From Mytilus edulis (lineage: Eukaryota), in contig NC_092356.1 in the NCBI RefSeq assembly GCF_963676685.1, positions 34,782,001 through 34,846,000 of the forward strand: a DNA stretch of 64,000 nucleotides. The letters are read 5' to 3'. The notes beneath the pieces were generated by a model. That model was given only the letters and a program-made list of their open reading frames with translations. It did no database searches and was not told the DNA's origin. A program made the translations under genes and the position numbers. Positions 1-64,000 of this stretch are shown here, piece after piece (position 1 is the first letter of the stretch; each line of letters begins with the position of its first letter).

Positions 1-106
1 CAAGAGCTAAAATAGGAGTCATAGATCCTATTGACAACAATTATCTGCCCAATTTTATTGATTTTTTAACATTTGTTTCAAATGTGACCAACTTCTTATC
101 CAAAAT

Positions 107-550
107 CACCAGCACCGTATCAGGACCCACCAGCACAATGACAGGACCCACCAGCACAGTATCAGGACATGAATAAATTGAGAAAATGCTAAATTTTAAT
201 AAATTGCAACGTTTTTTCACAAAATAGTTTTGTCGTGTGGATTGCGGTATAGAGAGCGGACTCTATGAGCATTTTTGTTTTATTTTTTCAGTTCTTGATT
301 TTCTGAAAATGAGCATTTTTGTGTTACGCTTACTGAAACAGTTTAGAGGGTCAACTTTTTAATGGTTTACATATGAACCCATAAGAAACAAAATAGAAAA
401 ATCTCAACTGTTTTCTTCAATTTTTTATGAGTGAAAACGTCAAAAATCATCATTTTCGTCTTTGTTTACAATTTTTAATTGATCACCAGCACCCGTCAGG
501 ACCGAATCACCAGAACAGAACGTTCTCTCGCAGGACAACCATACCCACCG
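107..550. repeat. Fragment of a dispersed repeat with ~21-bp tandem units (CACCAGCACnGTATCAGGAC)
   Basis: Three adjacent copies at 107-168 and degenerate copies at 484-550. Confidence 0.5.
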
Positions 551-845
551 TGATATGGATCGAGATGCATGTTATTCACAAAAGTTTAAAAAAAAAGTAG
601 TTAGCTTTCTCCGAAAATGATACCCATGTTTTGTTTACCTGATCGAGTACCAATATGTCCTACCGCAAATTAAGTTACCTGTAAAAAAAAACCACATGAA
701 CTCCGGGCAAATAGTCGGTAATATGAAAACGGTATAGTCTATTCTTCTATTGAAAAGTAACAAAAAGATGTAAAACCATAGATAGATGTTATGAATATAT
801 TTTCAATTGAACATGCACTTGTTCTGTACATCCCAATCAGGTGTT

Positions 846-998
846 TATAGGCAGATTTAGAGGTGAGGCAATGGATGCTCCCTTTTTTGTTAAAAAAAAA
901 TATGGTTGATTATAGAGGGAATCACTGAAACAAGACTGGAGTGGTCCCTCTTAGGCAGTCAGTGGACCCCCTTATGCATATTTCTGGATCCGCCACTG
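846..998. mobile_element. Short hAT-like MITE (CAGTGGCGGATCCAG-type termini)
   Basis: Right end is ...TCTGGATCCGCCACTG, left end is degenerate (tataggcagatttag). Flanks gtgtt/ttgtt may be a 5-bp TSD. An inverted copy of the same family lies at 52441-52583. Confidence 0.6.
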
Positions 999-1108
999 TT
1001 GTTAACCAATAGGTTCTGTAAAAAAATCAATTTATTATACTACTATCTAACCTTTGTTTGTCATATCGTATTAATTTGCTAAAAATAAACAATACATAAT
1101 TATTTTAG

Positions 1109-1302
1109 GGAGAATTGTTAATGTTTCATCTGTAAGAGGTCGATTTTCATGGCCCGGATATTCAACATACCACGTGTCTAAAGCTGGATTGGAAACAATG
1201 TCAGATTCTTTACGATTGGAAATGGTGAAATTTGGTATCAAGGTTTCAATTGTTGAACCCGGTTGGTTTCCATTAGCAACTGCATCGATGTCAATTGAAA
1301 CG
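1109..1302 (+). CDS. Short-chain dehydrogenase/reductase (SDR9C; BDH1/retinol/17-beta-HSD-like), internal exon with the catalytic motif
   Basis: Splice sites ttttag| and |gtatga. Translates GRIVNVSSVRGRFSWPGYSTYHVSKAGLETMSDSLRLEMVKFGIKVSIVEPG, containing NVSS, YxxxK and VSIVEPG. Upstream exons lie outside the window. Confidence 0.9.
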
Positions 1303-2258
1303 GTATGAGTTATTTATGCATCGTTCTTCAAATGAACTTCCAATTGCTTTCCATATTTTTGTTGGTGTCACCTGGCTATGGCATATTGATAATTTTTATA
1401 TCAGATATTGAAAATTTCACGAAAAGCCGTTCCAAAATGAGATAAACGATTTTTTCATTAGCTTTCATAGAACTACATGTATATGGACTATTCCATTGAT
1501 TTTAGTCATTGTTGAATGCCGTGTTTCTGTGTCATTTTTCTATTGTGGAGAGTTTTCTTATTGGTCATCATACCACATCTTCCTTATTTTATATAATTGC
1601 ATACAGTTATGTCAATTCAGTGATATTGATAATGTAACAAACATTTTATTATATTTGAACTCCCTAAACGGTGACTGGGGACTTGAAATATAGTCACTAG
1701 ATCTTCTTTCGAACCGGCAGTAAAACGCTTGCCAAAGTGGGGCATCCGTTTGACTGTGCGGGATGTATCAAGTTTGCAGTAACGTCCGGTTACACGCTCA
1801 GAACCATTGCAACAACACTTTAAGGGGTTCGTAGGTGGCCTGTTGCAAGACAAAATGTCTGTCCCTATCCAATATACCCTCATGTTCCAGTGACAGTTCA
1901 AATTTCTCCGACATCATCCCGGATGGCCTCTATCATTACAAGACATACCTATTGTATTTATTGTTTACTTAACTTGTTCTTGTCCTGAATTTGCATGAAA
2001 TGTTTGCCACTGAACGTTAAGCAACCAATAATCAATCAAACTACATTATATTTGAATTGAAAAATAACGAAGAAAAACTAGATTTTCTTTTTTTACAATT
2101 AAAATACACACCATGTAATAAATGTGGAGACAATGTTGTCGCCATGGTTAAAGTTAAAACTTTTCTTTGTTATTATATCAGCTCCGATAAGTTTTGCATT
2201 TTTTTCGACAAATTGCCCCATATATTTTAAAAGCGTATTTTTTGCATGTTTATTTCAG

Positions 2259-2504
2259 TGTGAACGAGTGAAGAAGGACTGCGAAGAACAATGGAAAGAA
2301 GCAAGCGAAGAAATTAAACGGTTGTACGGAAGAAAATACTTTTTTGCATGGTATGACGAAATGTTGGTGAATCGAAATGACACACGTGCAGCCTCATCAT
2401 CGGAACCTGTAATTGACGCCCTGGTAGACGCGCTTCGAAACGTCCATCCTAAATATAGATATCTGGTTGATGGTGGACAGGGATTCAACATCGATACTCG
2501 TGCC
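2259..2504 (+). CDS. SDR gene, penultimate exon
   Basis: tttcag| and |gtatgt, phase 0 at both ends, 82 codons. CERVKK...YGRKYF...EPVIDALVDALRNVHPKYRYLVDG matches the SDR9C C-terminal pattern. Confidence 0.88.
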
Positions 2505-3571
2505 GTATGTTTAAATCAGTAGTTAACACTTCAATGTTGACATACGTTATTCATTGGTTTGCACCTTTCCGAAGTCAAGAACCCGATGTTCAGTGGTTGT
2601 GGTTTGTTGATGTGGTTCATACATGTTTCTCGTACATTATATAGATAAACCTGTTGTTTTTCTCGTTTGAATGGTTTTACACTAGTCACTTTTTGGGATC
2701 CTTTATAGCTTGCTGTTCGGTGTGAGCCAAGGCTCAGTGTTGAAGACCGTACATTGACCTATAATGGTTTACTTTTACAAATTATGACTTGGATGTCGAG
2801 TTGTCTCATTAGTTCTCATATCACATCTCCTTATATCTATACTCATAGCTATGGCCATATTTTGAATTTAACTGATTACAAAACATTTAATTGAAGAAAT
2901 ACTAAAAGGTTGTTTACTGCAGGAATATATAATTGGTATTTCCATTGGCTATTCGTTAGGTCATTGATGACTTACAAATATTACGACGATGTACATTGCG
3001 TCATTGGCAACGGACATATGTGATTTCTTTATTAATATACAAAACAATCACACTTTTCTCCACATAATCTTCTTTTTGAACACGTTTATTATTATATTAA
3101 AATTGAATAACACGAGTTAAATAAATATCAAGCGTCATTCAATTCCTACTCGTTATGAAACCTATAAATAACGTTCAGATAAACGATAACAAAACGTTCA
3201 CAAAAAGAAGTTGCTATCGATTTGATGAGTTTCAAACTGATTTTTATAATTTTATACCTATGCTGTGCTGTTGCACAACTGTTCCATGTAAGAGGATGGT
3301 TTGCGCGCATCAAAAAAATGTTTAACTTCGCTACATTCTGTATGTGCATGTCCCAAGTAAGGAGACGATACTACAGTGGTTGTTATTTGTTGCTGTTTAC
3401 CATGTGTGTTTTTTGTTCAATCAGGTCGTTATTTTTTCTAGTTCAATTGTTTTGTTATTTCGGAACCTTCAAATAGCATGTTCATACCACATATTTTTAT
3501 GTTAGCAGAATAATTATTATGATCATGTTTTACGTTCGTTTTTTTTATTCAATGTTTGTTATTTATTTTAG

Positions 3572-3667
3572 AGATTAGCTGCATGTTACAACTTTTTACA
3601 AGACTTTGTTAGTGATCCATATCTGATGTGGGCTAGCGGATATAAATACAGACGACTGGGAGAATAG
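3572..3667 (+). CDS. SDR gene, terminal exon
   Basis: ttttag| then in-phase RLAACYNFLQDFVSDPYLMWASGYKYRRLGE*. AATAAA at 3711. Confidence 0.75.
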   Translation, partial: RLAACYNFLQDFVSDPYLMWASGYKYRRLGE

Positions 3668-3719
3668 AAGTAACATCTAGATATTCCATGGCTTGCAACG
3701 TAATAACGTTAATAAAAAT

Positions 3720-3965
3720 AAACTCATCATAGGTACCAGGATTGAAATTATATATTTTTGCCAGACGCGCTTTTCATCTACAAAGAATCACCAGTGACAC
3801 TCGAATCAATCAGTGTTAAAAAGCACAAATAAAATACGAAGTTAAAGAGCATTGAAGACCAAAAATTCATAATAGTTTTGCCAAACATAGCTCAGGTAAT
3901 CTATTCCAGAGGAAGAACAGACTTTAATTACTTAGTATTTAAAAAAAATTAAGTTTTGTAAACAG
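3720..3965 (-). mobile_element. Retrozyme/Penelope-associated repeat with a degenerate hammerhead
   Basis: Homologous to 11214-11365. Minus strand reads CUGGUGA...GAAAAGCGCGUC, so the core is mutated. Confidence 0.65.
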
Positions 3966-4714
3966 TTAAATATTTTTTTACACATACTTCCTTTAAGATT
4001 TCATTGACAGTATATAATTATCATAAACGTATTGACAACTTTAAATTTCATATTGTATAGTAAGTATGGTACATTTTGTAATGGTCGCTAAATTTGAATG
4101 AAAAAAAAACCAAACCCTCTTGTGAAATAACTTTGCATTTTATACAAAATTTTGGACAAAATAAAACCATTTCATTGGTACAAATAAAATTGTGTTTGTA
4201 AAATAGTACGAGAGAGAGGACAAATAAACAAACATAAGGACATTCTAATTCATAAGTCGAAAACAAACTGCATAATAATACCATTGAAAAATACGAAAAA
4301 CGAAACCTTCAAGTTGATGTTGATTGCACCTTAGTGACTGTACAAGTTATCTCATGAAATTGTTCAGCTGATTTTTAAAGTGTCAACTCCCATAGTTGTT
4401 CTATACCCCCTGAATGAAACAAACATTCGGCATGGTATATAATGGCAACCCAAATTTTAAATAATTTGTCAAAGTAGTTTTAATCCGGTGTACATGGTTA
4501 ACTAATGATTATACCTTTTAAACAGAACAAATATTAAGGCGATTAAAAATTGGAATATTTAAACTTTTAAAGTGGTGATAAACAAAAATGTTTGCGTATC
4601 AATATCTCTTACAGTAAAGTAATAGTTGACCATATAAACATAATAGAGCAATTTATTAATTTTAATTATATCTATTAATAAAACTTTCTTATTTGTTATT
4701 TTTAAGAATATTAA

Positions 4715-5005
4715 AATAAAATTGAGAATGGAAATGGGGAATGCGTCAAAGAGGCAACAACCCGACCAAAGCACAGACAACAAAAAACACATAATATATA
4801 AAAAAAAAGAAGATGTGGTATGATTGCCAATGAGACAACCGTCCACAGGAGACCAAAAATGACACAGAAATTAACAACTATAGGTAACCGTACTCCTTCA
4901 ACAATGAGCAAAGCCCATACCGCATAGTCAGCTATAAAAGACCCCGAAATGACAATGTAAAACAATTCAAACGAGAAAACTAACGGCCTAATTTATATAA
5001 AAAAA
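4715..5005. repeat. Abundant dispersed repeat family A (AAGAAGATGTGGTATGATTGCCAATGAGACAAC...), representative copy
   Basis: Further copies or fragments in both orientations near 1500-1590, 2570-2840, 13160-13270, 19280-19400, 20020-20300, 30610-30930, 31540-31810, 34100-34350, 51970-52030, 54600-54690 and 61450-61610. Confidence 0.8.
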
Positions 5006-5492
5006 TTAAAGACAATTATGTGTCTACGACACTAGAATATTTATCAAAATAATTCGCTTGCCATCTGATGTATGTCTAAAAATAGCCACAATCAACATTC
5101 AATCTATTTAAGCGTGGATCAGTTTGTGAAAATAAACTAATACAGTTAATTACTGAATTAAAATTATATAAATGTCTAAGAATCGCAAATTAATGCATTA
5201 AAAAGTTCTATTAGATTTTAAATAGAAATACGCAATATTTCGCTAAACAAATTAGCTTCATCAGGCGTGTGCGTCTCTCAAGGTGAAATCGGATGCATGA
5301 CAAAAAAAATATTTTTGTAGCTTAATCTATACAAGATTTGAGGAAAAGTGTAACATATTTATTGATGTTGCATAAAATATGTTTGTAGCTATAACTACAT
5401 AAAGTTGACAAAAGTTTAACACATTTATAGATGTTCGATTAATTGTATGAATTTCTATAAATCAATTTGTATGATTCCAAGATTATAATTTT

Positions 5493-7410
5493 CATTTGCT
5501 TTTAAATCTTTTTTCGTCTCTCTCATTAAGTCCACCAGGTTCAAGAGTTCGTAACTGGTGCATCCAAAATCTCTCTCTCTTTTGTCTTCTTTGTGTATCC
5601 CAATTTTGATTTTTCTCAATGATTTGAAATGTGACGTTTTCAAAATCATGTCCTGCTCTTAAAAGGTGTCTTGTAATTGGGCAGTTTCTTGCTTTTGTAT
5701 AAAATGACCGATGGTTATTTAGTCGGATGTTAAATGATGTTTCTGTTTCACCAGCATATTGTAATTTGCAAGTTCCACACGTTATTTAGAACATAAATGC
5801 AATTTTGCGTTTTGCAATTTGATGTTATAAATATGTTGTATTTTTCTTTGTGACTGTGCTGACAAATTGGGTTTCGATGTAGGCGAGTTGCAGCACTTGC
5901 AATTGCCCCTTCCGCATGGTTTATAACCTCCGATTGTTGATATCTCCTGTTTAGATACTTTGGATGTTACTAGAATATCTTTCAGGTTTTTGGGTATGCG
6001 GTAAGCCATAACGGGAGGTGATGGACAAATCTCTTTTAAGGAAGGATCATTTTCAATAAGATGCCAACGTTTGTGGACAATGGATGAAAGATTTGTCAGG
6101 TCAGGATGAAAGCTAACAACAAACGGGATTTTATTTGTCTGAGACGTCTTTTCTTTGTATTCAAGTAGGTTTGTTTGGTCTTTTTCTTTTGTTTTACAGA
6201 AAGCTTCTGAAATATTTTTGTTCTTATAACCGCTTGATTTAAGTTGCTGTCTGAGTTGCCCCAAACGATGGTTTAATTTTGATTCCCATGAACAAATCCG
6301 TTTTAACCTGATGGCTTGGCTGTCCGGAATGCTCCGGGAGCAGTGTTTCGGGTGACAACTCTTCGGAGAGAGAAATTGGTGTTTATCAGTTTTTTTGGTG
6401 TGAACGATTGTCATGACTCCGTTTTCTAAGGTTATGGATGTCGAGAAACGCAATTTTCTCATTTGAAACTTCAGATGTGAACTTTATCGATTGATTAAAG
6501 TTGTTACAGAAATCGAGAAATTCTTGCAGACGTTCTTCAGTTTCGTTCCATTTGATGTCGATGTCATCAATATAACGGAGCCAAGACAAGGGTTTGTATG
6601 GTACATTCGAAAGGATGCGTTCTTCGAGACTCCCCATGAACATGTTGGCAAAAGAAGGTGCCATTTTGGTTCCCATACTGGTACCGTCAACCTGCAAGTA
6701 GTGCTGGTCGAGGCATACAAAATTGTTGTTTTCGAGCACTAGTCACAGCAACTGAACCAGACAGTCTGTTGGGGGTTGTTTATCCTTACGATTTTTCCAA
6801 ACTTGTTCACAAGCGACTATTCCTTCATTTTTGGGAATATTTGTGTATAAATAAGACACATCCATCGATACGTAAATTGTGTTGTTTGGTAAGGGATTTA
6901 ATGAATCCATTTTCTTCAAATAATCTGTTGTATCTTGAATGTAAGATGGTATTGTTCTAACATGTGGTCTAAGATGGTAATCCACGAATTTAGATAATTT
7001 TTCGGTTGGATGGCCATTTGCAGATACTATCGGTCTTCCCGGAATCCCTTCTTTATGAAGTTTTGGGAGCAAGTAAAATCGACCGGCTGTGCAGGTTTCA
7101 TCAGGGCGTAGATAGTCGTACGTGTCGTCATCTATGTGTTTTTTGCTGTTCATATCTGAAAGGACTTCATTAATTTGTTTGCTTATTTCTTTTGTAGGAT
7201 CACTTTCTAAATGTTTGTAAAATTTTGTGTTTGAAAGCTGACGATTCCCTTCTTTAATGTAGTCGGTTTTGTTGATCACCACAACTGCACTACCTTTGTC
7301 TGCTTGTTAAATAACAATATCATCACGGCTTTTTAAATTATTCATGGCTTGGCATTCTTGTTCAGAGAGATTCCGTATACGTTTGCCACTGACTGATGAT
7401 TTTACTTCAG
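5493..7410 (-). mobile_element. Penelope-like retroelement (Neptune type), 5'-truncated RT plus C-terminal GIY-YIG endonuclease, pseudogenised
   Basis: ADKGSAVV, GRPIVS, SMDVSYLYTNIP, GTSMGTKMAP, WLRYIDD, linker CGRGNCKCC, and CIYVL...CKLQYAGET...RLNNHRS...RERFWMHQLRTLEPGGLNE. Broken by stops and frameshifts. Confidence 0.92.
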
Positions 7411-8132
7411 TTTCATATGTATATATATATATAATTATACTATTACATGCTTATTTCACTTTATGAACAAACCCATGCTCTAAATCAAATAAAATTTGTT
7501 GCACATGCGTATATTGACTACTGCAGAATAATGAATTTTATCAAATTGGCATGCATTTAATATATTTCATGAACTTAAAACACTTCCAAACTCTTAAATG
7601 ATGCACATGTTGCTATTAATTCATTTATCATGACTATATTGTGCTGATATTCGAAATTGACATATTTGACCTAGATACGACATCTGTTCATGCTGACTGT
7701 TCAAAACTCCTCCCTCTGAAAAATCACATTGCCAGTCGTTTACTTGTTTACAAACAAAAAAGTAGGTTCATGGACGAGCCTACAAAAACGCTCTACACTT
7801 ATACACATCGGACATAGAAATTACCTTAATTGTCACTATCGCTCGGGCAATAATAATTACGAATATAACATTATAATGCCTACCCATGTTAAAACTACGA
7901 TAAAGTATAGCTTGCATCAATTATTTCTTAATTTAAAAATGGTGATTTGAATTCATTATCGGTGATGCGATTTCAAAACCAAAATATTACATATGAACTA
8001 ACAAACGAGAGTTGGAGTAGTTTTTTGATGGTTAAAAAAACTTGACCTTATCTACCAAAGTGATAGTCAAACTGATAAGTTGATCATATAGTGGAGTGAC
8101 AGATCAAGAAAAAGGTGCTAGTTTTACGACTC

Positions 8133-11100
8133 TAATGGACAGGCATACCTGCAGGCTAAACACTTTTTTTTTTGCAAATCCAATACCTTAAGCTTACGTT
8201 TTTGCCCGGTTGTAGATACATGTATTTCATGCGGTGCAGTTTTTCATAAAATGGAAAGGAAAATTGACATTTGGATTTTTTTTTCAAATTTCAAGATTGG
8301 AAACAAATTGAATTTTGTTACTTTTTTTTGTTGTCTTTTGACATATGATTTTGCATTTTATACACTGTTTAATTGTTTATTCATTATGTAAAACTAAACT
8401 CCTTTATTTTCTTTCTAAATTTTGTCCATTTTCACTCAGTTTAGCGAAAGTACACTCTGTAGTATTTTAACAAAGTGGTTACAACATTTGTAAATTTAAA
8501 TTACATTGAAAATGTCATGATTTTCCGAATTAAAGTATTTTAATCTTCCTTTTGTAAAATTTCGAAGCCATTCCAAGTCAGTATTTCTCATAAATTAACT
8601 TTGATGAGGATTCTTAACTTTGCTTTATAGTTCAATAATTATGATATGGACCTCCTCGATATTCTGATGCTCATTTAAAGATTTTAGTAATGTTTTTAAT
8701 TTTCCTGTCCACAAACTGCAAAAATTCCTGGCAATAGCAGAATGCATACGAAGATATCGGACTAGTTTAGAAAATAGAAATAGACAGAATCCAACACATG
8801 TCCTTTATACCTAATAGTATTGCAGTATTTAGAAAAGGTGGTTTAATTATAAAGGAGGGAGCAGACAATGTTGACTTAAATGCTGAAACAATCATGGTAT
8901 ATATATTTAACTCCATGGCTAGAGTTGTATTTCAGTATAAAAACGAATCATCAAACGCCCACATGAGTTCCATAAAAGTTAAACGGGGAATAGAAAGATC
9001 TTTTACGTTGAATGATTCGAATACCAATCTTATGGCATGTTTACTTTTCGACAAGCCAACAGAACGATATGAACCTCCTCGTTGTTCTAATGTTTATAAG
9101 AAGATTGTGTCTTGCTTCATCGAAAACCGAGATATATCGGTACTGTTTTTGGTATTTCTTCGACTTCTTTCGAGACAAAACTTAGATTCGATTCCATTTT
9201 CTGCCGAAAGCACCGAACAAATGGTTCTAATTTTGACCGGTTCTTACAAAATGCTTAATCTGAAATTTCGTCTGTAGCCTATGCTCCTGTTATATATACC
9301 TAGCCTCGACATGGCAATAGTATTTACGACTATGAAACAATGTTTAGATTTGCCAAAACGTTCTTTTGCCAAAATGGCTAGCTCTTATGGCTCTTTTGTT
9401 TAATTTAAAAGCATTCTTCAATTTGTGTTCAGACGAAAATCGTTAATTGATATTGAACCAAATGTATGGCACAGTTCATTTGCTGAAACACCCAAAAGCT
9501 CTGAAGGCATTGCTCAGGTTTTTTTTTTCTAATTTTAAAGAACATATGTTAACATTGTGTGAAGATTTCAGAATACACTCTTGTAAACTATCACCAACCT
9601 TCGGATTTTTTGATATGTTTCTTCGTGCAGTTGAAATTTGGGTACAGAATATTATGATTGAACGGAATGGGTAGTGGCTTTTACATTTGAAAATGGTAGG
9701 TGCAATGTCGCGATGCTTTTTCATTACCAATCGGACGAATTATGCTTACACATTGGATATGTTGAATCTGTCTGAAATGGTGAAATCTGTCTTTATTTCA
9801 TATGAGTTTTCAATCAGACATAAACATGGAGCCTTATATGCAATCAAATATGACCGATCCACTTAACGTTGCCGATCATCCTTAGCAATTGATAAATACT
9901 AGTATTTCTACTGAAATGAAAGCCTCACTAAATGTTCATGATTCTCTTCCTAAATCTCTTGAACGTGGCAACCAGATGGTTAAATCTTTTGTGGAAGGCT
10001 GTTCTTATGAGTCTGAAACCCTTGTTATAAGTCTTCTCTCAATATTTTCGATGATACGACCAAGACTAAAAAAAGTGTAAATCAGGTGCCTCTGTTATGG
10101 CACATATAAACCCAGTAAAAATAGTTCGTTGTGCTGAAGTTCTTGTTTATGTTCGTGAGAATGAGATTGTAGCCAGCTATTGGCATATCCTATTAGATCT
10201 TTTTAACAACTCTCGACACCGACTGATTGATGACACCTACATTTTACAGGTAAAATGAAGGGATCGTCTCAAATACAAAAACGTCTGATTATTTTTACGT
10301 ATATGAATTCGATTTGGTGGTTATATAAAGCTACAGAAGATATATACATATGTCTATAAAAAAATCTGACATATAATATTGATATTTCACGTAGAATTGA
10401 TTAAAAAATTACTGCAATCATTCCACATCCTGCATGATCAGCTTTCTCCTCATTTTATGATTATGGCGCATGTCAATAACGATAAATGTGTATCTGTAAA
10501 ATTCTAAAAATATCTGAGAATTTCTGAAGCATAATTTCTGGACTGTCTGTCCGTCTGTTACTCACTTGTATACACGGTCGAATTTGTGTTTTACAAACGA
10601 GCTTATCCTTAACCGATGTACGTATTCAATTTTGAGAAGGGCGAAAAGATATTGATTTCAAAAGCCGAAGAAAAAAGTTGACGTCGCCATTTTTATCAAC
10701 GAAAGACTACGCGGCTTCAGATAACTAGTTAAAGTTGATGTATTTCCTACATGAATAAGGGGATATAATTGACTTCTCGTTCCAATGTATCAATATCAAA
10801 GCAGTACATGCGCATATCTACATAATGAATTAGTATTTCAACACGCTAGTTACCGAAAAGTAAATCCTCCTCTTTATTCCAAATTTGAAAAAAAAATCCA
10901 TGTCATTTGGACTTTAGTAGAAAGTTGTATCACTGCCAATCAAATAAATTTCTAGCAATAAATCCAATAGTGATCAATAGTATCATTTTCAATTTTTACT
11001 TTTGAGACGACCCCTACCATCTTACCTGTCGTAGTAGTGCTCAACTGTAGGTGTAGACAATTGTTGAAAAGGTCTATTGGCACCACACCTTCAGCTCTGT

Positions 11101-12511
11101 TCCATGATGATGGTACCATGTGGAAATGTTGTAAATGTGATATAATTCCTCTCCTTGAAGAGGAAATTAGCTCTTCTTTCAATCTTCCAAGTTATGATAA
11201 TATTTATCAAAGGTACCAGGATTATAACTTGATACGCCAGACGCGTGTTTCGTCTACATTAAACTCATCAGTGACGTTCAGATCAAAATAGTTAGAAAGC
11301 CAAACAAGTATAAAGTTGAAGAGCATTGAGGACAAAAATTCCATAAAAGTTGTGCCAAATCCGATAAGTTTTCAAACGGGAAATTAGGTATCGCCGTTAA
11401 CATTAGAAGTGCATGTATCGCCTCATTGTATGATCCGAAGGGAAAGTTCAGGTATCTTCATGATGAACTTAACAAGCTAAGGGTGGAGTTTGCCGCCACA
11501 AAGGATGCCAGACTTGTGAAATTTCCCATTGTGAAAACACGTTTTTACAGCACATCACACATGCAATGCTTCAAACACAAGTTTGGATAAACTCTCATCA
11601 TGCTCATATTGCTAAACTTGTGATCATACTTTCCGAAAACTCTGGTTGGTAAGAGTGTACAAACGGCTTGCTCTCGGTTTTTGTTGCGGGACCTTTGTCA
11701 GTAGATTTCCGTCAAAACCTTGTTTGTTCGTATACGGACAAGGGTAAACAGCTTGCAATAACAACTGTATATGCAACCAATAGAAATCCGCGTATACCAA
11801 TATTTGTTCATGTGAAGGGTCTGATGGTTGTAGAAATTATCTAACTCACCGAGCAATATTGGATGAAGACGACGATATAAACGATGACTGATGTCAGGTT
11901 TTCGAAATTTGTCATGCCCTGTGTTTGTTAAAATACCCCATACAACCACTCTTTCTTCACATAAAACCTAAAAAAATTCATAGAGCTAAAATATATGCTG
12001 AAACTTTAGTCCATCATTAAACTCATTTCATTAATTGCCTTGGGAAATATTTGTGATTGGCAATAAATATACATCAAAGCAAAAACCAAATTGACTTCGA
12101 TTCTTTTTATAAATGCCGTAAAATTCAGAAATATATCTTTAGAAGTACATGCGATGTATAAAAAAATGAATTGAGATTCGATTGTTCCATCTTCTATTTT
12201 GTTGCTAGCCTGAATTCCCTTTAAAATGTGCATTTGGTGGTTTCGTTATTTTCAAATTAAGTTGAAAATGAAGTGTCAAAGTTTATTTCATTATGAATTT
12301 CTTGTTTAGTAACAATTCAGATATTTTTGGAGACTTTTTATAACCTCTTGTGAAATAAATTGACAATAGTGAAAAACTCAATATCTAACCTTTGACCTTA
12401 CTTAAAAAAAGATTGCACCACATTTCAATTCTACGACCAGGCAAAAATTATAGAATAAACATTTTTTTCCCAAAAAGTCATAATTTTGCCTTTACGTAGG
12501 GTGGTCCATTA
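8133..12511 (+). mobile_element. Degenerate Academ (XPG-type) DNA transposon; coding relic at about 8700-11890
   Basis: Fragments GADNVDLNAETI..NSMARVVFQ; ERNG*WLLHL..FFITNRTNYA; PSALFHDDGTM; IASLYDPKGK..LNKLR; Cys-rich tail C..CICN..ICSCEG..GCRN with an acidic end. Ends TAATGGAC / GTCCATTA plus the subterminal inverted motif TTTTTGCCyGGTyGTAGA. No TSD seen, so boundaries are tentative. Confidence 0.7.
11234..11277 (-). ncRNA. Minimal type I hammerhead ribozyme (GUC cleavage triplet)
   Basis: Minus strand: ACGUCA-CUGAUGA-GUUU(AAUGU)AGAC-GAAA-C(ACGC)G-UC-UGGCGU. Stems I and II pair and the core is intact. Lies in a repeat fragment at 11214-11365 inserted in the Academ relic. Confidence 0.8.
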
Positions 12512-14800
12512 AAGTTGCAAAATTGTTGGCTTGGTCACTTAACTAATAGCAGTGGTCATCTATAACACAGATTTACATTATAGTCAACCTACTCGTGATG
12601 GCTTTCGTTAACCTTTCGAATGAATGAATTCAACTTTCCCGCTTTGTAACCTTCATTAGATTTGCAAGCACCAATCCTCTCTTATGAAATCATGACAGGA
12701 CATGCAAGCCACCGAATGTCGTACACATATAGACCTACTTCATATGTAAAGCGTACAAAATGTTGGTATATTGCGAGAAAACATTCACTATTTGAAAGGC
12801 TGTAAGACAAAATATAAAGCTTGACTGTAATTGGTTTTTAATATTAACATGTATGTCATGAATGAATAAATGCAACATATATAGTCAATATAAACTTTTA
12901 TGAAGAAACAAAAATTGAAAGGAATATGCTAGCATCTTTTTAATTCATAAGACTTTTCTGCACAAATTCAGCCTAACATGAATAAGAGAAGAAGTCGTTA
13001 ACAAGAGGATTGCATTTTGTTTCCATAAGAATGGCGTTTGTTAATAAAACACGTCATTAAATCACTTCCTCTAAATAGGAAAATATAAATATGCATATTT
13101 TGATTTGACTTCCTGTACATTTCTAAATGCATTTTATAGACGACTACACTGTATTTTATTTAATCGATGAAGGCCGTGTGGTTGACAATAATGCCAACAT
13201 CCACTTCATCTGAACTTTGGAAGATAGTTGTCTCATTCCCAATCATACCACATCTTCTCATTTTTTCTATAACCAACAGCTTTTAATCCTAGTTCCAACT
13301 GCCGGGAAACAAGTGGGAAAGTTGACCATAAAACAGTTCACAACTGAAATTTGTTTTCCCTCAAATAATTTGTTATAACTATTCTCTAATTTAAACAGAA
13401 AATACATATTTTTAGAAATCTGATCGGACTGATTGAAGTAGCCATGGCGTTGTCAGTTTGTTTTAGTTTTATTTGTTTGACTGTCCTTTGGTATCTTTCG
13501 TCCCTCTTTTAATTTACTAAGATTGTATGAATTTATTTTCCATATCGGTAAAAATCAGGACATTGTTCAGAACATTTTCTAAATAGAAAAGATTTAATTG
13601 GTTTTGTTCTCTATTAAAAGGAGATTAATATTTGTATTATATTATGTTGGAAACAATGACTACAAGTTTGAAATTGATCTCAAAAGGTTTACACCAAATA
13701 TGTCATGAATAAATAATAGATGACATCATAATCCGTACAACAAACACAGCAATATTAAACGAGTAAGATTTAAAACAGTTAAAAGGTAACACGTTCTAAA
13801 TGACGTTAACAAATATAACAATAACACGAAACAATAACAAATGTGTTCCCCACCATAGCATAAACTTTGTGTTTGCTTTACAATAAAAATAAGACAATAT
13901 GCGATGCATATTAAGAGTATAGAAGGTCGACAACAATAGCTCGTTTCCGTTTAAAATTTTTATATATCAATTGCCTTGCGTTAAAAGCATTCTTAAGTTA
14001 AAATTTTACTGAGAGCATTTAATGTTTCAACAATATTTACTTGATTACACAAAGATTTCTGCCGACTCTCTTTCGTTCAAACCAATTCTGCTTGAAATAA
14101 ATAGTAATTAAATGTTATTTCGACCGACTATTCAATTGCATATAATGTGGAGTACTTTGATCTCCATACAAACTATAATATCGACTAAAGTCAACTTTTC
14201 CTAACGAGTTTCAACCTTAGTGTTAGCACAATTATGATGTATATCTTCAATTCTAACTTGAATTCACTATCTAAAAGCATCGACATCAATCATTTCAGAC
14301 ACGAATTTTGTATTTCTTTGGTGAACAAGTATTACGCCGATTTAATTGTTTTTTTATTTATTTTCAGAGGAATTGATTTACCTCAACAAACTACCAGTTT
14401 AAAATGATTTTACTCATCAACAAAACATTACACATCAATGTAAACAAACAGCATATTATATGTAATTATTATAACTCAGTAATCATTTTCTATATAAAAT
14501 AAGTGCACAATATTTTGACTATTTTTTTCAAACTGTAAGCGTTGAACTATTGGACCGGTATGAGATTGGATGATTTTAGAAATACCGCGGGAGTAACGAC
14601 GTCGTGTGTTACATATTGTTTCAAGAGTTAAGGTCAGGAGACAAGAGGTAAATACGTAGCCTTAGCATTTGAACATATTTATGAAGAAAACATTATGGTT
14701 GGGTTTCTGCTTTTCATATATTATAATAGTTGATTTCCATCGCAATTTATTGTCTGTTGTCTTTTTCGATATAATAAAACACTTTCCGACTGGATATTCG

Positions 14801-14897
14801 TGGAATAGTAAGTTTATTGTCCCTCGGATACAACTATTGCCCTAATCTACGCATTAAGGCAATAGTTGCTCCTCGCGACAATAAACTTACTACTCCA
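14801..14897. repeat. ~97-bp imperfect palindrome (long hairpin)
   Basis: TGGAATAGTAAGTTTATTGTC...CAACTATTGCC-loop-GGCAATAGTTG...GACAATAAACTTACTACTCCA. Confidence 0.8.
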
Positions 14898-15134
14898 CCC
14901 ATACCAAGTCAATAAATATACAATATGACATCAGTATACGGATTACAGTTATATCTCATATGTTTAAGCATAATGCCTGTAATATGATTGAAAGTACAAA
15001 TTGAGTCAACGGTAGTTAATCACGCACATTAATATTCGGAATTCTGAGCCAACAAAAGTTTACCAAATTAAAAGTTCATAAATCCATGCATCAAAATAAT
15101 GCAAAAAAAAAGTAGAAATACAAATATATAATAC

Positions 15135-15450
15135 AATTAACGGTAACAATTTTCTTGCACCAGATGCGCATTTCGACAATACATGTCTCTTCAGTGATGC
15201 TCGTGGCCAGAATATTTGAAATCCAAAGCTTATATAAAATACGAAGAGCTATAATCCTAAAGGTCCAAAAAGTATTGCCAAATCCGTGAAAGAAATCAGA
15301 GCTTTGCATGAGGGAGATACATTCCTTAATTTATAATAATTTCTATCATTTTGTAACGTAAATATTAATAACACAAAAAATCCGTATTTTCATGCCAGTA
15401 CCGAAGTACTGGCTAATGGGCTGGTGATACCCTCGGGGACTAATAGTCCA
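15135..15450 (-). mobile_element. Retrozyme-like repeat monomer carrying a hammerhead
   Basis: Same layout as 3720-3965, 11214-11365 and 38710-38870 but a different subfamily. No meaningful ORF. Confidence 0.65.
15157..15200 (-). ncRNA. Minimal type I hammerhead ribozyme (AUC cleavage triplet)
   Basis: Minus strand: GCAUCA-CUGAAGA-GACA(UGUAU)UGUC-GAAA-U(GCGC)A-UC-UGGUGC. Core intact; stem III is the palindrome AUGCGCAU. Confidence 0.85.
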
Positions 15451-17058
15451 CGTAGTTATAAAAAAACCCAGCAACATTTCAGTTAAGAGTATCATCAGTT
15501 AAAAATCCTTTGCAGATTAATGAACATTTGTATAACTTAGAAAAATAAGATATGACATTTGATATATTAAACAGTGATTATTTTTATTATGAAAGTACAA
15601 CATGTACAAGAAGGTCACAGAAACAGATAAGACAGAACAGTATTTTTTTAAACCGCAAATTTGAAACTTGAATAAAAAACTTGCAAATTAATTTGTTTTT
15701 ATTGTAAAGCTAGACAGATTTGGGGCTTGATTGGGGTTAAAAAATACACACTATTAAATGAAATATATCATAAGCGTAATATAAACTTATTAAGACAGAT
15801 CATACTGAATCAGATACAGATACAGGGTGTCAAAACACTTGTAATATCATCTCAAAATACTTCATATATTAATTTCACAATAGCAGATTTAAAATTACGG
15901 TATAAAAAGTATTTTAAGTTTCTGCAAGATACTTTCCGATATTTTCCAACTGATACATACTTGACTAATGTACATTTAATGTGTTCTTTCTAGTATTAAA
16001 TGTAAAATGATCTTGTGTAATAACAACATTTAAACATTGATCAATTAAGCCGGATAACTCAGTAATAATAAATATATTTTAATTTTTGGCATATTATCTG
16101 TGGTCTGATTTATTGTAACACAGCTAATACTATTATGTATATCATTAGTTACGTAGAGAGTGACAAAATTCGAAATACATAGGACCAATAAATTAAACAT
16201 TTGGTGAGAGCAAATTTAAGGTCACTTGCACACCGTGTGACGAATCTATTCTACCCACTATCTTAACATGTGGCAATAAGGCTTCTAAGACTACGTTTAT
16301 TGGTTTAGACAGACCAAATGCCAACAATTAAAATTTTTTGGCTTGTAATTCGGGAGAGACAGGTTCACCTAAGACCCTCTTTTCAATATTGTACGCCTGA
16401 AATATAACAATTGTTGTGACCAATTTTTCCAATGATATTTCTAATAGAAAACTGAAAGGATATTACAATGTGTAATTCCTTCAACAATGACAAAAACCCA
16501 TACCGTACAGTTAACATCATTTCTGTGTTTATCATGTCTTTACGGCATCATAGAAGCGAGCTGGACAACAAGGATTGTTTTCTTTTTACTTTTACTTATT
16601 GCATAACTATTGCACACACTTGTGACTTTATGTTTTAGTGTTGTTTGGGTAGAATCTGTACATCATACACATTTCATGTAGCCGAGTTAAAAATGTTGTT
16701 TATATGATGTCTACTTTTCTTGATAATTACCTCTTTAGACGTTTGTCCTCGGTTGACATTTTTAAATATTCCATTGATCGAAAGTGGTTTCATGTAATAA
16801 AATTTGATATAGTAAGCATAATATTTTATCCTAGTTTCTTTAAATCGTCTATATATATAACTGTTAATACTTTTATTTAGATAAATCGTAAGCAGATTTG
16901 ATTGGATTAATATTAAACACTTACTACAAAAATGTAGGTCGTTATCGAGACACCATATTTAAATGCATGAAAATCATTGAAGGCTGCATTATTTAAGCTG
17001 TTTTCTAACGTTTATTCGTATATTTGTGAACATAACTTGTGTTGGTTGCTTAATTATT

Positions 17059-18252
17059 ATGGATAATTGTAACATTATCATAATATTTCTATTTATTTTT
17101 TTGCTGAACCATGTTCATGGTCAGACATCGTCACATATGAGACAATTATATACTGATATTTTTACAAGTTACCAACCATCCATTCTTCCAAATTCTGATT
17201 TTTCAGCACCATTACAAATAACACTGTCACCCTATTTGATGACCATTACTCAATTTCAGGAAGTAGAAGAAACTCTGGACGTGGCTTTAGGACTTATATG
17301 CACCTGGGTTGACGATGGATTCTCTTGGACTCCGTCATCATACGGTAATGCGGAATATATTATAGTGCCTCACACAGATGTGTGGACTCCGAAGTTTGTT
17401 CTTGTAAATTCTGTTGAAACATATGAACCTTTAGCAGGAGATAACGATATCTTCGCTACAATTTATTCTAATGGAACTATGTCAATAGTTTATGGCGATG
17501 TTTTGTCATCGAAATGTACAGCAAATATTTACAAGTTTCCATTTGATTCTCAAACATGTGATCTGCAATTTGCCGTCTGGGGAATTACATCAAATGATAT
17601 AACGATAATAGCAAACCCTATTAGCCTAGCGTTCTACACTGAAAATTCAAATTGGGAACTAGATTCCTATAGTACGAAATCTACAGTTATGAACGGATAC
17701 TCTATGCTTATACTTACAATGACGATAAAGCGTGTACCGTTGTACTACGTAATAATGGTAGCTTTGCCAACAGATATGTTCTTTGTATTGAATCCGCTCG
17801 TATTTCTTCTTCCGGTAGAGTCTGGTGAACGCTTAGGACTTGCGATGACAATATTATTATCGTATGCTATATTCCTGACAATGGTCCAAATGTCCATACC
17901 AGCCTCTTCAAATCCAATGAGTGTTTTACTGATTATAATGATAGTGACTATTGTAATAAGCGGTAGCACAGCTGCCGTAACTATTTACATAGCGGCACTT
18001 TATCATAGAGAACCACACGTTAAAATGAACTCTTTTTGGAAGTTCATCGGAACAAGGTTACCATGGAGTAGAAGGCATACACCTGTACGGCCGTTGACTA
18101 AAAATGGTGCAAAGGGGGATATTATATCTTCGTCTATAGAGGAAAGCATAACCTGGCAGGAAGTTTGTCATGCTCTAGATACACTAATGATGGTAATACT
18201 ATATGCCAACATTTTCATTATCAATTGTGCATTTTTGATAGCTGTAGCCTAG
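17059..18252 (+). CDS. Cys-loop ligand-gated ion channel subunit, atypical non-alpha nAChR-like, single-exon CDS (copy 1)
   Basis: Signal peptide ending VHG|Q, VWTP, Cys-loop CTANIYKFPFDSQTC, four TM helices, M2 GERLGLAMTILLS. The ATG at 17059 is preferred over the track's GTG at 17026. Confidence 0.95.
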   Translation: MDNCNIIIIFLFIFLLNHVHGQTSSHMRQLYTDIFTSYQPSILPNSDFSAPLQITLSPYLMTITQFQEVEETLDVALGLICTWVDDGFSWTPSSYGNAEYIIVPHTDVWTPKFVLVNSVETYEPLAGDNDIFATIYSNGTMSIVYGDVLSSKCTANIYKFPFDSQTCDLQFAVWGITSNDITIIANPISLAFYTENSNWELDSYSTKSTVMNGYSMLILTMTIKRVPLYYVIMVALPTDMFFVLNPLVFLLPVESGERLGLAMTILLSYAIFLTMVQMSIPASSNPMSVLLIIMIVTIVISGSTAAVTIYIAALYHREPHVKMNSFWKFIGTRLPWSRRHTPVRPLTKNGAKGDIISSSIEESITWQEVCHALDTLMMVILYANIFIINCAFLIAVA

Positions 18253-19049
18253 TGATATGAAACAGATTGATAAATAAATACTTTGATGTGTGTTATCTAC
18301 ATTGATTACATGTACATTAATTAATATATGAAATCTACACAGCTACGTGTAGCTATGTTATCAGTTATGTTGTAACTATGTTTTTATCTTTACACAAAAT
18401 TTTATTTTTCATTTTGGTATTTCGGTGTTAATCTGAACAGTTGAATGTCGTGTTTTCCATTGTAAGTGGTAATTCTTGATAGATATGTAGTATATCCTGC
18501 TGAATTATAAAGCGTTTCGTTCTAAATGAAAGCACAATATCATTGAATGATGCAGTCAAATTATGTCAGATTTATCATTATATTAAAAACGGTTTCTCTT
18601 TTAAAAACTTGCTAAGATTATTTTAGTTGTTCTATCATGTGTAATATAATAAAAAAAAAGAGCTCAAATTAAAAGAAGAACCAGAGATGAATGCAATCTT
18701 TACAGTCAAATCTCCCATTCTTATTTTAATATACTGCGGTAAAGTTCTCAATTGTTAAAACGTTCGTCGAATATAAACACTTTATTTCTTCTATTTCAAT
18801 AAACCCAACGCTTAAAATGAATTAAATCGATATCAACATATGAATGGAATTTCAGGCCGTCAGCGGCTTATATCATTTACGTGTTAAATCCTTTATAAAT
18901 TGCATATGTACTTATGATTGTTATGTATCAAATTAAGTAGTTATAATGGAGAAAATATATCTAACCTAAGATGACCTTCGATCTTTCTTTTAGAACCATT
19001 TGAAACTTTGGGTTTTTAATTATTTTAAAATTCTTATTTAATTTGACTT

Positions 19050-19120
19050 TTTTAATTGTTTGAATCGAGCATCATTACTAAGTTTTATAAGACGAAACAC
19101 GCATCTTGAGTTCAAAATCT
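19050..19120 (+). repeat. Decayed copy of the hammerhead-bearing repeat
   Basis: gagcatcattactaagttttataagacgaaacacgcatct aligns with the family motif; CUGAUGA is destroyed. Confidence 0.5.
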
Positions 19121-21964
19121 AAGATAAGGTAATAACATTCAAAACATAGCTACGAACATAATGGTTTGAAACCCTGTGCTCTAAGTAAAACTGTTACAAT
19201 AAAACGTATATTACAGATATATGTGTGCATCAAACGTATTTCTACGATAACCTTCATGAAATACAACTCATCAACATAAAGATAAGGAGATGTAGTATGA
19301 TTACCAATGAAACAACAATCCACTAGTCTAGACTTACATCATAGATGTCATCAGCAATCATTGGTAAACATTCGGCTTTCAACAATTAGCAAAACCAATA
19401 TAATATATTAAGATCAGACACGAACATTTCAAACTGGAAAATCAAAACGCCCGACTAATGTTCACAACAATAGGAAAAAGACAGCTATTCACGTCAACTA
19501 CTTAATTACAGACTTAACACAAGTTGTGGTTGTCTGTAATATGCTTGCGCTCTTACCTTATAAATCTGTTACTAAGATTTTTAAGACAGAATATTCAAAA
19601 TGATCAGAGGCTAAAACGTTATTAGGTCAATTTAGTTAGAGGGGGAAACAGTCATAGTTTAAGTATCACTACATACTGTATTGTTTATGATTGTTTATAA
19701 AACAGCTCAATTTCTGTATATAATAAAAAGTACACTTGCAAAAAGTCACTATCTTTACATGTTAATTTATAAAATACCAAAATTACACATACATTGCTTA
19801 CAGTATCTTACAATAACTTTTGTAAGATTGCAAAAAAAAAAGGTCAAATGTGAACTGGTTATATTTCGTTTTCGTATCTTTGATGAGTTTTACAATTTAA
19901 GCGTATACTTTACGCCATAATTAATCGAAGACGTTTACGTAAAATTTAATATGCAGTACGACAGACCAACCAGCAATGCACCCTGAAGTATTATACACGA
20001 TAAACCTAAATTATTAGAAATAGGAAGATGTGGTATGAGTGCCAATGAGACAACTCTCCATCCAGGTAACACTTTATAAAAGTAAACCATTATAGGTCAA
20101 GGACAGCTGACACAGAACAGCAAGCTAAAAAGGGCCCCAAAAATTACTAGTGTAAAAACATTCAAACGGGAAAACCAATGGTCTAATATATATAGAAACG
20201 AGAAACACTTATGAACCACATAATCAGACGACAACCATCGAACATCAGATTCCTGTCATGTCTTAGGACAGGTGCAAACAATTGCAGCGGGATTAAACGT
20301 TTAAGACTGACCCGCATTTCAGTATCTGGTATCTAAAGTATACGATCATATAACGAAACGATACACGATATATAGAATAATAGCATTTTCGCTTTTGAAT
20401 ATGACTGTATCAGCAAGATTAGCAAGCGCGCTGATGAAGATAGTATCAAGAATAAAAATGTTATTCTTCTTTATTTTTTGTTGAGAATATGAAGTAAAAT
20501 GAAACACTAGGTAAAATCACTTTTACGCGTGCAAAACGTTGGAATAATTATTCGGGTGAATGATTGAAGTGACTTGGATTTTGTTGAGATCGACTTAAGC
20601 ACGTTACGTAGCTGAAATGCTACATGTCATGTTTGCCATTTATTTTCGAGTATCAAGTCCTGGCAATGATCCTAAATATATTATGCAGTATGATCAAAGG
20701 GATAACGTACAAGTTGCCGATATGAGATATATAAATACGGTATTATAATGACACAAACACTATTGATGTTTGCAGCAATTTAAACCATACCTAAGAATAC
20801 TTGCTGTAATGTTTAGTAAAGATATTGCAATAATTGGTCTGCAAAACTAGATAAATATTTTATGATCCAAGACTGCGATATGTCGGCGTACATTAAGTGC
20901 ATTCTCGTTGCTTTCAATCATTTTATAACTTGTAAGCATTATCGATAAAAATGCCATTCGAACAAGTCGGTATCTATCCTTGTTTGTCATAAAAAAAATG
21001 CAGTTTATTTTCTTTATTCGTATAATTAATCCCATATTTCAACTATGTAAATCTGTCATCATTACTAGCTTCGGCAACTTCAGCTCTTTTGCTCTTACAA
21101 CTGGCCATGACTGCTTAAACGTATCTGATAATTACAACATAGCAGACAATTTTACCATATGTTTTTGAAAATTATGATAAATTGCTGAAAGAATCCCGCT
21201 AAAATTTTTAGAAACCACCATTATGCATTGACAATAATATATTGGTGTATAAACTTTGATACACCAAAATGAGGCTAGCACAATCAATGCCCATCTAGTA
21301 AATATATTTTAATGTCAAAAATTATAAGTAACAAAACTATAAGTAAAATTATAAGTAACACACATTATAAGTAAACATAACTATTTTAAAGAGATAGTCA
21401 AACTCGTCATTCGTAAACAAACTAACAATGCAATGGCAAAAGCGAAAAATGACAAAACTGTCTACAAGACACAACATATACAAGCCAAGTCTGAGCAACA
21501 CGACTATATCTTGTCGCTCTTTTTATTATTTTCACATTTTAGTCAAAGAAATGGCATGAACAGTTGTATATGTCCGCGATAGAATTAAGTTTTATTCAGT
21601 GTTAAGAATGATGATTGTTTTTGAAAAAGAAAATTACCTACAGAATAATTAAGATGAGATTTTAAACTGTTAAATCATATCAACTTTTTGTTTATCTCAG
21701 GTAAAAATGTGTAGAAAACATGCTACCATTAGACATTCTGTAGTGTGCAGGAGGTAACTATCGATAGCCATTACATGTGCAAACTATACGGTTTTAGGAA
21801 AGAAAATACTCTCACAAGTGAACAGACGAAAATATCAGCACATTTAAGAAAAAAAATATTCGTTTTTACAACAATTGTCCTGACCATTTTAAATATGTTT
21901 TAGCAAGTTATCTTGTAATTATGAAACACAATTGTAATTGATTAAATGCCTTTGGTAAATTTTG

Positions 21965-22749
21965 GTGTTGTGCCTTTGTCGTTTTTATAATCGCACTTTG
22001 AAGTTATTCTCAAGGTTAGTTAAGTTGATCGGGCAACCTTGGATTATATACTAATAACTTAATCACTCCAATCACGACACCAATAACTGCAAGTTATTAA
22101 CCTCTTATAAAAAGTGACAACAAAGTTTAATCCGCTGGTCATAAATCAGAATATACACATGTACCCTGATATTTGACCTCAGAATGTCAGTAATTGGGCT
22201 AGTTCAGAAAATTACATAAAATATCATTTTGCATGTATAATGACCAATTTAACTATTAGGGTCTAGGGATTTGATTTCAAAACCCCCAATCACGTTCCTG
22301 CGATTACTATTGACGTTCTACATCAAAATTCTTGATTAGTTTGGAATTTTTCCATTCACATTTGACAACCAAGGAATCGCTAGATTTATAATATTTTTAC
22401 TAATTCCACCTTATACATTAACATGTGAATTTCAACAAGCTTTTACGGAAAACTCATGTTAAATCATTAAATATGAGTTTCACGTGAATTTTTTTTTTGA
22501 ATCTGACATGAATTTCACGGGAAAACCATATGAATATTTGTTCAATTGAAATTCACTTGAATTTTGAAAATTAGCATATTCAAATAACATTTAAATTATC
22601 AAACTAAATCAAAATAATCAAAAATACCAATTTTTCCTTTGGTAAAGTTCAGGTGAAAAACAACAGCTCAAACACATCAACAAATAGAAAACGACCGTCA
22701 GATTCCGGACTGGCACATGCATTTCCTTATGTATATAATGATAGATTAA
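21965..22749 (+). repeat. Local direct duplication, copy 1 (partner at 27860-28790)
   Basis: Shared colinear blocks such as TTAACCTCTTATAAAAAGTGA, TCCGCTGGTCATAAATCAGAATATAC, CTGATATTTGACCTC and AGAATGTCAGTAATTGGG. Confidence 0.85.
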
Positions 22750-23989
22750 GGTAGCAATACACAGTTAGAAGTTAAGTTTCGCATTATGGCCGTGGTAAAT
22801 TTGTTAAATATGAAAGTTTTTGTACAATCATTTGTTTTGTTTAGATAATAAAAGAATAATATAGCCTTCTTAGTGGGTTTATATGACCATTTATATTGTA
22901 TTTAGCATGTTTTATGTGCAATTTTTCTGTTTGACAGTCCGTATTTCCCTATCCGTACCGCCAATAGGTTCATAAATGATTGTAGTGTTGATCAACAAAG
23001 ATTTGACGCTCGATTTTTTCAATTCAATTTTAAGGAAAAAACGAGCAGAAATGTATATGATTTTTCTGGACCTGTTGATAGATGTATGTCTATGGTTTCA
23101 GGAGAGATATCACTGTAATTGAATGAAATTTTGCTTTGGACCAAATTTTTAGAGACTTTTGTGACTTGTTCACCCTCCTTTTTTGCAATATTTTGTATCA
23201 AATAAAGGCAGATTGTTGCCATGGTTACACCAAAAAGAGATTATATTTCACCATTATAACTATTAGAAATCAAATCTATGGAATATTTTCTTTCTATAAA
23301 TATACACATAGTACGGCGGCTTTGTGAAAAATTGTGCACATCCTGCTACAAGCATAGGCCTGTCACAACTATTTTTCTTTTATTTCAGATAGGGAAGCAT
23401 TTGAAAAAAAATGTCTGACTTCCGGTAAAATCCAAAATGGCGGACCTCATACTTAAATTAGCCCAATATCGAAGGCTAGTATGTGAAAAGGTGTTATTAA
23501 CATGCTACTATCATAATATTTCGTACACACCTTTGTTATGTACTACTTTTAGATATATGATATAGATTAGATGTCTTCAAAAACCCTACTTCCGGTAAAA
23601 TCCAACATGGAAAAATTTAAACTGGTCATTAAACTTTTGGCTTTAAGTCATCCTCAAAACCACTAATTCTATTCAGCTTTATATGTTTAAATACAAAGTT
23701 AACACTTCCGGTAAAAAAAACCAATATGGCGTAAATTACAAAGATGAGTCCTCAATCCATATCTTCGATGTAGAGTTTTGGATAGATTGATTAAACCACA
23801 ATAGAATCACTAAAGTTCTTAAACATCTTTAGAATGACTAATTTATGGCTGCAAATACAAGTTTATTCACAATAATCGGAGAGCTTATTTTCCAAATTTA
23901 CAAAGATCGTGGTATTGTTTCAGACATTTATAATGTACAAGCTCCTGATAAGATGAAGAGGCCTTACAAAAAGTTTTTTTCCCTTCGCC

Positions 23990-24720
23990 ATTCATAAGCG
24001 ATGGACTAGTTAGCATAGGAACCAATACCAAGCTTGTTACTCATTCGCACCCACCATGGTATATTGCACGTTTTACTTGCTGAAAAAGACTAGACCGAGT
24101 CGTGGGAATAGCCTCAATAACTATTTCCTCTTCCAAAAACACATGCTTTCTTGCATCGTTAACCCCATCTGATAAGTTTGTTCGATCTTAAAACAAAACC
24201 ACGTGTCGTTCTATCAGTGACTTTGTCAAATCCATATCTGGTGATGTTGGTGGATCAATCATCATTCTAAATGATAGAGTCACATCTTTAAACACCATCC
24301 ATGTCACCAACGCAGTTCCTTTTCCAGCAAACGGAAATCTCTCAATGCCTAGTGTATTTGAAAGGTCATGGATAGATATATATCTGAAGCTTTTCCCACT
24401 TCCAAATGCAAGCCACAGTTCGTCTATGTCAATGAAAAGCGAAACAGCAATGACAGCAACATCAGTATCAACTGTTCGAGTCATGACTCAGTTAAGTTTG
24501 TGTTTCACTGCATAAGACACATGCATCTTGATTCAAGTGTCAGCCTCTTCATGTGAACATGGTGCTAAGCTTGAAACATCATCATGTTGTGGATAACACA
24601 GAACATCCTGAGTCATTGTTGCTACAACTACTTTTCCCCCAAAATCTATTGAGCAAGCTGTTGCGATTGAAAATCTAAAAGTTCTTTCTTATTGTCGTCA
24701 TCTCTCAGAAAACTTTGTCA
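23990..24720 (-). pseudogene. Academ XPG-like domain relic
   Basis: LAPCSHEEADT*IKMHV, RTVDTDVAVIAV, ELWLAFGSGKSFRYISIH, LIERHVVLF*DRTN..VNDARK. Confidence 0.75.
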
Positions 24721-24879
24721 ATTTTGAGGATTTTGATTTGACTCTGGATTTGTCTGTGTATTCCTTTTCCCCTAAATGTAGCTCTTGCTTCTTATAACAA
24801 ATGCTCAGGATATTCTATCTTTTCTACCTCGAGATGTATTTCAAGTTTATCACCATGTTCACAGTAAGAGACTGACAAT

Positions 24880-25270
24880 GAAACACGAACTTGCACGAGT
24901 CATGATTCGAATAGTCATTACTGATGATACTGTCATTACTGTTTCGCTATTCCGTTACAGGGGTAGACGAACTATGGATTGTGTTTTGGAGGGCAAAGAG
25001 CTTTGTATAACTACATATCAATGACCTTTCAAATGTACCTGGCAATGAGTGATTACACACACTTATTGTGATCCATGTCTTTACCGGTTGTGATATGGTT
25101 CTCTGATTGTTTGAAAAGGAAAAGAAAAAGACGTGGGAGACATTGATGACATTTGAAGATGTGACTTTAACATAAAGAATGATGATTGATCACGTTAAAT
25201 CAGCGAGGTTTAACTGTAAGATCACACAAACTTATCAGATGGGGTTAACATGGTTAACGAATCAAGGAAA
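24880..25270 (+). pseudogene. Second, inverted Academ XPG-like fragment
   Basis: VITVSLF..VDELWIVF, HINDLSN, IHVFTGCD, KKKTWETLMTFEDVTLT*RMMID, TNLSDGVN; homologous to the adjacent minus-strand copy. Confidence 0.7.
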
Positions 25271-25696
25271 TAACATGCATAACACAAATATTAAGCCTTC
25301 TTTGTTAGAAAGTAAGGGAAAGAGGGTGTTTTAAAAAATTATGAATGTCAATTTTAGTTTTTTCCTAACTGTGTATTGCTACCTAAACTTAATTCGATAG
25401 CTTGTAAGCATAGCTGTCTATGTAGTATTTTGGACTTTGATGTGGATTTTAATTTTTTAAGTTCTTTATTAATTGATTGACCGGGTTTATGTTTGATACG
25501 AAACATATGGATATTATGGTTGTTGTTAGGAGTAAAAACTAATGTTCATAAAATGTTGTATACCGTTTTAAAACGTATATAAAGGAATTAAAAAAAGGGT
25601 CTTAGGATTTTTTGTCAGTTTTTCTCGTTTAATCCATGTCAAGCAGTTACAACAGATTGAGTAGTGAATGATGTTATGGCACTTATTCCAATATTA

Positions 25697-26158
25697 CAGT
25701 CCTTGGATGGTGTAAACTTCCCACTAACACCATACACCATAACACCATACACCATTACACCATACACCTTGTACCATTACACAATACACGTTACACCTTT
25801 GCACCATACACCTTACGCATTACACCATACACCATTACACATTCTATCTACACGATCCGAAATTACCCATAATGCAATTAAATTTCCAATATTAAGATTA
25901 TTATTATTGTTTATGTTTACAATTTGAAAAAAAAACTAAATAAAAAGAACTTCGTTTTCAACTAATGAAATGTCGTACACCATCATTCATACCATTCCCG
26001 ATCACACGTTACACAATCACACCATTCCTCATACACCATTACACCATTCCCATTACACCATACACCATAGCATCATACACCTTACACCATTGCACCATAC
26101 ACCTTACACTATTACACCATACACGTTTTTTTGGAGAGTTAACACCATCCAAGAGCTG
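25697..26158. mobile_element. MITE with TA TSD and internal (CACCATA/CACCATTA)n minisatellite
   Basis: TA|CAGTCCTTGGATGGTGTAAACT ... AGTTAACACCATCCAAGAGCTG|TA. Confidence 0.8.
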
Positions 26159-27342
26159 TAAGTATCTGTCTTTGTAAGAATTAAGCAGGTTCCTATTGAT
26201 GGTCGATTCATGACCCCTCTTCAAATGTCTTCATATTTTGTTGATGAAGAAGGTATGGTATGAATATAAGTTCCATATATTAATTTATTTATTTTGGTTG
26301 CCATGGAAACCATCCTTACAAAATTAAGAAATTTCAGTGAACGATATTACGGCCCTTTACGATGGAAAGATTTCAAATCTTCAACTGTCGGTCACGAAAG
26401 ATGTTAATGTCTCCTGTTATATGGATTCCGGGGTCACAAATGGTTTCAAAAATAACTGCAATTTGATGAGACTATCATCAAAGTGAAAGGGTTAGCGCTA
26501 TAAAGCCAGGTTTAATCACCATTTTCTACATTTGAAAAAGTCTGTACCAAGTCAGGAATATGACTGTTCTTGTCCATTCGTTTATGATGTGTTTTTTTAT
26601 TTGATTTTGCCATGTGATTATGGACTTTCCGGTTAGATTTTCTTTTAAGTTTAGTATGTTTGTGAATATACTTTTTTTTATAACGTAGGTGTATTATCAC
26701 TGATATTTACATGTTTACACACGTGGATATAATTAAAAACATATATCCGGGTAGATTTTTTGTAAACGTAACAAATATAGAGAGAGTTCAGTATTACCGA
26801 AATATTTAGGATACCTATTCTTACATCTTAAACATTTAAACCTTTTAACTAAATTTTACTGTGCGTTTGGGCGTATGCTTGTTTATTCCACATTATCGGG
26901 ACACATAAGAGTGGGGTTGATATTTCACAAAACCTATCAATCCTTGCTGCAGATTTTACCTTATCACAAGTCAGTTACCTTTAGAGGGTATACATTTTGT
27001 GCAACTTTCAATTGGGATTCATTTGTATGTTTCGGAGTTAATGTGACGTACATTTGAACTAGTATGAATTATTGTATAAGAACCAGCTGGAGCCAGCCTC
27101 CGATTGATGGATTGTTTGCTACGTTGAAACCCATTGGTGGCTTTGGACGGTTTTTTGTTTTTAGTTCGGGTTGTCTCTCACCTCCTGTTTCCTCTTTATT
27201 CTATAGGGATTGTTGGCTTTTCCAAAATTATATATATAGTTTAAATAAAAGATATATATATATATACAGCCATGTATCACCATCATTTATGGCGATCCGA
27301 TGGATACATCTGTTGTAGGGTTGTCACTGACTCAGACGTACT

Positions 27343-27388
<46 letters not shown>
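27343..27388. repeat. (TA)n microsatellite
   Basis: Directly visible; similar tracts at about 7414-7432, 28105-28129 and 44827-44849. Confidence 0.9.
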
Positions 27389-27529
27389 ATGTTTTTATTC
27401 CCTCAAATATGTCAATTAATAATTTCGTTTGGTGCGAATAGCTAGTAATTCATATGAAAACAGGAAGAGTGCACTGGTATGTTAGTATGGTAGTAGGCAT
27501 AAGAAAATGTATACGGCATGGTTTTACAT

Positions 27530-27610
27530 TATATGGTGAAATGGTTTATGGTGAAATGGTTTATGGTGAAATGCTGTATGGTGAAATGATGAACGTGAAA
27601 TAGTGAATGG
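27530..27610. repeat. 15-bp minisatellite (ATGGTGAAATGGTTT)n
   Basis: Four to five adjacent copies that decay toward the 3' side. Confidence 0.75.
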
Positions 27611-27859
27611 TAAGTATGTTAATGGTGCATGATTAGTAACTGTATGGACTGTACCATAATAACTGTTTTGTTCGATTGAATATTCCATAGCTTTAAAAAG
27701 TAAATATAAACATAGATCAGAATATTTCAATTTTGAGAAATGAAAAACACAATGTTTAGAGGTAAAATCATTAACATAAAAATTCATTAAAAGAATAACA
27801 ATTGTGAAATGTTAACTAAGGAAGACAGATGTATGTTATCTGAAAAAAAAAAGATATTA

Positions 27860-28790
27860 AAGTGCCTTTGTCATTTTCAAAATCGCGTTTCGATGTTATT
27901 CTCGAGGTAGTAAAGTCTATCCCAAAATTTTGAATTATATAGTAATATCTTAATCAATACAATCACGACACAAAGTACTGCAGGTAATTAACCTCTTATA
28001 AAAAGTGATCCGCTGGTCATAAATCAGAATATACTAAATGTAACCTGATATTTGACCTCTTAGAATGTCAGTAATTGGGATAATTCAGTTGGTTAAATTA
28101 ACTAGTATATATATATATATATATATATAAGACAAAATATAACGATCAGTGTCTTGGGATTTTTATTTCAAAACCTACCTACACGTTCCAATAATTGCTA
28201 TTGACGTCATATATCATAATACTTGATTAGTTTGTAATTTGGAATGCCCATGTGACATCCAAGCAATCGCTAGTTTGATAATATCTGTACAAATTTTATC
28301 TCATACACTGACAAACATTGTATTCCGTTTGTGTTATACCAATTCTTACAGAAGAGACAGGTGATACCAATGGGTCATTGAAAGTTCATTTAATAAAGAA
28401 AAATATTCATTTAAGTGAAATAAATAGCCGGAAAACTTGATAGTAGGTTACACGTCTAAGGGTATACAATTATACACAGGCAAATTTTAGTCACATGGAT
28501 TTCACGTTATCTTTAAATTTATGTTAATCTCACGGGAAATCCATCTGAGTTTCAACTTAAACAAGCTTATACGTGAAAATCACATGAGTTTTTGTTCACG
28601 TGAAATTCACGTGAATTTTGAAAATAACCTAAATCAATTAACATCTAAACTTTCAAGTTTTATCAAAATAATACCATTTTTTCTTTCAGTAAAGTTCATG
28701 AGAAAATCAACAGCTCAAACACATGTGATTGGAAAACGACTGGTACATGCATTTCATTGTGTAGATAATGATAGATTAAACCTAAGTTAT
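27860..28790 (+). repeat. Local direct duplication, copy 2
   Basis: Colinear homology with 21965-22749, with extra inserted segments. Confidence 0.85.
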
Positions 28791-29409
28791 TTTGTTTTGA
28801 TTAACATAGACTGTTTTGATAACATATAATAAATCATGTCAATATCAAATCACAAACTACTGATCTTTTGTTTTGGATACCAGGGACTACTTTGCGCCTA
28901 ACATTACATCAGCTTTCATTTTTCATTTGCTCGACATCAGCCTTTTTATGTTGTTCAAATTAATATTCTCCTTTCCGTTATCATGACAACCAGACAAGTT
29001 TCAGTATACTTTCCACGATAACATGAAAGTTAACATTTTCTGTTGGATAATGTACTGATTAAGAAATTAAAAAAAACAATACCTGTAACTAAAATTAAAA
29101 CACATTCGCAATAAGGAGAAACATTGACAGATTTATGTATTTGTTCTGACTGTATTTAATTTAGCGGTTTTTATGTAAGAACTTTCAAAATTCTAAGCAT
29201 AGTCATACAAGTATTATAGGAAATTTGAAACAAGATAAATTGCACCAGGTTAGACTACAGTTTCATTGATCAGGTGTTTGTTTTGTTTAAAATTAGACTA
29301 AAGTTTAACGCTTTGTAAACTGATAAAAATACATTTACAGATACAACACTAAGTCTTTATATTAATTGATAATTTGAATAACATTAAAATAAAAAAAAAT
29401 ACTGAAATC

Positions 29410-32400
29410 TACGGAAGCCGATAAGGGCCATTGAAAAAAAATTCATGTCGTAATTACGACATAGCATGTCGTTATAACGACACCACTATGTCGTTATTTC
29501 GACATAACATGTCGTTATTACGATATCGCTATGTCGTAATTTCGATCGTAATTTCGACATAAGATGTCGTAATTACGACATCACTATGTCGAAATAACGA
29601 CATATTATGTCGAAATAACGACACCGCTATGTCGTAATAACGACATATTATGTCGAAATAACGACATCGCTATATCATTATAACAACCTTAGCTTTGTTA
29701 CTTCGTGAGCATTGAAACAATACGAGAAAGAACATTTCCATCTTTATTTTCAGATCAAACTTGATATACGTGTGCGTTATAAGGTCCTATTCAAGTGTTG
29801 TAACTTATGGTTTTAAATTGGATAAAACACATGACAAAGTTTTCAAAATATTCTTCTCAAGAACACTAATTAAAGTGACTGAGTTAAAACTTAGTATAAA
29901 TATACATTGTGTTCCTAGTATCCGATGTCTTTAAAAAGAGATGTTGCGTTTGACATGATCCGAAGTTAAATATGGCCGCCAGTGAGGACAAAGTGTGTAT
30001 CAAAACCCTATTGTAAACATATTCATTTTCTTTTCGAGAATGTTAAACTCTGAATTCAATCAAGCTTGATTGATATTAAAGTTATTCACTTTATATGTCT
30101 ACACATGATAGAACTTTATTTCATAATCAAGTCGAATAGGACCCTTATAAATGGTGATCAATTCAGGCCTCTATTATATTTGGCATGTATGTAGCAAGAA
30201 CATGTGTTTAGTACTCGAGGGATAATGTGTGCCTTTGCAATTGCTTGTCGTCCGTCATCGTCTGTAGTTACCGTTTACTTTTATTTTTATTTTTACTACT
30301 ATTACCTTTACTAAGTATCAGTTTCAATATTGTTCGTTGTCGATCATAATCGACGGACTCAAAGTGATGACAATACATGTAGCTATCCAAAAAAATGGTT
30401 TCGAGGACACAACTCAGAGATGGGTCAAGCTGATCATTCTGAAATTTTCGAAGATCAGGCGATCCATAAGCCTCGAGTATTAGGGTCCAAAATTTAACAT
30501 ACTAGGCTCTAATGAAAAAAGCTTTGAAAATCATCTTCATAAGAACTATCAGGCCATTTTGGACTAATTTTAAAGAATGAAGGATTCTTATATAATGAGG
30601 AGTAAATATAAAAAAGAAGATATGGTATGACGAGACAACTCTTCACAAGAAACCACATGACACAGAAATTAACAATTATAGGTCACCTTACGGCCTTTAA
30701 CAATGATCACAGCCCATACCGCTTAATCAGCTATAAAAGGCCCCGAAAGGACAAATGGTATACAATTTAAACGAGAAAAACTAACGGCCTATTTTATGTA
30801 CAAAAATAAACGAAAAACAAATATGTAGCACATCAACAAACGACAACCACTGAATTAAAGACTTGGGACTGACACATACATAGAGAATATGGCGGGGTTA
30901 AACATGTTAGCGGGATCCAAACTCTCTCCCTATGTGGGTACGAATAGTGTTCCTGGGGTACAGTTGTTAAAAGAACTAGGGGTACAAAGTTTAAATAAGG
31001 CTTCAATGGGGAGGACGCTTGAAGAACCTCATTAAGAACCAACAATAGCAATGCAGTTATAATTTGCATTAAGTCTAAGTAGTACATTAAGATTCAATTG
31101 TATACAAATGAAGGTACAGAGGTCCGTGGGTCTGCGCACTATGACCCCAAAGCTTAAGATATTAGTCTTTATTGGGAAAAGATTAAAATTCATCTTATTC
31201 AGAACCTGCAATGGAATTGGAGGACTTCATAATTTACACTAATCTCTACATGCCAAACATAAGTAAAGGCCCCGCGGAGCTTGAATTTCTCCCCTATTCA
31301 ATTCGGTCTCATTTGACTTCATTACAAAATAAATTTCTTGTATGTGCAAGTCTCGAGGTGCAAGTAAATAACTTTAATTGAGCTTGATTCCATATAGTGT
31401 TCATTATTCTCTCTAAAAAAAGGTGAATTTGTTTACGCTACAAACTTTGCCTTTACTGACGACTATTTTGAATTACCTATCTCTTCAAAAAGTGAAAAGT
31501 TAAACTCTAAGGTTGTCGTTATTATCACATTGCGGCCAAGAGTCCGTAATTCAGTGGTTGTCGTTTGTTGCTGTGTTACATATCTGTTTTTTCGGTCTTT
31601 GTTTGTACATTATTAAAACCGTTACTTTTCTAGTTTGAATTAAAATTGTTAAACATCTGTCATTTCGGGGACTCTCCCTCTGGTATCGTTCGTCCCTCTT
31701 TTATAGCTGACTATGCGGGGGCTGTTCTTATTATTGAAGGCCTTATGATGACCTATAGCTGTTAATTTATGTGTCATTTAGTCTCTTGGCAATAACAAAA
31801 CATATTCTTTTATATACATATATATATGGGTCATTTTCAAAAAATGTCGAATTTTGAAATTGATAAATTTATTAAAAGTTACTTATTCAAACAACCCTCT
31901 AAATAAGCAAATCAAAACAAACAGTACTTTAAGAACACCATATTAAAAGATGCAATCTTAATGATGTCATACAAGAATATCTTGAAACATTTTTTGATCG
32001 GCGGTACAATATTTTGTCTATTCTGTTACCATTTTCAAAAGAAATTTTGCAATTAGATGGTAGTAAGAGTATAAACTTCTATATATATTCATTCTGTAAA
32101 ATAATAGATTATTTGCCAATTTTCCAGGTTGTACTGAAAAATGCCCCTAAAAATTGGTTTTCAAAGGTTGTAAAAATTACCACAAGTAATGCAAGTCTAA
32201 GATAGCAATTTATATTGTTCGGCATTTCTTCACCCTTTCAAACAAACCCAACATCAAGTAAATCCCTCATAAATTAGTTTACTTTTTCTCTTTATTTCAT
32301 TGGTAACAGGAACGTACGTTTCTGATATATCACTTTATAAAAGTCTATCATGTTACCTTTTTGTGTTTCTGTTACTGGTATCAGTATTGCACATGCAAAT

Positions 32401-33449
32401 GATTGATTGGGAAGATTATGACGTTATAACCTTAAGATGAGTTCAAACAACGAAATATTTCATTCCTTTTGCACCTATATGTTAAGATAAAAAATTTAAC
32501 GACGTTTTGTCTATCCTGTAACTGTAACCATAGCAACCATAGTAACAGGATAGACACATTTCTTCGTTTTTGATTGCTGTTGTGAAATAACTACTCCCTT
32601 TGGTGAAGTGATTATGGTTTTCTATTGTGAATTTGGTTTCAAACACGTTATTGCACTTTATACAAGCATACTGTTGGTGTAATTAATCAAACATGTTTGT
32701 AACAGCATAGACATGAAAAAAAGTACACTCTATCTTTTTCGCTAAATGTCTTAAAATTTCTTTTCTCTACACTGTCGTTGAAGAAACAAGGCGTTTTAAA
32801 TGTTAAGATTACTTTGCACTTTTGAAATCAACTCTGACTGATTCAATATTCAGAAAATTTAACGGCTGATTTAAGTAGCGGTAACAGGATAGACATGAAC
32901 CTCCCGTACGCTGATCGAACTTAGTTTGCAGATAATATGTAACATACAATGATAAAGAAGCTACAAGTTTTCGTTAGAGTAATAATTAACGTTCTTAAAA
33001 AATCCCTTTTGCAGATATCAAGGCGATCAGAAAATCGGAAAAGAAATTATTTGAAATGTGTTTTTCTGATATGACACTGTACGCACATAAATACCCCCAA
33101 AATCGGACTTAAATGCAGTTTAATCTCATCAAAATAGATGTCAGTTGTGTTTATTCTTAATGTTCTGAATCACAAATCCGACAAGCTTTCATTTAAACCA
33201 TTAAAACTGAAATTTCAATTAGAAATAAAAAATTTAGCATGAGTGTACTGAAAATTCGACATTTTTTTTAAAATGACCCATATATCGATGTCGTTATTAC
33301 GACAATAGCGATATCGTTATTACGACATATTATGTCAAAATAACGACATAGCGATGTCGTAATAACGACATGTTATGTCGAAATTACAACATGCTATGTC
33401 GTAAGTACGACATACATTTTTTGTTGAATGGCCCTTATCGGCTTCCGTA
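29410..33449. mobile_element. Foldback-like DNA transposon with TAC...GTA termini (IS3EU-like) and tandem palindrome arrays
   Basis: TIR TACGGAAGCCGATAAGGGCCATT at both ends. Arrays of ATGTCGTAATTACGACAT variants at 29445-29670 and 33287-33415. TSD is degenerate (aatc/actc). Confidence 0.8.
31828..33279. mobile_element. Nested non-autonomous DNA transposon (GGG termini, AT or ATAT TSD; ISL2EU- or Sola1-like)
   Basis: ATAT|GGGTCATTTTCAAAAAATGTCGAATTTT ... AAAATTCGACATTTTTTTTAAAATGACCC|ATAT. Internal motif GTCTATCCTGTTAC occurs about six times in both orientations. Confidence 0.8.
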
Positions 33450-34990
33450 ACTCCGATGAATATTCAAAAAGGAAAGTCCCTAATCAAATAACGAAATCTA
33501 AAGTTCAAACACATCAAACGAATGGATGACAACTGTCATATGCCTGACTTGGTACCGGCATTTTCTTATATAGAAAATGATGGATTAAACCTGGTTTTAT
33601 AGCTAGCTAAACCTTTCACTTGTATAAGTCATTGACAGTCGCATCAAATTCCATTATATTGACAACGATGCGTGAACAAAACAAACAGACACTATATATA
33701 AATGCAAAAATAAAGATACAGTAGTCAACATTGTGGTATCATTTTAATTACTATAAAAACAAACAAATGTAACAAAGAAGCACAAAAAGACATACATCAA
33801 ATTTTAAATTCTTCATTTTGCTTTTGTATGAACGATTTTCTTTATCTATGTAAGATCAACCCATAAAGAATTTTAAAAATGTAGGCACCTGCGTAGAATT
33901 TGACTTCACCCAGGTAAATATAGAATAATTTTGTCGTTCAAAGTAAGACGAGATACATTAGAACAGAGTCACGTCAAACGGATATCTCAAAACATAGACT
34001 GAACAGTGAAAGTAATGTAAATAAAATGAAATAATTTTGTAATTTAAAGTACGACGGGATGCATAAGTACAGAGTCACGTCAAATGGATATCAAAAATAG
34101 TGGTTGTCGTTTTTTTATGTGTTGCATATTTTTTTTTCGTATATTTTTTATACTAAAACTATGCCGTTAGTTTTCTCATTTGAATTGTTTTAAATTGTCA
34201 TTTCGGAGCCATTTATAGCTGACTATGCGGTTTGAGCTTTGATCATTGTTGAAGTCCGTACGATGACCTATAGTTGTTATTTTTTTGTCATTTTGGTCTC
34301 ATTTGGGAGAGTTTTCGCATTGACAATCATACCACATCATCTTTTTTTTTATATCAACAGTAAAAGTAATATTAATAAAGACGAATAAAATAATACTATT
34401 ACACCTTATTAAGATAATAAATAATGTCCGTACGCGGAATCTTTACCCCAAGACCATCGTGTATTATTTGTGAGGTTGATACGGAATATTTATCAACAAG
34501 GTTTTGGTATCTTCCCATGAACGTTTATTTTAGAAAAAGGACGAGACACTCTTTTGCATACCCCTGCTTCATACACTTTCTGCTCAGACACAGATGACGT
34601 TTAACAAAGTCTGAGTAGGAGATTCAAGCACTTGAATACTTAATAAGTTGGGAAATGTAAATCCCGTTTGCAGGTGAAGTTTGTGTGTTGCTACTAGGGT
34701 TGGGGAATTGATAATTTCAAAATTAAAATCGTCTCGTTTGTCATAGATTATTGTACTGTGACTGTGCAGGTCAATTTCGATGTATAAGTCTAAGAATAAG
34801 ACCGGAATGCCGTGTCTGTTGTTTCTTTAATTTATAGTTATTGGGGGTATGTTAATGAAATCCAATCAGAAAAGTAACACTTTTTTTTAATTTGGATTTA
34901 CTATGGCTTAAAATTAATATTTATACGACAAACGATAACTTTTAATGTTTTAAAAGCATTTTAAAAAAGAGTTGGTATACAAATAAGAGA
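33450..34990 (-). mobile_element. 3' part of a Penelope-like element whose ORF ends at the RT thumb, with its 3' non-coding tail
   Basis: Minus strand of about 34450-34840: IKETTDT, YDKRDDFNFEIIN, SPANGIYISQLIKYS, SYSDFVKRH..QGY, FMGRYQNLVDKY. Tail copies near 26460-26670 and 44900-45300. Confidence 0.75.
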
Positions 34991-36024
34991 GTGGGGTATG
35001 ATAACTAATGAGACAAAATGACGTGGATTTCAAAATTAAATGTCAGCATACGGTCTTCCACAATGAGCAACGACAAGGCCCACAAATGTTTGATTTTGTT
35101 TAGCGTTATTATTCGTACATACCTGCATCTTTATTACACTAATTTGTTATATGCACAAACATATCTACAGATAAACATACAATGTACATTGATTATTTTA
35201 ATTCCAATATATAAATAAACTCATCATAGATACAAAGATTGAAATTTAGTTTATTCGTCAGACGCACGTTTCGTCTACAAAATATTCATCAAATCAGAAA
35301 GTCATTGTAATTAAACACAACCACCACACTACCAGTATTACGAACCTGCTGGAACAAAATACTGATCAGTACACCCAAAGTGTTTTCGGCACTTCAGTGC
35401 TTCTTTATGAATAATGCCGACTTCAGAAGCATGTTCTTTCATTAAACAAAATATATATGCAAGTACCGTGTCGTTGCGAAAGACGAGTCAATAATTTTGT
35501 TTTACCTCGCATTCATGATATAATTGCATATTGTTTGTTCAATTCAGAGATATATTTTGTTATTGGTGATTGGTTTTTCAAAACATTAGACAACAGTTTG
35601 ATGATTATTATTCATGGGTACCAGTTTAGGTTAGATTCATTACCGATTTTTATGTGTTGTTTATTTGCATCTTGTTTGCCATTTTCGCATTTCAGAGTCA
35701 TTAAACATGGTAGAGCTTACTTATATTATGTAAACTTTTTATTACAGGTTTCTCTCTTCTAAACATTTTAATTACGTTATTAATAAGGTTTATAATGAAA
35801 ATGTTTAACATTAAAATATATATACCAATCGCAAGTTAATCCAAAAAATTATATAACTTAAATCATACATAAAATATATGCAAATAAGCAAACAAGAAAA
35901 GGTCATTTTTCAGGTCATCTTACGTACATATAAATTACAAAGCCAATTATTACCTACTCATTCTGCAAAGAATTGATGTCACTGCTGGTAATACATTAGA
36001 TTATTGCTTGTCGCTTTAATAAGT

Positions 36025-37236
36025 ATGGACGATCAGATAGCAATCAGATATATGTCTTCATGGATTTTATTATGTATATCATTTAACGTTGCTAATGGTC
36101 AGACATCTACTGATATTAACAAATTATATACCGATATATTCACAAGTTATCAAAAGTCAGTTGTACCAAATTCTGATTTTTCTACAGCTTTGAATGTAAA
36201 ATTGAGAATGTATTTGATGACAATATCTCGATTTAATGAAGTGGAAGAAACTTTGGACACTGCGACTGGAATGATAGCTACGTGGACTGATTCTGGATTC
36301 ACTTGGGATCCTTCTTCCTACGGTAATGCAGAATATATCATAGTGCCACATACCGATGTTTGGACACCGAAGTTTGTACTAACAAATTCTGTTGAAACAT
36401 ACGAACCAATAGGAGGGGGTAATGATCTATTTGTAACGATAAATTACAACGGCTCTGTTTCTATTGCTTATGGCGATGTCATGTCATCCAAATGTACAGC
36501 GAATGTATACAAGTTTCCTTTTGATTCTCAAACATGTTATCTTAACTTTGTTGTATGGGGGATTGCAGCAAGTGACATAAACTTGATAGCAGATTCTATC
36601 CCGGTTGATCTATCCTTCTATACACCAAACTCTGACTGGTCACTAGAATCATATAAAGGTGAAACTTTACTTTGGAATGGATATTCTAATTTTAAAATGA
36701 CTTTTACAATAAAACGTGCACCTTTATATTACAATATAGTAGTTGCTTGTCCTACCCTTTTGTTTAGTATACTGAATCCACTGGTATTTCTACTTTCGGT
36801 AGATTCTGGAGACCGAATAGGATTATCAACGACAATTTTACTATCATATGCAATATTTCTGACCATGGTCCAAATGGCTGTTCCGGCATCCTCTAATCCT
36901 ATGAGTCTTTTATTAGTCATGATGATAGTAACTATAACAGTCAGTGGCATATGTGTTGGTGTTACGATCTATATATCATCACTTTATCATAGAGATCCTG
37001 AATCAAAAATGAACAAAGTTTACAAATTCATTGGATCAAAGACACCATGGAGACAAAGATTATCAGCTATTCGACCAGCGTCCTATGATATAGAAATAGT
37101 ACACGTGAAATCCGCGACAGAGGTAACCATTACCTGGAAAGATGTTTGCGATGGGCTTGATAAATACATGATGTGGCTCTCATACTTGATGGTTTTTATT
37201 GTTAACGTAACATACTTCATTGTTTCTTCAGTGTGA
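36025..37236 (+). CDS. Cys-loop ligand-gated ion channel subunit, atypical nAChR-like, single-exon CDS (copy 2)
   Basis: Signal peptide ending ANG|Q, Cys-loop CTANVYKFPFDSQTC, M2 GDRIGLSTTILLS, four TM helices, uninterrupted ORF. Confidence 0.95.
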   Translation: MDDQIAIRYMSSWILLCISFNVANGQTSTDINKLYTDIFTSYQKSVVPNSDFSTALNVKLRMYLMTISRFNEVEETLDTATGMIATWTDSGFTWDPSSYGNAEYIIVPHTDVWTPKFVLTNSVETYEPIGGGNDLFVTINYNGSVSIAYGDVMSSKCTANVYKFPFDSQTCYLNFVVWGIAASDINLIADSIPVDLSFYTPNSDWSLESYKGETLLWNGYSNFKMTFTIKRAPLYYNIVVACPTLLFSILNPLVFLLSVDSGDRIGLSTTILLSYAIFLTMVQMAVPASSNPMSLLLVMMIVTITVSGICVGVTIYISSLYHRDPESKMNKVYKFIGSKTPWRQRLSAIRPASYDIEIVHVKSATEVTITWKDVCDGLDKYMMWLSYLMVFIVNVTYFIVSSV

Positions 37237-37940
37237 ATATTAACGATAAACATATGATATCATTTGTATTTAAATATCATGACTTGTTTGTACAAACCAA
37301 TAATCGAAGACACATTGAAAATGACATTGTGTTCCGGTGTCGAAGTTATCGTAATCTTTGATCTGATGTTGTGTTGTTGCAGATGTAACGCACTTCAACA
37401 CATGTTACTCTTACATTTACTATTTATTCTCATCGCATGTCAAATTAAAGGACTTTTATTCAGGCAATTGGTTGTCGTTAAATACTTTCAGTTATAATTA
37501 TTTTTCGTTCATCGTTATAGCGCAGAGAAGAAAAAGTTAGATTTATTATTTACAATGTTTTAAATTCAGGGACCTTTATAGCTTACTTTGCGGTAAGAGT
37601 TGTGCTTGAATCTACATTTATTTATATCACCATTCTTTGTACTCATTAGTGAACGTATGTTAGTATCAATTATACCATATTTACATAATTGAATTATAAT
37701 AGAAGGTACATTTCCAAATTATTAAATATCAATAAGCGATAAATCGATATAACTGCTGGTTTATTTCTGTTTTTAAGGTAATGGGTGTATTTTTTTTGGG
37801 CTCTAGTGTTGTCTCCTTATGTTTAACCTGATTTCCGATTGAATTCTTAAATATCTCCTGTCTCCTATATACATTTTAACCTACGACATGTTGATGAATT
37901 CTTATTCACACAGATGCATTTACATAGAATAAGGTATTAA

Positions 37941-38462
37941 ATAAAACTGGAAATCAACATCAAGTTTAGAAAATCTGCATTACTTCTTGCATTCAATTTC
38001 GTGATGTAAGTTAGATTATTTTTTAATTTGAAGTATCTAACATTTTTTTTCTTCTTAGTGTTTTTTTTCAAATTCAACCTATTTATTTTGCCTGAAAGAC
38101 ATATCGTGCATTATAATTTACCGTAATATATAAATTGATATGACTCAACCATATCATGTTATGTAAACATGAAAGCATGGACGAAGTTAACGTTAATTGC
38201 CCTCGTCCATATATGCATGGACAAAGTCTGTTGTGTTACTCCATGCAAGCCTGGACTAAGTTAACATTAGTTGCATTCGTTCATGCATGCATTGACTAAG
38301 TTTGTTGTGTAAGTACAAAGTTAACGTTAGTGGCCTTTGTCCATGCATGCCTGGAAAGCTTATTTCCCAAGTTCTCATGTTTACATCTTTTCTTATATCA
38401 TGAAATTAAGCGGTAGGAAGAAATGGAAGTTTTCTAAACTTGATGTTGATTTCCAGTTTTAT
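37941..38462. mobile_element. MITE-like element with 33-bp perfect inverted repeats and internal GCATGGACAAAGT-type tandem units
   Basis: ATAAAACTGGAAATCAACATCAAGTTTAGAAAA and its exact reverse complement; imperfect pairing continues inward. True termini and TSD are unclear. Confidence 0.7.
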
Positions 38463-39239
38463 GTATTACTTCTTATAGATACCTTTATACAACGTGCATA
38501 GTCAATCATTTCAGTTCAACAATAACATATAACCATGGTTATCAACACCACCACCTAATATGCAAACCCGTGTTTTATTTCGGAGTGTTGTAAAAAAGAG
38601 AATAAGACCAATACAGTAAATAATTTATGAAATTACAACTGCAATGATACGAAACTATAAAATTACAAAAATTTAATGTATATTTAAATCACTTTTCAAG
38701 AAGGGACAATCAAGCCAAACAAGTATAAAGATGAAAAACATTGAAAACCCAAAACTTCCAAAAAGTTGGGTCAAATACGGCTAAGGTAATCTATGCCTGG
38801 GAGTATTTTGAATAATTTATACCTTACAAACAGTATGATATTCATGTCATCACCGAAGTGCTGACAAACTACATTATAACAAATCAAAAACAAAAAACAG
38901 CGGTCAACTTAAAATCAACAATAAGCGCGACGAAAAACAAGCATTAAGCATTGGGAACTACATTACACTCTACGATGAACATTTGATTGGACAAAAGAAA
39001 CCGTAAAATAAAATACGGAAAAAAAAGTTTAAACTTTATTTTAATTGCTATATCATAAAGCCGGTGATCAGTGCGAAATTGATAGTTGATTGATAACTCT
39101 GAAGTAACAAACGTTTGCGTATATCTGATATTAAGATGATTACATGTAACAAATGTAATTTGAAAATAAAATATACAGCTGCAGCATATTGTGAACATTA
39201 CACCTTCATAACCTTAAACTATAATTTTTTTTAATTTTT

Positions 39240-39890
39240 TTTGCTTATTGAGAGATGTTTCACTGGCAATCATACCACATCTTTATTTTATATATATTGC
39301 AGGATTTGCTATCGTGCTGCGTGGGTGCAGTATAACGTGTCCCCGTGAGTGTAGTGTATGCCTTTATATTTCTTTTACAGTAAGGGTTTTTGTGCTTGTT
39401 AGAGAGATGTCTACATATTCAATTATCTTTTTGTGGAAAGTTGTCTCATTTGTAATCTTACCACATCTTCTTTTTATAATTACTGCAGGATTTAATACTC
39501 TTCTTGTGTTGACGAGTATAATGTATCCCCGTGCGCTTGTAGTGTATGCCCTTATATTTTTACAGCACGATTTTTTGCTTGTAAAACAACTGTCTACATG
39601 TACATGTTCAATATCTCTTTGTTGAAAGTTCTCATTGTCATCCACACCACATTTCCTTTTTTATTACTTTACTGCATGGTTTGTTACTCGTGCTGTGTTA
39701 ATGTAGTTTACTCGTTCCCCGTGCATATTGTGTATGCCCTAATATTTTTACTGCTAGGTAGGATTTGTTTTTACATTTGAAACAGCTGTCTATATATTTG
39801 AATCATTAATCTCTTGTGGAGAGTTGCTTTTCCATCTTATCGGGTATGGCCCTATATTTTTAAAGTTATGTTGTTTTGCTTGTGAGAGAG
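39240..39890. repeat. Degenerate tandem repeat, three to four copies of ~180 bp
   Basis: Recurring ccacat(c)tt...tgcagga...tccccgtg...gtgtatgcc blocks. Confidence 0.75.
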
Positions 39891-42800
39891 GAAAGAATGA
39901 AAAAAAACATTCAACATGCTAATTAAACACAAAACTTACCAAAGAGGGATACATTAAGCTATACGAACCCCTACAGTTCGACATCCCTCCACAAAAAATG
40001 CGCCCAAAACACAACGTAGCGGGATTAAACGTTTAAATGGTACCAAACCTTCTCTCTTTTCTTAAACAATAGTATTACATCACAACATTGAAAAACAAAC
40101 TATAAAATATCAATTGGAAGGCTTAACTCAATCAAAGTACGGATATTAGCACACAATGAACCAACAAATTTGATCTGTAAGACCTGTATGATACCACTGT
40201 CAAATGTTAAATATAATAATATTAAAAAAAATCATCACTATTGAAAGAACCTGCGTATATTATACACAGGTAAATTAAAATAATTTGGTTGTAAAGTATA
40301 CGTCATCGTCTGTGTGTATCAAATCATCGTCTAGCAATACCAAGAAATTTCTATAATTATATTAATCTGTTACAGATCTTGAGATGTATAGTTAATCTAA
40401 GCGTTCTCAGTTCATCATTCGTTGATTCTGCACAATAGATGGATGACGAAAACTTGGAGTTACATTTTAAAAGAAAATAAAGATACAGTATCAATATATT
40501 TCGTGAATAAATTTGTTCCGAAAGAACAAAACATAGTTATAACTGTCTCTCTACTTTTCACCTTTTTATTCTTTTTTTTTTCACCTATTATTATTGTTTT
40601 TTAATTCATCAACGTGGAGTTCGTTTGATCCCAGTTTGCTCTTGGTTTTGATTCGATTATGACGTCAATTGTTCCTGTGTCACTATGAAAAAGGCGACCA
40701 TGTCTGATGATGTCACATAGAAAGAACCCATTCCGAAGGCAGATCATTTTAAAAACTGGCAGACAAGTCCTTGAAAACAACCGTTGTCGTCAAGCTCTAT
40801 CAACAACAAGAGCAGAGGGAATTAATTAAGTCGTGCATCAGTTGTAAATAACACACAAACGTCTGTAAAATTAATCGGTTAAAAAATCGACGTTGAAACT
40901 ATTTTGTCATGCTTTTTTATTATTGATTTTTTAACTAAACTTTGTAGAATGTGTCAACAATATAATTTCAAAACGACATTGACACATTGCCTAAACTATC
41001 TATTATTTGATATTGCTTTATCTTGTCCGTTCTAAAATCATCAGCAATCTTTTGTGTTTTGCCAAAGCTATGTGAAGCCCATCATGCTTTACTCTAATAC
41101 AACAATTTGAGTGACCACCAGTCATGTCAGTTTGTAGCTGTTTTTGACAGATTTTCTAGTTTGTAACTGTGAATGTACAGCTTCTTTTCATTGTACCCTT
41201 TTCCAAAAAACTCTTACATACTGATTTTAGTAGAGATATGAAGAAATTGTAACTAAAAATTGTTGTTTTTCACAAATGAATGTTACCTCCATTACAAATT
41301 GACCAAAACCCTTAGGCTACACAAATTAACAGTGACATGGTTTTCTTTTTTCAACAGACGTCATATAACGTTAAAAAAATATGTGTCAGAGGCATGAGTT
41401 CAGTGAAAATGTACACATAAAAAAAGAGAAACAAAAACTATCTTTATAAAATTGTGTTTGAAACTTTACGTCTTAGAAAAGTTTCTTCCTACTGGAATAA
41501 AAATCTGACAAATCAATAAATAGACAAAAACACATAATAAGCAAAAGAGATGTCTTTCAAATTTCTGGGTGGAAAATAAACATTTGAAGGTCAGTAATTA
41601 TAAAATTCAAAAAGGGGTATGCCCAGTAAGATCCCTTTTTGTACCCAAAATACAGCAGTTTTACAAAATTGTTAAAATGAAAACTATGTGCTATTTATTT
41701 GGAACTAGAATACTTCTGTTCCACAAATATGGGCTGTTTTTTACAATACAATGCACATGTTCGGGTACTAGTATAATCAAGTTATGCTAAATTACTGAAA
41801 TCGTAACAATTTTAGTACTTCAGGTAATATTACGATCACCCCCAGTTTTTTGGTTGGGTTTCTGTTCCTAAGTCTTTTGTTTTCTATGTTTTGTCTTCTG
41901 TTCTATCATTTATCTTGGTATTTTTAGCCATAGCGTCATGCGCGTTGTCAGTTTACTTTCAATCTATGAGTTTGACTGTCCCTCTGTTATCTTTCGTCCC
42001 TCTTTTCCGTATAAAACAGAAGTGGCTGCATTTATGTTCATTATTGATATTAAAATGTAAATTGTATGTTATTGTAATCCATAACGTATATAAGCTGAGA
42101 CTGAACTTGAATGCGACAGCTTTCATTTTTCACAGAAACCATATGAGAAGTGACATCTTATGGCATATTTGGTAGATTCTGAGCGTCTTTTTTTACTAAA
42201 TCAGTTCAGATCTTTCAGATTCACCAATTGAAGTAGACATGTAAGTTTTTAAAAAGTGTCCAAATTCCGTCATCAGATGAATTTGAAGTTTGAGAAAATC
42301 GGTATATGTTTACAGACTTTTTTTCAAAATCTATGGTAAACATATCCTTTTTCTGAAGGATTGTTTTCTAGGCAGCATTGTACTGCTCAACTAAGAAAGA
42401 CATGATAGACCAACAAGTTTGTTGTACTTAGAAAAAACTAATGTAACTTATTTTTTGGAAATATAAAATTGAAATGATCAGTTATAATTACTATTTTTAT
42501 TTCAGAAAGATAAGTGAAATTATATAAAGTATGTTTTATTGCTTTAAACAGTGTTAGAAATAATTAAGCAAAATTTCTAATTGGAGTGATTGCACATCCA
42601 ATTACAAAAATAGCATAGTAAATTTCATCACCAAGAGCTTATTTATATCAAAACTACAGAAGGTTTCTGGGTTACATTTCTCATTTTTTCTATAATTTAT
42701 TCATTTTTTGTCTTCTTATTTTGACCGCTTATCCTGGCATTCTCTGTATGTTTAATGATTATGGTGCAAGTGTACCTGTTACGATGTAATGTATTGTCCA

Positions 42801-43232
42801 TTTCCATGGCGTTTGAATGTCCCTCTTTCATGTGTATTTTTGAATAGTGTTAGGCGTAATTTATATTTATTTCAGTATCTATGTTATACCATGCTAAAAG
42901 TTATTGTCCTTGTCATGTATTCTGATTACAAAATGTTTCTCTATTCAAACATGGTGTACCAACATTTTCATACAGGTATATGCATAAGTTTTAATGTCAT
43001 TGTCTTACTTTGTATATGATTAATCGCATATATAAACAAAATTGACCTAATCTTAATCATGTATTAAGTAGCTGTGATTACGAAACAAATAAAATTCATT
43101 TTTTCAAAATACTGTTAGTAGATACAGATTTAAATGTAACCTGTGCATACTACCAACACATTTCACAGGCCATTATTTTCACTGCTGGAAAACATTAGTT
43201 GTTTCGGATTGTTGATTCAAGCTTTGATAATA

Positions 43233-44444
43233 ATGGCTGAAGGTTTAGCATTCAGATGTATGCCTCGATTGATTTTAACATGTTTATTTTTTTACATTGT
43301 TAATGGTCAGACGTACACTGATATGAACACTTTATATACCGATATCTTCACAAGTCATCAAAAATCATTTCTTCCAAATGCTGATTTTTCAACAGCTCTG
43401 AATGTAACATTGAAATTGTATTTGGTGGCAATTGTTCGATTTGATGAAGTGGACGAAACTGTGGACGTTTCGACTGGAATACAACTTACATGGGCTGATG
43501 CCGGAATTAGTTGGAATCCTTCTTCGTATGGTAATGCTGAATTTATCATAGTGCGTCACACCGATGTTTGGACACCGAAGATTGTTTTAGTAAATTCCGT
43601 TGAAACATACGAATCAATCGGAAAAGGTTATGATGTATTTGTAACAATTTATTACAATGGCACTGTTGTCATTGCTAACGGCGATGTTATATCTGCAAAA
43701 TGTACAGCAAATGTCTACAAGTTTCCATTTGATTCTCAAACATGTGATCTGAATTTTGTTGTATGGGGAATTTCAGCAACTAACATAAACTTGATAGCAG
43801 ATTCTAACCCGGTTGACCTATCTTTCTACAGACCAAACTCTGATTGGTCGTTGGAATCATCTACAGGTGAAACTATAATTTGGAATGGATATTCTAATTT
43901 TAAAATGACTTTTACAGTAAAACGAGCACCTTTATATTACAGCATGGTAGTTGCTTGTCCTACTCTCTTGTTTAGTGTACTGAATCCACTGGTGTTTCTA
44001 CTTCCGATAGATTCTGGGGACCGAATAGGATTATCAACGACAATTTTACTATCATATGCAATATTTCTGACCATGATCCGATTGGCTGTCCCGGTCACCT
44101 CTAATCCAATGAGTCTTTTATTAGTCATGATGATAGTGACTATAATCTACAGTGGAATCATTGTTGCCGTAACTATTTATACATCCTCACTTTATCATAG
44201 AGATCCAAAACCAAAAATGAACAAAGTTTTTAAATTCTTTGGATCGAAGATACCATGGAGAAAGAGATTATTAGCCATACGACCAATGTCTAAGGATAAC
44301 GAAATAGTAGTTGTAAAATCTGACGCAGAGATAACCATTACCTGGAAGGATGCATGCAATGGACTAAATAAATACATGATGATTTTTTCATATTTCGTCG
44401 TTTTCATTGTTAACGTGGCATATTTCATTGCTTCTTCTGTGTGA
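43233..44444 (+). CDS. Cys-loop ligand-gated ion channel subunit, atypical nAChR-like, single-exon CDS (copy 3)
   Basis: Signal peptide ending VNG|Q, Cys-loop CTANVYKFPFDSQTC, M2 GDRIGLSTTILLS. Closest to copy 2. Confidence 0.95.
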   Translation: MAEGLAFRCMPRLILTCLFFYIVNGQTYTDMNTLYTDIFTSHQKSFLPNADFSTALNVTLKLYLVAIVRFDEVDETVDVSTGIQLTWADAGISWNPSSYGNAEFIIVRHTDVWTPKIVLVNSVETYESIGKGYDVFVTIYYNGTVVIANGDVISAKCTANVYKFPFDSQTCDLNFVVWGISATNINLIADSNPVDLSFYRPNSDWSLESSTGETIIWNGYSNFKMTFTVKRAPLYYSMVVACPTLLFSVLNPLVFLLPIDSGDRIGLSTTILLSYAIFLTMIRLAVPVTSNPMSLLLVMMIVTIIYSGIIVAVTIYTSSLYHRDPKPKMNKVFKFFGSKIPWRKRLLAIRPMSKDNEIVVVKSDAEITITWKDACNGLNKYMMIFSYFVVFIVNVAYFIASSV

Positions 44445-45883
44445 TTATTTTACAAACTTATTTTTTTAATTCGGCTGGTTTGTATAACATATATGTGTGA
44501 AGATATTTTAAGTATTCTATCATTTATCTTTTAATTTATGGTAAAAACATTTCGACGTTACACAGTGTTCACACTTATATTTTGTCATTAATCAAGTTAT
44601 TCTTATTTTCAGATTTGTTTTAACTTCTTGACCCTTAATGATGAATATGATGAAGTAAATCTTTTTAAATCATTTTTTACATTTTTAGAATTTGAATTTT
44701 TGCACATTAAAGCTAAAATGACTTGTTTTGTGAATTCTTTAAATTTTTAATTTTAGAAATGTTTGCACATAAGTCTACATATTACTGGATAGTTGGTCAA
44801 TTTATTTAGTGTTGTTTATGCAATTGTATATATATATATATATATATATGTCTGTTCAAATATGTGATACTACAATCAAATAAATCATTATAACTTGGCA
44901 AAACCAAATAACAAAACACATAAAAAACGAATGGACAAGAACTGTCATATTCCTGACTTGCTACAGGCATTAACAAATGTAGAAAATGGTGGATTAAACC
45001 TGGTTTTATAGCGCTAACCCTCTCACTTTGATGACAGTCTCATCAAATTCCGTTATATTTACAATGATGCTTGAACTAAACAAACACAATAAATAAAATA
45101 GGAAACATATGGGTACAGCAGTCATCGTCGTGTAACAATTCTAAAAGCATCAATTTAACAGAACACAAAAACATCTATGTACAAACATATTCATTGATTT
45201 GCGTGAATGACGTCAGAAAATTTTATACGTCACATATATTTGTCGTTCAATGTACATACAAACAATTAAAAAAATTCACATCTGCAAAGTTAGCATACAG
45301 GGTAATCAGTGACACTGTCTTATTTGTAAGATTACGAGGGTTTATTTGGAATACTATTAGATTGATACTGTTTACATTTTTAAAGTCAATTTTGTAATCA
45401 TTACCAATTTCCGGAGTTTAACCATATAGGTTGAAAAAAAAACTCCGAAGAAAATTCTTCACGGAAAGTCTGAAATCAAGCGTAAAAATGTCAGTACTTT
45501 AGAATCAGTCGTAATTTATCAGATCATTTTTAATAAGAAAGAAAGGATATCCATGTAAAAAAACTATAATCAAGTTTTCAACTTTTTTGAAAAAAAATTA
45601 CCTCATGCACTTAAAAATATAAATATCTATTTAGTATAATGCCTTGTTCATATTGCGTTACATTCATATAAATGGGAAAAAATATTTTAATTGCCTTTGA
45701 AATCTTCTGTCTTCTTGTGCTTGTGACGTAAATCATTATATAAATGTTATGGACACTTGTCTATGTGAAATGATGAAAAAACTGCAATTTCAAGCGTTCA
45801 TATATTTATTTTGTTGAAATAAAGTGACATACAGTTCATTTTAAAACTATACTTTATCATTACTTGTTGTGAACATTTATCAT

Positions 45884-46999
45884 CTATACTATTAAACGAG
45901 AAGACATCATTGTCTGTATCGTATTTCTTCCTTCCACAATACATTATTTATCATGCCTACGTTTTTTTATAGGTTCCATACATAATCGCATTTGTCATCT
46001 ATTCTTAAGATTATTAAGTTTGGGTTAATTTGGGAAGAAAATAAAAAAAAAAGGCGTCCGGATATTGTTTCCGTCATCAGACCAACTTTTAAGTAATACA
46101 AGACTTCTGGTTTTAAACTTGCACATAATTTCAGAAGAGGAATCGGAAAGAATAACAATTTACAAAATAGAAAAGTTTTAACAAAATCAGGATGACGTAA
46201 AGAATGAAACATTAAAAATTTTACGGACGCCATCACGAGTTGGTTGACCGTTATGGAATAACCGTTTCACAAATGATATCGGATATGTTCCTTACGTCTT
46301 AACTACAATCCCCTTCCCTTTCATGAATTTGATCTACCGAATTAGACTTTTTACCGGATTTGTAATCACATAAGCAACACGACGGGTGCCGCATGTGGAA
46401 CAGGATCTGCTTACCCTTCCGGAGCACCTGAGATCACCCCTAGTTTTTGGTGGGGTTCGTGTTGTTTATTCTTTACTTTTCTATGTTGTGTCATGTGTAC
46501 TATTGTTTTTCTGTTTGTCTTTTTCATTTTTAGCCATGGCGTTGTCAGTTTGTTTTAGATTTACGAGTTTGACTGTCCCTTTGGTGTCTTTCGTCCCTCT
46601 TTTAAATAAATAAATTAGTTAGGAACAGAAAAGAAATACAATCTAACAAACTTATAAATTTCTTTCACAGTAATTTATCAATTTTAATACAGTGAACATT
46701 TCCAAATACTTAATATAAAAATAAATAAAAACAACAACAACAAAAACATTAACAAAAAAAACAGATGGTCATTATTCAGAAGTATGTGTTATGATTATTT
46801 ACCTTTGCACGTTAATATAATCTTAATCTGGCTTGCATGGTCAGAAAGTGAGCATTTATTAATTATTGACACACTTTCCGCTACATTTCCCCTTTGATTC
46901 CAATGCAAAACAGGTGGATCAATATAAAGGGTGGGACATTTCGACTGCCACTGATAGATTAATTTGAATTGGATAGGAACTGAAATAAAGCTTAGTACA
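45884..46999 (+). mobile_element. Possible non-autonomous Helitron 5' part (would be the host of the BEL insertion)
   Basis: A|TCTATACTATTAAACGAGAAGAC resembles a Helitron 5' end. A candidate 3' CTAG at 63281 lacks a clean hairpin. Confidence 0.35.
46215..46603 (+). mobile_element. 3' end of another Penelope-like retroelement
   Basis: KFYGRHHELVDRYGITVSQMISDMF, homologous to the RT thumb end at about 34450-34540, followed by a tail also present near 13440-13510 and 41835-42005. Confidence 0.65.
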
Positions 47000-47487
47000 T
47001 GTATCGGATCGATAAACATTATAACTTTGATTGATAATTAATTTTGGATTGTATGGCGATTATTTTAATCTGATAACTTTTCCGATATTAGTATTGATTT
47101 TATGACGGATTTATCCTGAATTGTTGATGTGATAAAGTACATTATACGTTAAGAAAGTGGTGTTCCAAATTATGGAGGTATAATCATGAGTAGAAAGTAC
47201 TGTATACAGACTCGTTTTTCCCCTTTCTCGATTTAACACTGAAATGGTTTTTGAACTTCTTTGTTCATTCTGGAAAACCTACAAGTTAATAGCAAATGAT
47301 TGATATGATATAGGCCGTCAAAGCGTAGTGATATGCACATTATTATTTAACGAATGTTTGAACTGCTTATTGAGTCTAATTAACTGTCATCAATCGCAAT
47401 GTAAACATATTGTCATATTGTTTATTTTTAGGTTGAAACATCATTTACAATAAAAAGTTACAGCTTTTGACGAATTATCTTCATACA
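47000..47487 (+). repeat. 5' LTR
   Basis: Direct repeat of 59460-59834 plus 62571-62717. Confidence 0.95.
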
Positions 47488-47504
47488 TTTCAACGCAAGG
47501 CAAG

Positions 47505-49970
47505 ATGACTGTTGAAGCCGATCACACAAGAGTAACAAAGAAGAAAAGAAGTACGGCCAAAGGGAGATTTCATAGAATATATGGTCGCTTATTAGAACGA
47601 ATACAGGATGATTCGGGGACAATTGTGGTTGAAAAAATACTTCAAGTTTTGGAAACAGCTTACACAGAACTAGAAGCAAGACATGAGGTATTTTTAGAAA
47701 CATTTGATTCTGAAAATGAAGAAAATAAACCAAAGATAAACGAACTTAATCATGATTTAACTGGTATGTACCGAGAACTTTGTAAATCAAGATCATTGTG
47801 TGAGAATATAAGACAGAAGATAAAGCATGAACAAGACAGTAAGTTAAAGGAACAAAACTCAATGAAGCATGCTAAGAAAAATGAAGATACTGAAACGTTT
47901 GAGGTGAAAAAAATAGAGGCTCCTATTTTTGCTGGCAGTATTCGTGATTATCCAAGTTTCAAAGTTGATTATGAAAGACACATGCTATCGTCATACGGTA
48001 AAGATCCTTATGCTCTGAAGCAATGTTTAAGTTGTGAAGCCTTAGCTGTTGTGAAAGGAGTTGACAATGATTTCGAGGAAATGTTTTGTCGTCTTGATAT
48101 GAAATATGGCAGAGCAGAGAAATTGATTGATCACATATTAAATGAATTGAAAAGATAAAAGAAAGTTCAAGAAGGTGACACATGAAGTTTATTTCGGTTG
48201 CAGATACTTTCAAGAAATGTTGGCTTGATTTAAAACGTATGAACCTCGAATCCGAGATAAACACAGCAACTATGGTGAGTCAGATAGAAAAACTCCTACC
48301 GCCTTTACAAAATCGTGAATGGGCATTACGAAAACAGAAGACAGAATCGATAAGTATTCCCCTGAGTTTCAAAGAGTTCTTAAATTTTTGTTAGAGGAAA
48401 AAAGTGCTCTAGAGTACATGGAGTCTTGATTTGCGTGAAAATGGAACAGCAAAAGGAAAGATAAATACTTTGGATGCAAATGAATCCGAAAGCGACGAAA
48501 ATAATATTTTTACCCCCTTACAAGTACAATTACAAGCAAACCAACAAGTGATGAAACAGGTTGTTGAAGGTCTTGCACAGGTAGCGCAAGCAATGTCAAA
48601 CAAACCAACAAGTCGATACAATTCAGAAACACATACCGATACAAATAGAAATACAGAAGGGACGTTTCAATGTTGGTATCACAAATCAGATAATCATGAA
48701 ATAGGTGATTGTTCTATATTTGCGAGATTAGATAGTCAGAAAAAGGTTGATTTAGTGAGAAAAAATGGTGGATGTTTCAGTTGTCTTAAGATAGGACATT
48801 TGTCAAGACATTGTCACAGCCGTAAACCTTGTGACATATAAAATGAACTTCATCAACCATGTGGAAAAATGCATAACAAAATTTTGCACACTGCACACAT
48901 GGATGGCATATCCTTTCATAACTCTACACAGGTGATAAACGATGACAAGAACAAGAGTGGGGGTACTATTGATGATCAGTTCAGTTCAGTGTAAGGACAT
49001 GTCTTTGACAACACTTTGGGTCCCTGGAGCAAACATGTCACTAATCACACACAAAACTGCTAAACGATTAGGATTATCTGGACAAGATATAACATTATCT
49101 GTGACAAAGGTTGGAAATGTAACCGAACATGTACAAAGCAAAGAGTATGTAATACCGTTGACTGACCTTGGAGGTAAGATATGGACAATAAAAGCATATG
49201 GCATGGAGGAAGTTACGGCCGAGGTTGCAAGAGTTGATATGAGTAGAGTCGAACAACTGTTCAAATGTATCAACAAGAATGATATTCAAAGACCAACTGG
49301 CCAAGTAGACATATTGATCGGCACAGATTGTTGTATTTTAATGCATAATAAAGAAGAACAAATTGGAAATCTACAGTTAATGAGAAATCAGGTTGGGTAC
49401 TGTATTCGTGGCAGTCAGCCTCTACTAGAAGTGCCAAAATTGTCAAACCATGGCATAGTCCGTACTTAGTGGGCATCTGGGAAAATGATATTCATGTATT
49501 GGACAGAGACAGTATTAAAGACAAAGTAGATTCACTTTTTGATATAGAAGGGTCAGGGAAACAAACCACATTAAAATGTGGTTCATGTAAGTGTGGCAAA
49601 TGTGCTGTTGGACAATCGCAACACAGCTTAAGAGAGGAGAGGGAATTAAATATCATTAAATCAGGCATGATACATGATGAAGAATCACAGCAATGGATAG
49701 TAAATTACCCCTGGATAAAAAATCCAAACAATCTACCAAATAACGTAAATTCAGCCGAATCAAGACTTGGATCTACCGAAAAACGACTACTCCGAAATTC
49801 ATTAAATTATGCAAGTGCCTACGATGAACAGATTATGGATATGGTGAAACGTGGCATAGCACGGAAATTGACCAAGGAGGAGATTGAGAGACATAGCGGT
49901 CCGATACATTACATACCACATCATTAGGTAAAAACCCGAATCAAAATCGACACCATTAAGAATTGTATTT
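47505..49970 (+). pseudogene. BEL/Pao gag, protease and start of RT
   Basis: KIEAPIFAGSIRDYPSFK; knuckles CWYHKSDNHEIGDC, CFSCLKIGHLSRHC and C..CGKMHNKILH; protease LWVPGA (catalytic Asp replaced by Val); PIHYIPHH..KSTPLRIVF. Stops and frameshifts throughout. Confidence 0.92.
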
Positions 49971-52440
49971 GTATAGTTTTTAATACTAAAAACGCATAAT
50001 TATATGCGAAGTTCGTTTTCTTCGACATTTCGTAATTCTCTACTATCTATAGTATATGTTCAGCGAGTACTTCTAAGTAACTTTGTAATCATTATTTATT
50101 AGATATATTTTCGATAAGTTACCCTCCCACCCATCCCTAATGTTTAATTATTGTACTTGTGAGTTTAATATTGACAGATATAATTTGTGCGGTTTGTTTT
50201 TGTAGGGCCCTCAATTGTGTATACTCTATGTCATGTATGTGTATAAATTATTTGTTAAATGAACTAGTACAATAATTTTCGGCCAAAATAAAAGTTTTAT
50301 TTATCTTGTTTTATATTATGAGCCCAAGATAATTAAGAGGCAATGCCAGAGAAAACCAGGCAGAACTTGGAAATTTTGTTCAACAGCCTTTTTGAGATAA
50401 ATGTGTTTTTGTAATGTATCCACCTTGTTTTGTTGGGAAATTATATTTTTAAAAGTCATTTTGGGTTATTATGTATAAAAAAATTAATTTGATTTTTCAG
50501 TTAATTTGACTGCTTATATAGGGAAATATGGGTATTAAAAACAGCCTACAGTATAACAACTGATATGTATTCTAAAAGGTGACCATGAATAAAGCAGGAA
50601 ATTATTATAACATCTCTGGTATCTGTTGATATGTAAATGTTCTAATGCAGTAAACTGTCGGGAAACAGCAGTTTGTTTTCGACTTTTTGGTGTTTAGACA
50701 TACCAAAAGTGATGCTCTTCAATTTAAAAACCGATAAAGGTTGTAATCAGCTGTTTTGTTAAATGAATTTCTGCTGCATATTTTTATACATAATTGACCA
50801 TTTTGATACGATTTAACAAAAGTATATAACTTTGTGGTGTTAGGAAACTTATTTCCCTCATCAAGAGATTGAAGGATCGCTAGAAACCTAAAGAAGAAGA
50901 TTGTTGCGTACATGTACGGGTGGTCTATTCCTAGACACATTGGTTTGATAAAGGCAGTTACAAATAATTTCTGTACGGGAATGAGGATTATTTATAAGAC
51001 TGAAATTATTGTACTATTTGCTGGAAATGTGGAATATGAGGAATGTAAAGCCATCTGTGAGTAGTTTTGATGATTCAGCTGGAAATGATACAGTTTGCTC
51101 CCACCTTAAAAAAAGTACATGATATATCATGGACAGGACACCAAAGACAAAGAATGATCTAAATGCCATAATTTTTGGCATCTTGAAAACTGGAAAGGCG
51201 GATCTCTTTGAAGCAGATGATAGTTATAATGTATAAAAGAATTTTTTGCGACAGTTATACCAGTTGGAACAGGTAATAGTTTAAATTATGGAAGTTTGAA
51301 CTTACTTCTGGGATAAATTGATACAAAAAGGCATCCATCAAAGCTGGGACTCTTAAACTAGTATAAATAAGTCCCAGATCAAAGCATTCAGAAGATTAAA
51401 TTAATTTGACTAAACATACTTTTCAAAATGTCTTTTTTATATTGAATTAAAATCAAATTATTGTTTGAATTTTCTAGACACATTCATTTGTTTGATGCTG
51501 CTTTATTTTGAAAACTAGAAGTCATTTACCAATTACAATGTTTTCCCAACTGACAATCATGAGGCCTCTTTAATAATCTCAATAAATCCCCACTTTCCCC
51601 CATATTTTTAGTTACAATGTGAAATTATTATCTGCAAATTTATGATCTGTGCTGAATGTAATTTTATACAATTTTATTCATCATGTTCAAACATTATTTG
51701 AACATGTTGAATAGGATAATAATATAAAATAAAAAAAAACAACTATCAGACTCAAAAGTTACAAAAGAAGAAGATTTTGTATGATCATGATGATTGCCAA
51801 TGAGAAAATCACATGTACAACTACATGTATCCTCCATATACACAACAGACCATGTCATCTTATTCATTATGTTTATCATGTTTATCATTAATATGTACAT
51901 GTACATCTTGTACATGTAAGCAACTACAAATGAATACATTTGTATATACATGTAGAATAGATACATGTATTGTATAAAAAGATGTGGTATGAGTGTCAAT
52001 GATACAAATCTCCATCCAAGATTCCAAGTCACAATTTATAAAAGACAATCCTACAGTTATCAGGATAGTCATATATGTTTATGTCAGATATACATGTAAA
52101 CAGTAAGCTTAATTTGTTAAAAAGCAGGAGCAAATTGTTGCTTTTTAAATTATGAGAGTCAAATTTTGTTGTTGTTGTAATTTTGATTGCTACATATACA
52201 ATGTACCTATATTTTACATGACCTTATGACATACGAAAGACACATATATTTTAAAGTGGTAATTGCATATATTTATTTAAAAAAATAAAACTTGTATATC
52301 AAATCTTAAATAATTGTATTGTTAATCCACTATTTAGATGGGTTCTTTTGGGACGGCAATACCTTTGTTTCATAAATTTATTGTTTATTGTCCTTCATCA
52401 TATTCATGTCCTTAGAAACAAAATCTAGACATGATATACA

Positions 52441-52583
52441 CAATGGCGGATCCAGAAATTTTCATAAGTGGGGGCCCACTGACTGACCTATGAGGGAGCC
52501 TGCTCCAGTCATCCTTCAATGATTCCCTATATAAGCAACCAATTTTTTTCCCAAAAAGCCCCCTCCCCCTAAATCCGCCTCTG
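52441..52583. mobile_element. hAT-like MITE with 5-bp TSD ATACA
   Basis: ATACA|CAATGGCGGATCCAG...CTAAATCCGCCTCTG|ATACA. Confidence 0.75.
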
Positions 52584-55500
52584 ATACATGATACAAGGAT
52601 TTCAAACTTTTCACATTTAGTACAAAACTAAAAAAAAAAAATAGCTTATTTTGAGATCTTGTCATTAGTATTTACAGATACATCATTGTACATTTGTACA
52701 TGTACATGTATGATCATGGTGAGCATATAAGGTTAGTTTGACTCAAATATATCAAGTTAACTTGTAAAGTAATAAGAAAATCACAATTTACCTTTCTGTT
52801 CTAAATTGTTCATTTATATCATTTTGTACATTAACCTGTCCATTTAAAAATAGAATTAATCATACAAAAAAGTCTTGTTACTTTGAAAGGTTGAATAAGT
52901 TTTCTATGTTTTAATATGGTAAGATGTTAAGAGATCATTATATATTTTCCACAGGTTCTTAGGATAATAAAATAACTAATTTGATATTAAATACAATATT
53001 CCAAATTTAATTCAAAGAATAATTGATCACCTGATAAGCTGTTATTTCGTTAAACAGATAAAAGATACATCAGCTGACAGACTTACATGTAGAGGAGCCT
53101 TTAATTAGAGAAATGGATCAACTTGATTTTGAAGTTAACCTACTGCATTTATATGAAAAATTCAGAAGTGAGTACCAGTATCTCTTAAAGTACATTTTTA
53201 CATGTTAACTTCATTTAGATAGAGTACCATATAAGATAAAGTATGTGTAATCTTAAATCCAGTATATATACTAGACATTATACATCAGTACATACATGCA
53301 TGTACATAATGCAAATCATAATAAGAAGGCATAACAATTGAACTGTTAAACAATTATTAGATGACCCGTGTCCTCTTAATTTAAGAAAAAATTAAAACAC
53401 AGAGAACACACAGACAAAAATTAATGAGGCCATGTACTCCAGATATGCAAGAAGGGTTTTAATCTCCCACTACAAATGAATATGAAGTCCTGAATGTGAA
53501 ATCTTCTAAAAAATTATATTAAACTTCAAATATGTGTACTTGAATACATGTATATATAATATTCAAATTCATCTTATTTAATATAATTAATTTAAAACAT
53601 TTTCAAGCAAAAAACTGATGTATAAATGTATAGCTTAACTGTTCCTTTATTTTTTTTTCAGGTGACTGAGCTTAAAGAAAAACACACATGAAAATGTAAC
53701 CAGTTTGGCACCATCAAAGTGACCAACATAACATTTGAATACCTTTTAAGTTTTTTATGTATATGTTTGACTTTTGGTAATATTTCGGCAGTTTCTTCAG
53801 TAAATGAGACACATCAACGTTGAAATTGACAATTTTGATAGAGGACAATTATAAGACTACCAACTTTATTGTTTATGAAATTTTATCTTTTAAAATACTA
53901 CTGGATGTCTAAAAGAATATTTCAATTTCTTCTGAAACTATTTAGATATTTATTATGTTTCATGTGTTAATAGGCAAATATTTATAAATTTCATTTATGT
54001 TAAGCAAGGGTTAATATCATGTATATGAATTAAAAAAAAAGATGTGTATGTGTTGAACTTGATTAAAAAAATTCCAAATTATTACAGAGTAACAGAAAAT
54101 GGGGTCAATGTATATTAAAACAAATCTGTTAAAAGGAAAAAAAAGTCAAAAGTTGTATTTTTCAAAATAATTGTGTTAATATTCTTGTACTATTTAGAAA
54201 TATGTGCACCAAAATTTTTTTTTTTTTTATATAAGTATTATTGTGGTATGCCCTTGTTTATTTTTTGTTTTGTGCAGTACATGCATTTGAATCTTGTTCA
54301 AAATCCATCGATTGAATACACATGATAAACTAATTGTTATGTTAATACTGTAGCTAAGTATATGTCACATTTAATCAGGCTAAGTTATCCATCTTATAAA
54401 AAAGGGGGATTTGATATGATTGCCAATTTCACAGCTACATGTACGGTACCTATCATAGTTATCTTTACGTCAGAATCCTTGTGATGTATGGGAAGAATTA
54501 TCTGTTGTCTTATTCTGACTTTTATACAAACCAAGTGATGAAGATAAACAATGCTTCTATTTCCAAAGGTTGTGAAGAAACTGCTATGGAACACAATAAA
54601 ATCAGAAGATGTAGTATAATTGTAATGAGACAACTCTCCATTAAGAGACCATACAATGTAAAAGTTTATAGTAATAGGTACAGCCTTTAATAAAGAAATA
54701 ACCACTCTGCATATCATATTTGATTTTGCAAAAACCAAAAGCATGCTTATTTTGTCACTATCAAGTATATATGTGCATATACTAATGTATTCATCTTGTG
54801 TCCGTCCTCTATAGCTAACTAAAGCTGACCTTGGAAAAATGATTTTAAATCCTCCCCCCCCCCCCAAAAAAAAATGGACAAGATCTATGGTCATAATGGT
54901 CATGCCAGTTGGGAGTTCAGAATATATGAGTTAAAAAATGAGGATCTAATCAGTTTTCATATGACTGCAAACAATTTTTGGGATCATATAATGGTATTAT
55001 GTCGTCATCGTTGTCGTCTGAAGTTACATTGGTTTCCGAACATTAACTTTAGTTTTAATGAATGGATTTTCTATGAAATTTAGTAAGAAGGTTCAATACC
55101 CCAAAAGGAAGGTTGGGATGAATTTGGGGATGATGGTCCATGGAACACTACCCATTATCTTGAGGTGCTGCACACATGTGCCAAATATCAAAAGATTTTG
55201 TCACAGGGCAAACAAATGATGCTCCCTACACAAAAGTGTAATCAAAAATCATCTTTTTTACTTTGAAGTCAAAGGTCAAAGTACAGCCAAAAATTGTATT
55301 GTAGGTATCTGTGGCAGTGACTTATGATCTACAATGAAAATGTTCTTGCATTTTCCAACTAAGTACTTTCATGGTGAAAATTTGTACAAAAAAGGACAAG
55401 AAATGTATAGTGTACATTTTATGGTTGCTATGGCAACCAAATGAACAAAGTGGTGATGAGACTGCAACTTTTTTCTTTATTTTTTTCATAAAAAACTATC

Positions 55501-55609
55501 ACTTTAAAATTTAACATGATAAATACAATAAAGATGCAAAAGTTTATGATATTTTGCAACCTAATCGATGTAATACCATTTTGGTTTGCCAAAGCATAAT
55601 TTTCTAATT

Positions 55610-56182
55610 TTTACAATTTTCTCTATTTTTGCCTTTTTTTTTATCTTATTTTTTTTTAAATAAAAAAGATACCAAAAGTTTTATTTCGATTATGTGTTAC
55701 ACCAACATAGAACTAGACTTCTATTGAGGTAATTTAGTCATAAGTGGTGTTTTCCTCTGGTAATGAATAATTGAAAACGGTTGGAAACTGGTTTTTTTTC
55801 TTCAATTTTCCTTATTTTAGCATTTTTTTACCTTATTTTTTTTAAATAAATCAAAGAGATACCAAAAATTTTATTTTTATTATTTTTAACACCAACATAG
55901 TACTAGACTTTCATATAGGTAGTTTAGTCATATCTGCTGTTTTTCTCCGATGACGGATAATTGAAAACAGTTATAAACTGGCTTTTCTCAATATTCTCAA
56001 TTTTCCTTATTTTAGCATTTTTTCACCTTATTTTTAGAAAAAAATCCAAAAGATACCCAAAATTTTATTTTCATTATTTTTTACACCAACATTATACTAG
56101 ACTTCCATACAGGTAGTTTAGTCATAAGTGTTGTTTTTCTCCGATGATGGAACATTGAAAACGGTTAGAAACTGGCTTTTCC
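55610..56182. repeat. Three ~185-bp subterminal tandem repeats of the Kolobok-type element
   Basis: Repeated agatacc...acaccaacat...actagactt...tttagtcata...ttgaaaac..aaactgg. Confidence 0.85.
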
Positions 56183-56380
56183 CCTATACATTTCAATGAA
56201 AATTAGCAGTTTGAGGCCTTATATTGAATTTCATTAAAAAAAATGTCAAATTCACAAATTTAAAAAAAAAAAATATTTTCCCAGTCAGTATGTTATACTG
56301 AAAGGGTAAAATATTTGTTTGACCAAATTAATTTTTTTTAGTTGAACAGTCCTGCCTGGTGCTCTCTGACATTGCCTCTT

Positions 56381-59300
56381 AACTCCTCGTCATCTTATAT
56401 GGGACACACTCTTAATGACTATTGGGCGAAAGGGTCCAATGTGATCAATGATTTGTTAGCGGTCTTTTAAATCGTTTAAGACAAGAATCTATAGCTTAGG
56501 CTGGTGACGTTTCAAAAATGTACAATGCGATAAGACTTTCACCGTTAGATCAGCACACACATCGATTTGTGTGGAGAAATTTAGAAACACACAGAGATCC
56601 AGATCACTTTGCATTGTTGACAGTTACTTTTGGCAACAGACCGAGTGGAGCTATTTCGACGCTTGCATTACATCAAACAGCAAAAATGTATCAACACATC
56701 TACCCAGATGCATCAAAAATGGTAATAAGAAATAGTTGTGTAGATGATATATTACAGTCAGTTGAAAGTGTAGATAATGCTCGTTTAATAACCCAGCAGA
56801 CCGAGAAAATGCTAGCATGTGGAGGTTTTCGCATTACTTATTGGATTATATCTGGAAATGAAAAATGTGGCAGTAATCTACAATCCCAAAAAAGTGGTGA
56901 ATCCGTCGAAGTTGATTGAGATAAATTTGCACATGAGAATATTCTCGGAATGAGGTGGGATCCAAAACAAGACTTGTTCGATTTCAAGGTGAAGATTAAT
57001 TTTTCTCCTAAGTACAAGAATGTTCGGAAAGGAGAAAATATAACTAAGTCACATATTGAAAGTAGCGTACCTACGTCATTAACTCCTCGAATGGTACTCA
57101 GTCAAGTTGCTAGTGTATATGATCCGTTAGGACTTGCTACTCCGTATACCTTAGCAGCTAAGGTTCTCATGCGAACGCTATGCATAGAAAACAATACAAA
57201 TGACAAGACTCTACACAATTCCCGATGGGATTATACCTGTCAGCAGAATCACGTTCAGAATGGATGGATTTTTTCAAAGAGCTTTTTGACATAGAACAGT
57301 TGAAATTTCAAAGATGTTTAAAGCCAAATAATGCTGTTGGGGATCCCATGCTAGTCATATTTTCGGATGGAAGTAAATAAGCTTATGGAACATGTGCATA
57401 TGTCAGATGGCGAACAGCACATGCGGGATTTGAATCACGGTTAATGATAGCAAAGAACCGTATAGCACCAACTAAACAGATGTCTGTTCCTAAACTGGAA
57501 ATATGTGGAGCTGTATTGGCAGCTAGAATTAGACAAAAGTTAGTCGAGGAGATGGATTATAAATTTAGTCGAGTTATACACATAGTCGATTCAATGATTG
57601 TTAGGGCACATATTCAACGAGAGAGTTATGGATTCGGCATATTAGTTGTTACAAGGGTAGCAGAAATTCAAAATAAGACTGAACCGTCTGATTGGTGGTG
57701 GGTGCCAAGTGAATTCAATGCAGCGGACCTCGCAACAAGGATAACATCTCCTTATGAATTGGTTAAGAACTCAATATGGAAACATGGACCTAAATTTTTG
57801 AATGATCCAATAGACCAGTGGCCTTTAAGGCAAGATTGTAATTTAGGTAATGACGAGTTACCCGACACGATAGGTATTGTTATGTCATCTGATATCAAGA
57901 AGATGAATGACACAATGTCTGGTTTAAATTTCGAAGATGTTAAACTGGAAAACATTTCATCATATTCAAAAGTTTTGCGAGTAACATGCATACTGATGCG
58001 AATCGCCACTACATAATCATTCAACGGTGCTTCAATAGGTGTAACTGCCGAATTTGTAAATGCTGCAGAATTTGAATGGATAATTAGATATTTACAAAGA
58101 GACATTTCGGATAATTGGACAAACACATTTCGAAGACTATCTCCAGAAAAGAATGACACGGGTATAGTTGTTGTTGGTAAAAGATTAGCTGATTGACTGA
58201 AAGCCACTTGGAACAGAACTAATTTAATGATGTTACCTAATAAAGGGCATTATGTGTGGTTATACTTAAAGTCAGTACATGATCAGAATCACGCAGGAGT
58301 AGCCGTAACATTGGCTAATGTGAGATCCAGATTCTGGATTCCAAAGGTGCGCAAATACATTTCTATGATTAGGAAAAAGTGTATTATATGTCGAAGACGA
58401 GACAACAAGTGTAGTGGACAACAAATGGGACCATTACCTTTTGAACGACTTCAACCGTCACCAGCGTTTTCGTACTGTTCAGTAGACCTCTTCGGACCTC
58501 TTACAATCAAGGATACCGTTAAGGGGCGACCTCATGGAAAAGCTTATGGAGTGTTGTTCAACTGCATGAGCAGTAGTGCTGTATATGTAGATCTTGCTGA
58601 TGGATACGATACTAATAGTTTCATAATGTTTTTACGACGATTTACATCTTTTAGAGGATATCCTAAGAAGATAAGGTCGGATCTTGGATCACAACTAGTA
58701 TCAGCTAGTAAGGAACTAAAGGAAGTGGTAAAAATTTGGCATTGGGATACGATCAAAATGTTTGGGAACGGTAATGGCATGGAATGGTAATTCACGTAGG
58801 CAGCTGACGCTCCGACGGAAAATGGATGCAGTGAAGCATTTATTAAATCCGTCAAAAAAAGTTTGAGTCTTGCCATTGGACAATCATTCATGACATTTTA
58901 TGAACTACAAACCGTGTTACTTGAAGTAGCCACACATTTTGAATGAGCGACCTATAGGAACTTCAACGTCTGATCCGAACGAGGGAACATATTAACGTCC
59001 GAATGATCTTATTCTTGGAAGAGCATCTTCGAATGTGCCAGTAGGACATTCGGATGAATCAGACAATTTAAAAAAAACGTTGGAAATTCGTGCAACAAGT
59101 AGTTAATACATTTTGGAGAAAATGGCACAGAGATTATTTTCCATCGTTAATTATTAGACAGAAATGGCATGTGAGTAAACGGAACCTTCAAGTTTTGGAC
59201 CTTATTCTTGTACAGGACAATAATTCGCTTCGTAGTAATTGGAAATTAGGACAAGTAGTTATAGCAAACTTAAGTAGAGATTGTGTTACGAGGGATGTAA

Positions 59301-59416
59301 CCGTTCGATACAAGAACATTGGACCAGGAACTAAATACAACGGAATTCAGGACTTATTGATCCGAATATCTGCACACAGAATTGTAGTGTTGCTTCCAGT
59401 TAAAGAACAATGTTAG
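56381..59416 (+). pseudogene. BEL/Pao pol remainder: RT, RNase H, integrase and C-terminal domain
   Basis: Resumes at NSSSSYMGHTLNDYWAKGP; DVSKMY; CVDD; YDPLGL; IFSDGS; NAADLATR; HHCC; VDLFGP; SDLGSQL; NGCSEA; FWRKWHRDYFPSL. Confidence 0.93.
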
Positions 59417-59834
59417 TAACAAATGAGAGTTAATTTCACACAAACTTTATGGCGGGGAATGTATCGGATCGATAAACATTATAACTTTGATTGATAATTA
59501 ATTTTGGATTGTTTGGCGAATATTTTATTCTGATAACTTTTCCGATATTAGTATTGATTTTATGACGGATTTATCCTGAATTGTTGACGTGATAAAGTAC
59601 ATTATACGTTAAAGAAGTGGTGCTCCAAATTATGTTGGTAAAATCAATAGTAGAAAGTACTGTATACAGACTCGTTTCTTTCCCCTTTCTCGATTTAACA
59701 CTGAAATGGTTTTTGAACTTATTTGTTCATTCTGCAAAACCTACAAGTTAATATCAAATGATTGATATGATATAGGCCGTCAATGCGTAAGTGATATGCA
59801 CATTATTATTTAACGAATGTTTGAACTGCTTATT

Positions 59835-62565
59835 CACTGGTATTAAAGAGATAATCGTAACTGCAATTACGATTATCCCAATATGGCGACGGTAGATATA
59901 GGTAAAATCTTTACACTCGTTTTTCATAAATGTAGCATGTTTTTGTCAATAGTTACTCAGCTGCAAGGTTTATCTATACCATTTCATCATATTTGAATCG
60001 TAACGGTGCACTGGAATTGTCTAAGCGCTGTGAAAATAGCCGTTGAAAAATTCGAGATGATAATCGTAACTCTATGGTATTTTTCTTCTTTGATAATAGT
60101 AATTTTCTTAATCGGATAATAGTAACTGAAACATAATAAATGTGTCTTTCAACGTTTCAATGGTATTTTGTGTGTTAAAAATGTAAATGCCCTGTTGAAC
60201 GATGACATTTACGCATATAAAAATAAACGAAGAAATTTACAGGTTAATTGCTAGGATAAATCTACCTAAGATATCTCTATTTGATGAGAAAAAGGATGGA
60301 TTAGCTATATCCCATATTCCAAAAGTGCAATCCTTTCAATTCATTGCTCAAAATGTAAGTCACTTAAACCACATTTGCATATGTTATATGTTTTGCCTCT
60401 TATATCACGTTTATACTAAAATTCTGTGCAAAATGAACAAAAGTTTCTGTCAATAACTTTATAACTGCATTATAGGATTTAGTGTTCATATCTCCCTTTT
60501 CCGTATAATTCAATAAATTCAGCCGTCCATATTGTTCCCTTGGATTCACTTTTTCTATTTTATACTGATATAATATATGATTTTAAAAATTAAATTCAAA
60601 CGTTTTGATCAAATACCCATGTATTTTAGGACGTTTTTATAAACAGTGTGGATGGTAAAGGATCTAGAATCTATTGTTACTATTGTTTATTGTCACTTTT
60701 GTTTTTTGTTACTTTTGTTTATTGTTTTTATTAGCCTTACCTATGGTCTTACGAAGCATTTGACAGACGGAAAAAAAAAACCCACAAATATGTATATTGA
60801 TAAATTACATCAAAGGGCATAACATGTAGATCATCACAGTCGGAACTGGTTTAATTACAAAGATTTTTATAGATTTTAAAACAAATATTTTGAACTTCAG
60901 AAAATTGCATGAAAATTAGGTAAGGCTAATTTTTGATTTCATTTAATAGAAAAGTACTTATTATATGGCAAGTATGCAAATACAAAAATGTTCCTTGTTT
61001 AGTACCTTCAATATTTTTCTCTACAATATCTTCCATGCATATGTATGCAGCATACTTTTCATATACCGAGTATTTATGAATTTTTAATAAGTTTGTTTCT
61101 AATTTTGCGGAATATGCGTTATTTTTATCTTAACTTTGCAGTCATTCTTTGAATAAGTATTGCTTGTAAGAAAATTTAAAGCTACACCAATTTTATTTCT
61201 TGATTTTCGGGCTTTTGGCCAAACTATAAAAGAACACAAATCCATGTTTGTCAATGAACTCCACGTTACTTATAATTAATTTCATAATACACAAAGAATC
61301 CCATTTAGGGCCAATCTTTCTCTAGTCTTATATAGCATTAAATGTTTTAAGGATGTCATATTATCATAATTCAAAATTAAATTTGTGTTGTTTATAGTTT
61401 ATATCTGAGATACGGAAATTTCAGTGACAGTTATGAAGTAGCTAATATAAATAAGAAGATGTGGTATGTTTGCCAATGAGACAACTTTCCACAAGAGACC
61501 AACATGACTCAGAAATTAACAAATATAGGTCACCGTACGGTCTTCAACAATGAACAAAGCCCATACCGCATAGTCAGCTATAAAAGACTCCGAAATGACA
61601 CTGTAAAACACTTTTCAAAGTTATCCCTTGTTCATCATAAGTTATTCATAACTTTAAGTTGTGCTATCATCAATGAAAAATGATCGAAGTGACATGAAAA
61701 CTGTAGCCACTAATTTCTCGTCAAACAGTTTTTGACGAATACTAAATGTCTTTCCTACTTCGTTATGGCATAATAGGGTATGTTCTAGAATTAAATCAGC
61801 AGTGGTTTCCCGGGGGCAGAAATAGCACATATACATTGTAACCACCTGCAATAAATGAATTTAAACAATATCAACTATATTTACTATTTACTTCAGGATA
61901 AATTAATTTTTGTTGACTGTCTTAATCAGAAATCGGATGTAGGGTGACACATGCGTGTCGCCGGACATTTATTGTCATGTATCATAATTTCCATCGCTCA
62001 TTCACATATTTTGTGGCATACCTAGTTCTTGGAAATTTCTGTGTATTAACAAAGTTCGTGTTTTCCCATTTTCAAATTTCTTGAAGCTTGTTCACCCTTC
62101 CAATTTTATGATATACTAGTATGTAGCTGTTTTCATAAGAACTATTAATTATATATGCATAAAAAGAAATGTCATAAGATGTTGGGACGTTTCGTAAATA
62201 ATTCATCGCCATAATTTCATAATATGCTATCAGATATACGTTTTTAGTGTCAATATCAATAAAACAGTTTCCAGTTACGATTATCTTTTTTATTTTTAAA
62301 TACCATAATTACGATTATCTTTTTTCCGAGTTACGATGATCATCCCGAATTTTTCAACGGCTATTTTCACAGCGCTTAGACAATTTCAGTGCACCGTTAC
62401 GATTCAAATATGATGAAATGGTATAGATAAACCTTGCAGCTGAGTAACTATTGACAAAAACATGCTACATTTAAGAAAAACGAGTGTAAAGATTTTACCT
62501 ATATCTACCGTCGCCATATTGGGATAATCGTAATTACAGTTACGATTATCTCTTTTATATCAGTG
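59835..62565. mobile_element. DNA transposon with CACTG termini, ~238-bp TIRs and 5-bp TTATT TSD (Transib-like or hAT5-like)
   Basis: TTATT|CACTGGTATTAAAGAGATAATCG...CGATTATCTCTTTTATATCAGTG|TTATT. TIRs at about 59835-60072 and 62328-62565. The 5' LTR supplies the empty site. Confidence 0.9.
61654..61845 (-). pseudogene. Putative zinc-finger exon inside the CACTG element
   Basis: Acceptor ttattgcag|GTGGTTACAATG, then MYMCYFCPRETTADLILEHTLLCH (C-x2-C-x11-H-x4-H). Candidate upstream donor ag|gtatgc at 62021. Confidence 0.5.
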
Positions 62566-64000
62566 TTATTGTGTCCAATTAACGGTTATCAATCGCGATG
62601 TCAACATATCAAACGTGTGACTTGTGTGTTAGTTGAATATTGTCATATTGTGTATTTTTAGTTTAAAACATCATTTACAATAAAAAGTTACAGCCTTTGA
62701 CGAATTATCTTCATACAGTACATACCAAACTACGTACTTCTCAACTAGTTTTCGTATGGGTTTATAAAGCGCAGAAAGCACGGGACTCTCCATACAAGAT
62801 CGAGGTTTGCATTTCACGTTCCTATTCTGATCAAACTTTACTGCGAATTTATACAACCCGCACAACCAAACTGACGTTCCTCTTTGAGAAGTGCTGTACT
62901 TCCAGTCGGAAGATATTGATCATGTAGATAAAAATTGTAAACAGACCCTCGCTAACGTTAGATTCAAGATTGTTTTTAATGTACTATTAGATACACATGT
63001 ATGATATGCACCGCACCTGTATCTGCACACTTGCTTTTTTGGAATTACAAAACACAAGGAACACATTTAATCGCAGTAGAACAAATTGGTTTTATATCAG
63101 TCAAAGAATAAAAAAAAGTGTTTTCGTGCTTTTATTCTAGACTTCATCTGGTTAAGTGGAAGTTTATAGTGACATCAAATTCATTTTGAAGAGTGCAAAT
63201 CAAACCATTCAATTAACCTTGGTGTTTGTTTTCGTTCATTTAGATAAGAAAAGGCCAACTGTCGTAACAAATCGTTATTACTAGATAAATAGATATTTAG
63301 GTAAATGTGCAAACAACTAATGTCCCGACTCCTTCATGCAAAATTAGTCATAACAAGTTTGGTTATTCTCTTACGTTCTTTTTAGTCATTTGTTTTCATA
63401 CGTGTCAACGTGTTTATACATGTATTCTGGCTTTCAAAAGATTCTGTTGAAGAGTTTTTGATCAAAGTAAAATTAAGATATGCGCTTCTACCACAATCAA
63501 ATACATTAAAAATGGCTACATTCGATTGGCCTTATTAAAATTGAGAATGGAAACGGGGAAAGTGTCAAAGAGACGACCCGACTAAGGAACAGAAAACTTC
63601 CCTAGGCAACCAATGGGGCTTCCGCACATCGAGAAAATCCTGCAATCAGAGGCGGGCGTCAGAAGAAGCTTTAATGAAATAATTTCTATACTGGCATGCA
63701 GATTATTTATTCAACAGATATAGAAAGATGTGGTTTGTCAGTGCCAATAAGACAACTTTTCATCCAGTCTAATTTTGCATACTTTTATTTATGCAATTTG
63801 CAAAGGTTTGCAATTTATACATATAGTTATACAGAATAGCTTTATTGTGTAATAGATTTAAATTTAGTAATTTCGGTTTGACTAATATCCGTATTTACAA
63901 CATTTAGTGGAGTTACATTTTGAAATTTTGACATAGGTTTTATATGTTGGAAATTGTATATGTGTGAGAGAATTTATCCTCCAACGAAAAGAAATACTGC

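What the first reader, a model, noticed from the sequence alone, without database searches (positions are those of the whole stretch)
17059..44444. Tandem array of single-exon nAChR-derived channels lacking the acetylcholine pocket: candidate bivalve chemosensory receptor family
Seen: three intact same-strand ORFs of about 400 aa persist among otherwise ruined transposon ORFs, which suggests purifying selection. By eye against nAChR consensus, loop A Tyr is V/T/V (LVNS, LTNS), loop D Trp is Gly, and loop C is shortened with no YxCC (VMNGYS, LWNGYS, IWNGYS). Only the loop B Trp (VWG) and the last loop C Tyr remain. The M3-M4 loop is short. Established: bivalves have large retro- and tandem-expanded nAChR families, and cephalopod chemotactile receptors are clustered nAChR derivatives that lost these residues and sense other chemicals. 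Inference: this could be a parallel, uncharacterised sensory channel system.
Basis: partly seen in the sequence, partly recalled or inferred. Interest (0 to 1): 0.78.

Follow-up and report, generated by a model that had tools for sequence, protein, structure and literature searches.

The report
Mussel orphan nicotinic-like channel gene array
Three intact single-exon mussel genes encode nicotinic-receptor-like ion channel subunits that have lost the acetylcholine-binding residues; they belong to a large, already published bivalve gene expansion whose real ligands are still unknown.

Summary
Three same-strand single-exon ORFs (A 17059-18252, B 36025-37236, C 43233-44444; 397/403/403 aa) encode complete Cys-loop receptor subunits (Pfam LBD E 6e-35 to 1.5e-37). 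Alignments to solved nAChRs show loop A Tyr replaced by Val/Thr, a loop C 6-7 residues shorter with no vicinal Cys, and loop B Trp and the last loop C Tyr kept. Loop D Trp is Gly in A and B against alpha7; for C this rests on my family alignment. The Cys-loop, pore 9' Leu and acidic -1' residue are intact.

The genes are not isolated. The genome (most likely Mytilus edulis) holds at least 103 such loci. Of 91 intact ORFs, 0 have the vicinal Cys or the loop A Tyr.

Gene B is transcribed as an unspliced RNA of about 1.6 kb in one run and undetected in two others. Purifying selection is moderate (dN/dS 0.17-0.37). Pocket positions evolve about twice as fast as the rest of the domain.

All three proteins are already in NCBI, and the expansion and a ligand-broadening idea are in print (PMC6896357, PMC13174522). 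A chemosensory role is neither shown nor excluded. The scan noted a similar cluster elsewhere in this genome (s1-839837).

The parts
17059..18252 (+). Gene A: single-exon CDS of 397 aa plus stop, a Cys-loop (nAChR-like) non-alpha subunit
   Evidence: The ORF is. Pfam LBD E 6.1e-35 and transmembrane region E 1.8e-09. The alpha7 alignment shows V at loop A Tyr, G at loop D Trp, loop B Trp kept and loop C shortened. The exact 397-aa protein is in NCBI/UniRef. Orthologues are 92-93% identical in M. trossulus, M. coruscus and M. californianus.
36025..37236 (+). Gene B: single-exon CDS of 403 aa plus stop, same family
   Evidence: The exact protein is in NCBI/UniRef. Its M. galloprovincialis orthologue P0131 is 97.5% identical.
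35976..37569 (+). Transcribed span seen for gene B: 49 nt of 5' UTR, the whole CDS and 333 nt of 3' UTR, with no intron. The strand is assumed from the ORF, since contigs do not show it.
   Evidence: eight overlapping contigs of run X1 tile 35976-37569, at word depth 124-160 over 35976-36929 and 18-42 over 36900-37569. Depth is 0 in the unique flanks 35401-35800 and 37601-38600. Raw RNA runs X16 and X19 gave 0 reads here.
35929..35935 (+). TATA-like heptamer upstream of the first transcribed base seen for gene B (inferred promoter element)
   Evidence: Read directly from the sequence. It ends 41 nt before the start of the X1 contig at 35976. This is an inference only.
43233..44444 (+). Gene C: single-exon CDS of 403 aa plus stop, sister of B
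   Evidence: B-C identity is 74% and they are sisters with SH-aLRT 100. The exact protein is in NCBI/UniRef. Expression was not tested.

Best explanation
A, B and C are functional subunit genes of orphan pentameric cation channels. They belong to a mussel-lineage expansion of intronless, tandemly duplicated nAChR-like genes.

Shown:
- The genes are complete: signal peptide, ligand-binding domain with the Cys-loop, M1-M4, a short intracellular loop.
- The gating and pore signatures are kept: the Cys-loop F-P-F-D motif, the pre-M1 Arg, an acidic residue at -1' and Leu at 9'.
- They are under purifying selection, and at least B is transcribed without splicing.
- They cannot build the canonical acetylcholine site on either face of the subunit.

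Inferred:
- They assemble into cation-permeable pentamers.
- These are opened at a remodelled orthosteric pocket by a ligand other than acetylcholine. The pocket keeps the loop B Trp and a clade-specific short loop C tip (W-N-G/Q-Y-S).
- Pocket residues diversify among paralogues, so the family as a whole covers many ligands.

The physiological role (environmental or chemical sensing, immune or stress signalling, or development) is open.
For: Domain architecture: Pfam LBD and transmembrane region in all three. The best solved relatives are nAChR alpha7 or Torpedo alpha, E 1.8e-38 to 2.9e-40.

Pocket losses are read from those alignments (for C's loop D, from the family alignment).

Family survey (one search found 103 scored matches of 374 candidates; fetched 100 loci; 88 of them plus the 3 window genes have ORFs of at least 340 aa):
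- 91 of 91 keep both Cys-loop cysteines, the 9' Leu and an acidic -1' residue.
- 0 of 91 have a vicinal Cys in loop C and 0 of 91 have Tyr at the loop A position.
- 79 of 91 keep the loop B Trp.

Selection:
- Pairwise dN/dS is 0.37 for B-C (dS 0.40), 0.23 for A-B and 0.34 for A-C. M1-M3 is lowest, at 0.13-0.27.
- The X1 transcript allele differs from the reference at 12 synonymous and 7 non-synonymous listed sites, giving pN/pS about 0.17.
- Orthologues are retained in M. trossulus, M. galloprovincialis, M. coruscus and M. californianus.

Expression of B.

Pocket variation:
- Among the 91 paralogues, 19 pocket positions have mean entropy 3.13 bits against 2.20 for the other 179 extracellular positions (Mann-Whitney p 4e-6). 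The M1-M2 loop plus the pore helix M2 is lowest at 1.18.
- In 7 independent paralogue pairs, pocket pN/pS is 0.83 (71 N: 27 S) against 0.39 (384: 282) for the rest of the domain, Fisher p 0.006.
- 12 of the 18 genes of the clade keep W-N-G/Q-Y-S at the loop C tip despite overall identity down to 45%. This argues that this part of the pocket is still in use.
Against: - No ligand, current or assembly was tested.
- A pocket pN/pS of 0.83 is below 1. It fits simple relaxation of an unused pocket as well as diversification.
- The choice of pocket positions rests on my recall of alpha7 contact residues, mapped through the alignment.
- Expression is shown for B only, in one run whose RNA nature is the tool's guess. 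I support that guess only by the zero depth of unique flanks.
- Two raw RNA runs show no reads on B. A and C were not tested.
- The reference allele of B carries Ser at a nearly invariant Pro (residue 258) and Tyr where A, C and the transcript allele have Asp (residue 172). This particular allele may therefore be impaired.
Confidence: 0.55

Rival explanations
1. The array is part of a bivalve peripheral chemosensory or environment-sensing receptor repertoire that arose in parallel with cephalopod chemotactile receptors. On this view, homomeric or heteromeric channels sit in exposed epithelia (gill, mantle edge, palps, foot or larval organs) and are opened by external chemicals.
For: The family has the genomic habits of chemoreceptor families:
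- It is large: at least 103 loci.
- It lies in tandem arrays, some with very young copies (dS 0.02-0.03 among L002-L004).
- Some copies are broken or truncated: 12 of 100 fetched loci have a longest ORF under 340 aa, and 7 of 103 matches contain stops.
- dN/dS of 0.2-0.4 is moderate rather than strict, and one young pair is near 1 in the extracellular domain (L007-L008).
- Pocket positions are hypervariable.
- B is present in one run and absent in two.

Features shared with CRs: single exon, clustering, about 400 aa with a short intracellular loop (CRT1 chains are 379 and 410 aa), and loss of the ACh residues.

Literature: oyster and other bivalve nAChR-like genes are most highly expressed in gill (PMC6896357, Results read).
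Against: - No tissue information could be obtained, because runs are coded.
- Similarity to octopus CRT1 (107-112 bits) is lower than to alpha7 or Torpedo alpha (128-142 bits) for all three proteins. CRT1 is also not among the best 60 hits of the family profile. Any resemblance would therefore be convergent.
- No site with dN/dS above 1 was demonstrated.
- The same genomic habits fit immune or stress-related families, which are also expanded in bivalves (PMC6896357 Discussion).
Confidence: 0.25
2. They are accessory (structural) subunits. They take non-binding positions in heteropentamers whose acetylcholine sites are formed by other, canonical alpha and complementary subunits. They tune conductance, desensitisation or trafficking, and their own pocket is unused.
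For: - They lack both principal-face and complementary-face residues, as non-binding subunits may.
- Pocket pN/pS of 0.83 is close to neutral, while the transmembrane core is constrained at 0.24. That is what an unused pocket would show.
- Automatic names in NCBI treat them as acetylcholine receptor subunits.
Against: - 0 of 91 intact family members surveyed has alpha-type features. More than 90 accessory subunits would then depend on a much smaller set of partners.
- The loop C tip is conserved in 12 of 18 clade members, and the loop B Trp in 79 of 91. This suggests the pocket is not free to drift entirely.
- Every hit that carries an organism name is from Mytilus. Such lineage-specific turnover is unusual for fixed partners of conserved synaptic receptors.
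Confidence: 0.2
3. They are channels gated by something other than a small molecule in the orthosteric pocket, for example ions such as zinc or protons. This would resemble the zinc-activated channel and the bacterial pentameric channels. They could also be constitutively leaky channels.
For: - The canonical pocket is dismantled while the gating interface and pore are kept.
- Precedents for non-transmitter gating exist in the superfamily: the zinc-activated channel paper PMC11536092 (search listing and abstract start only) and the proton-related bacterial channel mentioned in the PMC6896357 Discussion.
Against: - There is no positive evidence from the sequence.
- The conserved loop B Trp and loop C tip are easier to explain by a pocket ligand.
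Confidence: 0.1
4. They are young duplicated retrocopies drifting towards pseudogenes, with open frames kept by chance and no function.
For: - Some family members are broken.
- Intron-poor bivalve copies are more often unexpressed than intron-rich ones (PMC6896357 Results).
- The reference allele of B has two odd substitutions at conserved positions.
Against: - Three frames of about 400 codons are open in DNA of 30-35% G+C.
- dN/dS is well below 1 at dS 0.4-1.3.
- Intact orthologues exist in four other Mytilus species.
- B is transcribed, and the transcript allele differs from the reference mostly at synonymous sites (12 against 7).
Confidence: 0.04

Closest known systems
Bivalve/lophotrochozoan intronless, tandemly arrayed nAChR expansion (Jiao et al. 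2019, PMC6896357)
   Same: - The genes are single-exon and lie in a same-strand tandem array. The array has 7 family loci over about 104 kb, counting the four upstream of the window.
- Duplication is lineage-specific.
- The ligand-binding domain is divergent and the channel core is kept.
- The paper reports 99-217 nAChR genes in five bivalves, 33-55% of them intronless in oyster and pearl oyster, and 55-65% in arrays. It proposes that ligand-binding-domain diversity broadened ligand specificity.
   Different: - Its five bivalves (oyster, pearl oyster, scallop and two mussels) include no Mytilus.
- In the parts I read it does not state that a whole clade lacks every alpha feature. Here that is 0 of 91 with a vicinal Cys or loop A Tyr.
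- Its supplementary figures on binding residues could not be opened.
Cephalopod chemotactile receptors (CRT1; PDB 8eis, 9e6b)
   Same: - They are nAChR-derived and about 400 aa long with a short intracellular loop.
- They have lost the acetylcholine-coordinating residues.
- They are cation channels, and their binding pocket evolves fast. In CRs the pocket residues Y58, W122, F124 and F192 are under positive selection (bioRxiv 10.1101/2025.03.03.641191, passages read).
- That CRs are intronless with a retroposition origin is stated in PMC13174522.
   Different: - Similarity is lower than to alpha7 or Torpedo alpha: 107-112 against 128-142 bits.
- No sensory-cell expression or hydrophobic-ligand gating is known for the mussel genes.
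- Selection above neutrality was not shown (pocket pN/pS 0.83).
Alpo4, an orphan nAChR-like receptor of the annelid Alvinella pompejana (PMC10338036)
   Same: - It is a lophotrochozoan nAChR-like subunit without the vicinal Cys.
- It does not respond to acetylcholine or serotonin, and its ligand is still unknown after screening.
- The authors link it to the same expansion and to CRs (passages read).
   Different: - Alpo4 keeps the aromatic residues of loops A-D: F103, W159, Y199, Y205 and W65. The mussel genes keep only the loop B Trp and the last loop C Tyr.
- Alpo4 is an isolated lineage and not part of a large tandem family.
Vertebrate alpha7 nAChR (best solved match for A and B)
   Same: Same fold family, Cys-loop, pre-M1 and M2 signatures, and the cation-type G-E/D-K/R motif at the pore entrance.
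   Different: Differences read off the and 60 alignments:
- Three of the five aromatic-box residues and the Cys-Cys pair are missing.
- Loop C is 6 residues shorter.
- The intracellular loop is about 50 residues instead of well over 100.

Recalled, not from a call: alpha7 genes have many introns, whereas these genes have none.

Membership tests
Cys-loop pentameric ligand-gated ion channel, nAChR-type cation branch | Extracellular ligand-binding domain plus the transmembrane region of the family | tested here: met
   PF02931 E 6.1e-35 to 1.5e-37 and PF02932 E 1.8e-09 to 1.5e-12 in all three, above the curated cut-offs.
Cys-loop pentameric ligand-gated ion channel, nAChR-type cation branch | Two Cys-loop cysteines separated by 13 residues, enclosing the F-P-F-D motif | tested here: met
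   C157 and C171 of B are invariant in 111 homologues and in 91 of 91 paralogues.
Cys-loop pentameric ligand-gated ion channel, nAChR-type cation branch | Cation-type pore: acidic -1' residue, no Pro-Ala-Arg motif, Leu at 9' | tested here: met
   The motif is S-G-D/E-R in A, B and C. Across the family, 91 of 91 have E or D at -1' and L at 9'. The positions were read from the alpha7 alignment. Ion selectivity itself was not measured.
Acetylcholine-binding alpha subunit | Vicinal Cys-Cys at the tip of loop C | tested here: not met
   Absent in A, B and C and in 0 of 91 paralogues.
Acetylcholine-binding alpha subunit | Principal-face aromatic residues (loop A Tyr, loop B Trp, two loop C Tyr) | tested here: not met
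   Loop A Tyr is V/T/V. The first loop C Tyr falls in the deletion. Only the loop B Trp and the last loop C Tyr remain.
Acetylcholine-binding complementary (non-alpha) subunit | Loop D Trp on the complementary face | tested here: not met
   It is Gly in A and B in the alpha7 alignments. C has Gly at the same column of the family alignment. Only 10 of 91 paralogues have Trp there, and none of them is in this clade.
Bivalve intronless tandem nAChR expansion (PMC6896357) | Uninterrupted coding sequence | tested here: met
   The ORFs are full-length. The X1 contigs tile B without a gap from 35976 to 37569.
Bivalve intronless tandem nAChR expansion (PMC6896357) | Tandem, lineage-specific duplication | tested here: met
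   Seven same-strand loci lie at C13:34.72-34.83 Mb. B and C are sisters, and the 11-gene clade has SH-aLRT 100. Every hit with an organism name is from Mytilus.
Cephalopod chemotactile receptors | Placement inside the CR (or CR-like) clade in a phylogeny | not tested
   No CR sequence could be obtained as a stored protein. As a substitute I compared bit scores: CRT1 gives 107-112 bits against 128-142 for alpha7 or Torpedo alpha. This is a hint against, not a test.
Cephalopod chemotactile receptors | Single exon, clustered, ACh residues lost | tested here: met
Cephalopod chemotactile receptors | Positive (diversifying) selection on pocket residues | tested here: inconclusive
   Pocket pN/pS is 0.83 against 0.39 for the rest of the domain (Fisher p 0.006). 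It is raised but not above 1. Site models could not be run.
Cephalopod chemotactile receptors | Expression in peripheral sensory cells and gating by poorly soluble external ligands | not testable with these tools
   Sample and tissue names are coded.

The most novel reading that the evidence does not exclude
The Mytilus family of at least about 100 intronless nAChR-like genes has no alpha features and a fast-evolving pocket, and this array is one part of it. It could be a bivalve ionotropic chemoreceptor repertoire that arose independently of cephalopod chemotactile receptors. It would then be used by gill, mantle or larval epithelia to read waterborne or surface chemicals such as settlement cues, microbial metabolites or algal toxins.
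Probability: 0.25. Interest if true: 0.75.

Novelty: new member of a known kind. Interest (0 to 1): 0.35.

Why it matters
Bivalves have no described chemoreceptor repertoire. A 2024 paper says as much and calls chemotactile receptors cephalopod-only (PMC11682238, abstract start and passages read). Larval settlement, feeding choice and toxin avoidance in mussels matter ecologically and commercially.

If even part of this family senses external chemicals, it would be a second independent conversion of nicotinic receptors into sensory channels, and it would give a concrete gene list to test.

As it stands, the finding adds detail to a known expansion:
- In this genome the surveyed clade has lost the alpha signature completely (0 of 91).
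- It keeps pore and gating signatures (91 of 91).
- Its pocket evolves about twice as fast as the rest of the domain.
- One array member is demonstrably transcribed.

Tried and rejected

I used paralogue pairs, the transcript allele of run X1 and protein-level orthologue identities instead.

I did not reconstruct ancestors by any other means. I counted differences only between 7 phylogenetically independent pairs of living sequences.

PDB bit scores served as a weak substitute.

5. Between-species divergence from DNA run X13: its contigs cover the flanks at about 5x but leave a hole over 35607-37124, which is nearly the whole CDS of B. No substitutions could be counted, and the hole is unexplained.

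6. Tissue of expression: run, sample and organism names are coded, so no tissue could be named.

7. ESM Atlas look-up: it returned only generic Neur_chan clusters and added nothing.

8. Upstream alignment of the three genes: only weak shared motifs between B and C, and no clear common promoter.

9. Direct-repeat search: similarity among the three units is confined to the coding sequences.

10. Papers PMC7605239 and PMC11055638 are not held. What I say of the original CR papers comes from passages in other papers.

11. Supplements were closed and not requested. The Jiao 2019 supplementary figures on binding residues and expression tables, and the MolluscaGenes clade lists, could bear on novelty.

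12. The claim that no functional study of bivalve nAChR-like sensory receptors is in print rests only on the searches.

Full report
**What is there.** Between 15000 and 46000 the window has exactly three ORFs of at least 200 aa. All are on the + strand, with first ATGs at 17059 (A, 397 aa), 36025 (B, 403 aa) and 43233 (C, 403 aa). In the whole 64 kb, 17 ORFs reach 120 aa and only these three exceed 230 aa. The DNA is 28-37% G+C, so frames of 400 codons do not stay open by chance.
- All three match Pfam Neur_chan_LBD (E 6.1e-35, 1.5e-37, 4.3e-37) and Neur_chan_memb (E 1.8e-09, 1.5e-12, 3.1e-12).
- tblastn of the three proteins against the window finds these three loci and no degraded copy. The window has no N. 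Identities are A-B 61%, A-C 55-56% and B-C 74%.
- DNA similarity among the three units is confined to the coding sequences.

**The residues.** I compared each protein with solved receptors by HMMER.
- B against human alpha7 (E 1.8e-38): Gly lies under the loop D Trp, Thr under the loop A Tyr and Trp under the loop B Trp. There is a 6-residue gap where alpha7 has the first loop C Tyr and the Cys-Cys pair. Tyr lies under the last loop C Tyr.
- A against alpha7 (E 3.8e-36): the same pattern, with Val at loop A.
- C against Torpedo alpha, its best match (E 2.9e-40): Val at loop A, Trp at loop B, a loop C shorter by 7 residues with no Cys-Cys, and the last Tyr kept. Torpedo alpha has no Trp at the loop D position, so C's Gly there rests on my family alignment.
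- The names and numbers of the alpha7 contact residues are from my own knowledge. The alignments are tool output.
- The Cys-loop cysteines, the F-P-F-D motif, the pre-M1 Arg, an acidic -1' residue in an S-G-D/E-R motif and the 9' Leu are present.
- The alpha7 alignment ends at B residue 332, just after M3. The hydrophobic M4 occupies about the last 30 residues.

**Whose genome, and is it annotated.** The window is C13:34782001-34846000 of an assembly whose contig 13 has 75,045,669 bases. Proteins named '[Mytilus edulis]' come from a contig of exactly that length, so the genome is most likely Mytilus edulis.
- The exact sequences of A, B and C are already in NCBI and UniRef.
- Their 90% clusters hold orthologues from M. 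trossulus, M. galloprovincialis, M. coruscus and M. californianus. The M. galloprovincialis orthologues have consecutive accessions VDI04976, VDI04977 and VDI04978, so the A, B, C order is kept there. All carry automatic names such as 'acetylcholine receptor subunit alpha-like'.
- A is 92-93% identical to its orthologues in M. trossulus, M. coruscus and M. californianus. B is 97.5% identical to its M. galloprovincialis orthologue.
- In the word search with B, 151 proteins passed E 1e-20 among 1886 candidates. Of the 120 listed, every one that carries an organism name is from Mytilus.

**The family in this genome.** A six-frame search of the assembly with B gave 103 scored matches out of 374 first-look candidates. 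This is a lower bound. Nearly all are uninterrupted frames of about 400 aa, and 7 of the 103 contain stops.
Four more same-strand loci lie upstream of the window at C13:34722445, 34727420, 34745708 and 34760126. The last covers only residues 104-402 of B. That makes seven loci over about 104 kb.
- I fetched the other 100 loci and took the longest ORF of each. Twelve are under 340 aa.
- The 88 intact ones plus A, B and C were aligned. Of 91, all keep both Cys-loop cysteines, the 9' Leu and an acidic -1' residue.
- None has a vicinal Cys in loop C, and none has Tyr at the loop A column. Seventy-nine keep the loop B Trp, 10 have Trp at loop D, and 27 have Tyr at the last loop C position.
- Alignment of loop C is uncertain for the most distant members.

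A, B and C are therefore typical members of a large clade that has lost the alpha signature altogether.

**The family tree.** In a maximum-likelihood tree of the 91 (quick search, LG+G4), B and C are sisters (SH-aLRT 100). A, B and C sit in an 11-gene clade (100). Their partners are one gene at C13:45.5 Mb, five at C13:68.6 Mb and two at C10:59.2 Mb. An 18-gene clade (99) adds the upstream array genes and their close relatives on C10.

**Selection.**
- Pairwise Nei-Gojobori estimates give dN/dS of 0.37 for B-C (dS 0.40), 0.23 for A-B (dS 1.27, near saturation) and 0.34 for A-C.
- The M1-M3 block is lowest (0.13-0.27) and the intracellular loop highest (0.36-0.47).
- One young pair elsewhere, L007-L008, is near 1 in the extracellular domain (17.2 non-synonymous against 4.8 synonymous differences).
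- Among the 91 paralogues, 19 positions that I mapped from alpha7 contact residues have mean entropy 3.13 bits, against 2.20 for the other 179 extracellular positions (Mann-Whitney p 4e-6). The M1-M2 loop plus the pore helix M2 is the most conserved part, at 1.18.
- In seven phylogenetically independent pairs of the 18-gene clade, the pocket positions give pN/pS 0.83 (71: 27). The rest of the extracellular domain gives 0.39 (384: 282), Fisher p 0.006, and M1-M3 gives 0.24.

This result cuts both ways. A pocket evolving at nearly the neutral rate fits diversification of ligand specificity, and it fits an unused pocket equally well. Against a fully unused pocket, 12 of the 18 clade members keep W-N-G/Q-Y-S at the loop C tip at overall identities down to 45%.

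**Expression.** The run search with 35800-44600 listed nine small 'RNA?' contig sets holding 8-14% of the words, six larger holders, and nine unindexed raw RNA runs. I laid X1, X16, X19 and X13 on 34601-40600.
- In X1, eight overlapping contigs tile 35976-37569 without a gap. That span is 49 nt before the ATG, the whole CDS and 333 nt after the stop. Word depth is 124-160 over 35976-36929 and 18-42 over 36900-37569.
- X1 has depth 0 over the unique flanks 35401-35800 and 37601-38600. The DNA-like run X13 does cover 37601-38600, at about 5-60x. Outside the gene, X1 touches only short stretches that are also very deep in X13, which are repeats.
- I read this as an unspliced mRNA of at least 1.6 kb from gene B. 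The tool labels X1's RNA nature a guess, and contigs give no strand.
- A TATA-like heptamer at 35929-35935 ends 41 nt before the contig start. That it is a promoter element is an inference.
- The raw RNA runs X16 (8.7 million records read, about 6% of the run) and X19 (12.7 million, about 18%) have no read on 35801-37400.
- B is therefore expressed in some samples and not detectably in others. Tissues are unknown because names are coded.
- The 14% share of X1 is roughly what B plus the repeats account for, so there is no sign that C is in X1. A and C were not tested.
- The X1 allele differs from the reference at 19 listed CDS positions, 12 synonymous and 7 non-synonymous. With 204 synonymous and 699 non-synonymous sites, pN/pS is about 0.17. 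Four further differences near contig ends are counted in table 8 but not listed, so they were not classified.

**What it most likely is.** These are expressed, selectively maintained subunits of orphan pentameric cation channels from a mussel-lineage expansion of intronless nAChR-like genes.
- Shown: the architecture, the intact gating and pore signatures, the loss of the canonical site on both faces, constraint, and transcription of B.
- Inferred: assembly into pentamers, cation permeability, and opening by a non-acetylcholine ligand at the remodelled pocket.
- (d) is nearly excluded by the selection and expression data. The other three cannot be separated without tissue data and physiology.

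**Comparison with what is known.** Jiao et al. 2019 (PMC6896357; Results parts 1-2 and Discussion read) described this kind of expansion.
- They report 99-217 nAChR genes in five bivalves, many of them intronless (33% in oyster, 55% in pearl oyster) and 55-65% in tandem arrays.
- They report divergent ligand-binding domains and highest expression in gill.
- They suggest that ligand-binding-domain diversity broadened ligand specificity and helps sessile bivalves monitor the environment.

Other papers bear on the comparison:
- The MolluscaGenes preprint (PMC13174522, passages read) resolves 15 molluscan nAChR clades. It reports clades with substitutions at agonist-coordinating positions and a CR-like clade extending to bivalves. 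It explicitly raises an ionotropic chemosensory contribution and calls for electrophysiology.
- Alpo4 of an annelid (PMC10338036, passages read) is a solved orphan of the same expansion that does not respond to acetylcholine.
- Octopus CRs have a hydrophobic pocket under positive selection (bioRxiv 10.1101/2025.03.03.641191, passages read; review PMC11526382, passages read).
- By sequence, the mussel proteins are nearer to alpha7 or Torpedo alpha (128-142 bits) than to CRT1 (107-112 bits). A profile of 111 family members has alpha7 on top (E 5.4e-68) and no CR chain among its best 60. Any likeness to CRs would thus be convergent.
- My five literature searches found no functional study of a bivalve member.
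- A 2024 paper on bivalve tentacles states that CRs are known only from cephalopods, and its abstract says that no sensory gene repertoire has been characterised in bivalves (PMC11682238).

**Verdict.** The kind is known and the genes are already annotated, so this is a new member of a known kind.
- The chemosensory reading remains an attractive, published but untested hypothesis. I put it at about 0.25.
- Another first-stage note (s1-839837) flagged a similar cluster elsewhere in this genome. My genome-wide survey is consistent with it, but I did not examine that cluster specifically.

Noticed in passing
window 36796 (B codon 258) and 36538 (B codon 172): The reference allele of gene B has Ser at a Pro that is nearly invariant in 111 homologues. 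It has Tyr where A and C have Asp. The transcript allele in run X1 has the common residue at both positions, and the M. galloprovincialis orthologue has Pro at 258. The assembled allele may be a slightly impaired variant.
   Followed up: partly
window 35607-37124: DNA-like run X13 (coded organism D) covers the flanks of gene B at about 5x. It has no contig over almost the whole coding sequence at 95% likeness. This could be chance at low depth, a very divergent allele, or presence/absence variation of the gene.
   Followed up: no
window 38601-39000, 40001-40200, 34601-34800, 39201-39400: These are short high-copy repeats, with word depth of thousands in X13. They are also covered by the raw RNA runs X16 and X19. 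Reads show a 33-37 nt skip at 38798-38836 and run on into unlike sequence, so they come from other copies.
   Followed up: no
G000 C13:34.72-34.83 Mb and C10:59.14-59.22 Mb (L007-L015): Two arrays on different chromosomes have parallel membership, each including a 5'-truncated copy (L015, L014). L013 on C13 differs from L010 and L011 on C10 by dS of only about 0.20. This suggests a fairly recent inter-chromosomal segmental duplication or exchange.
   Followed up: partly
L007 and L008 (G000 C10:59168591-59169763 and 59218275-59219447): This young paralogue pair has dN/dS near 1 overall (0.99) and 1.1 in the extracellular domain (17.2 non-synonymous against 4.8 synonymous differences). It has only 1 non-synonymous change in M1-M3.
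   Followed up: no
window 29448-29686 and 33314-33411: A tandem, internally palindromic repeat of about 43-98 nt built on TCGTAATTACGACAT-like units.
   Followed up: no
window 47505-49927 and 57444-58790: Broken retroelement ORFs lie here: DUF1758 putative peptidase (E 9.8e-05), Pao retrotransposon peptidase (E 4.9e-10), and the integrase zinc-binding and core domains (E 2.3e-11, 1.3e-03).
   Followed up: partly
window 35976-35999: The first base of the B transcript contig starts a 7-codon upstream ORF (ATG ... TAG), out of frame with the main ATG at 36025.
   Followed up: no
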